Positions 1-44,002 of a stretch of DNA of 44,002 bases are shown in pieces; positions within the stretch are counted from its first letter, which is position 1, and each line of letters starts with the position of its first letter. The translations under genes were made by a program, and so were the position numbers. A model generated the notes under the pieces. The model searched no databases. It worked only from the letters and a program-made list of their open reading frames with translations, and was not told the DNA's origin. Source of the stretch: a virus (Duplodnaviria; Caudoviricetes); IMG/VR virus record IMGVR_UViG_3300011439_000027, positions 1 through 44,002 of that record; one strand, given 5' to 3'.

Positions 1-5
1 ATTCG

Positions 6-34
6 AGAGGGGGGCCGCTTTTAACGACCCCTCC
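6..34 (-). terminator. GC-rich hairpin after the last gene, at the probable genome end
   Basis: GAGGGGG..CCCCTC inverted repeat directly downstream of the stop of ORF 39..287; no U-tract visible in the window. Confidence 0.4.
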
Positions 35-38
35 CCCC

Positions 39-287
39 CTACGTCAACTCTACTTCCCGCACCCTCTTGAGATGCACACCAGACACGTTGAGTGTGACGA
101 TTTCATCAATCGCGTCTTCGATAGCTTGTTGTTGGTCTGCTTCGGAGATCTCGTCACTTGTTACAACGATCCTAGCCAGGAGGCCTGGTGTGTTGTAGCC
201 AGCACGTAGGTCCCACATCATCCACTTGTTGAACTCATCAAATGGATCATATGGATTGTCAACTGTAGTAAGCATAGCTACTATCAT
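39..287 (-). CDS. Small acidic conserved phage protein (LTTVDNPYDPF); true start may be a few codons in
   Basis: 82-aa ORF directly after the 895-aa gene; AGGAGG (cctcct 293-298) upstream. Confidence 0.75.
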   Translation of the reverse strand: MIVAMLTTVDNPYDPFDEFNKWMMWDLRAGYNTPGLLARIVVTSDEISEADQQQAIEDAIDEIVTLNVSGVHLKRVREVELT

Positions 288-288
288 T

Positions 289-2976
289 CTAACCTCCTGC
301 CTTGACTGCTTCCTTTAAGGTAGTCAGTGAGACACCCAATTGATCAGCCACCTCTGCCTGGGTGAATCCCTTAGCAAGCATCGCCTGAGCACGGGCGGTC
401 TTAGAAGGAGTCATTTTGAGCACTGATCTTGGGGTGGCGAGTTCTCTTACACGATCGTCGTCTGCATGGGTCAAGATCTGGGTTAATTTGTTGTTGCTAA
501 TAGCGCCAGCTTGAATTGCTTCCCATTCAGGGCCGGTTATGTAGATACGGGTCTTTCCTGCACCGGTGCGGGCTCGAGCTTCATTCAACGCTTTGGTTCT
601 AATTTTTTTGAGCTCGGATCTATCCATGCCGGGGTTAGACCGGACCTTTTGTGAGACGGTGGCGTTTGCTAGGACCTGGGCGTTTCTTTCGACAGGCGCG
701 TTCTTCAAAGCAAGATTTAGTTTCGCTTCGAGGGTGTTTACTTGATGCGCATAGGTAGTTTTAGCTGTTGATGACCACTTAGTGTTAGGTGTGGACACCA
801 GCTCACGCCTTGCCTTGTTAGCCATAGCCTTCAAGGTGTTGGAATGATCAGCATAGATCCTCTCAATCTTAGTACCAGCAGTAGACACTAGTGTGTGTGC
901 ATCATCTGTCTCTGCTAACTTCTCTGATTGACGGGTTCTAATGACAGTCTTACCTTGCTTGTTGACGAAAGGCTCAGGATCCTCAAACACCTTCTTACCT
1001 GTAGCCTTATCGATTGAGCCACCCTTTGCTGCTGACCTAGGTTTCACATCAGGAACGTCTATCCGAGATCCTGCTCTCGAGATCAGAGTTGCTGCTGATC
1101 CACCCTTCTTGCCTTGATACTTTTCCTGTAGTTGGGAGATTCCATTGTCGATCGCAGATTGCTTGTAGTTCAGGTTATGCTTCTCTGCATCGATGACCAC
1201 CATGGAATGTTTCACAGCTCGCGCGATTTCACTGTGAGGCGCGCCTTTAATGGTCATGTCTGTGATCAGATTAGAAACTACTCCCATTTGAGTTTGTTTA
1301 GTAGATGGGGCGATTGGCTTCATTCCAGGATATGGAGGGTAACTCTTAATCGGATCGAAGTCCTTAAGCTCTTCCAATGAAGAAGAAGTCTTAATCTTCC
1401 CATGATGATTTGGAATAACTAGAACAACATCTCCATCGAAGTCTGCTCCAGACAATCTTTGTGCCACCTTGTGATTGATACCCACAACATCTGGCGCATC
1501 TGTTCCCAGAAGAGACCTAGCCTCACGGTTTCTGTTATTGACAGTCAATTCTGGAATTTCGAATGTTCCTCCGTGTGGGTGTCGAATAAGAACTACTCGT
1601 TCACCATTCTGGTACCCAGGAGCATAGACTTCATTCTCCTTAAGTGAGTTCACGGGCATGATCACATGGCTCGCTTGACGGGGTAGTGCTTGAGCCTTCA
1701 AGTTCACAGAAGCAGAGTCTGCTGAATCCGCAAACTCTTCAAGGAGCTTCTTACGAACAGCAGGGTTGGTAAGAGCCATGATTTCGTCGAGCTCTTGTTG
1801 CTTCTGCTTGGCTACATGTCCAAGCTGTTCTCGAGCAACAGTGGGGGATTGTTTTGACAGAACCTGAGAAGAAAGACTGCGAGACCAAGTCTCCCAAGTA
1901 CCTTCCTCATTAACCAGATTCATAGCCGACGAAACCTTCTTGCCACCCTTACCGTCATCCTCAAGAACTTGGCGACGAATAACCGAACCAAATGGTAGAT
2001 CAGGATCAACATCACCAGTCTCTTTGTCTCGCTTAAGAGGCTTGAGTGCGTCATGCTTACTACCAGTACTTGACTTGTTGGTGTTGAACTGCAGATCTAC
2101 TCCATCAGGAAGATCTTCCTTGTAAACCGCCATACCTTTGATGTAGTGCGTACCATCGATGGTGATACGAACCTGAGCGTAGCGGTTACCGTCAAGGCTA
2201 ATATCTTTCACGCCAGGACGGACATACACAACACCGTCGGCTTTTGCTCCACCATCTTCAGCGTAGTTGATCGCTAAACGCTTAGAACTGATAGACAGCG
2301 GAGGACGGAATGGTTCGAACGTACGCCCACCATCCTCTGAGAAACCAGCGATGGAGTGGATGCTATTCTTTTGTGCAACAGCATCACGGTATGTGGTCCC
2401 TGGAGGAGCAACAACCTTGACCGTGGTCTTACCTTTAGTACCGAGCTGATCGACCTGGACCGAGTGGATTTCATAACCTTGCTCTTTGAGTCGAGCTATG
2501 GCGGTATCCAACTTGGTACGGCTGATTCCTAGGTGCCTCTCAACACCGACACCTACGTCGGTGATACCATGCGCATCCACTTCACTCTTAACGAGATTAG
2601 AAGTGGACACTAGGACATCATTCTTGTCTTTAGCGCCAGGAGCTAATAGAGCACGAACCGAAGATTCGTTAATCCCCATTCTCCTACCGATAGCGCTATT
2701 CGACCAGTCTTTGTCTTTAAGGCGCTGAGCCATAGCTTGGTCAGCAGCCTTGATTTCATTTCGTGCGATGGAGTTCGCGGCTCGGAGTTCGGAGGTATTC
2801 ATACCGAATCCTTCAGCGATCTTCGGATCGCTCATGCCTTGCTTTCGTAATTCTCGAACCATGTCCAAGAAGGAGCGACTACGACTCGTAACGCTCCCAC
2901 CAGAACCCCAAGGATAACGACCAGAACGCCGCAGGATACCATAGTGGGCAAGTTCTCCTGGACCTACTTTGATCAT
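289..2976 (-). CDS. Putative single-chain two-barrel RNA polymerase (YonO/RDR-like) with HTH domains
   Basis: Catalytic LSGADFDGD (nt ~1429-1455) plus ADGVVYV, AQVRI..IKGMAV, VLIRHP, MGVVSN and VIDAEK in the order of the RDR/QDE-1 motifs; HTH-like segments at the N- and C-termini. Confidence 0.8.
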   Translation of the reverse strand: MIKVGPGELAHYGILRRSGRYPWGSGGSVTSRSRSFLDMVRELRKQGMSDPKIAEGFGMNTSELRAANSIARNEIKAADQAMAQRLKDKDWSNSAIGRRMGINESSVRALLAPGAKDKNDVLVSTSNLVKSEVDAHGITDVGVGVERHLGISRTKLDTAIARLKEQGYEIHSVQVDQLGTKGKTTVKVVAPPGTTYRDAVAQKNSIHSIAGFSEDGGRTFEPFRPPLSISSKRLAINYAEDGGAKADGVVYVRPGVKDISLDGNRYAQVRITIDGTHYIKGMAVYKEDLPDGVDLQFNTNKSSTGSKHDALKPLKRDKETGDVDPDLPFGSVIRRQVLEDDGKGGKKVSSAMNLVNEEGTWETWSRSLSSQVLSKQSPTVAREQLGHVAKQKQQELDEIMALTNPAVRKKLLEEFADSADSASVNLKAQALPRQASHVIMPVNSLKENEVYAPGYQNGERVVLIRHPHGGTFEIPELTVNNRNREARSLLGTDAPDVVGINHKVAQRLSGADFDGDVVLVIPNHHGKIKTSSSLEELKDFDPIKSYPPYPGMKPIAPSTKQTQMGVVSNLITDMTIKGAPHSEIARAVKHSMVVIDAEKHNLNYKQSAIDNGISQLQEKYQGKKGGSAATLISRAGSRIDVPDVKPRSAAKGGSIDKATGKKVFEDPEPFVNKQGKTVIRTRQSEKLAETDDAHTLVSTAGTKIERIYADHSNTLKAMANKARRELVSTPNTKWSSTAKTTYAHQVNTLEAKLNLALKNAPVERNAQVLANATVSQKVRSNPGMDRSELKKIRTKALNEARARTGAGKTRIYITGPEWEAIQAGAISNNKLTQILTHADDDRVRELATPRSVLKMTPSKTARAQAMLAKGFTQAEVADQLGVSLTTLKEAVKAGG

Positions 2977-3539
2977 GCGGCTTCCTCCATTCGCATCTGA
3001 GTGATTCTCTTGTTGAAAGTTACAATCCGATCCATGATGTGAGTAATTGTGTCTGCGTTACCATCATAGACTCGGACTTCGTTGTTCTGGTAGATACGGA
3101 ATTCCATCTGGATTGCCGTTGGTCTCTCGTTGTACTCCAGACAGAATATAGCTGCATATACCTCAAGCTGATGTACTGAGGTCTCAGTCGTACCAGTCTT
3201 GAGGTCGTGAATCCTAAGCATCTTAAGCTTAGGGCGCCAGCTGATTGCGTCGGTTGTGCCGTAGCAGTTAGGTGAATAATAGAGAACCTGCTCTGGCACC
3301 ATGCGGTAGCCAATGGCGTCGTTCACGTAAGAGTTCAAGGTCTTCTTCGAATTGGGTAAGCGAACACCCAAACGAATCAAGTTCTTGGCTAATTCATGAA
3401 GTTCAATTCCACGCTTGGCTGCCAAGGATTGGAGAAATATACGATCGAGTTTCTCCTCGTCGTAGTTTATCCAATGGTAATTACTAGGACTCAGGAACGA
3501 ATGCGTCCCCATGACGTTCAAGTGCGTATTGAAGAGCAT
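2973..3539 (-). CDS. PD-(D/E)XK exonuclease (Cas4/DUF2800-like)
   Basis: GTTDAI...IHDLKTG...QLEVYAA motifs; ATGA overlap with the next gene. Confidence 0.75.
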   Translation of the reverse strand: MLFNTHLNVMGTHSFLSPSNYHWINYDEEKLDRIFLQSLAAKRGIELHELAKNLIRLGVRLPNSKKTLNSYVNDAIGYRMVPEQVLYYSPNCYGTTDAISWRPKLKMLRIHDLKTGTTETSVHQLEVYAAIFCLEYNERPTAIQMEFRIYQNNEVRVYDGNADTITHIMDRIVTFNKRITQMRMEEAA

Positions 3540-3801
3540 CTAAGATCTCCGCTTCATTCTCGGGAAATATGAATGCCCCAAACCACATATCGTTAGCCAG
3601 ACCCACATAGTATTCTTGGTTCGGTTGTTGTGGGGCATCAGCTGAGGATTTAACCTCAAGCATAGCCCAACGACCTCGCCATAAGATTGTGAGATCGGGT
3701 ATACCTTGAATGTAGTCCGAGTCGTTCTTCAAGATAAGACATCCCGGGAATAGACGGTAGAGTTTCTTAATCAGCCGAGCTTGGTAAACACTCTCGAGCA
3801 T
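3484..3801 (-). CDS. VRR-NUC domain nuclease
   Basis: LESVYQ...GIPDL...MLEVK...QEYY pattern; GGAG RBS before ATG 3801. Confidence 0.8.
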   Translation of the reverse strand: MLESVYQARLIKKLYRLFPGCLILKNDSDYIQGIPDLTILWRGRWAMLEVKSSADAPQQPNQEYYVGLANDMWFGAFIFPENEAEILDALQYALERHGDAFVPES

Positions 3802-3857
3802 TACAACTCCAAACCGAAACATAGAGGGAATGTAGAAAACGCATATTCTACTTCCTT

Positions 3858-3885
3858 CTATTATAGGCCATGTATAGCTCGCGCG
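3858..3885 (-). promoter_or_regulatory. Phage promoter motif copy 1, upstream of the VRR-NUC/exonuclease/RNAP operon
   Basis: CGCGAGCTATACATGGCCTATAATAG matches the 16-copy consensus; overlaps the HNH stop codon. Confidence 0.7.
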
Positions 3886-4391
3886 TAAGTAAGTTTTTCT
3901 GGTGTACCCATAGCGCCATAGCCTGGGAAGTAAGCTACGTCAGAGCCATACAATAGGTCAAATAATACAGAAGGAAGCATGAGTACAGCACTAGCCATTT
4001 GTCCGACGGATTCGAACACAAGACCTTTGTAATCGCTGTAGATCAATCGACGATCATGGACGTGCGGATATTGCATCTCCTTCATAAAGCAAACCACAAA
4101 CCATCTTGGCTTCCAGACCAAGTTATCTGCGGCGCAGTTAGCTCTATCTCCGTCGCGATGGAGAATCGAAGTGTTGGGATCTTCGGATTCAGGCAAGAAC
4201 GTCTCGGCTACTAAGCGAGGCAGAGCACGAGTTGTCGTTCTCCTAGCAGATCTGAGATCTACAGTATACCAACCGTTAGTTGGGTTTCGAGTAGCCTTAA
4301 GTATCCTCCCTGTATGGTTGTTGCGAACACGACCGTAGTTACTGACGCTATAAACAGGGTGATCCTCGATTACCCTGAATTCTTCCTCCAT
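3861..4391 (-). CDS. NUMOD4-HNH homing-type endonuclease
   Basis: YSVSNYGRVRN (NUMOD4) and LVAETFL...HRDGDRANCAADNLVW (HNH_3-like). Confidence 0.8.
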   Translation of the reverse strand: MEEEFRVIEDHPVYSVSNYGRVRNNHTGRILKATRNPTNGWYTVDLRSARRTTTRALPRLVAETFLPESEDPNTSILHRDGDRANCAADNLVWKPRWFVVCFMKEMQYPHVHDRRLIYSDYKGLVFESVGQMASAVLMLPSVLFDLLYGSDVAYFPGYGAMGTPEKLTYARAIHGL

Positions 4392-4554
4392 GGTGCTCCA
4401 ATCTGCCAAATCCAAAAATTTTGGCCAAAAAGCTTTTTACAAAACACGTTCTTTGTAAGTAAACTTACCTTAATTACTTACTAAAGTCAGGCGATATAAA
4501 AGACTTTTGGGGTCGTTTTTGACAGAAATGGCAAGAACACTGCCGGACATGCCT

Positions 4555-4690
4555 GTTTTATACACATTAATACCGATGTGTTCCGTGCCCGTTTTATACA
4601 CATTGGTACCAGTATCACCCTATGCTTCCACCCAGACCCCATTTTATACACATTGATACCAGTATCGCCCGATGCTTCCACCCAGACCCT
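4555..4690. repeat. Tandem 50-bp direct repeats next to an AT-rich palindromic tract; candidate replication origin
   Basis: 4591-4640 and 4641-4690 are near-identical; partial third copy at 4555-4574. Confidence 0.75.
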
Positions 4691-5951
4691 AGATTGTCCT
4701 ATAATATGCCGATTCGTTGAACGACCTCTTTTCGTCCAGAGCCTCACCCACAGCTTTGTCAATTAACGACGTTCCTTTCAAAACGTAGTACCAAAGATCC
4801 ACATATGGGGTGTTTAGGCGATCGATCCTACCATGTGCCTGATGGTATAGTTTGTACGAGTATGGGAGGGAGTAGAAACACATCGCGTCAGTGGTCACGC
4901 AATTCCATCCCTCCGCACCCGCAGCGTATTGCACAAGATATACCCACCGATCGGTCTCCGGAATCGGCTCGTGTTTGTGTCCGTTCCACTCAGCTATCTG
5001 AAAACTGAACCTCTCGGGCGAGTTCTCGCTCATCGTCTGGGGGTCCAACAAGCTCTGGACAGACCCCGGGTGTTCTACATCCGTCAGCGTTCGTAACACC
5101 TCGAGCTCGTAGTCGAAGTTGTAGAACACAATGATGCGAGGGTGGACGGTTAATAATGACTGTACCGCTTCCAGTCTTGAGGAATGTGAGTTTACAACCT
5201 TCCTCATTACACGGAACAGCTCGGCTACGTCTCGCAATGGTTTGTTGTTGAACACGTCCCACTTACGTTTCACCACCTTAGCGAATAGTTCTTCATCATG
5301 GTCCACGATCATGTCCGTAGTATGCCTGATCGTGTGTGAGAGGTAGGGCATCTCTACCAGTAAGCTATTCCGTTGCCTTACAAGGCGATTCAGGCCGGTG
5401 TAACGGTCTACCTTGGGGAACTTGGAATACGTCCTGTAGACTACGTGCTCCCGTTTGAACGCTGTCGCGTTCTCGTAGAACCCGTTCGCGACGAAGACCG
5501 GGATGTAGTCAAGCCAAGTATCTCCCGGCGTGGCAGAGAGGAGGATCCAGCGATTGCGTCTAGATATTCTAATAAAGTTTTTGACCCACTTTCCGGAGCC
5601 GACGAGTCGCTGCTCGTCGAAGATGAAGAAGGCACCGTGTATGTTCTGGTACTTGGCGATGTTGTTCCAGGAGTCGACTGTGAGTACTCCCTTTCCTCCA
5701 TCTCCTTCAGGAAAGCCATAATCCCTAAAGACTCCGTACTTGGCGAACTCCCCTTCCCATTCAAGGGAGTCGCGCTTCTTGGCTGTCGTGATGACGATGA
5801 CTTGGCGGGGGGCTTCTTTTTCGACGTAGTAGACGACGGCCGTGAGCGACTTACCCGTGCCGACCCCACCCCAGAGGATGTTGCCGTTTGCGAGACGGTT
5901 GAGGGCGTCGCGCTGGTGAGGATAGAGAGCTCCAGTTGAGATCGGGTCCAC
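4689..5951 (-). CDS. SF2 (SNF2-like) DNA helicase
   Basis: GGVGTGKS Walker [27 protein letters not shown]. Confidence 0.9.
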
Positions 5952-6120
5952 GTGACATCCTCCTTCTGTCGTATCGCAATTGTATGTAGAAGTTCAGACC
6001 TCGTACCGAATCCAGGTACGAGCACAGTGGATACGGACGTGGACGTATGGACCGACTCAAAAGTTGTGTCCTCCTTGTCGAGGTATTCCCAAAGCAGCTG
6101 GTCGTAGATCGGTGTCATGA

Positions 6121-6342
6121 CTACCTCCAGTGGTCGCGTTCGTCGTTATCTGTTAAGAGAGTCTGCCAACGAACGATGTCCATACCTCGGTCAAGAGCAT
6201 GGTCTTGTTTGAAGCGGTCCTTTAGCTCCGATCCGCTGTGGTACTTCTTCAGTTCACACCTACCGTGGTAGCCGGTGTAGTTCGGCTCGAGCACAGCCGG
6301 ACACCTATTCCAGGGCGCTTTGTACCAGGGGAGATTAATCAT
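6121..6342 (-). CDS. Hypothetical protein (Cys/His-containing)
   Basis: 73-aa ORF packed between neighbours in operon orientation. Confidence 0.55.
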   Translation of the reverse strand: MINLPWYKAPWNRCPAVLEPNYTGYHGRCELKKYHSGSELKDRFKQDHALDRGMDIVRWQTLLTDNDERDHWR

Positions 6343-6412
6343 CCCAACGCCCCCAGTTCTTGACGACCAGGTAGATGAAAACGATGATGAACGTAGCGAT
6401 AAGACACTCCAT
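6335..6412 (-). CDS. 25-aa membrane peptide MECLIATFIIVFIYLVVKNWGRWDD
   Basis: AGGAGG RBS at 6417-6422; lies downstream of promoter copy 2; one hydrophobic helix; not in ORF track. Confidence 0.6.
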   Translation of the reverse strand: MECLIATFIIVFIYLVVKNWGRWDD

Positions 6413-6515
6413 GAATCCTCCTAGACGAAATAGTAGAGCCCTTGTGGGCTCGGGGTCTCATTATAGGCCATGTATAACCTGCGAGAAAACCAAGAGCCCT
6501 TTCGGGCCCGTGGTC

Positions 6516-6632
6516 TTACCTCAGAAAGCGGTGTCCAAATTTCTGGAACAGTAGTACGACGCATCCGCCGATGATCCCGCCGAGAATGACGAGTCCAACG
6601 ACTTGGGATGCCTGCAGTACTCGATCTAACAT
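6516..6632 (-). CDS. 38-aa membrane peptide (MLDRVLQASQVVGLVILGGIIGGCVVLLFQKFGHRFLR)
   Basis: Fills a promoter-RBS(GAAAGG)-terminator cassette; one TM helix. Confidence 0.7.
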   Translation of the reverse strand: MLDRVLQASQVVGLVILGGIIGGCVVLLFQKFGHRFLR

Positions 6633-6718
6633 GGCGATACCTTTCTGTGGGTTTCATTATAGGCCATGTATTCAGCGCGAAAACTCAGAGCCCTTGTTAG
6701 GGGGCTCCGGTTTCTCCT

Positions 6719-6904
6719 TCAGGTGGTAGCGGCTTTCTCCGCGCTTTCGATCAGGTTCTCGTAGCAGTCGATCTCGAACGTGACGGCTTCTTCCTCAGGT
6801 CGCTTCATGAATTCTTCAATTCCTTCATTCGATCTGACGAGTCGGTCCGCCTGCTTCGTGTAAAGGCTGTCTACAATCTCCGTCATTTCGGCGAGTGTAA
6901 GCAT
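6719..6904 (-). CDS. Small acidic hypothetical protein (cassette gene)
   Basis: AAGGAG RBS; own promoter and terminator. Confidence 0.75.
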   Translation of the reverse strand: MLTLAEMTEIVDSLYTKQADRLVRSNEGIEEFMKRPEEEAVTFEIDCYENLIESAEKAATT

Positions 6905-6993
6905 AGCTTCTCCTTAATAGGGGTCTCATTATAGGAGATGTTTTCCATGCGAGGACAAAAACCAGACTCCTTGTTAGGGAGCCTGGCGTGAGA

Positions 6994-7188
6994 CTACGCG
7001 GTGAAACGGGTGACGTATTCGTCGCTGTCCGGAACCTGAACTCGGGCTTCATCAGCAGTCAAGATGTGCGGCATGTCGTTCTCGTCCACGACGAAGAATG
7101 TTACTTCTTCCTCGATTTCGGGAACGACTCCACCATTCAAGGCTGCGATGAGCCAGAGGTGTTCACGAACGATTGCGATGAGGTTCAT
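6994..7188 (-). CDS. Small acidic hypothetical protein (cassette gene, starts MNLIAIV)
   Basis: GAAAGGA RBS; own promoter and terminator. Confidence 0.75.
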   Translation of the reverse strand: MNLIAIVREHLWLIAALNGGVVPEIEEEVTFFVVDENDMPHILTADEARVQVPDSDEYVTRFTA

Positions 7189-7272
7189 CGGTCTTCCTTT
7201 CGTAGGGGGTCTCATTATAGGACAAGTAGAATATGCGAGGCAAAACTCAGAGCCCTTGTGGGGCTCCAAGTC

Positions 7273-7461
7273 TTAGGCCTCCTGCTCGATCTTCAGAATG
7301 CTCGGGTGAGTCTCGATGAAGCGACGTTGCGCCTGCCTACCAGACTCACGTGCGATGATGATCACTGCTGTAGCGATTGCTACAATAACAGTCATCTCGT
7401 ACGGGCTGGCAAGAATAAGCGTAATTGGTCGGCCTCCATCGGGATTAGTCACATGTCGCAT
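7273..7461 (-). CDS. Small membrane protein (cassette gene, starts MRHVTNP)
   Basis: GAAAGGA RBS; hydrophobic VIVAIATAVIII segment. Confidence 0.7.
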   Translation of the reverse strand: MRHVTNPDGGRPITLILASPYEMTVIVAIATAVIIIARESGRQAQRRFIETHPSILKIEQEA

Positions 7462-7546
7462 GGTCTTCCTTTCGGTAGGGGTCTCATTAGAGGATATGTG
7501 ATCCACGCGAAAAACCAGAGCCCTTGTGGGGGACTCTGGCGCCTTT

Positions 7547-7741
7547 CTACTCGAAGCGGATGATCTCGTCGTCTTCATCGTCCTGAAGTCTGTCAAGCTC
7601 CTCGGCCGTGATCACGATGGACTGCATGTCGATGTCGCAGAGGACGTAGTAAACTACGCCTTCAACGATTTCGAAATTAGGTACATCGAGAATTGGCTTG
7701 AGGAACTCTTCACTTCCGGGCTTGATTCTGAACGCGAACAT
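7547..7741 (-). CDS. Small acidic hypothetical protein (cassette gene)
   Basis: AAGGAG RBS; own promoter and terminator; resembles 6994..7188. Confidence 0.75.
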   Translation of the reverse strand: MFAFRIKPGSEEFLKPILDVPNFEIVEGVVYYVLCDIDMQSIVITAEELDRLQDDEDDEIIRFE

Positions 7742-7822
7742 TCAATCTCCTTAGTAGTTGGGGTCTCATTAGAGGCCATGTAGGATCTGCGAAAAACTAG
7801 AGCCCTTGTTAGGGGCCCTAGC

Positions 7823-8047
7823 CTACTCCGTCTCTTCGGGTCCACTCAGTCTGGCAAGCAACTTCCGCATCCGCTCGGGGTTATTCGCGACGTCATTGTA
7901 GCCACGCTGGTATCCTTCCATCTCTGCCTCCGCAAGCGCCTCCTGGTGGATTTGCTGTTGGACTCTTCTGATGGTCGTATTACCGACGTAAGCTCCGATG
8001 ACGCCCGCTGTAACTCCGATCACGATTGCGACAGTCTTGTCATCCAT
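7823..8047 (-). CDS. Small membrane-anchored protein (starts MDDKTV)
   Basis: GAAAGGA RBS; N-terminal TM then GYQRGY. Confidence 0.75.
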   Translation of the reverse strand: MDDKTVAIVIGVTAGVIGAYVGNTTIRRVQQQIHQEALAEAEMEGYQRGYNDVANNPERMRKLLARLSGPEETE

Positions 8048-8123
8048 GATTGGTCCTTTCAATAGGGGGTCTCATTATAGGCTATGTAAAAACCAGAGCC
8101 CTTGGGGGGCTCTGATCTGAGGT

Positions 8124-8351
8124 TTACCTCTGGCTGAATTCCGGGGACACAGCGTGCTGAACAAACTGCTGCTCGTAGCGCTCGTATCCGTCCTTGCACC
8201 CTTGGATGTGGCCGTTGTTGTAGGCGACCTGCTGTTCGATCATGCGATCTAGTTTCAGGTTCTGCTTTAGAACTCGGTCCATAACCAAGGTAGTAGTGAC
8301 GGCTACGACTGCTCCGGCAACGGCTGCTACAGCAGTGCTTGGGATGTCCAT
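8124..8351 (-). CDS. Small membrane-anchored protein (starts MDIPST)
   Basis: GAAAGGA RBS; N-terminal TM then GxxxG repeats. Confidence 0.75.
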   Translation of the reverse strand: MDIPSTAVAAVAGAVVAVTTTLVMDRVLKQNLKLDRMIEQQVAYNNGHIQGCKDGYERYEQQFVQHAVSPEFSQR

Positions 8352-8416
8352 AGTCTTCTTCCTTTCGGTAGGTTTGGGTCTCATTATAGGCCATGTAAAC
8401 CTTGCGTCCGAAAGTC

Positions 8417-8533
8417 AAAAACAAAACCATAAGGTCTTACTTTACTCTGGTGCGTAAAGCAGTGTGCTTATGGTCTTGGGCGATTATTGGAGTAGCCCCG
8501 CAGTTGCATAGGTGCGGGATCTTTACCATTCTC
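8417..8533 (-). ncRNA. Putative small structured RNA A
   Basis: Between promoter copy 8531-8560 and a T-tract; stems 8497-8502/8513-8518, 8426-8433/8467-8474 and 8440-8445/8454-8459; only a 30-codon ORF without RBS. Confidence 0.5.
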
Positions 8534-8564
8534 TCACTATAGCACGTGTAAATCCTGCGAGGTG

Positions 8565-8652
8565 AAAAACGAAAGACCGTGTTTCAGGGTACACGGCCTC
8601 TCGCTATTACCCCCGTCAAGAGTTCACAGTCATCTGCTCCCCTCTCAACGGG
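8565..8652 (-). ncRNA. Putative small structured RNA B
   Basis: Promoter 8650-8680; 11-bp stem 8612-8622/8642-8652 (with G-U pairs); terminator hairpin 8570-8603; no convincing ORF. Confidence 0.55.
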
Positions 8653-8684
8653 TTCATTATAGGGCATGTAAACCATGCGAGGGC

Positions 8685-8798
8685 AAAACTAGATGCCTTG
8701 CAAGTTGCATCTAGTCTTGGGAATCTCGGACACGGTGATTAGGGCCTTAGGCACTCTTTTTCATGTGCGGTCGGCTATACTTCCGTATGGGATTCTCC
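8685..8798 (-). ncRNA. Putative small structured RNA C
   Basis: Promoter 8796-8825; ATAC-GGAA-GTAT GNRA hairpin; terminator ACTAGATGC..GCATCTAGT plus TTTT; no RBS-led ORF. Confidence 0.5.
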
Positions 8799-8977
8799 TC
8801 ATTAGAGGATATGTAAGTTTTGCGATTAGAAAGCAGGGAGAGGTGTGTGCGCCCGGATAGGCCCCCTCCCTACTTCCTCCCTGGATCGGTCCCGTGATTA
8901 GCGGGGCTTCATCGTACTCACCTCCTGACCTCTCCTGGAAGAGGATAAACGCACGGCTTATCCTCAACCAGCAAGGG

Positions 8978-9331
8978 TCACGAAACAGGCGTTACCGACT
9001 TGGCTTCTGGAGCGTGAAGCTGGGTCTTCATGACCTCGGGGCGATCGTCAACAACCTTTTCAGGCGCGAGCACGAAGCCGCGGACGAAGGCCTTCTTGGT
9101 GTAGATCTTGTGACCCACGTCGGTCTTGAGCACGTAGTCGCCGACGTATGCCATCGTCTGGCGATCGCGCAGCGGACGAATCGTGGCGACCTTGATGTAC
9201 AGCTTCATCTCATCGTCGGTCTGGAGAGTTCCGCCGCACCAGGTAGCAACCTCTTCGATGTTCTCGGCAGTCACCGGGACGGCCTGGACGTACAGAGGAA
9301 CGTGGGTGTAGCGCTGAACTTCGAGTGTCAT
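8978..9331 (-). CDS. Conserved phage hypothetical protein
   Basis: VQAVPVTAENIEEVATWCGG...AYVGDYVLK pattern typical of small phage proteins; good codon usage. Confidence 0.75.
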   Translation of the reverse strand: MTLEVQRYTHVPLYVQAVPVTAENIEEVATWCGGTLQTDDEMKLYIKVATIRPLRDRQTMAYVGDYVLKTDVGHKIYTKKAFVRGFVLAPEKVVDDRPEVMKTQLHAPEAKSVTPVS

Positions 9332-9531
9332 GTCACTTCTTCCTGTTTAGGTTTTGGTATTACTTCTTGGGGAGGAGTTGATCGAGCTGGGCGAGGATAT
9401 GAGCGTACGGGTTCTTCCGCAGCTGTGCCTTCGACGGAGCGAAGGTGTAATCGCTCTGGGGCTTGCTCTTCCCGGAGATACCAGGAGCCGTCCGTACCCG
9501 AGTATCAGACGGTCGCGTCTTGTTCGCTTGC

Positions 9532-9768
9532 TCAGTCCGGTGGCGGGTTTGCTGCTTTGCGTAGCGAATCGAGCCTCTCTGCTTCTTGGATAGCTCGGTG
9601 TATTTCGGCTGCAGTCCTTGCACGCTGTTCTCCCAACTTGATGATTGGTTGATTCTTTTGAAGCGCCACGAACTGATCGCTGGCTTTCTTGGCTCCCCAC
9701 ACGAAGCCCAGGATAAAGCTCGTGATTCCGAGCATGAATAGAAGTGCGAGCCAACCCAGAGTGTTCAT
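9532..9768 (-). CDS. Membrane protein
   Basis: N-terminal TM helix, coiled-coil tail; AGGAGG RBS. Confidence 0.7.
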   Translation of the reverse strand: MNTLGWLALLFMLGITSFILGFVWGAKKASDQFVALQKNQPIIKLGEQRARTAAEIHRAIQEAERLDSLRKAANPPPD

Positions 9769-9971
9769 TTTTCGTCCTCCTTATATAAGGCAGTCACAAT
9801 TAGATAGTCCATTCGAGCATTCCAGGACACATCCGCGACGATGTATCTCACCTCAAAGTCGTCGATCGCTTCACCCAATCTTGGGTAGACTGGGTGGCCG
9901 CAGCCTGTGATTCGGATGGGATAACGACGGTCTGGATGGTCTGGTCGTATCAGGACCAAATATGCGATCAC
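9765..9971 (-). CDS. Hypothetical protein
   Basis: Start and stop overlap both neighbours by 4 nt. Confidence 0.55.
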   Translation of the reverse strand: MIAYLVLIRPDHPDRRYPIRITGCGHPVYPRLGEAIDDFEVRYIVADVSWNARMDYLIVTALYKEDEK

Positions 9972-10495
9972 CGCTCAATCGCCAGACGGTCCTCAACGAC
10001 CTCAGCGTCGATGTAGTCCCGACCTCCGCCGATCTCCGGAATATCGGAGTACTCACGCATGAGCTCGTCCTCATCCATGGTCACGAACATGGTCTTGAGA
10101 TATGCCGAGATCCCGTTCTCGCCACGGACAGCCCAGTGGTATGGGCGTACGATCATGTCGACCTTGGCGATATCGATCCAGTCGAGGACGTCCACCTCCA
10201 CCACGGACAGGTTGGTACGGCCCTTGGAGGATATGAGGGCGATCAGAGGCGGCCGACCCTTGAAGCTGACCGAGATCTTCATGTAGTGTTTGCCAGCGAC
10301 GCCCTCCTCTCGCTCCTTCAGCTGCTTGACGTTCCAGCCGTCCTTGAGGAGTGGCTCAACGAGTTCGTCTGGAATAACAACACAAAAGTTACGGTCCCCG
10401 GCTCGGTTGTATTGCGTCTCGCGCCCTTCGAAGTTCCTGAAACCTCCGCCCAGAAGCTCCGCATCACGAAAGGTGATGTTGTCGTCATTGTTCAT
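9968..10495 (-). CDS. Putative single-stranded DNA-binding protein (starts MNNDDN)
   Basis: FRNFEG...GDRNFCV...AYLKTMFV with acidic C-terminus; near the replicase. Confidence 0.65.
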   Translation of the reverse strand: MNNDDNITFRDAELLGGGFRNFEGRETQYNRAGDRNFCVVIPDELVEPLLKDGWNVKQLKEREEGVAGKHYMKISVSFKGRPPLIALISSKGRTNLSVVEVDVLDWIDIAKVDMIVRPYHWAVRGENGISAYLKTMFVTMDEDELMREYSDIPEIGGGRDYIDAEVVEDRLAIER

Positions 10496-10497
10496 TT

Positions 10498-10758
10498 TTA
10501 GTCTCCATGTCCTTGGTTGCCGCATCCGTCCCCAGCGTGGTGTTCTCCAGTAAGAGACGGACAAAGCAGATGATGGCCGAGAGGAGCATTTGCGAGATTT
10601 CTTGGGTCCTGGAACCAGGGACAAGTGCATAGGTCCAGGTTCTTGACCCTCTCGTTACGCCACTCTCGGTGGAACGAAACGATTGCCTCGCGAAGAGCGT
10701 TGGTGGCTTTGACGTTAGCCTCAACTGCTTTTCGAAAACGTTCTACTTCACTCACCAT
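10498..10758 (-). CDS. Hypothetical protein with Cys/His-rich C-terminus
   Basis: CTC...HHLLC...HH..C; packed in operon. Confidence 0.6.
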   Translation of the reverse strand: MVSEVERFRKAVEANVKATNALREAIVSFHREWRNERVKNLDLCTCPWFQDPRNLANAPLGHHLLCPSLTGEHHAGDGCGNQGHGD

Positions 10759-10764
10759 TGTGTA

Positions 10765-11091
10765 TCACCCATGTTCCGGGCAGTATGTGGAGCAGGAATG
10801 TCTCTCCACAGGATATGTCTCGATGTTGGGATCAAATCCGATGCTGAACTTGGCGCCGTCCGTACCCACGAGAGAGTCCATGACCGCGTCTGGGATACGA
10901 TCCCCTAATCGCACGAAGATCATGGTACCGTCGACGTCGGCCTCTCCGATGACGTGACGTTCGCCTAGGCCCGGATTTACCAGGTGACCGTCTTTGACCC
11001 ATACGGTAAGAGGAACAGTCTTCTTACCGAGATCCGGAATATAATCTTCCGGGTCATTCGCCCCAAACATGGGGATGTTAAGAACACTCAT
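10765..11091 (-). CDS. Hypothetical protein (starts MSVLNI)
   Basis: ATGA overlap with the upstream 37-aa gene; C-terminal CxxxCxxH. Confidence 0.6.
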   Translation of the reverse strand: MSVLNIPMFGANDPEDYIPDLGKKTVPLTVWVKDGHLVNPGLGERHVIGEADVDGTMIFVRLGDRIPDAVMDSLVGTDGAKFSIGFDPNIETYPVERHSCSTYCPEHG

Positions 11092-11201
11092 GGGAATTTC
11101 CTTCCGCGGATTTTTTCTAGGATTTCTATTTGGTTTGGACACCGGCCGAGCTCTTTGTATAGCTCCATGAATATGACGATCAGCATCTCGTCGCGACCCA
11201 T
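11088..11201 (-). CDS. 37-aa peptide MGRDEMLIVIFMELYKELGRCPNQIEILEKIRGRKFP
   Basis: Fills the gap between neighbours with an ATGA overlap; AGGGG RBS. Confidence 0.5.
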   Translation of the reverse strand: MGRDEMLIVIFMELYKELGRCPNQIEILEKIRGRKFP

Positions 11202-11209
11202 GTGAACCC

Positions 11210-11425
11210 CTAAAAAATCAGATACCGATTATGGATAACGTCCTCGTGGGCCTCCATGAGATCGTGTAAAGTATCTAGGGAGAAACCCCCCGGGAAATTC
11301 CTAGACCAGCCGACGACGAGAATTTGATTCTCTGAGCAGTTGATGTGATGAAGCTGATTAACGTCGTCGACCAACACCAGCCGGTATTCTTTTCGCATCT
11401 CATAACCTGGTCGGTATTCCATCAA
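11210..11425 (-). CDS. Hypothetical protein
   Basis: AGGAGG RBS after the polymerase stop. Confidence 0.6.
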   Translation of the reverse strand: MMEYRPGYEMRKEYRLVLVDDVNQLHHINCSENQILVVGWSRNFPGGFSLDTLHDLMEAHEDVIHNRYLIF

Positions 11426-11430
11426 TCCTC

Positions 11431-14400
11431 CTACGCAGTAAATGTGGCGAACGGTCCCCAGTAGTCGATGGCCTTCTCAGCTTCATCGGCGAGGCGTTCG
11501 AAATACGACATGTCGATGTTATCCAGCGGCATGTCCTTAGCGTGTTCGGCTTCGACCCATCGGTAGTTCTTCGTCCCAGTGACGGCGTACTGCTTATCGT
11601 CCTTGATACGAAGGAGCATTCCACCACCGTGCAGAACAGGTACAAACAGACCCGTACGGCCCACGAAATGCATGTCGGTCTCGACCAGAGCCATTGGAGC
11701 GTCGAGTCCGTTGTACAGGTACATCGCTCCCTGTGTGACAGACTTCGCCTCGCAGAGGTCCTCGAAGGTGATCTCTTCCTTCGTGAACAACTTCTTGAAC
11801 ACGTACGGGTGCTGGAACTGTGCACCTACCGCGGTCCAATGTGGCACCAGACACTCGTCCTTACGCGCGATATAGACCGCATCGTTGACCAGACAGAACT
11901 GGTCGTAGTGATCCTTCTCCGGGTTGTACTCGAAGTCGTATCCGTACTTCTCCCCGAATATCTTGACCTGCTGGATAATCTCCGGAGTAGCGTTCGGAAT
12001 CTTCACCGAGTCCGTCTTGATATGGACGACGTCGAACCCCTGTTCCTTGATGAAGAACATGAGATCAATCATGAACAGCGCCCCTCGCTTCGCTACAATA
12101 TTGTCTTTGTTTCGCTTGTCCAAGAACGCGTTGTCGAACTTCGCGGACGTAAGACCATAGACAATATTGATAACGATCTTAAGAGCGTCGGCCAAACCTT
12201 TGGCTTTAGACTCGTCGACAAGGTAGGGGGCGAGCCGACCACCCATGGTCTTTCGGGCAAAGGCGTAGTCCTCCCTCTTGATGGCCACACGTGCCTCGAG
12301 CAGATCTACGAATCGGGGCGTGTAGTCTCCAAAAAGATTAAGCACCTTGATGGATGTGGGATGCATCGATGCGACATCAAGCACTGCGACGTCCTGATAC
12401 ATTCCAGGTTCAGCGTAAACGTAACCGCCTTCACCGACCTCGATCCCACGATATGTACTCTTCCCCCGTTGGTACTCGTATCCCGGAAACTCTCGAGAGA
12501 GGTCCGTATAGACAAAGGACCGTTGGGGGTTTCTGTCTTCTCCGAATATGATTCGGGCTGTGTGTTTCTGGGTTGTGTCATTGACAGTCAGTCCACTCAG
12601 CTCAGCGAGGATTTGCCTAGCGACGAAGTCCTGTTCCCTTGAGTCGAACACGGCTTCGAGCGAGATTACATCGTTGGCACAATACTCGACAACGTCCTTC
12701 ACACGCTCCTCAGGAACTGGCTGGTCCCAAGGAATATCCATCTCCATGTGATGGATGCCGAGATCGATCTGGAACTTCTTCAGCCCCTTCTTGACCGAGC
12801 TGAAGCAATATACGTCTGTGTATGAGACGTTGTACGCCTCACCAAACATGGAGCCGACGTTACCGTCGATGATCTTCTGAGACAGCTTGTAGAGTTGCTC
12901 ATTGTCATACCCCATGTACCGAGCCCACAGGATATGATTGTCGTATCGACGGTTGTTGAATCCCACCAATCTCAGCGAGAAGAGTTGCTCGACTTCCTGA
13001 GGAGTGGGGTTGATCATCTTCACGACGTTGGAGTCTCCGCGGTACTTCCAGCAGACGACGAAGAGGTTAGAATATACCTCGACGTCAAAGAACACTAGCC
13101 TGTCGTCCTTAGCCGGTGTAGCGGAATATGAGCCAAGCTCTTCCCTGCCCTTGAACTTCATGTTCTTTACTGCTTTAAGGCAAAGCAGCGCATTCTTCTG
13201 GGAGTTGTTGGCGAACACAACTATCTTGGATCTCAGATCGGTCACGTCATACGGCATTCCCGAAGCATGAGCTTCCTCGAGGATATGGTGGATGAAGTCG
13301 ATCGAGGGCTTTGTCCCTGGATGGATCTCCTTCCGGAGGTTGCGTAATATAAGCTCACGCAACCCCTTCTCGCTTTGCATCGTTTGGGATTGAAGCACCT
13401 TCTTCTCCTTCAGTGGGAGACTTCCTGATGGGAGATCAGCGATTGGTACTCCATTACATCGAGTGAAACGGCGACGGAGTGAAGCGTTTCCCCCGAAGGA
13501 TTTGACTTCAATCCCATCACCGTAAACTGTATCGAGTTCCCCCGGATCTCCGTTGTAAATGTAATGGAGGTGTACTCCTGAACCGCTCTTACTAAGCTCC
13601 CCATAAGTGGGCGGCCATTCACTAGCCGCTCCGAGATTTCTCTCAAGAGATTTGTTTCCATTCTCGTCCTTGATATCGAAGTCGATGACAATATGATTGT
13701 CCGGAACCTTCACGTAGTGGAGCTGAGAAGTATTGATCTCCGCTAGAGTAGTCTTGACGTTTGCCCAGTAGGTTCGCGGAGTACCGTCTTCCTTAGCCTC
13801 TTGAGCTGGTTGGTCCGCCAGTTCCAGATCCAGAAGAGAAGTAGACTCCTCAAGAACCAAGCTGAAGATATGATCAGCAATGACCACAGGAGTCTTGAAG
13901 TGCTCTGCTGTGAAGCCAGAGTAATAATTACGGACGACCAGATCAGCCACAGTTGCGCGCTCAAGTAGAGTCCCGAAGTAATTCCGGAGCTCTTCGCGTA
14001 CCTTATACTGCGGCAGTACAAAGTCCACGCCTGTTTCAGCGCAGTAAGTTTTGTAGAGAGCGTAGGCTTGTTTGAGAGAGACTCCATCCTGCTCCTTAAA
14101 TATGTCGTAGTGAGCCTCTACGAAGTTGAAGAAGACGTCTGTCTGGAACATCATTTCCATCGGACGATATGCGTTGTAGTAATTCTTTCCCATCTCACGA
14201 TAGACTGAGAGGCAATGGTGCGCAATCGCACCAAGTTCGAACTCAATCCTCGCTAACAATGTGTTGTAGTGATTGGGAGGAATTCGGTTGCCTGTTGGTC
14301 TTACGTCGATGAGCCTACGAATAAGACCACTCTTAGCATCCGAGATCTTGACTGGCTTGTTCGTACCCATGAATAAGAAGGCGTTGACCTTAGCCGTATA

Positions 14401-15189
14401 ACTGGACTTGAACTTCTCGTTCATCGTCATGTCCTCGTGAGACACGATCGAGTTCAGCTTAGAGTTGTCTTCAATACGGCTGAGGTCCCCATCATGCTGG
14501 ATAGCGACGAGAGGGTTGTTGCGGAAGACCTCTGTAGAGAAAGTATTGCCATTGCTCGCCAGAGCTTTTGCTTCGAAAGATACACAGTAACCTTCGAAGA
14601 GTCTCTGCAAGATATTGAGAATTGTTGACTTCCCGGTTCCGCCAGCACCGTAAAAGACCACAAACTTCTGGATCTTCTTGGCATCGCCTGACAGAACAGC
14701 ACCAATGGCCCATTCGATCTTTGCAAGCTCTTCGTCAGCGTAAAGCGTGGACGTAAGCTCTGTCCAAGCACTATGGTCACCGGGTTGGAGTGGATACGGA
14801 AGCCTTCGACTAATGTAGTCCGATTTTTTAACAATATCGTTAGCAAAGGTCAACCTTTCGTCTAATGGGTGCGCGTTGTCGCTTACGTTTCTAAGATATC
14901 GACGGAACTGAGCCCAACCGTTGTTGGCGAAGGAACGAAGATACTTGGCGTGTACCTGCTTTCCTTCGCTCTCGAGCTCAACCAACCTCCGGAAGACGGC
15001 TTGATCGACCATACGTTGTACGTCGTATTCGTCCGTAGACCACAGGTTCTGGTCTTCATCCCATACGGCGTAGAATGCTTGGCCACGAATCATCAGATCT
15101 TTCGATCTACCGACGGTGAAGTCAGGAAATATCTCAATAGCTCCTGTCTTCGCGTCTACTTTTTCTTGGATCTGAAAGAAATCCATCAA
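11431..15189 (-). CDS. Fused SF3 helicase / AEP primase / family B-like DNA polymerase
   Basis: GAGGTGKS plus FMGTN (SF3); VIDFDI..SKSGSGVHLHY (AEP); FFDVEV, GFNNRRYD and YCANDV (exo I-III); LDVASMHP, KIVINIVYG and KTDS (PolB motifs A-C). Confidence 0.9.
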   Translation of the reverse strand: MMDFFQIQEKVDAKTGAIEIFPDFTVGRSKDLMIRGQAFYAVWDEDQNLWSTDEYDVQRMVDQAVFRRLVELESEGKQVHAKYLRSFANNGWAQFRRYLRNVSDNAHPLDERLTFANDIVKKSDYISRRLPYPLQPGDHSAWTELTSTLYADEELAKIEWAIGAVLSGDAKKIQKFVVFYGAGGTGKSTILNILQRLFEGYCVSFEAKALASNGNTFSTEVFRNNPLVAIQHDGDLSRIEDNSKLNSIVSHEDMTMNEKFKSSYTAKVNAFLFMGTNKPVKISDAKSGLIRRLIDVRPTGNRIPPNHYNTLLARIEFELGAIAHHCLSVYREMGKNYYNAYRPMEMMFQTDVFFNFVEAHYDIFKEQDGVSLKQAYALYKTYCAETGVDFVLPQYKVREELRNYFGTLLERATVADLVVRNYYSGFTAEHFKTPVVIADHIFSLVLEESTSLLDLELADQPAQEAKEDGTPRTYWANVKTTLAEINTSQLHYVKVPDNHIVIDFDIKDENGNKSLERNLGAASEWPPTYGELSKSGSGVHLHYIYNGDPGELDTVYGDGIEVKSFGGNASLRRRFTRCNGVPIADLPSGSLPLKEKKVLQSQTMQSEKGLRELILRNLRKEIHPGTKPSIDFIHHILEEAHASGMPYDVTDLRSKIVVFANNSQKNALLCLKAVKNMKFKGREELGSYSATPAKDDRLVFFDVEVYSNLFVVCWKYRGDSNVVKMINPTPQEVEQLFSLRLVGFNNRRYDNHILWARYMGYDNEQLYKLSQKIIDGNVGSMFGEAYNVSYTDVYCFSSVKKGLKKFQIDLGIHHMEMDIPWDQPVPEERVKDVVEYCANDVISLEAVFDSREQDFVARQILAELSGLTVNDTTQKHTARIIFGEDRNPQRSFVYTDLSREFPGYEYQRGKSTYRGIEVGEGGYVYAEPGMYQDVAVLDVASMHPTSIKVLNLFGDYTPRFVDLLEARVAIKREDYAFARKTMGGRLAPYLVDESKAKGLADALKIVINIVYGLTSAKFDNAFLDKRNKDNIVAKRGALFMIDLMFFIKEQGFDVVHIKTDSVKIPNATPEIIQQVKIFGEKYGYDFEYNPEKDHYDQFCLVNDAVYIARKDECLVPHWTAVGAQFQHPYVFKKLFTKEEITFEDLCEAKSVTQGAMYLYNGLDAPMALVETDMHFVGRTGLFVPVLHGGGMLLRIKDDKQYAVTGTKNYRWVEAEHAKDMPLDNIDMSYFERLADEAEKAIDYWGPFATFTA

Positions 15190-15202
15190 CCCTCCTCCCG
15201 TT

Positions 15203-15727
15203 CTAGTTCAGCTCAGAGATATAGGCGAACAGCTGATGCCAGATTTCTACTTTCCTCTGGTCCACCTCGGCATGGTGAAGCGGGAACAACCCACCACTAC
15301 CGTCAGCTTCATACGTTCGCCAGATTACGCGATCGAGAACTCCGTCGATTTTATCCGAAGGATATAAACCCCTGTCTGTATAGTTTAGTTTGAGATTGTC
15401 TATTAGATGCCAGAACCAGTCCCGGGGCTCCCCCTCGCATTGGAAGGAGAGCCTCCGGGATATCCCGACAAGCAACTCGAGCATGGAACACCCGAGCTTC
15501 ATCCAATCTCGGTCGAGTTTTTTGATTCCGGACTGGTCGGCGAACTCGTGCCGCAGGCCCTTACCGTCTTCGACGCGGTTATCGTCATTAGGGACAACCC
15601 AAACGAACTCCTTGGTGAAGAGCTGTCTGAGTAGATTCCAATAGGTGCGGGAGGGATTCTTGGTTTCCGGGTCGCCGACTTGACTGTAGAGCCATACGAA
15701 ATATAGCTCGTCAAGCGGCTCGCTCAT
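15203..15727 (-). CDS. Conserved phage hypothetical protein
   Basis: 174-aa ORF with DDNRVEDG, CSMLE and GGLFPL..EIWHQ; directly upstream of the replicase. Confidence 0.75.
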   Translation of the reverse strand: MSEPLDELYFVWLYSQVGDPETKNPSRTYWNLLRQLFTKEFVWVVPNDDNRVEDGKGLRHEFADQSGIKKLDRDWMKLGCSMLELLVGISRRLSFQCEGEPRDWFWHLIDNLKLNYTDRGLYPSDKIDGVLDRVIWRTYEADGSGGLFPLHHAEVDQRKVEIWHQLFAYISELN

Positions 15728-15729
15728 GG

Positions 15730-16470
15730 TTACTCCGGTCGGAACTTTGTTCGACGAACCTTCTCTTGAGACGTGGCGATACCATGAATGACGTCTCCGA
15801 AAGCTCCGTCGTGGAGGGTGACCTCATAGTCCGCCCCGAGCTTCTCGTTACGGATATAGATCAGGCGTGGATCCTTGGACCGATAGCCGAAACGATCCAG
15901 GTTGGACTCTCCGACGACCATCTCAGGGTCATCGATTGGGACTTCGCCGTCATCCAGCAGGGTGTCGTCCATCATGAAATAGGTAAGACACACCGTGTGG
16001 TACTTCGGGTCTTCTCCGAATTCTTCCACGCCGATGATGTAGGGCTTCTTGGACGATCGTTCTTTGATCTCCTGCGCCCAGGCGATCTCCTCGTCCTCAT
16101 CCGGCTCTTCCTCGTCGCGGAAGACATTGCGCTGAATGAGAGTCGGCTTGGCTGGACTGATTGGTGCATCCGGACCGTATCGCAGCTCTGCGACAGCCTT
16201 ACGGAGAACTCCCGGGCCTACGGCGACGTTAGCTTCTCGCTCCTCGGCAGTCTCAGCCACAGCCTGGGGGTCCAACTGTGCTCCAGGTACGCGTAGCATC
16301 ATCCCCTGCTTAGCGAGTTGGTTCAGATGAGCCCTGGTGGAGGATATCTCTTCCGCGAGGCGCTCGTCATAAGACTTCTCGAGCTGCTTCCGGCTAATGT
16401 AGTACCCAGCAGCAGCCCCCGCTGCCGCAGAGACCACAGCGGTGAGCCCGACTAGAATATAGCGATTCAC
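15730..16470 (-). CDS. Membrane-anchored acidic protein (GTG start, MNRYILV)
   Basis: N-terminal TM; C-terminal PYII...LTYF..DDTL...IYIRNE. Confidence 0.75.
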   Translation of the reverse strand: MNRYILVGLTAVVSAAAGAAAGYYISRKQLEKSYDERLAEEISSTRAHLNQLAKQGMMLRVPGAQLDPQAVAETAEEREANVAVGPGVLRKAVAELRYGPDAPISPAKPTLIQRNVFRDEEEPDEDEEIAWAQEIKERSSKKPYIIGVEEFGEDPKYHTVCLTYFMMDDTLLDDGEVPIDDPEMVVGESNLDRFGYRSKDPRLIYIRNEKLGADYEVTLHDGAFGDVIHGIATSQEKVRRTKFRPE

Positions 16471-16538
16471 GTGCAGATCCCGTCTCTTGGGCAATCGCCG
16501 ATGTCACAGCGGTCGCAGTCGCATTTGCACTCTTGCAT
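16467..16538 (-). CDS. 23-aa Cys-rich peptide MQECKCDCDRCDIGDCPRDGICT
   Basis: GAAGG RBS; GTGA stop/start overlap with the next gene; fills the gap exactly. Confidence 0.5.
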   Translation of the reverse strand: MQECKCDCDRCDIGDCPRDGICT

Positions 16539-16546
16539 GGGTGCCT

Positions 16547-17470
16547 TCAAATCTTGTCGTAGATGACACCGTCGACGTTGAAGTCGAGCCAGACCGCGTC
16601 TTCTACCCCGTGGGCAAAGCGCAGACCGGACTCGCGGTCGCCGACGAATATGCCGAAGTCGACGTAGTTGTCGCCGCATTTGTCGTGTTGTGGCGTTCCG
16701 TCGCACTGGTCGTACAGCCATCCCACGACCTGACCAGCTGGCGAACGATCCATGCCGAGCATGTCGTAGACCTCGTTCAGGAACAGATGACCACGTGCCC
16801 GAAGAAGATCGTTGCAGTACTGCTGCTGCGACGCGAGGAAGAACTGGTTGTAACGATTCGGACCCTTCTGCCAGTTCTTGTTTGTCTTGTCGAAGCAACG
16901 CGCGTAGATGGAGCCGCCCTTGGGCATGACGTCCTTGACCTTGACGACCTTCTGCTTCTCGTCGTCGAAGACCTCTCGTTCCTCGAGACCGTAGCGAAGC
17001 TCTCGCTCCTTCTCGGGACCGTAGGCCGCCTCGACCCGTGCGCGGTAGTCCCGGAATCCCTTGTCGAGAAGAGCGTAAGCTGCAGTGAGCGCTGCGTTGC
17101 GCTTGGTCAGGATGACGTGTGAGCCGGTGAGTGCTGCGACAGACAGGATGCCGAGGCCGAGAGCCGGAGCATAAACACGACCGATCTTGACTGCGGTCTG
17201 AATATAGACGACCGCCTTGTCCCTCTGGTACATGTCCTCGCTGTAGCTGGCCAGCTCTGAGATGTTGGCCACATGCAGCTTCTCGAGCTTCTCCTGGGTG
17301 TCGACGAGAATATCGTCCAGCTTCAGCGTTGCGCGGCTGGCGAGAACTGCCGTACCCACAACACCCAAGATGCCGGCGGAGAACAGAAGTACTGGGGAAT
17401 GCTTCTGGAGCTTCAGAACCTGACGACCAACCTTACTGGTCACCAGGCGCTTGATTGGCTTGAGATTCAC
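16547..17470 (-). CDS. Conserved membrane-associated phage protein (DUF6353-like)
   Basis: KHSPVLL, two hydrophobic segments, AAYALL, GHLFLNEVYDMLG...VGW, LDFNVDG. Confidence 0.8.
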   Translation of the reverse strand: MNLKPIKRLVTSKVGRQVLKLQKHSPVLLFSAGILGVVGTAVLASRATLKLDDILVDTQEKLEKLHVANISELASYSEDMYQRDKAVVYIQTAVKIGRVYAPALGLGILSVAALTGSHVILTKRNAALTAAYALLDKGFRDYRARVEAAYGPEKERELRYGLEEREVFDDEKQKVVKVKDVMPKGGSIYARCFDKTNKNWQKGPNRYNQFFLASQQQYCNDLLRARGHLFLNEVYDMLGMDRSPAGQVVGWLYDQCDGTPQHDKCGDNYVDFGIFVGDRESGLRFAHGVEDAVWLDFNVDGVIYDKI

Positions 17471-17471
17471 G

Positions 17472-17600
17472 TCAAGCTACCTTTCGTTTGAGTCGCAAAT
17501 ATGTTGCATGGACCTGGGCGTCCGTCATCTTGTCGACTTTCGCCCACCACTTCTTGTACGGAAATATCTGCTTCAGGAGCTCTCGCTCCGACATGGACAT
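17472..17600 (-). CDS. 42-aa basic protein MSMSERELLKQIFPYKKWWAKVDKMTDAQVHATYLRLKRKVA
   Basis: Fills the intergenic gap in operon orientation; not in ORF track. Confidence 0.65.
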   Translation of the reverse strand: MSMSERELLKQIFPYKKWWAKVDKMTDAQVHATYLRLKRKVA

Positions 17601-17609
17601 GACATTGCC

Positions 17610-18254
17610 TTATTCGAGTTCTACGGTCTTCGGGAGATCGAGGACATACCCCTCACGAATATGGACCGCTCGACTGCCCTCAAGGCTTGTCCAGCCGTAG
17701 TTCACGTCAGTGTGCTTGGGGTCCACGCCGCAGAGATCGTAGAGATCGGCGACTGTCACCTGATTGAACTTGGAGAGGAGCTCGTACATATGATCCAGGA
17801 CGTCGTTTGCTTCCTGACGAGTGTCGAGCACGACCTCCTGGAACTCGTGACGTCTCCTGGCACGTGGACTCAGCGATCGCTCTTCTTCCTTACGCCAAGG
17901 CGTGGTGTTACTGGAGAACCGGTTGTAGCTGACGTGTCCGCCAGCTCCGCTCGAGCGGAAAGCCGACCGTCCGCCTCGCCCACCACCGCGTCCGCCGAAG
18001 AGAGTACGCTCCAGACCCTCGCGACCCAGATCCAGGATCATGTCCTTGGCTGCCGGAATGAGAACCTCCAGCAGCAAATATCGCCCGACACTCTGTGCAT
18101 CTTCGGCGATGAAGGTTTCCGCGAAGCGACGCATCAAGGGTTTGCGTCGGGTCTTTACCACTCCGCTGATAACCTTCTCTACCCTCTTCTCCGGCTCAGG
18201 CTTGGATGCGGGCTTAACCATCCGGCTGTTACCGGGAAGTTGAATCTCTTCCAT
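17610..18254 (-). CDS. Conserved phage protein with RGG-rich linker
   Basis: 214 aa; VTVADLYDLCG...YGW C-terminal module. Confidence 0.8.
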   Translation of the reverse strand: MEEIQLPGNSRMVKPASKPEPEKRVEKVISGVVKTRRKPLMRRFAETFIAEDAQSVGRYLLLEVLIPAAKDMILDLGREGLERTLFGGRGGGRGGRSAFRSSGAGGHVSYNRFSSNTTPWRKEEERSLSPRARRRHEFQEVVLDTRQEANDVLDHMYELLSKFNQVTVADLYDLCGVDPKHTDVNYGWTSLEGSRAVHIREGYVLDLPKTVELE

Positions 18255-18267
18255 GACACCTCTTCCA

Positions 18268-18302
18268 TAAAAAGTAAAACCAGAACCCTTGCGGGCCTGG
18301 CT
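18268..18302 (-). terminator. Intrinsic terminator of the cassette family
   Basis: CCAGGCCC-GCAA-GGGTTCTGG followed by TTTTACTTTT. Confidence 0.65.
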
Positions 18303-18308
18303 CGAGAC

Positions 18309-18554
18309 TTAAACGGTGTCCTTTTGACGGTGCTTCTGGAACGAGGCAATCAACGAATCGATCTTCTTCTCCGACCAGTCGACACTTCGGTCTGCAGCGA
18401 TACATCCGAGTACGTAACTCGCGATGATAATGGCGGCCTTATCGGTCACCTTATCAGGGCTTGTGTTGTTCTTGATGATCTCCTTGACTACTGTGTAGGT
18501 GGCGGATCCGACGACAAATCCGACGATTGCTTTCGCAACTTCAGTCTTAGTCAT
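18309..18554 (-). CDS. Small membrane protein (starts MTKTEVAK)
   Basis: AAAGGAG RBS; own promoter 18574-18606 and terminator. Confidence 0.75.
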   Translation of the reverse strand: MTKTEVAKAIVGFVVGSATYTVVKEIIKNNTSPDKVTDKAAIIIASYVLGCIAADRSVDWSEKKIDSLIASFQKHRQKDTV

Positions 18555-18573
18555 GGGGTCTCCTTTGTTTGTA

Positions 18574-18606
18574 GGGGTCTCATTAAAGGATATGTAAAGC
18601 TTGCGA
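18574..18606 (-). promoter_or_regulatory. Phage promoter motif copy
   Basis: TCGCAAGCTTTACATATCCTTTAATGAGACCCC. Confidence 0.8.
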
Positions 18607-18718
18607 TGTCGGGCGCAATTTACTGGCACTCTCGGCTGTCGTTGAAGGCTTGCGTCCGGAATGAGGAATATCGGTGAGACCCGTACCTCCATGCCTCCGC
18701 TTGCCCCCCTGCATCGCG

Positions 18719-18814
18719 TTACTTGATGATCCACCAGATGATGAGTGGGATGAACCACAGCCCACCCGTGCAGCAAACCATCACCGTGTGGAACATAACC
18801 CATCCCAGCTTCAT
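18719..18814 (-). CDS. 31-aa membrane peptide (MKLGWVMFHTVMVCCTGGLWFIPLIIWWIIK)
   Basis: AGGAG RBS; hydrophobic, with TGGLW motif. Confidence 0.65.
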   Translation of the reverse strand: MKLGWVMFHTVMVCCTGGLWFIPLIIWWIIK

Positions 18815-18822
18815 GACATCTC

Positions 18823-19455
18823 CTAGGATTCGTGGGCCCTCTGCATGATGAGAACCAGCAGAGGCTTGGGTACGGCGCCCTTGTGACGACCGACCAGAGC
18901 GTGGAACTCGGAGGCCGGCATGTCGATGAGCTCCTCGTTGGTGTATTCCAGTAGACCCTTGTAAACCGGAGGAATCTCGGCGATGTCCGGGATAGGAACA
19001 TCGGGGGTCGGAACGACGACATCGACTTCCTTCTCCGGATATGGCACGCCGTGGTCGGCGAACGCCTGCCTGGTGATTCCCTCGACGTCCACCTGGGAGA
19101 TCAGATCGGCCGGCATGATCTTCGCGACGAATTCGGCCTGACCACCGGGATTCTTGAGAAGGTCGATGAACAGCTCCGAATATGCTTCGGTCTGCATGAA
19201 GTGGTTGACGATCTCGGGCGACTTCACGAACCGGTCTCCCTCACGGCGACCGACCGAGACACGGATGAGCTCCTTGATGAAGGTCATGACCTTCCCGCGG
19301 TCCTTCACCATGTCCAGATTCATCATCTGCTGACGAAGACCGCCCTCAGGAGCCATCTCCATCTCGATGAGCTCGGCCTTGGTCAGGTTGAAGTGGAACT
19401 CTTCGGTGACAGTCTGACCGTCGAGGTTGGTGTACGTGATGCTCTTCTTATGCAC
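18823..19455 (-). CDS. Conserved phage hypothetical protein
   Basis: KKSITYTNLDG..EEFHFNLTKAELIEM...FMQTEAYSELF. Confidence 0.75.
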   Translation of the reverse strand: MHKKSITYTNLDGQTVTEEFHFNLTKAELIEMEMAPEGGLRQQMMNLDMVKDRGKVMTFIKELIRVSVGRREGDRFVKSPEIVNHFMQTEAYSELFIDLLKNPGGQAEFVAKIMPADLISQVDVEGITRQAFADHGVPYPEKEVDVVVPTPDVPIPDIAEIPPVYKGLLEYTNEELIDMPASEFHALVGRHKGAVPKPLLVLIMQRAHES

Positions 19456-19497
19456 GTTCTTACCCTTCGAGATATGAGTTAGATGGATTGGTGAGTG

Positions 19498-19638
19498 TTA
19501 CTCGTCTTCGGAAGCCTCGATCTCCTCTGGCGTCTCCTTGACCGCCGAGAGGATGATGATCAGGCCGGTCAGCATGAAAGTGACCGCGGTGGGGACGAGA
19601 ACCTTGTTGGACTTGATGAACTTGAGCACGTTACGCAT
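19498..19638 (-). CDS. Small membrane protein (starts MRNVLKF)
   Basis: AAGGAG RBS; one TM; acidic tail. Confidence 0.7.
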   Translation of the reverse strand: MRNVLKFIKSNKVLVPTAVTFMLTGLIIILSAVKETPEEIEASEDE

Positions 19639-19660
19639 TAGATCTCCTTGGGTTATCGGC

Positions 19661-20422
19661 TTAGCCGAACTTGTGATAGTTCCGGATTGGAGCGACGCGG
19701 TAATCCACCGCAAGGCAGGGCCTGTTGTTCTTACCCAGGACAGCGCTGAACTTCAGATCCAGTGGGCTGTCGTTTGTCCAACCGACCTCGTCCGACAGGG
19801 CTGTGGTCTTCAACCCGATCAGGTGGTAGAAATCGGTCAGAGAGGCGTACCCATCGTGGAGGATCGTGCGGTTGAGGTCGTTCTCTGCTCTCCTTAGGAG
19901 TTCGATGTCTCCTTCGAAATATCGGTCAGTGAACACCTCATAACACAATCCTTCATCCGAGGATATAACCACAGCACTAGACGCTAGCACTCGTTCTTGA
20001 GCGATTTCGTCTCGAGCCTGCTGTTCTTTCTTCTCGCCGATTTTGTCGACGATCTTCTCTCGGTACTCCGTGAAGGCTTTCTCGGTTACGGAATATGCTG
20101 CCGCGAGAGCCGCCGCGCGCCTGCTTCCGATCCGATTGGCACCGATGATAGCAGCGACAGTAAGGGTGGCTGTAGCTGCTGCTGGAATATAGAGCTTCCA
20201 GGTAAGTTTGATCTTCGCTTTCGCATCGAGACGAAGATGCGGAGTGTTTCCGATGGATCCTCTCTCAGCATAAAGGATTTCATCGGCCGCAAAGTACGAC
20301 GCTCTTCCGGTCAAATATGCCGTTGTCAGTGCGCCGGTCACCCCGATGGCAGTCAGGATGGTGGGCGAATTGTCCACAACAAGCTTCTCGAGCCGCTTTG
20401 CTAGCGAACTAATTGTGGACAT
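19661..20422 (-). CDS. Conserved membrane-associated protein (DUF6353-like, paralog of 16547..17470)
   Basis: NSPTILTAIG, AALAAAYSV, GYASLTDFYHLIG...VGW. Confidence 0.8.
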   Translation of the reverse strand: MSTISSLAKRLEKLVVDNSPTILTAIGVTGALTTAYLTGRASYFAADEILYAERGSIGNTPHLRLDAKAKIKLTWKLYIPAAATATLTVAAIIGANRIGSRRAAALAAAYSVTEKAFTEYREKIVDKIGEKKEQQARDEIAQERVLASSAVVISSDEGLCYEVFTDRYFEGDIELLRRAENDLNRTILHDGYASLTDFYHLIGLKTTALSDEVGWTNDSPLDLKFSAVLGKNNRPCLAVDYRVAPIRNYHKFG

Positions 20423-20576
20423 GGAAGCGATCTACCTCCTCGAAGCGTTCTTGTTGCGCTTTGGTTTCCTTGTCGAAGATCCGTCCCAGAACAAACGACA
20501 AGAACAGACCCATAGCCATAACTGCCACTATGGTTAAGCCGATGTACGTTTCCGCGCCGATATAGACGTCGGTCAT
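20409..20576 (-). CDS. Small membrane protein (starts MTDVYIG)
   Basis: GGAGGAG RBS; one TM. Confidence 0.65.
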   Translation of the reverse strand: MTDVYIGAETYIGLTIVAVMAMGLFLSFVLGRIFDKETKAQQERFEEVDRFHVHN

Positions 20577-20633
20577 CACTCCTCCTTTCCAAAAAAGTAA
20601 ACCCATAGTCCTTGGGGGACTAAGGGCTCCTCT

Positions 20634-20801
20634 TCACTCTGGGTCCGATGAATTCTTCTCGATGGCGCGCTGTACCATGACAGTTCCGACGATGCCGAGG
20701 ACGGTGGCTCCCGCCATCGCAGCTAGTTTGATGGCGAGCGCCTTTGCGTCAACGGTACCTTCGGAATCAGCTTTGGCCAGTGCGGCATTGATCTTTTCCA
20801 T
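20634..20801 (-). CDS. Small membrane protein (cassette gene, starts MEKINAA)
   Basis: AAAGGA RBS; promoter 20821-20853; terminator ~20591-20628. Confidence 0.7.
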   Translation of the reverse strand: MEKINAALAKADSEGTVDAKALAIKLAAMAGATVLGIVGTVMVQRAIEKNSSDPE

Positions 20802-20941
20802 TGGGTTTCCTTTGTTTGTAGGGGTCTCACTATAGACCATGTTTTTTCTGCGAGTTCTGTGGGAATTTCCCACCCGGGGAATTTTTGGAAAAGCAAAACC
20901 AGACTCCTTGGGGGAATCTGGCCTTGAGATTTACTCGGGGA

Positions 20942-21139
20942 TTACATGGTCCTGTACCTTGGTCGAGCGTGTTGGATGGATTGGTAGATTGCCTCGAACT
21001 CCTCGTGGGTGTACAGCATCGTCTCGGGTTCAGCCTCAGGCTTCTTCCGGACGATCGTTACACCGTTGAGGTCGTAAACGAGGGTCATCTCTACTTCTTC
21101 TCCATCGGCATTACGCGCGATTGTTGACACATGAATCAT
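20942..21139 (-). CDS. Small hypothetical protein (cassette gene, starts MIHVSTI)
   Basis: GAAAGGA RBS; own promoter and terminator. Confidence 0.7.
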   Translation of the reverse strand: MIHVSTIARNADGEEVEMTLVYDLNGVTIVRKKPEAEPETMLYTHEEFEAIYQSIQHARPRYRTM

Positions 21140-21253
21140 GATGGTCCTTTCTGTAGGGGGTCTCATTAAAGGATCTGTAGTTTTCGCGAGTCAAAAATAA
21201 GAGGGCATGCTGGATGCATACCCCCTCACTCTTCCTTAACGTTCGGGTTCGTT

Positions 21254-21532
21254 TTACCGTAGCTTCATCACGAAGGCCAGGGCTTTCGAGGTGACGACGT
21301 TTACTCTTTCGAATTGGAGGATCAGTATGATGCCGAGGATGTTTCCTCCGACGATCAACATGGTGTCTGGGCTGACACGCTGAATATGATTAGTTCTCAG
21401 CTTGTCGAGCTTACTCACCTGATCAATCATCAGGGGGGTTTCCTTGGGGTCGTACGTCTTCTCCGCAATCTGCTTGAGCAGTGCGTCGATAGCCTCGTCC
21501 AACTGGGTTGGTGGTTTGGGCTTTCGGAACAT
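21254..21532 (-). CDS. Membrane protein (cassette gene)
   Basis: AAAGGAG RBS; SPDTMLIVGGNILGIILILQFE. Confidence 0.75.
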   Translation of the reverse strand: MFRKPKPPTQLDEAIDALLKQIAEKTYDPKETPLMIDQVSKLDKLRTNHIQRVSPDTMLIVGGNILGIILILQFERVNVVTSKALAFVMKLR

Positions 21533-21582
21533 ACGTTCTCCTTTGTTAGGGTCTCATTATAGGAGATGTTAGGTTCGCGAAA

Positions 21583-21951
21583 TTAGCGCCCTGGCGGACG
21601 GTTACTCACCTTGAGGAGAATATGGCCTTGTGTCTCCAACGCGTGAAGGTCGACCGACTTCATGACGAGTTTGCTGTCGCCTTCTTCGTCGCCCTCTTCC
21701 CAGCTCATAATGCCGTCGTACTGATCCCCGGAAGCATCGTAGATCGACTTCATCCACAACACAGCGGTTCCGACGAAGGTATTGACCACAGCGATAGTGC
21801 CGGTGACCTCTTCGCCTGCCGGGAGACCCCAGATCTGTGCGAGAGCGAAATATAGACCGCCGATGGCCGGAAGCAGAAGCTGAGCGGTTAGTTTCAGCTT
21901 GTCATAGACCGCGCCTTTAGGCAGCTTCGGCGAGTTCGTTGTCTGTGTCAC
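21583..21951 (-). CDS. Holin (Dp-1 type)
   Basis: YDKLK..AQLLLPAIGGLYFALAQIWGLP.GEEVTGTI signature; 2 TM. Confidence 0.8.
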   Translation of the reverse strand: MTQTTNSPKLPKGAVYDKLKLTAQLLLPAIGGLYFALAQIWGLPAGEEVTGTIAVVNTFVGTAVLWMKSIYDASGDQYDGIMSWEEGDEEGDSKLVMKSVDLHALETQGHILLKVSNRPPGR

Positions 21952-22309
21952 GTTGTTCCTTTCCCTCCGTCTTGGCGGCCTGAATGACCTTAGAATATGT
22001 GTCGCGAGACTTAACCGGTAAATCTTGAACGGCGGCCATAACTCGTTCGGTCACGCCGTTACCACCGAGGGCTCTGTATGCTTCGTAGAGTCTTCGGTAA
22101 TCGTTGTACTCGTCGTTCGTTATCCCACCACGTTTGAGATAATCCATACCCATGGATATGATCTTCTCGTAAGCCAGCCCCTGCAGCAGGCGTTGTGTTT
22201 GGGACTTCTCTTTGTCCCTATGCTGCATATAGGCCCACAGTCCAGAAGATCCCGCAAGCGTGAACACTACGGTGATTATGGTCTGTAGCCATTGTTCCAC
22301 GGACAACAC
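21917..22309 (-). CDS. Membrane protein of the lysis region (holin-associated)
   Basis: N-terminal TM; YLKRGGIT..EY...YEAYRALGGNG motif. Confidence 0.7.
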   Translation of the reverse strand: MLSVEQWLQTIITVVFTLAGSSGLWAYMQHRDKEKSQTQRLLQGLAYEKIISMGMDYLKRGGITNDEYNDYRRLYEAYRALGGNGVTERVMAAVQDLPVKSRDTYSKVIQAAKTEGKEQRDTDNELAEAA

Positions 22310-22332
22310 CCTCTCACCTCCCTACAGAGGCA

Positions 22333-23160
22333 CTAGTTTATGGACTTCTTCCAGACACCGAGAATCTTCGAATATGGTCTTGCTAACGTCCACACTCCAG
22401 CGACTTTTACGTACGGAATCGCTTTCTTCCATACGCCCCCGTCGTTAACGTAAGCACCGGCAACAGTGGTCATGTTCGAGATCTCAGAATATGGTCCTTC
22501 TCCAATGGAGTTGTGCGCCTTGACTTTGAAGTAGTACTTCACTCCCGGATTAAGACCAGTAATCGTCTTGAATATGACTGCTGATGTAGTGGTGGATCCA
22601 GTTGCGTCCGTAGCAGTCCCATAGCTGATGGTGTAGCTGGTGTTAGGTAACCCATCTGCCACGTTTGGAAGCCACTCAACGGCTAGCTGCGTTTGTTCAA
22701 CAGCTGAATATGTCGGAGTGGATGGAATACCAGGATTTCGAGGAATGGTAGGGAGAGCCCAAGAGTTAGAGCCGTCTGAGAGGAAGTTCGGACCTCCACC
22801 TTGCCAACCACGAATTGAGACGTCCGCACTGAACGTCTTCGTTCCATCGGCATCATGAACAATCTCAACAGCACCCGCAGCGAATTGAATTCCTGGTGGG
22901 TGGTCTCCAGCAGCAGTGGTGTGCGACGAACTGAACGCATGAACCCCGTCACCACCAGCTTGATTGTTGTAAACCAAGACACCATTCATGTGAGCTGAAC
23001 CTTGGCGAAGACCTCGACAGGCAAATGCTGGATACTTCCAACCAACCTGCCACCACAAGGTAGATTTGTTGTTCGTCACGTCTTGTGAGACTAACTGCCA
23101 GTCTAGGTAGCTACTCTCCCCCGATAGAATGTCACCAAGAATTTGTCCGGACGTCGCCAT
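22333..23160 (-). CDS. Minor tail protein with fibronectin type III domain
   Basis: VHDADGTKT beta domain; ITGLNPGVKYYFKVKAHNSIGEGPYS (FN3). Confidence 0.8.
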   Translation of the reverse strand: MATSGQILGDILSGESSYLDWQLVSQDVTNNKSTLWWQVGWKYPAFACRGLRQGSAHMNGVLVYNNQAGGDGVHAFSSSHTTAAGDHPPGIQFAAGAVEIVHDADGTKTFSADVSIRGWQGGGPNFLSDGSNSWALPTIPRNPGIPSTPTYSAVEQTQLAVEWLPNVADGLPNTSYTISYGTATDATGSTTTSAVIFKTITGLNPGVKYYFKVKAHNSIGEGPYSEISNMTTVAGAYVNDGGVWKKAIPYVKVAGVWTLARPYSKILGVWKKSIN

Positions 23161-23171
23161 GGTTCACCTCC

Positions 23172-23411
23172 TCACGTGATGATCTTGAAGTGAATGTCTC
23201 CGTCGTTACCGCCAGATGGATCGAAGGTCGACGACGTGATCCCCGAGGCAGTACGATAGTTTGCTTTACCCACGGGGATAAGAGCTTTTAGCTGAGCGAT
23301 GTAGTCTCGAGCACGGTTGATCTCTCGAGCACCCCAGCGGACACGACCTTCCTCTCCATTATCTGGAACGAGCGCGTAACCCGCTGCAGCAGCATCATCA
23401 CCAACAGGCAT
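23172..23411 (-). CDS. Small minor tail protein
   Basis: PSGGNDGDIHFK tail-type motif; position in tail module. Confidence 0.6.
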   Translation of the reverse strand: MPVGDDAAAAGYALVPDNGEEGRVRWGAREINRARDYIAQLKALIPVGKANYRTASGITSSTFDPSGGNDGDIHFKIIT

Positions 23412-23412
23412 G

Positions 23413-24579
23413 TTACACATCCTCCCATTCTTCAGTGTCTAGTTCGTCCCACTCCTGAACGAGGCTCCAACCAATCCATGAGCCTGGCGTGATGAACAGG
23501 TTTAGAGCCAACGTCGGATAGGTTCGACGACCTTCTTTGTCGTTGATGATCACAACTTCAGTGACCTTCATCTGGCTTGTTGCGCCAGAATCATCTCTTA
23601 GTTCTACCAGATCACCAAGGTTGTAGTGCGTTCCGTAAATATAGCCGGTGTTAACGGCCAACTCTCCATCCAGGGCATCGAACATTCTGTTCTTGGCGAG
23701 CTCGTCTTTACCCCTTTGGATCATCTTGTCCGAGGCGTCCGGATCTAGCTCTTCGATGTCGTCGGCTTTTACGATTAGCACTCTGCGATCGAAGCCCGAA
23801 ATATCAGGATCAACGTCGGTCGCGTAGACTATCTCGTGTGTCAAACCGGCAGATATGACGTAAGCCACATTCTTGTATAGTGCCTGAGAAGTAACTCGAT
23901 TTGTGTTTTTGAGATTGTCCAGATCCGGGCTGAAGATCACAGCAGCCAAAGTTGACTGTGTTGTGGTTCGGTCGCAACCCACGTAGAGGTCGAAATATAG
24001 AACGCCAGTGACAGGATGTCTAACCAGTCGGAATCCCATCCCGACCAAATCACATATCTCTTTGATGGTAGCATAAAGAGAAAGATGATTAGGAGCGATA
24101 TAGAAGAACTCTTCTACGGGCTCGTCAATCGTGTCCGTCGGAAATATGTCGCTGCCCAGTTCTATACCATCGATGATGTCCCCGACGTCGAGATTACCAT
24201 CGATCACAACACTATAATACACGTACTCGATGATCTCTCGAGGAGTTCCGTCTCTAAGATATGGACTCCAGTAATCCTCAACCTGGAATGCCGCCAAACG
24301 TTGTTCGTACACGTTTTCGAGAGAGAAACCAGTGAACTTAAGAATTCGGCGACCTTCATCGTCCGTATAATCTTCCACGGTTTCAACACGCATCAACCTA
24401 TACGACTCGTTGATGTGAAGAACAGTTCCTATCGGAATAAGATTCCGAGTCGATGTGCTGTATGTTATGTGAAGTTCGAAATCTCCCATGGCCGAAAAGC
24501 GCTCGGTCCAGATTAGAGATTCGTACTTTTCAATAACGGCTATTCGACGGTAGAGACTGTCCAAGATAAAGACGTCCAT
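23413..24579 (-). CDS. Minor tail / hub protein (ReqiPepy6 gp37-like)
   Basis: YESLIWTERFSAMGDFEL...YNLGDLV; second gene after the tape measure. Confidence 0.8.
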   Translation of the reverse strand: MDVFILDSLYRRIAVIEKYESLIWTERFSAMGDFELHITYSTSTRNLIPIGTVLHINESYRLMRVETVEDYTDDEGRRILKFTGFSLENVYEQRLAAFQVEDYWSPYLRDGTPREIIEYVYYSVVIDGNLDVGDIIDGIELGSDIFPTDTIDEPVEEFFYIAPNHLSLYATIKEICDLVGMGFRLVRHPVTGVLYFDLYVGCDRTTTQSTLAAVIFSPDLDNLKNTNRVTSQALYKNVAYVISAGLTHEIVYATDVDPDISGFDRRVLIVKADDIEELDPDASDKMIQRGKDELAKNRMFDALDGELAVNTGYIYGTHYNLGDLVELRDDSGATSQMKVTEVVIINDKEGRRTYPTLALNLFITPGSWIGWSLVQEWDELDTEEWEDV

Positions 24580-25400
24580 TACAGACCTCCGTACCTTGGT
24601 GTGTATTCGAGCGTGAACGGAATAGGATCGCCCGTCGCATACACTCGAATATAGTTGTCGCCGGGCATAAGTTGTAGCCAGTTAGACTGTGGAGATACGC
24701 CGTAGAGAACCGAAGTCGTCACAGAAGATCTCAACAGCGTTAGACCTTTGCTACCTACGTTCGTGTTCAGCGTAAGGACATCGTCTGCTTCTAGGACAAC
24801 GGCAATATCGGTAGTCCTTACGACATCGTCCGCTGCACGATGGTAGACGGTGAATTCGGTCTCTGCTCTGTCGACAAGAAGGTTGAGTATGATTCCAGTC
24901 TCAACCGTCCCATCGTACTCGATCAGGAATTCCGTAGTGTCCGAGACAGTGTCTTCTTCCACTTCGATCGATTCCAGCGCGACGAAATCTGGGTCGAAAC
25001 AGACCAAAGATATGATCGCCTTAGGTTCTGCAGAGAAGAGAATAGAGTCAAAAGACTCCACTGTTCCAAATATCTCTACAGTTGGGTCGTCCTCGAAGAA
25101 GAAACGAAGCCCAACCTGAGACTTTGGCATGAAGAACTGGTATAGCTGATTACGAAGATCTCGGACGGATGTGGAAATATAGTCGGGTTCGAGACCCAGA
25201 GTAATGATGATGTTCCGGGTCTCTCGCCGACTCGCTTGAAATATAGCTCCGTCCAGCTGCGCGAAGGATGACGTTACAAGGGTCGCCTGAACGGGGTCCA
25301 ACCCATCAATACTTTGAACGATAAAACCGTCATCCGTAGAATCCAGATCCAAGGTCAAGAGTTGACCTAGTGACGATCGTACTTCGACCTGACTAATCAT
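24579..25400 (-). CDS. Distal tail protein (Dit)
   Basis: Follows the tape measure; IDGLDPV..., WLQLMPGDNYIR. Confidence 0.8.
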   Translation of the reverse strand: MISQVEVRSSLGQLLTLDLDSTDDGFIVQSIDGLDPVQATLVTSSFAQLDGAIFQASRRETRNIIITLGLEPDYISTSVRDLRNQLYQFFMPKSQVGLRFFFEDDPTVEIFGTVESFDSILFSAEPKAIISLVCFDPDFVALESIEVEEDTVSDTTEFLIEYDGTVETGIILNLLVDRAETEFTVYHRAADDVVRTTDIAVVLEADDVLTLNTNVGSKGLTLLRSSVTTSVLYGVSPQSNWLQLMPGDNYIRVYATGDPIPFTLEYTPRYGGL

Positions 25401-28400
25401 ATGGGTAGCACCCCCTTCGCAGTGGAGAGTTGGTTCTTTGTCTTCTTGTAAATGTCCGCCGTCGACAGAGCCTTCGGCGAAGTGTTGTTCTGTGTGAAGT
25501 TGAACGTGTCGCCAGGCCCATCGTCCTCGTTCTCCGAAGCGATCTGCTCATTTCTCTGAAGAATGGCTTCGGCCTCTCTTGCCGCGGAATATGAACCATC
25601 CACAGTAATCGGCTTGATGTTCATGAGCTTCCAGAGATCTGCGGCCTGACCTTCGACCTTCGATAGATCGAATACGGGCGTGATGGTCGGGTTGGGATCA
25701 ATCTTGTCTGCCATCAACGAAGACAGACCAGTTAGCGAATCTCGGAGAGAATCAACCGCACTCTCACCGACACCAGCCATGGCTTTAGAAACACCAGCCA
25801 CGGACCGATCAAGACCCACTTCCATACCCTTACCAACCATCTCCATCAACCAAATAGCTTCTGTGGCTGGAGATTTAACGCCGAAGAAGTCAAGAACAGC
25901 ATTCCAGCTATCCTTGACGATGTTCATGAGCTTAGACTTGATCTGTCCGCCGAAACTACCGAGACCCTTGACCGCACCCTTCACGATTGCCCATGCTAGG
26001 TCAGCTCCGGCACGACCCATCTCCTCAGAATTCTGATCGATGGCCTTGGTCATGCCGTCCATAAAGGATATAAGCATCTCGAAACCGGCGTCCACAACCT
26101 CAGGTAGTTCCTTACCAAGTGCTCGTAGGAACTCCTCAATAATCTCGCCAGCCACATCTACGATGAAACTCATGTGGTCTCGAATTGCTTGAAGCATCCC
26201 AAGTAGAATATCCAGTCCAGCGTCGTAGAGCTCAGGGAGAGACTCACGAAGAACGGCCAGGATTATGAATACGAGCTTAAGGATCAGCTCACCGAACTTG
26301 GGAAGAACCTCGTTCAGACCATCGATCAATTGGATCAAGAGATTCACAATGAGCTCGACGATCTTGGGGATTCCCTCGATCAGAATATCGACCAGGATGA
26401 GAAGAGCAATCCCGACCTGCTTCACCAGAGCTGGAATAAGGCCGATCACAGCGCTGAGTATGGCTACCACTGCGGCAGCACCTGCAGCTCCAGCAACGCT
26501 AAGAGCTGTAAGACCCGCTGCGAACAGGAACACACCTGCACCAGCCAGCGCTAGACCAGCGCCGATTAGAAGCAACGCCGCTCCGAGACCGAGCATTCCA
26601 GGGATGGCTCCGGTTAGCAAATATCCCGCAGCACCAATGATCAGGAACACGGCGGCCAGAGCCACCAGCCCCTTGACGATTTCGCCCCACTCCATGCTGC
26701 CCAGGATCTTCAATACTGAAGACAACACAAGAAGGGCGCCAGAGACGACAAGTAGGGCTAGCGCACCAGGTATACTGCCAGTCATAGCATTGAGGGCTAT
26801 AACGATGATGCCAAGAGCACCCGCAAGGACAACAAGGCCCTTGACGATCTGCTCCCATTCCATCTTACCCATCTCGGCAATAACGTCAGCAAGGATCTTG
26901 ATTGCCAACGCCACAACGAGGATTGCGCCCGCTGAGAGCAACGCTGTGGGCGCAGCATCAGACAGTAGTACCAGAGCTGCCGTTATGATGGCAAGAGCAC
27001 CGCCGATGACGGCCATACCCTTTCCGAATGTTTCCCAGGACATGATCGACGTTGACGCGATGGCATCGCCAAGAATCTGGATTGCCAGCGCCACAATAAG
27101 GATTGCTCCTGCAGACAGCGGTGCGGTTGGTGCAGCGTTAGACAGCAGAAGAAGTGCACCTGTGATCGCCCCTAGGCTTGCCGCGATGACAGACATACCC
27201 TTGCCGACGTTCTCCCAGGACACTCCTTGGAGATCCTGGATTGCGCTGGCTAGGATCTTGATCGCTGCCGCAATAAGAACGATACCTACGCCGCCTAGAA
27301 CTCCGACGGCGTTTGCTTGTGCGAACTTGGTGAACAAGGCAAGGGATCCCAGAAGTACAGCGACCCCGCCAAGCCCCTTTGCCAGTTCATCCCAATCCAG
27401 GCCGCCGAGTTGCTTGACGGACTGAGCCAGAATAAGAATGGCGGTTGAGAGGATCGTTAGACTTACTGCTACCCCCACAAGCTCCGCTCCACTAGGAAGC
27501 GTACGAGCCGTGGCAACCAGTATGCCCATCACAAGAGCCACAGATATAAGGCCTCTGTGCATCTCCTCAGGATCCATGGTACCTAGCTGACGAATCGCCA
27601 GGGCAAGAATGTTGATTGCGATTCCCAGAACAGTGAATGACGCCGCCATCGCGTACATCTTGACGACGTTTATCGAGCCCATCAAGCTCATGACGTACAT
27701 GGTTGCAGTGAGCTCGGCGAACATCACTGCGATTGCAGCCAACGACCTAGTCAGCTGTCCAGCGTCCAACGTGGACAACGCAACAGCCGAAGCAGCAATA
27801 ACGCCGATAGCGATTGCTATCTGCAGAAGGGCTGCTGCATTCAACGCGTGTTCCATACCATTGAGAACGTCGGTCATCTGAGATATGACGCTGTTCACTC
27901 GAGTTACGTTCAATATCAACCCAGCGACCAAGCCGGCAAAGAGACCAGTGTTGATCGCTGCAAGAAGATCGTCGAAGTTGAAACCGCCGATAGCGTCGCT
28001 TGCTTCCCGGAACCACTCAGCCATCTTGCTGGCCATCGGTCCAAAGAACCTCCAGACAGCCTCCAAGATCCCAAGCAGGTGTTCCCAGGCAACCGTCGCA
28101 ATATCAGCCAGACCAGCAAGAGGGTTTAGACTCTTGGCGAAACCGACCATGTCTTCAGCCATAGTTCCGGTGTCGACATTGTCGAACATCATCCCGATAG
28201 CTTGACCGATGCTCTGGATAATCCGAAGCGGGATCTCGAGAATCCTCCCCAAGTTCCCGAACGTTTGTGCAAGATCGTCTCCGGCCTCGATGGCGAACAC
28301 GACCTGCTGGATGAAGGTGGCCACAGATATAACGAAGTCAAGGAATCCGTCAGACCCCTCCATCGTCACACCAAGCAGATGGCCAATAACACCGGCCAGA

Positions 28401-29806
28401 CCACTGACAATCGTCCCCGCAAGTCGGAGCACAGCGAATACCGCGTACGAAACCTCTCGGATCGCCTCGAGTGCCTTGGCGCTGGGCATGAGGGTCTCAG
28501 TGAATTTGCGGAAGTTCTCTGTGATCTCGGCAAGTCGCTTGGCTGTGACGGGTGGAAATATAGTGCTGAAGGCCTCTCCGACTGGTTTGAGAACAGCAGA
28601 GAAAGTCTTGAATATGTTAGCTATGCCAGCGAACAGATTGTCGCGACCGCCAAGTTCTTTCCACTCTTTCAAGAGCTCATTACGAGCTCGCGACGAATCT
28701 CCGATGATCCCATCGAGAACGTTGTAGACACCCGACCATAGTTCTTTGGCCTCGGTGAAGTTGCCAAATATGATCGACCAAGTCTGAGCCCAACCAGAGC
28801 CCGCGCCCTCACGAAGAGCTCCAAGCAACTGGGACATGGTCTTGACTTCGGTGGCAGCTGCCTTAGCAACTGCTGCCTGCTTCTGAATGGCTTCGATCTG
28901 AGTAGCGTTGAAGCCCATGACAGCTAGCTCGGCATCCGTAAGGTCGCCAGTAAACTGCGCTAGTGTCGTAGACAACACGTCGGCAGTAAGCCAGCCCTGC
29001 TCCAACGAGGAGCGGAACGAATCGCCAGAAATCTTAACGGTCTTCATGGATCCGTCAAGCGTCACAGCGCTCTCGTTCAGAGTCCCCATGACAACAGCTG
29101 TTTGAGCCAGCGCACGCTGGAAGACCGTACCACCCATACCAGCGTTAACGACCGAGTTCCAGTCGATCAGCCGAACAGTTCCTGTCGATAGAGCCTGCGA
29201 CAACTGGTACATGGCCGTCGCGGCCTGCATCGAGTTCGAGCCAGAGAGAGCTGCCAGGTTGGCGATACCCTTAATGGCTGCGACAGCGGGCTCGAGAGCC
29301 ACGCCGGCTGCGGTGAAGGTACCGATGTTCCGAGCCATCTCGGCGAAGTTGTAAATCGTGAGGTCGGCGTACAGGTTCAACTCGTCTAGAGCACTAGTAA
29401 CATCCCCGAGGGTTACTGCAGCAGCCTGGGTGTTCGCCAGAATCGTCTGGATGGAGTTGATGTTGGTCTCATACTCGCCGAAACCGGTCTTGAGTGGATC
29501 GATCGTCAGAGACTTGACGATGGTAAGACCCGTCTCCACAGCCTTATGCGCGATGGTGGCTAGAGCTGTGACTGCTATAACCGACATCGCATGGAAACGA
29601 CTCTCGATGCTTTGTACAGCCGACAACAACGGGTTCAGATTGGTCTTCCCGGCTGCAGCATTGACGTCATGGAGACCCTTAGAGGCGTTCTCCAACTTCA
29701 AGCTCTTGTTGAGCTGGTCCAGGGTGGCGAGGGTCGTCTTAGATGCTGCTTCGAACTGGGCGTTGTCGAACTTCATGCTAACAACGCGCTCATCAATAGT
29801 GCTCAT
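25397..29806 (-). CDS. Tape measure protein
   Basis: 1469 aa, Ala/Leu/Gly-rich; tape-measure N-terminal domain (YADLTIYNFAEM, MYQLSQAL); hydrophobic repeats. Confidence 0.92.
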   Translation of the reverse strand: MSTIDERVVSMKFDNAQFEAASKTTLATLDQLNKSLKLENASKGLHDVNAAAGKTNLNPLLSAVQSIESRFHAMSVIAVTALATIAHKAVETGLTIVKSLTIDPLKTGFGEYETNINSIQTILANTQAAAVTLGDVTSALDELNLYADLTIYNFAEMARNIGTFTAAGVALEPAVAAIKGIANLAALSGSNSMQAATAMYQLSQALSTGTVRLIDWNSVVNAGMGGTVFQRALAQTAVVMGTLNESAVTLDGSMKTVKISGDSFRSSLEQGWLTADVLSTTLAQFTGDLTDAELAVMGFNATQIEAIQKQAAVAKAAATEVKTMSQLLGALREGAGSGWAQTWSIIFGNFTEAKELWSGVYNVLDGIIGDSSRARNELLKEWKELGGRDNLFAGIANIFKTFSAVLKPVGEAFSTIFPPVTAKRLAEITENFRKFTETLMPSAKALEAIREVSYAVFAVLRLAGTIVSGLAGVIGHLLGVTMEGSDGFLDFVISVATFIQQVVFAIEAGDDLAQTFGNLGRILEIPLRIIQSIGQAIGMMFDNVDTGTMAEDMVGFAKSLNPLAGLADIATVAWEHLLGILEAVWRFFGPMASKMAEWFREASDAIGGFNFDDLLAAINTGLFAGLVAGLILNVTRVNSVISQMTDVLNGMEHALNAAALLQIAIAIGVIAASAVALSTLDAGQLTRSLAAIAVMFAELTATMYVMSLMGSINVVKMYAMAASFTVLGIAINILALAIRQLGTMDPEEMHRGLISVALVMGILVATARTLPSGAELVGVAVSLTILSTAILILAQSVKQLGGLDWDELAKGLGGVAVLLGSLALFTKFAQANAVGVLGGVGIVLIAAAIKILASAIQDLQGVSWENVGKGMSVIAASLGAITGALLLLSNAAPTAPLSAGAILIVALAIQILGDAIASTSIMSWETFGKGMAVIGGALAIITAALVLLSDAAPTALLSAGAILVVALAIKILADVIAEMGKMEWEQIVKGLVVLAGALGIIVIALNAMTGSIPGALALLVVSGALLVLSSVLKILGSMEWGEIVKGLVALAAVFLIIGAAGYLLTGAIPGMLGLGAALLLIGAGLALAGAGVFLFAAGLTALSVAGAAGAAAVVAILSAVIGLIPALVKQVGIALLILVDILIEGIPKIVELIVNLLIQLIDGLNEVLPKFGELILKLVFIILAVLRESLPELYDAGLDILLGMLQAIRDHMSFIVDVAGEIIEEFLRALGKELPEVVDAGFEMLISFMDGMTKAIDQNSEEMGRAGADLAWAIVKGAVKGLGSFGGQIKSKLMNIVKDSWNAVLDFFGVKSPATEAIWLMEMVGKGMEVGLDRSVAGVSKAMAGVGESAVDSLRDSLTGLSSLMADKIDPNPTITPVFDLSKVEGQAADLWKLMNIKPITVDGSYSAAREAEAILQRNEQIASENEDDGPGDTFNFTQNNTSPKALSTADIYKKTKNQLSTAKGVLPI

Positions 29807-30183
29807 GCGGATCTCACCACCTTCCAGATCTCGTTGGAGATGTCGTCAAATATAGGCTTCAACGCTGGGTTTATGTAATCGATCCCTTCGACATAACCCC
29901 CGTTACCCGTCCCGTAGCCGTACTGGATCATGACCGCCACAGGAAAGCCGCCTTCGATGTCGGAGTTCGTGAAGGTCAAAATATAGACCCCTTTGGCTTT
30001 CTTGACGTTGTAGTCCCAAGATGCGGCGACAAGACCTGTCTTGACTGGGGTAGCTAGGCGTAGTGCCAGTACGCCCCTTAGTCCACCGTTGTTCAGAATA
30101 GTCATGATGTCGGAATCTTTTTGTAGAGCCTTGAGGAATGCCTGTGTCTTACTGAAGGAGCCGGTGGATGTAATAGAGAACAT
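29803..30183 (-). CDS. Tail completion / neck protein (HK97 gp10-like)
   Basis: ATPVKTG...SW...IQYGYGT..GGYVEGIDYINPAL. Confidence 0.7.
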   Translation of the reverse strand: MFSITSTGSFSKTQAFLKALQKDSDIMTILNNGGLRGVLALRLATPVKTGLVAASWDYNVKKAKGVYILTFTNSDIEGGFPVAVMIQYGYGTGNGGYVEGIDYINPALKPIFDDISNEIWKVVRSA

Positions 30184-30200
30184 GTCGACTCCTTCTTGCG

Positions 30201-30440
30201 TTAAGTCACGGTGGACGTGTACTGCGAGATCTTCCTAGAATATGTGATGGTGATGTTGTTGAGTTCTGAAACCTTAGTTACGAAGGCCTGGAATACTGAA
30301 TCTCTTTGTGCTTCGGTTGGTGTTTGTCCATTAGCTGGCTGCATCAGGAGTTGACAGTGCATCTGAAGTCCCGTGGGGGTATGCACAAACGCTACCTCAT
30401 GAATATAAACACCATTGTCAACATCTGCCGAATACGCCAT
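30201..30440 (-). CDS. Hypothetical protein (starts MAYSAD)
   Basis: GAAGGTGG RBS; follows the tail fiber gene. Confidence 0.55.
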   Translation of the reverse strand: MAYSADVDNGVYIHEVAFVHTPTGLQMHCQLLMQPANGQTPTEAQRDSVFQAFVTKVSELNNITITYSRKISQYTSTVT

Positions 30441-30457
30441 TGCAGCCACCTTCTTTT

Positions 30458-31300
30458 TCATGCAGTTCGTTTCCACATGTAGCAGACAATATAAGGCTGA
30501 AGGTTGTTGTGTGCTGTCCCAGAGCCGGTGCTGTTGGTAGTGAATGCGTGTGTGTGGGCGTTACCCGAACCGTATCGCGTGTTGGTTCCAGAACCAGAGG
30601 AAGCAGTTCCGCTGCCTCCATTGAATGACAGAGGGAAGCTTGCCTGTGTTGATTCGTTTCCAGTAGTTCCCGTGTGCGTGTGTGCAGCCAACTCAGCGAT
30701 AGACAACGCATGGGTCTCGGCACCACCTGTGGTTTCTGCAGCGACATTGAATGTCCCTGATGACGCGTGTCGACTAACGGGAACACGGCCTTCGCCCCAG
30801 ACAGCCCATGTGCCACCAAAGAGCGTAGCCGGACTTGTACTCGAGACACTCATGTATATAGAACCAACAGGATGCGCCGAAAGCAACACAGAAGCTACTG
30901 TGGCGGCAACTACTGCGGCCAGATTAGCAGGTGTAATTGCTCGAACTGTGTCGGTCCCTGTGACGGCTTCGGCATCCGTAGCGAGTTCAACTTTACCCTT
31001 TACCGTTTCGCTGGCATCGGGGATGCTTACTGTTGCCAATCCTGCAGCAAGACCCGCGGGAGTGACAGCCCTAACCGTGTCGGTACCAGTTGTCGCTTCT
31101 GCCACCGTGGCGAGCTCTACTTTACCCTTGACTGTCTCTGAAGCGTCCGGAAGCGAGGCCAACACATAGCCCGCGTCGATCTCAGTCAAGTCGTATGTCA
31201 CTAGGATCAGATGACCAAACGCGTCGATGTAGCCCGTCTGGATCGTGGTGTCGATGATCTCCTGCATTCTTGCTGCGGTCAATCCGGTTACAGTAGCCAT
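30458..31300 (-). CDS. Tail fiber / baseplate protein
   Basis: Duplicated PDASETVKGKVELAT..EA.TGTDTVRA.TPA repeat; HPVGSIYMS...HNNLQPYIVCYMWKRTA collar-type C-terminus. Confidence 0.8.
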   Translation of the reverse strand: MATVTGLTAARMQEIIDTTIQTGYIDAFGHLILVTYDLTEIDAGYVLASLPDASETVKGKVELATVAEATTGTDTVRAVTPAGLAAGLATVSIPDASETVKGKVELATDAEAVTGTDTVRAITPANLAAVVAATVASVLLSAHPVGSIYMSVSSTSPATLFGGTWAVWGEGRVPVSRHASSGTFNVAAETTGGAETHALSIAELAAHTHTGTTGNESTQASFPLSFNGGSGTASSGSGTNTRYGSGNAHTHAFTTNSTGSGTAHNNLQPYIVCYMWKRTA

Positions 31301-31308
31301 CTCACCTC

Positions 31309-32028
31309 CTAGAGGGTACTGACGGTATAGCTGTCTGCGTCGATGTAGACAGCCGAGGGCCAACTGATCTCGAATGTGTCAGGATCAGTCAAATATACGA
31401 CACTGTCTGGACCTATGGCAGTCCAAGTTCCATCACCATTGTCGATGATCTGGAGAATCGCGTTGGTCTCAAATATGTCGACGATCTCTTCCGGTAGAGG
31501 AAGTCGAGGAGCATTACCTTCAGTCCCATAGAGAATATCCTCGAGAATCTCTATCACCCAGCTATAAGCAATCGAGGTCTCTACAATCAGATGGGCAGAA
31601 CGCTTGGCGCCCGGAATATCGATCGGTAGTGTAGTAAAGCCCCAGGAATGACTCGTAACGGGCGATTGTTCGTGGGAAAAACCCTCCGGGGAAAAAAGCA
31701 CATTGTAAACGAGATGTAGCCGATAATGTGTCTTCGTCATGGTTCGATAACAGAACCCAACCGGCTTCTGACGAACTTGACTTAGAATATCGGTATAAAA
31801 TGACGGAGGATAGCTATAAGCCCTTACGGTACCCGCGAAGAAGCCACTACTCTGTCTGTTTGCAACTTGAAGACCATCTTGGTACAGACGGCGTTGAGTT
31901 GATTCTACAGATGTATCCTTCACAGATATGATCCCACTCCAGGCTTCCCCGGCCCCATCGAGCGGGTAGAAAACTCCTCGGTCCACCCCGATCTCGTAGT
32001 CTCGGGCATCCCAGGTTAGCCTGGTCAT
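31309..32028 (-). CDS. Major-tail-protein paralog
   Basis: LTWD..YEIGVDRGVFYP...AWSG...LHLVYN, homologous to 33265..34338. Confidence 0.75.
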   Translation of the reverse strand: MTRLTWDARDYEIGVDRGVFYPLDGAGEAWSGIISVKDTSVESTQRRLYQDGLQVANRQSSGFFAGTVRAYSYPPSFYTDILSQVRQKPVGFCYRTMTKTHYRLHLVYNVLFSPEGFSHEQSPVTSHSWGFTTLPIDIPGAKRSAHLIVETSIAYSWVIEILEDILYGTEGNAPRLPLPEEIVDIFETNAILQIIDNGDGTWTAIGPDSVVYLTDPDTFEISWPSAVYIDADSYTVSTL

Positions 32029-32038
32029 GGTTCACCTC

Positions 32039-32677
32039 CTAAGGCGCAAATATAGCTATCAGCTCGTCTGGTGTCGGAAGGGAAGGAGGATCCCCTTCTG
32101 TCCCGTAGAGCAAATCCTCAAGCTCCGACAGCATCTCGGAATCGGCATACCTAGAATCCACGACGAAATGCGCCGTTCTCTTTACTCCAGTAACAGGAGG
32201 AGGCAACGTCGAAAGATTCCAGGAGAGCTGCATTGGATCTGCGGAATTGCCTAATGAGGAATTATCCCTAGCTGTAGGAGCCGCTAGAGCGTTGTACACC
32301 AAGTGAATCTTATAACCGAGATTAGTTCCCTCTACGTCGTTACCTACCAATGATCGATAGGATAGACCGAACGATGATCTGGGTTGCTGGGTTGCATAGA
32401 GACCGTTGTGGATGGTGGCTATCCCATCACTCGGGCCAAATTCCGCCGGAGCCCCAACTGCGTCAATCTTCGCTGCAAACTCTTCAGCTGAGGCGATGTT
32501 GAGTATCTTGATCCCATCAAGATAGACTGGTCTTGGGGTTCCACCCTGTGGGGATTCTGTAACCGAAACCAGCCCATGCCAAGCGACACCGTCGCCCGTT
32601 ACAGGATACAGGACGCCTCGGTCGACGCCGGCCTCGAAGAATCTCTCTGATCGAGCTCCCCACACAAGTCGTGCCAT
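32039..32677 (-). CDS. Major-tail-protein paralog
   Basis: FEAGVDRGVLYP...AWHGLVSVTESP...GYKIHLVYNA...LEDLLYG. Confidence 0.8.
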   Translation of the reverse strand: MARLVWGARSERFFEAGVDRGVLYPVTGDGVAWHGLVSVTESPQGGTPRPVYLDGIKILNIASAEEFAAKIDAVGAPAEFGPSDGIATIHNGLYATQQPRSSFGLSYRSLVGNDVEGTNLGYKIHLVYNALAAPTARDNSSLGNSADPMQLSWNLSTLPPPVTGVKRTAHFVVDSRYADSEMLSELEDLLYGTEGDPPSLPTPDELIAIFAP

Positions 32678-32690
32678 GTCGTCCCTCCTT

Positions 32691-33233
32691 TCATCCTGAA
32701 GTCCCCATGGCTGCGCGACGCTGAGCGTTCAGTTCGTTGTTTCTCTGCAGAAGTTGACGCTTACTCATCTTCTTTTGTGGTGTGTTCTTTCGGTTGATCA
32801 CCTGAATGTAGGTCAGAAGCTGGTTTAAATGCCAGTACTGGCATTCCATGTCAACGTTAAGAGCCGACATCCAGTAATAGATGACCTCTGCCGTGATGAT
32901 CTCTCGACTAGAACGTTGTTGGTCGATTCTCGAAAATGTGGTGGCGGTCATCTTTCTGTTGATGTAAGTATCAATGGCTGCCACATTAGCTTGAGTGAGC
33001 CGCCCGAAGACCTCTGGGGAAACGTCCGGAGTCAGAACCATCATCCTGATGTAGGCTAGAGTCTCCTCAGAAGTCTTCGGGGTTTTGCTCAGAAAGGGTT
33101 TCTCGTATTCCGACTCCCATTTTGACAGCGCGACCAGAGAATGCTCAAGCTCCAAGTCAACTGACTTGGTAGTGACAAACTTTCCGGTTGCTTCGTCGAA
33201 ACCCTCGGAAAGAGGGATAGTAAGCTTGAGCAT
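32691..33233 (-). CDS. Tail assembly chaperone
   Basis: Directly after the major tail gene; LEHSLVALSKWES and WHLNQLLT motifs. Confidence 0.65.
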   Translation of the reverse strand: MLKLTIPLSEGFDEATGKFVTTKSVDLELEHSLVALSKWESEYEKPFLSKTPKTSEETLAYIRMMVLTPDVSPEVFGRLTQANVAAIDTYINRKMTATTFSRIDQQRSSREIITAEVIYYWMSALNVDMECQYWHLNQLLTYIQVINRKNTPQKKMSKRQLLQRNNELNAQRRAAMGTSG

Positions 33234-33264
33234 TCTCTGGCCTCCTTACTGTTTAGAGGGTCGA

Positions 33265-34338
33265 CTAGGCGAAGGTGAAGAACCAGACGTCGACCGCTGT
33301 GGTCGGGAAGGCGTAACCCGCTGCCGGGTGCGCCGTAACCGTAGCGTTGGCCACGATGGGGTGAGTACCAGCACCAACCACGGTGCCGTTGAGCTTGTAG
33401 ATGACGCCGGTGGTGGCCGTAACGGTGACCAGGTCGGTGCCCGAGTCGTAGGTCGGCGCCGTCGGCGTGACCAACGTGGTGGTGTTGAAGTACCACTGGG
33501 TACCGATGACTGCCGGGAACTTGTAACCGGCCGCTGGAGTGGCCTTGACCAGAACTGGGCCGGTGATGACCTGGTTTCCGGTGACCACAACACCAGCGAT
33601 CTTGTAGACGACACCGGTGACCGTCGGGATGACGACTGTCTCGGTCTCTGGGATGTAGCTAGGCGCGAGCGGAGTGGCCTCCGTGGTCGAACCGGCGAAG
33701 ATGGCCAGAACTGCCGCCGGCGTCGGGAGCTCCGGGTCCTCGCTTTCGCCACCGTAGAGCAGCGCCTCGAGGGTGGCCAGAGCGGTCGGGTCCACCAAGG
33801 TGCTGTCGATCGTCATACTGGCCGTCGGCTTGTAGCCTTCAACCGACATCGGAATGGTGGTGAGTGCCCACGAGAACGTGATCGCCTCAGGTGTTTCGTT
33901 GACCGTGTTGTAGGCCTTCTCCGAAGGCGCGGCGGAAGCGTTCCAGACGAGGTGAAGCTTGTAACCGGCTTCCGGGTCCAGGTCGTTACCGACCTTGCTC
34001 CGGTAGGACATGCCGAACTGTGTCCGAGTCTGCTGTCCGATCATGACACCGGTTTCCGGCTGAGCATACCCTTCGCAGGCAGCGAACTCGCTCGGATAGG
34101 TGTAAGCCTCGACGGTCGCTTCGAACTTCTCGACCGAGATGAGGTTCAGGTAGGGAATGTTGTCGGCGTAAGTGATGGTCGACTCTGCGCCAGTCGGCGA
34201 CTCGGTAACGGTGACAAGACCGTTCCACGCGAAACCAGTGTCGTAGGCGCCAGCCTCGTCGGGCAGGTAAAGAACACCGTGGTCGACACCCGTCTCATAG
34301 ACACGTTCGCCAACGGCATCCCAGGTGAGAGCAGTCAC
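33265..34338 (-). CDS. Major tail protein with two C-terminal Ig-like repeats (GTG start)
   Basis: YETGVDHGVLY...AWNGL..VTESP..YADNIPY; GAGG RBS; strong codon bias. Confidence 0.85.
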   Translation of the reverse strand: MTALTWDAVGERVYETGVDHGVLYLPDEAGAYDTGFAWNGLVTVTESPTGAESTITYADNIPYLNLISVEKFEATVEAYTYPSEFAACEGYAQPETGVMIGQQTRTQFGMSYRSKVGNDLDPEAGYKLHLVWNASAAPSEKAYNTVNETPEAITFSWALTTIPMSVEGYKPTASMTIDSTLVDPTALATLEALLYGGESEDPELPTPAAVLAIFAGSTTEATPLAPSYIPETETVVIPTVTGVVYKIAGVVVTGNQVITGPVLVKATPAAGYKFPAVIGTQWYFNTTTLVTPTAPTYDSGTDLVTVTATTGVIYKLNGTVVGAGTHPIVANATVTAHPAAGYAFPTTAVDVWFFTFA

Positions 34339-34349
34339 TGTGGTTCCTC

Positions 34350-34655
34350 TCAGAAATAGAGATTGAATGCGGAGTGGTTGAGATTGTTTGCGACGAACCC
34401 CCGACTGTACAAACACATCGGGAGTGAAGCGACCGCCTTCGGTATAATACTATCCGGATCGGCATCGATGACGGTCACCAAATATCTTGTGTAGATTAAG
34501 TACGGTGAGTTGTTCGCGTGTTTCGTGTCCATGTTGTTAACTTTATACACGATACACGGGTACGCCATCGAGAGATTGGGGGGTGGTTGGAAATATACGT
34601 TGTCGGAGCCGATAAGAGCCTCAAGGAGAGACTGGAGTTCCGTCCTCGTTCCCAT
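34350..34655 (-). CDS. Tail terminator
   Basis: NVYFQPP...YPCIVY; position in module. Confidence 0.7.
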   Translation of the reverse strand: MGTRTELQSLLEALIGSDNVYFQPPPNLSMAYPCIVYKVNNMDTKHANNSPYLIYTRYLVTVIDADPDSIIPKAVASLPMCLYSRGFVANNLNHSAFNLYF

Positions 34656-34962
34656 TCCACACACCTCCCAGCCTTAGGATGAGCCGGGGCCTCTGGACTT
34701 CCACGTCAGTGATCTTCCAGAGGACACCCTGCCATCGAATATAGCGCATCTCAAAGATGTGTTCGTTGGCGTACGCGTCTGCGACAATACTGATGGAGTT
34801 TTGAACAGTAATATCATCGTTGACCTGTTCCCCCTCCCGGAGTCTCCTCGAATCTCTCACGACATCACCGTAATATGGCTTCTCCGTGATTAGTTCTTGG
34901 ATGACTCCGGGAGCGGTCTCCGTCATCTCGCCGTACCCGATCCCGCCAAAGAACTTAGCCAC
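34621..34962 (-). CDS. Head-to-tail stopper
   Basis: ISIVADAYA...WKITDVEVQRPRLIL; follows the capsid gene. Confidence 0.7.
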   Translation of the reverse strand: MAKFFGGIGYGEMTETAPGVIQELITEKPYYGDVVRDSRRLREGEQVNDDITVQNSISIVADAYANEHIFEMRYIRWQGVLWKITDVEVQRPRLILRLGGVWNGNEDGTPVSP

Positions 34963-34979
34963 CGGGTACTACACCTCCG

Positions 34980-36938
34980 TTATGCCTCGTCGCGCGTGAA
35001 CGTCCACTCGTCGTTGACGTTGTCAGCCAGGTAGTAACCGGTAGCCGGAGTGGCCACGACGGTGATGCTGGCGCCGGCCGCGATGGCCGCCTGTGCACCG
35101 GTGCTCAGAGTCGCTCCGGTGTCCTTGTTCTTGTAGACCACACCAGTGGTGGCCACGATGGTCACGACGCCGGTGCTCGCCACGAAGGTCGGAGCGTTCG
35201 GCGAAGCCACCAGCACGTCGTCGCCCGCGACGGCCATGAAGATCTGGGCCGACTTGAGCTTCGTGAGGGCGCCGGACATGCGCGCCTCCATGAGATACTT
35301 GTACTGGTTGTAGTCGATGTCGAAGAAGTCGAACTGCGAGATCTCGCCGCCGCGGTTGGTACCGACGTTGTAGTCGACCAGGTTGACCAGGATGCAGAGC
35401 AGGTTGTCCACGGACTCCATGACCTCGACCGGGATGATCGCGGCGACACGAAGCTCGCTGGCCAACTCGTCCAGCGTCCGGTAAACCCGGCGGCCGACGG
35501 CGTCACGAAGAGTCATAAACTCCGCGATGACCACCTCGGTCGTGTACATGGTGGGCTGACCGGTGCCCTTGTAGTAGCGACGTGCCCGGAGCATCGCGTC
35601 GACCAGTTCGGTGTAGCTCGAGCTGGCGTTCAGGAGATTGACGTTGAACGTCTGAGCGTAGTAGTCGTGGTCGTAGAGGATCGACCGGATACCGACACCA
35701 TCGGTGCCGCCGTTCGGGTCCTTGATCTTGTCCTCGTCGTCAGACTCGCGACCGTCGCTGATGAGGATCGCGCGAGCGATTTCCTCTTCGAACATGAGCC
35801 GGATCTCGCCCCAGAGCCAGGCGACGACGTCGAAGTCCTGGATGTCGATGATGTCATCGCGGTCCAGCTTCTGCTTCTTGTAGACGGTGGTCGCGCTGGT
35901 CGTACGCCGGGAGACGGAAATGAACTCTTCCTTCTTGAGCGTACCCTTGACATAACCCTTCGCCCGAGCCTCGTCGAGGGTCAGGTTCGCGGACAGCGTC
36001 TTGATCTTGGAGAACGGGGTCTTGTGGGTGTTGGTGAGAACCGACTTGACCCACTCGGTCCGGCGCTTGTCCCACTCGGGGGTCGCGCTGACGGCCTGGG
36101 CCTCCGGGAACAGAAGCTCGATGTTGTCGATACCGTGCTTCAGGGCGTGCGCCTCGAGGACCTCCTTGAGGGAGCCCTTGTTGTTCTGCCAGTCGTCGAA
36201 GATGCCCTTGATGTCGGAGTGGCTGAGGGTCTTGCCGCCCTGCGGTGCACCGTTCTGGTCGAAGACATTACGGGTTGTCATGTTGGTTCCTTCCTGGTGG
36301 ATGAGAGCGGTGCCCTCGGATGTAGCCGACTGGGCGGCAGAATCGTCAGCTTCCTCGACCGCGACGCCGATCATGTAGAAGACGGCATTCTTCTGCACGT
36401 CTGTGAGGGTGTTGAAGATGTCCTCGAGCGTCTGACCCGAGGTGTCAGCCTCAGCGTGAGAGAGCTCGAGCTCGAGGCCGGTGTAGATGACCGCAGTGTC
36501 GTCAGACACGGTCGTGTCGTCCGGATCGTCCGAATGCTGGATAGCGACGTAGTCGATTCGCGCACCCGGGTTCGCACCAGACAGAACTAGGCTAACCTCG
36601 CGAATCATGCCATGAAGAACACTCTTCGTCTTGCCGACCATCTTCTCGACCAGTTGATTGGCCCAGATCGACAAAGAGTCGAGATCGCCGTGCTCAACGA
36701 GAGCCTTGGCAACCTGACCCTTGGGCGTGTCGTTGAATGACGCGTGGCAACGAACACCGTCGTCGACCGCCTCGAGCATTACGTGTCCCAGAACATTGTC
36801 TGGACTGCTGTGACCGTGCTCCCAGACCAGAGGAACCCTCATGCCGTCCATGTGCTTGAACGCCTCGGCAGTGATGATTCGACCGTCGGAGCACTTGAGA
36901 CCAGCCTTGGTGGCGTAGCCGCTGAAATCAGCTTCCAT
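34980..36938 (-). CDS. Prohead protease - major capsid protein fusion with C-terminal Ig-like domain (starts MEADFSG)
   Basis: FSGYAT, PLVWEHGH, LSIWAN and EVSLVLSGANPGA (HK97-type protease); capsid body with strongest codon bias; GGAGGGG RBS before 36938. Confidence 0.88.
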   Translation of the reverse strand: MEADFSGYATKAGLKCSDGRIITAEAFKHMDGMRVPLVWEHGHSSPDNVLGHVMLEAVDDGVRCHASFNDTPKGQVAKALVEHGDLDSLSIWANQLVEKMVGKTKSVLHGMIREVSLVLSGANPGARIDYVAIQHSDDPDDTTVSDDTAVIYTGLELELSHAEADTSGQTLEDIFNTLTDVQKNAVFYMIGVAVEEADDSAAQSATSEGTALIHQEGTNMTTRNVFDQNGAPQGGKTLSHSDIKGIFDDWQNNKGSLKEVLEAHALKHGIDNIELLFPEAQAVSATPEWDKRRTEWVKSVLTNTHKTPFSKIKTLSANLTLDEARAKGYVKGTLKKEEFISVSRRTTSATTVYKKQKLDRDDIIDIQDFDVVAWLWGEIRLMFEEEIARAILISDGRESDDEDKIKDPNGGTDGVGIRSILYDHDYYAQTFNVNLLNASSSYTELVDAMLRARRYYKGTGQPTMYTTEVVIAEFMTLRDAVGRRVYRTLDELASELRVAAIIPVEVMESVDNLLCILVNLVDYNVGTNRGGEISQFDFFDIDYNQYKYLMEARMSGALTKLKSAQIFMAVAGDDVLVASPNAPTFVASTGVVTIVATTGVVYKNKDTGATLSTGAQAAIAAGASITVVATPATGYYLADNVNDEWTFTRDEA

Positions 36939-38187
36939 TTTGACTGTCCCCCTCCTTTGCTTTCTTTGTCGGTTGAGTTGGCTCCGACGGAGCCGGGTTT
37001 TCTTCCGGCATGTTCGGATTTCGAAGTTGGTTTGCCTTTTCTTCCTTTGAAGGTCGGTAACCGAGAGACGTCCTGAAGAGGTTGGCCTCGAATACTTCGC
37101 CTCGAATGAACACGTCCGCTGCCTCAGCCAGTTCCTTGATCGGAACGAACTTGAACGGGTCTCGGAACGCCATGATGGATTGGCCCTGGCTTCGGGCGGT
37201 CTTTGTAAGGAAGGTACGACGCATGGCTTCCAGCACGGAGGTGATGAACGGCTCGATCGTCCGGTTGGTGTAGTTAAGCATCGTCTTCTCGTCGGCCGTA
37301 CCATTCATGATGTCTGCCGTTAGACCTAGTTGGCTGTACAACATGTCCATCAGGTACTCGACCTGCTTGAGTAGGTTGTTCTCAGCCGGTCGATTCAGCT
37401 GGGTAATCTTCTCGGTAGCATCGACATAGGCAATGCCGTACTTACTGCCGTTCAGTTGGTGCTCGAGGTCAGTTCGACGGTTCTGGGCCTGCTGCCGACG
37501 CGTCTCGGACTTTACTGCGTACGGCAACTGGATGATAATATCGAGCTTGCCCGAGCTGGACTGCTCGTCAATGACGTCCAGGAGGTTGAGTTTCCGAATA
37601 AGGCGCTGAAGAGTCGAGTTCGGCTCATTCATCACAGAGAACATCGGATTCTCGACAATTGCTGTATACTTCTTGTCCACCCAGACCTGTTGACGAGATC
37701 CATCACGTTCGTCGTAGAGATTAACGCGAATCTTCGTGGGTGACCATCCCACGATGTTACCCACTCGCATACTCTTGATGTCGAAACCGCCGTTTGACGG
37801 ATCCAGTGTTGTATCAACAGGAACTACCGCAATGATACCGGCATCGAACATCGACATGAAGATGTCCTGGCGGAAGTGTCGAGCGGCTTGATCGATGTTG
37901 GCCTCTACTCTGAGGCATTCTTGTAGACCACTCTTAATGTCCTCGGTGTATTGACCTTCGTCATCAACTCGAACGTGCCGAATTTCAGCCGAAGCTGCAT
38001 CCATAGCAAGTCGTGTCAAGATCGAGGCCATGATTGATCGTTCGCTTGTCGTGCGAAGACGAGTGCGGTCTGGTCTAGACCCGAACGATCCCGCGGCGGT
38101 CCCCAATGAATGCGGGTCTTGATTGCCGTTTACGAATACGTTCCACGCGTGCGAGAGACTCTCCCTTAGACGCGAGAATATAGCCAT
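36928..38187 (-). CDS. Portal protein
   Basis: 419 aa between TerL and the protease; ANIDQ, LYSQLG and RTIEP (HK97-like). Confidence 0.85.
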   Translation of the reverse strand: MAIFSRLRESLSHAWNVFVNGNQDPHSLGTAAGSFGSRPDRTRLRTTSERSIMASILTRLAMDAASAEIRHVRVDDEGQYTEDIKSGLQECLRVEANIDQAARHFRQDIFMSMFDAGIIAVVPVDTTLDPSNGGFDIKSMRVGNIVGWSPTKIRVNLYDERDGSRQQVWVDKKYTAIVENPMFSVMNEPNSTLQRLIRKLNLLDVIDEQSSSGKLDIIIQLPYAVKSETRRQQAQNRRTDLEHQLNGSKYGIAYVDATEKITQLNRPAENNLLKQVEYLMDMLYSQLGLTADIMNGTADEKTMLNYTNRTIEPFITSVLEAMRRTFLTKTARSQGQSIMAFRDPFKFVPIKELAEAADVFIRGEVFEANLFRTSLGYRPSKEEKANQLRNPNMPEENPAPSEPTQPTKKAKEGDSQNGS

Positions 38188-38227
38188 GTGTCACCTCCCT
38201 TCCAGGAAGAAGCGGCGGGGAGGTTGG

Positions 38228-38617
38228 CTACAGCGCGGTGATCTGCGCCTGGAGCTTGCCGATGGCGACAAGAACGCTGTCGGCCGCGGTCACGGCAGTG
38301 GCGCTGGCGACGGAGAGACCAGTCAGAACCGTGGCACGAACCTCAGCCTCGGTGTCGACCTCTCCAGTCTCGCTGGTCTCGAGCACGCCAAGGCGGTACT
38401 CAACCTTGCCGACAGCCTCGTTGACCGTGTCAGAAGCCGCAACTGCAGCCGCTTCAACGGCGATCTCGTAGCCGGTGAGCTCGACCTCAGAACCGTCGAC
38501 GCCCTCGAGCTCGTATGGGGTACCGTCCTCGTTGAAAAATGACACGCGCTCCATGATCTGGTTTGGGGTCGGCGAGGCCGCCTCGACCACGGTAACCTGC
38601 TTGGTGATCTGGTTCAT
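38228..38617 (-). CDS. Putative virion (head fiber/decoration) protein with internal duplication
   Basis: LTGY..VAASDTVNEAVGKVE repeated as LTGL..VTAADSVLVAIGKLQ. Confidence 0.65.
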   Translation of the reverse strand: MNQITKQVTVVEAASPTPNQIMERVSFFNEDGTPYELEGVDGSEVELTGYEIAVEAAAVAASDTVNEAVGKVEYRLGVLETSETGEVDTEAEVRATVLTGLSVASATAVTAADSVLVAIGKLQAQITAL

Positions 38618-38656
38618 TGAACAATCTCCTTAAAACGTTCGAATTGTGAATATGGC

Positions 38657-39085
38657 CTAAATGTGGCCAGAGTTGACGACGCCAGAAACTCCGCCGACGA
38701 CGACCGCGCCTCCCACCCTGGAGAGAATATAGAGCGTCCTCTCACGGCCGGACTTGAGCTGCTGAGAAGTATTGTACTCGTTGTTCAGTGCGCGACGCTT
38801 CTCCCGAAGAACCTTGCGGGCTGCCCTCCGACCGACGACCTTCTTCTGAGCCTTGTACTCGGCCTTAGCGTCCCTACGATCCTTCGCGTTTGCTCCACTG
38901 TTCACTCGGGCTCGAGCTGCGTCGATCGCGTCGTCACGGTCGTACTTCGCCTTCAGTTTCTGCGCCTTACGATCGTCTTTCATCTTCTGAACTTTGGGGC
39001 TATTGCGAACGCCCCACTGCATCCCTTTCACACCGAAGTGGATGAGAAGCTCCTCGTTCAGCTCTGGCTTGTTCATCAGATCCAT
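38657..39085 (-). CDS. Basic protein with N-terminal LIHFGVKGMQWGVR motif
   Basis: AGGAGG RBS; motif shared with 41173..42039; K/R-rich; hydrophobic C-terminus. Confidence 0.75.
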   Translation of the reverse strand: MDLMNKPELNEELLIHFGVKGMQWGVRNSPKVQKMKDDRKAQKLKAKYDRDDAIDAARARVNSGANAKDRRDAKAEYKAQKKVVGRRAARKVLREKRRALNNEYNTSQQLKSGRERTLYILSRVGGAVVVGGVSGVVNSGHI

Positions 39086-39109
39086 GTTACACCTCCTGTC
39101 GGCCAAATA

Positions 39110-40852
39110 TCACTCGAACGCTTCTTTGTGAATCTTGAAGGCAACGAAAGCGTCCATCAACGCTGCCACGTTGTCGATCTTCTCCTCGTAGCGACGCTTA
39201 AGGAGCTTTCTGTTACCATTCGTGTCTTCCACTGTGATCGCGTTACCCATAGCGAACTGCATGAGCGCTTGATCGAAAAGAAGAAGACGTTGGCCGGCGA
39301 GGTGTTTCAATTCGCCGAGAGGAACGGACTCAGTTCGAGCCCCTTGTTGCACTTTCTCGATTCCGAAGGGTCCGTTCTCCATCTCGTATCGAGCAACGAA
39401 CTCTTTGGCATTGTACGGGTCGAATCCGAATGCTCGAACGTCATAACTTTTCGACTCTATGAACGCTTCGAGATCGTCGTAGACTTCCATCATGTCGAGA
39501 ATCGTTCCCTCGAGCACGTGAAGACTTCCCTCGAGTATGAACTCGTCGTACTTCTGCCGCATAGCTCCTGGGAGCTTCTTGAGTGTCAACGAAGTGATGT
39601 AGCTCCTCGTCTTAACACCAAAGGATCCATTCGGAAGAGGAAAGAGGAAAGTAAAGGCACAGAAGTCGTCACCTTGAGAGAGGTCGGCCCCGAGAGCACA
39701 CGGCATCTCCCAGAACTCTCGCTGCCGATGAGTCAGAGTCTCCTCGTAGGTGAAGAAATATGTGTAGCCTTCCATAGGAATCCCGAACCGCTTGGCCAGG
39801 ATGTCGTTCCGCGACGCGGGAGCATTCTCTGCTCTCTCAACGTCCAGTTGATACGTTTCGTAGGAAACCGTCAGTCCGATGTTAGGTTGGGCCTTAACCC
39901 ACATCGCTGGGTTTGCAACTTCCTCGAGCTCGTCAAGCTTGTAGTGCCAGATAGAGATGTGAGGAGCCTTGTACTCGCCTCGAAGGATCTTAGCGAGTTC
40001 CATTTTGACAGTGTCACCGGAACCGTTCCGAACTGTTCCTTCAGAACTGATGGCAACAATCAACCAATCGTCTTCTTTGGAAGCTCCTTGCTCCAAAGCT
40101 CCGATGACATCCTCTCTAAGATCTCCAGACAACCATTCGTCGACGGTGGAGACTCTGGGGCGGAGGCCTTGGAGCTTAGCGATGGACATTGGTCTTACCT
40201 CGAGGAGAGAACCAGTTAGGAAGTTCTCGATCCCCTTCTTGGTGCTTACTAGCTTCTGCCTAAGGGCCCTATTACCTGTAGTGTTCTGCAGGCTGCCCTC
40301 GGTAAGGAATCTGAACAGCGGTCCTCTTGACCGGATGATGGCTGTCCTGAACGGCGCCATGACCTCGTCGGCCTGCTTCATGGTTGGCGCGGTGGTGACC
40401 TGGTGGGTCGTCTCGGTGTTGACTACCAGGAAGTAGCTCTGGATGAGCTCGGCGTACATTGACTTGGCCGCGCCTCGTGCCACGATCAGGTACTGCTTGG
40501 TGGTCAGTCGAAGTTTGATCGTCCTCTCGACGAACTTACCACCACCCTTACCGTCAGGCTCGAACACACTTCTCTTGATGAAGTAGTACCACCCGAATAT
40601 CTGTTCCGCCCATACCTTGAACGAGGGAAGCAGGTGGAGATCGCTTCCGTCTGTCAGAGTGAGCTCTCCCTCGCAGTAGCGAAAGAACCCTTCGACAGCT
40701 TGATCGTCGTAGTAGAAGTTTGGGTTGGCAATCAGCGCATCGATGCGGTTCATCTCCATCGAGATCTCTCGGTTTACCGGGATCTCTCCACGAACAACCC
40801 GCTCACGGAATTCGCCGTAGTACTTCGGCGTTGCCCTATTCGACAGGCTCAT
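39110..40852 (-). CDS. terL: Terminase large subunit (starts MSLSNR)
   Basis: ARGAAKS Walker A, TVDEW Walker B, GADLSQGDDF and KIDNVAALMDA nuclease motifs. Confidence 0.92.
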   Translation of the reverse strand: MSLSNRATPKYYGEFRERVVRGEIPVNREISMEMNRIDALIANPNFYYDDQAVEGFFRYCEGELTLTDGSDLHLLPSFKVWAEQIFGWYYFIKRSVFEPDGKGGGKFVERTIKLRLTTKQYLIVARGAAKSMYAELIQSYFLVVNTETTHQVTTAPTMKQADEVMAPFRTAIIRSRGPLFRFLTEGSLQNTTGNRALRQKLVSTKKGIENFLTGSLLEVRPMSIAKLQGLRPRVSTVDEWLSGDLREDVIGALEQGASKEDDWLIVAISSEGTVRNGSGDTVKMELAKILRGEYKAPHISIWHYKLDELEEVANPAMWVKAQPNIGLTVSYETYQLDVERAENAPASRNDILAKRFGIPMEGYTYFFTYEETLTHRQREFWEMPCALGADLSQGDDFCAFTFLFPLPNGSFGVKTRSYITSLTLKKLPGAMRQKYDEFILEGSLHVLEGTILDMMEVYDDLEAFIESKSYDVRAFGFDPYNAKEFVARYEMENGPFGIEKVQQGARTESVPLGELKHLAGQRLLLFDQALMQFAMGNAITVEDTNGNRKLLKRRYEEKIDNVAALMDAFVAFKIHKEAFE

Positions 40853-40870
40853 TACCAACCCTCCCATCTG

Positions 40871-41149
40871 TTACAGAGCGAACCACTTCCAGGTCGGTGC
40901 CACGCTGTAGGTCAGCGTGATGGTGCTTCCCGGACGCAGGAAGAACGCACCGACGACGCGGCCGGTCGTGACGCCATCGATGGCGACGACGGTCACGGTA
41001 CCGCCAACGACTTCGACCCACATAAGGTCGTTGGACGTGTTCTCCTGAGCCACGGTCGAGGCCGGGATCGCTGGCTTGCTGGACCAATCGCCGGTCGGCT
41101 TGTCGTCGTTGACGGCGGACATGGTCGCGTGATACTGCTGAACATCCAT
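40871..41149 (-). CDS. Small beta-rich hypothetical (likely virion) protein
   Basis: AAGGAG RBS; 92 aa. Confidence 0.7.
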   Translation of the reverse strand: MDVQQYHATMSAVNDDKPTGDWSSKPAIPASTVAQENTSNDLMWVEVVGGTVTVVAIDGVTTGRVVGAFFLRPGSTITLTYSVAPTWKWFAL

Positions 41150-41172
41150 GGTCGTACTCTCCTTCTTGGTTT

Positions 41173-42039
41173 CTACCTCTTGAACGCTTGGGCTATCAGT
41201 TTCGTTGCGTGGTCGTTAGCGAGCTTGGTTGCCTGCTGTTTGCCGACGCCGAGCATAACGTCGCCGACGAATTTCCCGCCGGCCCTTGTGAAGCGAGCGC
41301 CCTTCGACGGAGGGACAACCTGAGAATATTGCTTCTCGAGATTCATGCGCTCGACCAACGTCTTAAGCTCGGCATTACTGAGTGTCTTAACTCCTCCCGC
41401 GCGCGCCTTCTCGCGAGCAGCAGTGGCTGTCTGGTGGTCGCCTGAGGCAGCACGAGCAAGCTGCTTCTCGCTTCGACGCACTCCCCACTTCATTCCCCGA
41501 ACACCGAAGTGGATCAGAGCGTTCTCGTTGTCGTCGCTCATCTCGAAGTCTTCTTCGTACTTGTCGTCGAGTTCGTACTCCGACCCGTCGTAGTCTTCGT
41601 ACCATAGAGCCACCGTGTCGAAGTTGACACTGTAAATCGTACCGCCATACTCGCGCGTGTCCTCGTGCGCGGGAGACTCTGGGTATCCCATCGTCATGTG
41701 CGGAATATAGGTCGGGAACTGTTCGGCGTTGTGGTAGGCCTCAGCGACGGCTCGATTGTCCAGGAGATATGCGCGAACCTCTTGGAGCATCTTGAGGTTG
41801 TACTTGGAGAAGAGAAGGACATCCGCATCCTTCGGCCCAAGCGTATCGCGTCGATCGACCGTAAGACCGAACCGACACATCGACGTCTCGACCACGTGCT
41901 CGAGATACTCGTCGATCTGGTCGAGATCTTCCACATCTTCGCCGAGATATAGAAGTGTCAGATGTGGAACCTTCTCGCTGGAGATCTTCCAAACGTAGTC
42001 TTCCTTAGAGGGGATGGCTACGATCGATACTCTGCTCAT
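41173..42039 (-). CDS. 2H phosphoesterase domain fused to an LIHFGVRGMKWGVR-containing basic domain
   Basis: PHLTLLYLG and PHMTMGY (two HxT motifs ~88 aa apart); acidic linker; shared motif. Confidence 0.75.
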   Translation of the reverse strand: MSRVSIVAIPSKEDYVWKISSEKVPHLTLLYLGEDVEDLDQIDEYLEHVVETSMCRFGLTVDRRDTLGPKDADVLLFSKYNLKMLQEVRAYLLDNRAVAEAYHNAEQFPTYIPHMTMGYPESPAHEDTREYGGTIYSVNFDTVALWYEDYDGSEYELDDKYEEDFEMSDDNENALIHFGVRGMKWGVRRSEKQLARAASGDHQTATAAREKARAGGVKTLSNAELKTLVERMNLEKQYSQVVPPSKGARFTRAGGKFVGDVMLGVGKQQATKLANDHATKLIAQAFKR

Positions 42040-42050
42040 GTGCCCTCCTT

Positions 42051-42413
42051 TCAGGCAGCGTTCGGATCGGTCCAGCCGGTGGTCTCGCGGTAGTACGAGA
42101 TGCGAGTCTCGTGCTCGAGAAGTTGCTCCTTCATCGCGTCCATGTGGTAGCCCACGGTTGGCGGGTCAAATAACACCCGGACCTTGAGGTACATGTAGGT
42201 GCGGATCAGGTTGTATCGAGGATCGTCATCGTAGAAGTCGGCCCACTCAGCAGAGGAATCCTCGATCTCGAAGCCTAACTCAGGACCGACGCCGAGTTGG
42301 TTCAGTACAGAGAAGGCTGAGTTGATGTGCATCACAATATCGACGTCGAAGTGTGTAACGCCTACGTCGATACCCAATGCCTTCTTGACGCTCGTGAGGA
42401 TGCTGTTCTCCAT
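42051..42413 (-). CDS. Head-to-tail adaptor
   Basis: SILTSVKKALGI..FD.DI..HIN...YMYLKVRVLFDPP; AGGAGG RBS. Confidence 0.7.
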   Translation of the reverse strand: MENSILTSVKKALGIDVGVTHFDVDIVMHINSAFSVLNQLGVGPELGFEIEDSSAEWADFYDDDPRYNLIRTYMYLKVRVLFDPPTVGYHMDAMKEQLLEHETRISYYRETTGWTDPNAA

Positions 42414-42440
42414 GTGGGCCACCTCCTTCGGTGGATAGGA

Positions 42441-43148
42441 TTACCCGCGGTAGCCGTGCTTCTTCAGATGCCACATAGTGTTTGGACCGACAATCCCGTC
42501 CTGCGTGATGCCGACCCTGCGCTGGAACTCCATGACCCAGGCCTCAGTCTGAGGACCGAAGTCTCCGTCACACACGATCATCTGACCCCGCTTGTACGAG
42601 ACAGAAAATCGGTATGCCGAGAAGTTGGTCCTGAAGAAGATCTGAAGGTTCTTGACCTTGGGTCCCGTGTCACCCTTCTTCATAACCAGGACGTTCGGAG
42701 GAGGAGTTACTGGACCAGAACCTGGCGATGCGAATACGATCGGCCAGCTAGATGCGTTCTCGTCATCCGCGGCCCAGCCGGAGATATGCGGATGGTCCTT
42801 GTGTGGGTTAGAGCCGGTGTAAGCTCGCACGACCCAACCGTTCGAACGCGACCAGATCTTCTCGTTGAAGATCACGTAGTACAGACGAGCCTGGCTTGCT
42901 GGATCGGCGACCAGACGAGTGACGAAAGCGTTCGCTTCAGAAAATGTGAAGTTGCCGCCGATCATCACGTCGATCGCACGGTGCTCTGGGTTGCTGTCGG
43001 CGTCGGTCTGAGGGGCATCGGTCCCAGGTCGGTCGTCCTCGTAGTGATCCGAAGGCGATCCTGGTGCTGTCCGAATTCCGTAGACAACAACGCCCGGCCA
43101 ACGATTGACAATATCGTTAGTCAGGGCTTGCATGTTCGCTGAACGCAT
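42441..43148 (-). CDS. Endolysin (M15-like Zn peptidase plus peptidoglycan-binding domain)
   Basis: SDH...AIDV...HKDHPHIS catalytic pattern; DGDFGPQT..FQ...DGIVGPNT binding domain. Confidence 0.8.
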   Translation of the reverse strand: MRSANMQALTNDIVNRWPGVVVYGIRTAPGSPSDHYEDDRPGTDAPQTDADSNPEHRAIDVMIGGNFTFSEANAFVTRLVADPASQARLYYVIFNEKIWSRSNGWVVRAYTGSNPHKDHPHISGWAADDENASSWPIVFASPGSGPVTPPPNVLVMKKGDTGPKVKNLQIFFRTNFSAYRFSVSYKRGQMIVCDGDFGPQTEAWVMEFQRRVGITQDGIVGPNTMWHLKKHGYRG

Positions 43149-43164
43149 TGGGTTCTCCTTACTC

Positions 43165-43578
43165 TTACCACAGTCGAGTGTCGCCTCGCTCCCTAGGAAT
43201 ATGCACATAGGGTAGCTGAGTCTCATCGCCGTAGTGGATGGCGTTGTGAGTTCCATGTGAAACGGTGATTAGATACTCCGGGTCGAGTATCGACATGTCG
43301 CCGTCGACTATCTGGTCTCTTGTCATCGGGTTCATGTGGTGAATATACAAACCCTTGTGGATCTCATACCCGAGGATTCCTAGATCACAACCCTCATCTC
43401 TGAGAATAACTTCACGACGAACTAGACGCCATTGAGCCGACATGTAAAACTGCTGGTTGATCCACCGATCGTAACCGAAGGTTCTGTCCCCGACATGACC
43501 GTCCAGTTTCAAGTAAGAAAAACGAGACAGCATGGTATCGAGTCTACGAAGTTCGCTGTAGCTTCTAACCCTCGTCAT
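43165..43578 (-). CDS. HNH endonuclease (packaging-associated)
   Basis: FYMSAQWRLVRREVILRDEGCD...IHHMNP...LITVSHGTHNAIH. Confidence 0.8.
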   Translation of the reverse strand: MTRVRSYSELRRLDTMLSRFSYLKLDGHVGDRTFGYDRWINQQFYMSAQWRLVRREVILRDEGCDLGILGYEIHKGLYIHHMNPMTRDQIVDGDMSILDPEYLITVSHGTHNAIHYGDETQLPYVHIPRERGDTRLW

Positions 43579-43918
43579 AGTCCTGTTCCTTCGGCGGCTC
43601 TTGACCGGAATAAGATCTGAATGCGGCCAGCGCATCACCGATCAACTCTTCGATTCGACTCGTGGCAGCCAGAGCATTGACCTTCGCCATCTGGAGCTCC
43701 ACTTCGGCAGCCAGTCGCATCTGCTCGAGCTGCTCACGAGTCGAACCCAGCTTAAGGTAGTGGGTGATGACCTGTGCCGAAGCCGTCCCATCCCTCAGCT
43801 GTTGTTCGGCGCGGTCCACAGCCAGTGCAATCAGCTGATTCTCACGCCCCTCAGGAGTTGTGGCCCGTCGGCGTGGACTTTGAGGCGGCTCAGACTCACT
43901 ATCCCGTCTACTGACCAT
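43565..43918 (-). CDS. Conserved first gene, possible terminase small subunit
   Basis: ATTPEGRENQLIALA...GTASAQVITHYLKLGS; helical; genome-end position; GAAAGGAG RBS. Confidence 0.6.
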   Translation of the reverse strand: MVSRRDSESEPPQSPRRRATTPEGRENQLIALAVDRAEQQLRDGTASAQVITHYLKLGSTREQLEQMRLAAEVELQMAKVNALAATSRIEELIGDALAAFRSYSGQEPPKEQDYDEG

Positions 43919-44002
43919 AGTTACAACTCCTTTCGGCCTAGTTTAGAGGGGCTCCAGAAGCCGAAATTTTGAGCCAAAAAGGCCCCCGGAGCAAAATTTT
44001 AG

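Follow-up and report, generated by a model that had tools for sequence, protein, structure and literature searches.

A repeated phage motif proposed as the cognate promoter of a predicted single-chain RNA polymerase

The phage genome IMGVR_UViG_3300011439_000027 (complete, of the 1706/BI/AM/AU/CC/DJ type; its 44,002 nt are the window referred to below) carries a motif repeated 16 times and a gene for an 895-aa predicted polymerase, which raises the question of whose enzyme reads the repeats. The initial annotation took them to be the promoter of the 895-aa enzyme. We consider it probable that this is so, and that the repeats do not belong to the host enzyme: co-occurrence of motif and gene, confinement to prophages, loss of the TATAAT hexamer across a whole clade, lack of a -35 excess and a predicted two-barrel fold all support that reading.

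All 16 copies lie on the - strand, the coding strand, within 5 nt of where the initial annotation had placed them (Table 1). They score 28.5-48.1 with a position weight matrix (PWM; 20.0-46.2 on leave-one-out), and there is no 17th in the window, the next best site scoring 6.0 on the - strand and 8.5 on the +; across 50 order-3 Markov shuffles the best site had a mean score of 7.5 and a maximum of 13.6. The CGC box keeps its distance in 15 of the 16, the copy at 8067 being the exception already remarked. Five copies, as had also been reported, lack the equivalent of the sigma70 -11A (three TCTAAT, two TTTAAT), and two have TATAGT; the -11A column is thus the least conserved of the hexamer (11/16), the others reading T16, T16, A16, A14 and T16. 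Three of the five have an alternative TAnnnT (TATCCT) 5 bp upstream. The initial annotation saw conservation past the likely start (GAGACCC); the copy at 3853 has AGAAGG there instead.

Table 1. Positions of the motif copies and associated features in the window
Feature	Position	Strand	Remarks
Motif copy, TATAAT	21549..21580	-	directly after holin gene; predicted +1 21555; then 92-aa ORF 21532-21254
Motif copy, TTTAAT, no -11A	21158..21189	-	predicted +1 21164; 65-aa ORF next; hairpin and T tract upstream
Motif copy, TATAGT	20822..20853	-	predicted +1 20828; then 55-aa ORF
Motif copy, TTTAAT	18575..18606	-	predicted +1 18581; final copy ahead of 9.8-kb replication block
Motif copy, TCTAAT	8794..8825	-	predicted +1 8800; then 117-nt hairpin unit without ORF
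Motif copy, TATAAT	8649..8680	-	predicted +1 8655; then 92-nt hairpin unit without ORF
Motif copy, TATAGT	8529..8560	-	predicted +1 8535; then 116-nt hairpin unit without ORF
Motif copy, TATAAT	8376..8407	-	predicted +1 8382; then 75-aa ORF
Motif copy without CGC box	8067..8098	-	upstream hairpin adjoins ACA; predicted +1 8073; then 74-aa ORF
Motif copy, TCTAAT	7761..7792	-	predicted +1 7767; then 64-aa ORF
Motif copy, TCTAAT	7479..7510	-	predicted +1 7485; then 62-aa ORF
Motif copy, TATAAT, ACT for ACA	7207..7238	-	-35-like TTGCCT, 18-nt spacer; then 64-aa ORF
Motif copy, TATAAT	6921..6952	-	predicted +1 6927; then 61-aa ORF
Motif copy, TATAAT	6649..6680	-	predicted +1 6655; then 38-aa hydrophobic ORF
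Motif copy, TATAAT	6453..6484	-	predicted +1 6459; hairpin immediately after; final copy ahead of helicase gene
Motif copy	3853..3884	-	heads nuclease - exonuclease - polymerase - 82-aa gene block; predicted +1 3859
Hairpin and T-tract elements (14)	6489..21240	-	12 of 14 lie no more than 60 nt upstream of a copy
Single-chain two-barrel RNA polymerase candidate, 895 aa, PHROG 4291	289..2976	-	GADFDGD at 510-516
Genome-end element, GGGGG-N-CG(C/T)-N7-NNN-CCCCC	1..39	-	adjoins cohesive end, just before it

The non-structural genome consists of small hairpin-flanked cassettes, replication genes (among them a primase-polymerase and an SSB-like gene in the large block) and the polymerase operon. 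The structural arm (21583-43918) has no copy, as the initial annotation observed, and none of the hairpin and T-tract elements at an equal threshold. At two of these elements, with T tracts near 20596 and 18279, there is no copy, and a ribosome-binding site and ATG come immediately after; an SD sequence and ATG lie 24-32 nt downstream of 11 of the 16 motif copies. The leader of the copy heading the polymerase block folds as a hairpin, and a copy scoring at least 10 occupies the same place in 44 of 90 relatives, against none of 90 control regions. The genome-end element, absent from the initial annotation, keeps CGC-N7-(ACA/ACC/GCA) in relatives and is a candidate late promoter or terminase site.

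The 895-aa protein matches PHROG 4291 (E 0) and is 39-58% identical to proteins in 250 GenBank phage records. Clustered at 90% identity, its family comprises at least 7,999 groups; among cultured phages it has members in those of Streptomyces, Gordonia, Arthrobacter, Rhodococcus, Lactococcus and Faecalibacterium. D512-F-D-G-D516 and the preceding R465-x-P467 are invariant in a set of 114 sequences and in a second set of 12 diverse ones. The structure model (pLDDT 78, pTM 0.60) matches QDE-1 (E 3e-9), P74 gp62 (E 3e-7) and P23-45 gp64 (E 6e-7) in Foldseek, as well as RDR2, P23-45 gp96 and cellular beta', with TM-scores only about 0.3; on this model the protein is predicted to be a two-barrel RNA polymerase. 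The literature searched gave no report of template-dependent RNA synthesis by the family. HTH-like segments lie near residues 36-64, 83-110, 148-174 and 861-889; the second has a helix, (E/D)S(S/T)(V/I)R, that hardly varies across 47 proteins, and the N-terminal HTH region gave no structural match at E<=0.001. Co-variation of HTH and motif, a check proposed with the initial annotation, was inseparable from phylogeny. The N-terminus, which carries an LxHYG peptide, half-matches the DUF7211 peptides of head-module genes; a Pfam PF23847 search gave no match on the polymerase, and a record note reads 'similar to Lactococcus phage 1706_gp75, structural protein'.

On co-occurrence in related phages, a check that the initial annotation proposed, motif and polymerase gene go together in phages of two bacterial phyla. 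The polymerase is encoded by 46 of the 47 motif-bearing viral records of at least 40 kb (26/26 at >=90% completeness), and conversely CGC-N7-ACA-N5-T-N4-TRA occurs in 21 of 22 polymerase-bearing records, where it has 91 matches and the reversed control 6; neither count is independent of shared ancestry, there being no lineage member among those compared that had lost the gene. Over the lineage the motif takes the form CGC-N7-ACA-N5-(AT-rich hexamer)-RR, and at 242 sites in 33 mostly non-clostridial genomes its boxes are conserved at 0.99/0.97/0.97 (C/G/C) and 0.95/1.0/0.95 (A/C/A). A scan of 15 bacterial genomes (about 67 Mb) gave 96 matches, 93 of them grouped within a prophage or next to it: 81 lie within 31 kb of a polymerase gene and on its strand, 12 are on neighbouring contigs of two genomes, and 3 are isolated, against 2 in the control. 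Travelling with the polymerase gene in this way, a pattern not independent of shared ancestry, is what a cognate phage-polymerase promoter does.

The -10 element of sigma70/sigmaA promoters is TAnnnT, with -11A among its most conserved bases, and transcription starts 6-8 nt past it at a pyrimidine-purine step. The initial annotation argued against sigma70 from loss of -11A. Taken alone the argument is weak, because the A is kept at 219 of the 242 mostly non-clostridial sites, and 151 of the 242 match TATAAT at all six positions; joined with the clostridial prophages it is strong. There, in 51 clostridial-titled loci searched with a PWM that ignores five of the hexamer columns, we found 102 sites (86 unique), none on the opposite strand; among the 86, the CGC and ACA boxes stay fixed, TTTTAT accounts for 41 and TATAAT for 11, and -11A is present in only 25. 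Many single copies thus have the -11A of sigma70, and the motif class does not. The statement that no copy has a TTGACA-like -35 holds for 15 of the 16, the hexamer at 7219 having TTGCCT 18 nt upstream; lineage-wide, -35-like hexamers (16-19 bp) occur at 37 of 242 sites, against 37.2 +/- 4.1 at random positions, which is no excess. A TG extension is found at 16 of the 242; an alternative TAnnnT is not enriched (5/37 non-canonical against 30/205 canonical sites, p=1), and 32 lack a TAnnnT whichever nearby register is taken. Judged by its sequence, then, with the clostridial hexamer mostly TTTTAT and no -35 excess, the motif does not behave as a sigma70 promoter. Against our reading, the dominance of TATAAT outside the clostridial clade is sigma70-like, and would be explained only by ease of melting or dual use.

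Both the SD positions and the pyrimidine-purine steps favour a start immediately past the hexamer. In sites partly selected on the columns concerned, the step is present at the first base past the hexamer in 16/16 window copies and 241/242 sites, and at bases 6, 7 and 8 in 0, 1 and 2 of the 16 and 10, 14 and 47 of the 242. A start at base 7 would cut the SD (match of at least 5 nt) in 26 of 48 close genes, leaving at most 3 nt in 11 of the 48, a count without shuffle control in which roughly 4 of the 11 starts are questionable and the sites are likewise partly column-selected. Hairpin tests of this start were mixed: one gave no excess (z -1.0, -0.3); a second gave z -3.1 in one class and -0.7 overall, the upstream negative control being significant too (z -2.9); and orthologous leaders fold at -2.96 against -1.89 +/- 0.14 kcal/mol when shuffled, with no excess over swapped segments (z -1.1).

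We propose that the CGC box (-24..-22) and ACA box (-14..-12), one helical turn apart, are read by the polymerase's own HTH domains, that the hexamer (-6..-1) would be the melting region and not a sigma70 -10, and that transcription would start at the purine directly past it, GAGA or GAAA being the first bases transcribed. The motif would drive the non-structural genome, including the polymerase operon itself; the first enzyme would therefore probably be delivered by the virion, or arise from weak host transcription of the TATAAT copies. The structural genes would need a separate route. A fully host-independent circuit is a more speculative extension that we hold only tentatively: a sigma-free polymerase, delivered in the virion by its N-terminal head tag, would recognise through its own HTHs a tripartite promoter (CGC -24, ACA -14, start at AT|G) that stays the same in Clostridia, Lactococcus and Actinobacteria, and the G-rich variant at the genome end, of like geometry, would fire the structural genes only once the ends join.

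Redirection of host RNA polymerase by a phage is exemplified by T4 MotA/AsiA, in which the MotA box lies near -30. A comparable arrangement here, in which TATAAT would be a true -10 and CGC near -30 and ACA near -19 would bind a phage protein, strikes us as unlikely. Its activator might be the 895-aa protein, through its HTH part, or else a small protein that has escaped recognition. With TATAAT at -12..-7, CGC does fall at -30..-28, the MotA-box position; TATAAT is the dominant hexamer of the non-clostridial set; and a host-based route would solve the problem of a polymerase operon that carries the motif. The -10 is, however, not intact where clostridial prophages have TTTTAT beside unchanged boxes or where TAnnnT is missing from nearby registers; bases 6-8 past the hexamer are mostly pyrimidine; the 895-aa protein keeps an invariant catalytic loop and its predicted two-barrel fold; and HTH/sigma Pfam searches of 58 other window ORFs found no separate activator, many of the small ones being without family, so that one could hide.

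Improbable, in our judgement, is that the repeats are standard sigmaA/sigma70 promoters of the host, with a -10 only, duplicated along with each small-gene cassette, the polymerase serving other (late) genes or being no transcriptase. The genome notes for the Gordonia DJ phages Vardy and Conley (PMC9671010, PMC10868162) do read TATAAT, within a 43-50-bp intergenic motif, as a host sigma70 -10; one window copy has the -35-like hexamer; and YonO, in the available part of PMC5467207, transcribes late genes, the structural arm here having no copy. Such promoters would not account for a rigid CGC-N7-ACA in phages of two phyla that is at chance level in host chromosomes, for a hexamer whose weakest column, in the window and in clostridial sites alike, is -11, or for the lack of a -35 excess and the scarcity of TG extensions. 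That the repeat is instead a recombination boundary or operator-like site, shuffling or repressing small-gene cassettes, as a 32-bp intergenic AU repeat is read in the available part of the Giantsbane preprint (10.1101/2020.01.10.891226) and as the rapidly changing small genes flanked by copies might suggest, is very improbable given its single, coding-strand orientation (0/102 opposite), the terminator-like hairpin just upstream of 12 of the 16 copies, the SD-ATG downstream and the lone copy that precedes the conserved polymerase operon; any recombination between copies may be incidental.

If the repeats are, as we think probable, the polymerase's cognate promoter, the published host sigma70 reading would stand corrected, and a large polymerase family would acquire a precise promoter candidate, one that comes with natural variants and for which the first transcribed base is predicted. 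Were the host-independent circuit also true, a portable promoter would help explain the lineage's move between phyla and could provide an orthogonal expression system. The wider question is how single-chain enzymes related to cellular RNA polymerase locate their promoters in the absence of sigma, one left open for YonO in the available part of PMC5467207.

Polymerase and motif have each been published, the motif as a sigma70 -10 or recombination boundary; a link between them was not found in the literature searched. Koert et al. (bioRxiv 10.1101/842583) describe a putative RNA polymerase with DxDGD and HTHs at both ends in the 1706/FP_oengus/BI-AM-AU-AW-CC-DJ-EL group, which is the same family (PHROG 4291), in a text without the word 'promoter', a cognate element, a start site or a test. 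The Vardy and Conley motif resembles ours in being intergenic, upstream of small central genes and in containing TATAAT, and we find our motif upstream of such genes in DJ phage Zeph and AU phage Gordon; unlike the present analysis, the published DJ and AU accounts neither link their repeats to a phage polymerase nor trace them across phyla. YonO of SPbeta, as far as the available part of PMC5467207 describes it, is a DNA-dependent polymerase related to cellular enzymes, and its likeness to the 895-aa protein is one of description (a single chain of about 100 kDa); it differs in transcribing late genes as one operon, and its promoter sequence and need for a factor are left open there. In being multi-copy, of one orientation and fixed spacing, and private to the phage, the motif is like the promoters of P23-45, phiKZ and T7-type polymerases. 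The late promoter of the phiKZ non-virion polymerase, TATG (PMC12809450), overlaps the start, with +1 the G after TAT, which is the geometry predicted here (..AT|G); that enzyme, unlike ours, is multi-subunit with a sigma-like subunit, and its four-base consensus has no upstream boxes. P23-45 gp96 and gp64 (10.1101/2022.12.01.518664) are single-chain two-barrel polymerases, each with a private repeated motif upstream of mapped starts, and gp64 is among the best fold matches of the 895-aa protein, at only 12% identity; unlike them, the 895-aa protein has HTHs fused at both ends, and its putative promoter is tripartite, fixed in spacing and conserved across two host phyla.

All 16 copies of the repeat that the initial annotation had marked as a promoter are present, at most 5 nt from where it had placed them and all on the coding strand, with the consensus TCGCR-N5-WACAT-NN-CC-T(A/C/T)TA(A/G)T-GAGACCC. 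Their PWM scores run from 28.5 to 48.1 (leave-one-out, 20.0 to 46.2), against 6.0 (-) and 8.5 (+) for the next-best site in the window and a maximum of 13.6 in 50 Markov shuffles; the feature is real. The second hexamer base, the -11A of a sigma70-type reading, is A in 11 copies and is the least conserved of the hexamer, in line with the loss proposed for five copies; the copy at 8067 indeed has no CGC box, and the structural arm has no copy at all. The claim that a TTGACA-like -35 is absent stands for 15 copies and fails for one, which carries a -35-like TTGCCT. A hairpin and T tract lie at most 60 nt upstream of 12 copies. SD-led ORFs start 24-32 nt downstream of 11 and 59 nt downstream of the copy at 3853, and none is found within 120 nt of the other four. 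Three successive copies (8420-8800, -) each head an ORF-less unit of 92-117 nt that ends in a strong hairpin and T tract; these units are candidate small RNAs, and Rfam and tRNA searches of them gave no match. In ReqiPepy6 and one other relative's genome (G054) tRNA-like genes sit directly behind motif copies.

The 895-aa protein belongs to PHROG 4291 (E 0) and, at 39-58% identity, has counterparts in 250 GenBank phage records, the best being Streptomyces phage RosaAsantewaa and the others including phages of Arthrobacter, Gordonia, Rhodococcus and Microbacterium, Lactococcus 1706 and Faecalibacterium FP_oengus. GADFDGD and RxP are invariant in 114 homologues, and also in 12 diverse ones. The structure model (pLDDT 78, pTM 0.60) matches QDE-1 (E 3e-9), RDR2, P74 gp62 and P23-45 gp64 (E 3-6e-7) and, weakly, P23-45 gp96 and cellular beta', with TM-scores of about 0.3. 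Pfam HTH and sigma-region-4-like matches lie near residues 83-110, 148-174 and 861-889 and a PHROG HTH match at 36-64, the N-terminal HTH region alone giving no structural match; across 47 proteins the HTH2 helix hardly varies, and the same holds for the motif boxes. Residues 9-24 include an N-terminal LxHYG peptide resembling the first half of the DUF7211 peptides, LxH[YF]GV(R/K)GM(K/Q)WG, of 40 other ORFs, found in the window in two head-module genes (41517 and 39046, -). Judged by its sequence this peptide is possibly a capsid-loading tag; the Pfam PF23847 profile gives no match to the polymerase.

Motif and polymerase travel together whichever is taken first. De novo search recovered the same architecture in sequence L001, RosaAsantewaa, ReqiPepy6, Circum, Zeph, LibertyBell and Lactococcus 1706; of the 12 sequences searched, 4 failed to yield it. 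An exact pattern, run against the viral collection, matched 169 stretches, spread over 35 of its 64 parts; 46 of the 47 contigs of at least 40 kb that were counted, from 51 listed, encode the protein, as do all 26 that are at least 90% complete. The one without a polymerase match (G027, the record behind locus L113; 43,769 bases, 84% complete) is probably incomplete. Starting from the gene, 21 of 22 loci on long contigs (from 80 kept of 520, plus one more) carry CGC-N7-ACA-N5-T-N4-TRA, with 91 matches against 6 in the control. With 75 sites of seven genomes as its seed, a PWM found 242 sites in 33 genomes, at least two of them in 30. A copy scoring at least 10 precedes the polymerase start by about 0.9 kb in 44 of 90 loci, whereas none of the 90 control regions has one; in many of the other 46 loci a visibly degenerate copy occupies the same position. 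These counts reflect common descent and are not independent tests. A pattern adapted to the variants seen in prophages gave 96 matches (control, 2) in 15 bacterial genomes that have a prophage polymerase gene (about 67 Mb in all). Of these matches, 81 lie within 31 kb of that gene on the same contig and strand, 12 cluster on other contigs of two genomes, resembling other prophages' copies, and 3 are isolated; one genome has no match. The motif is thus private to the phage in those genomes. Locus L011 (FP_oengus) has a different repeated word, GAmTGATATTT, in about 15 copies near gene starts, and at several sites in clostridial prophages a similar GTGATATTT comes after the SD.

SigmaA requires -11A. 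TATAAT in 151 of 242 sites of the mostly non-clostridial set, and -11A in 219, count against a non-sigma70 reading and favour the use of host polymerase, whether aided by a phage activator or not. Aid by an activator we regard as unlikely; no HTH or sigma-like match was found in the 32 + 26 other window ORFs. A plain host promoter is more doubtful still: -35-like hexamers are no commoner than chance predicts (37 of 242, against 37.2), and only 25 of 86 unique clostridial sites have -11A. These sites (102 in all, none on the opposite strand) were found with a PWM blind to five hexamer columns in 51 of 80 genome loci, picked because their record titles are clostridial. Their hexamers are chiefly TTTTAT (41), TATAAT (11), TATTAT (9) and CTTTAT (5), while CGC (1.0/0.99/0.93), ACA (0.94/1.0/0.98), the last hexamer T (0.98) and the next G (0.94) are kept. 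The closest relative (G020, enzyme 75% identical) has CCTAAT, CTTAAT, TCTAAT and TTTAAT, RosaAsantewaa has TTAAAT in 4 of 7 sites, genome G056 has AATAGT, and TAnnnT is absent from every nearby register at 32 of the 242 sites. The base pattern indicates that the motif does not need a sigma70 -10. That the repeat is a recombination boundary is highly improbable. With a predicted polymerase family, co-occurrence, confinement to prophages and hexamer loss, the motif is likely to be the cognate promoter of the 895-aa enzyme, as initially proposed.

A sigma70 start is expected at bases 6-8 after the hexamer. Both bases directly after it are purines in 242 of 242 sites, and a pyrimidine-purine step is seen at that point in all 16 window copies and at 241 of the 242 sites, though these columns entered site selection; at bases 6, 7 and 8 the step occurs in 0, 1 and 2 window copies and in 10, 14 and 47 of the 242. 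Of 322 sites taken together, 64 are followed by a start codon at 11-24 nt, 48 of them with an SD match of at least 5 nt; a start at base 7 would cut into 26 of these SDs, and 11 would be left with at most 3 nt (this count lacks a shuffled comparison, and about 4 of those 11 starts are doubtful). Hairpin tests were mixed. Bases 1-6 show no excess pairing in one; a second gave z -3.1 in 97 non-GAGACCC sites and -0.7 in all 207 (upstream control, -2.9). In the leaders of 39 orthologous polymerase operons the gain from bases 1-6 is -2.96 kcal/mol; shuffling of the downstream sequence brings it to -1.89 +/- 0.14. Upstream segments bring no extra gain, and swapped segments give z -1.1. From the steps and SD positions we predict +1 at the first purine after the hexamer, which would place CGC at -24 to -22 and ACA at -14 to -12, one turn apart. 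Both in the window (3801-3859) and in most relatives the leader of the polymerase operon forms a hairpin, with a T tract often coming after it; this is possibly an attenuator limiting the enzyme's own expression.

We think it probable that the phage enzyme binds the CGC and ACA boxes through its HTHs, opens the DNA at the AT-rich hexamer and begins transcription at the purine. The cassettes, the replication block and the enzyme's own operon would be expressed in this way. The virion could supply the first enzyme molecules (the ReqiPepy6 record annotates the Lactococcus 1706 homologue as a structural protein), and weak host use of TATAAT copies is another possible source. The window is the complete 44,002-base record, and nearly every one of its genes is on the - strand. 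At 20596 and 18279 (-), terminator-like hairpins with T tracts are followed directly by SD and ATG; no motif copy lies between them and the essential replication genes, so read-through is implied, and this may be polymerase-specific.

Features of the window and their positions
Feature	Position	Strand	Remark
Lysin, terminase, portal, capsid-protease, tail genes, holin	43.9-21.6 kb	-	
Small genes		-	downstream of holin, before primase-polymerase
Primase-polymerase	11431-15189	-	
More small genes, helicase, HNH, nuclease, exonuclease		-	in this order after primase-polymerase
Two tandem 50-bp repeats (92% alike), partial third	4550-4690		between helicase and HNH genes; AT-rich stretch follows; candidate replication origin
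Weak TATAAT site	4700		opposite orientation, near the tandem repeats
895-aa polymerase gene	289-2976	-	82-aa gene after it
GGGGG...CCCCC inverted repeat around CG(C/T)-N7-(ACA/ACC/GCA)	1-39	-	genome right end, before cohesive end

The genome-end element has the same geometry as the motif, and 27 of 62 non-redundant regions keep its CGC-N7-(ACA/ACC/GCA), shuffled sequence giving 0.04; the element may be a late promoter for the structural genes, or only a terminase site. The single-stranded overhang itself seems to be missing from both ends of the window.

Repeated elements were reportedly described in ReqiPepy6 and Poco6 by Summer in 2011. The polymerase was proposed by Koert et al. (10.1101/842583), in the accessible part of which the word 'promoter' does not occur. 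The Vardy and Conley announcements (PMC9671010, PMC10868162) describe, in the parts available, a motif of 50 or 43 bp whose TATAAT is labelled 'sigma70', and the Giantsbane preprint, likewise in part, a 32-bp boundary repeat, which we compare with the motif by description. The accessible portions of PMC5513430, PMC13313380, PMC9671017, PMC11385150, PMC7302621 and PMC5759034 hold nothing on the motif. Enzyme and motif are thus each in print, and no paper linking them was found in searches of main texts in an open-access library. For comparison we take, from the available parts of each source, YonO (PMC5467207), the Thermus phage P23-45 polymerases (10.1101/2022.12.01.518664) and the late start of phiKZ, TAT|G (PMC12809450), which the predicted start geometry of the motif resembles.
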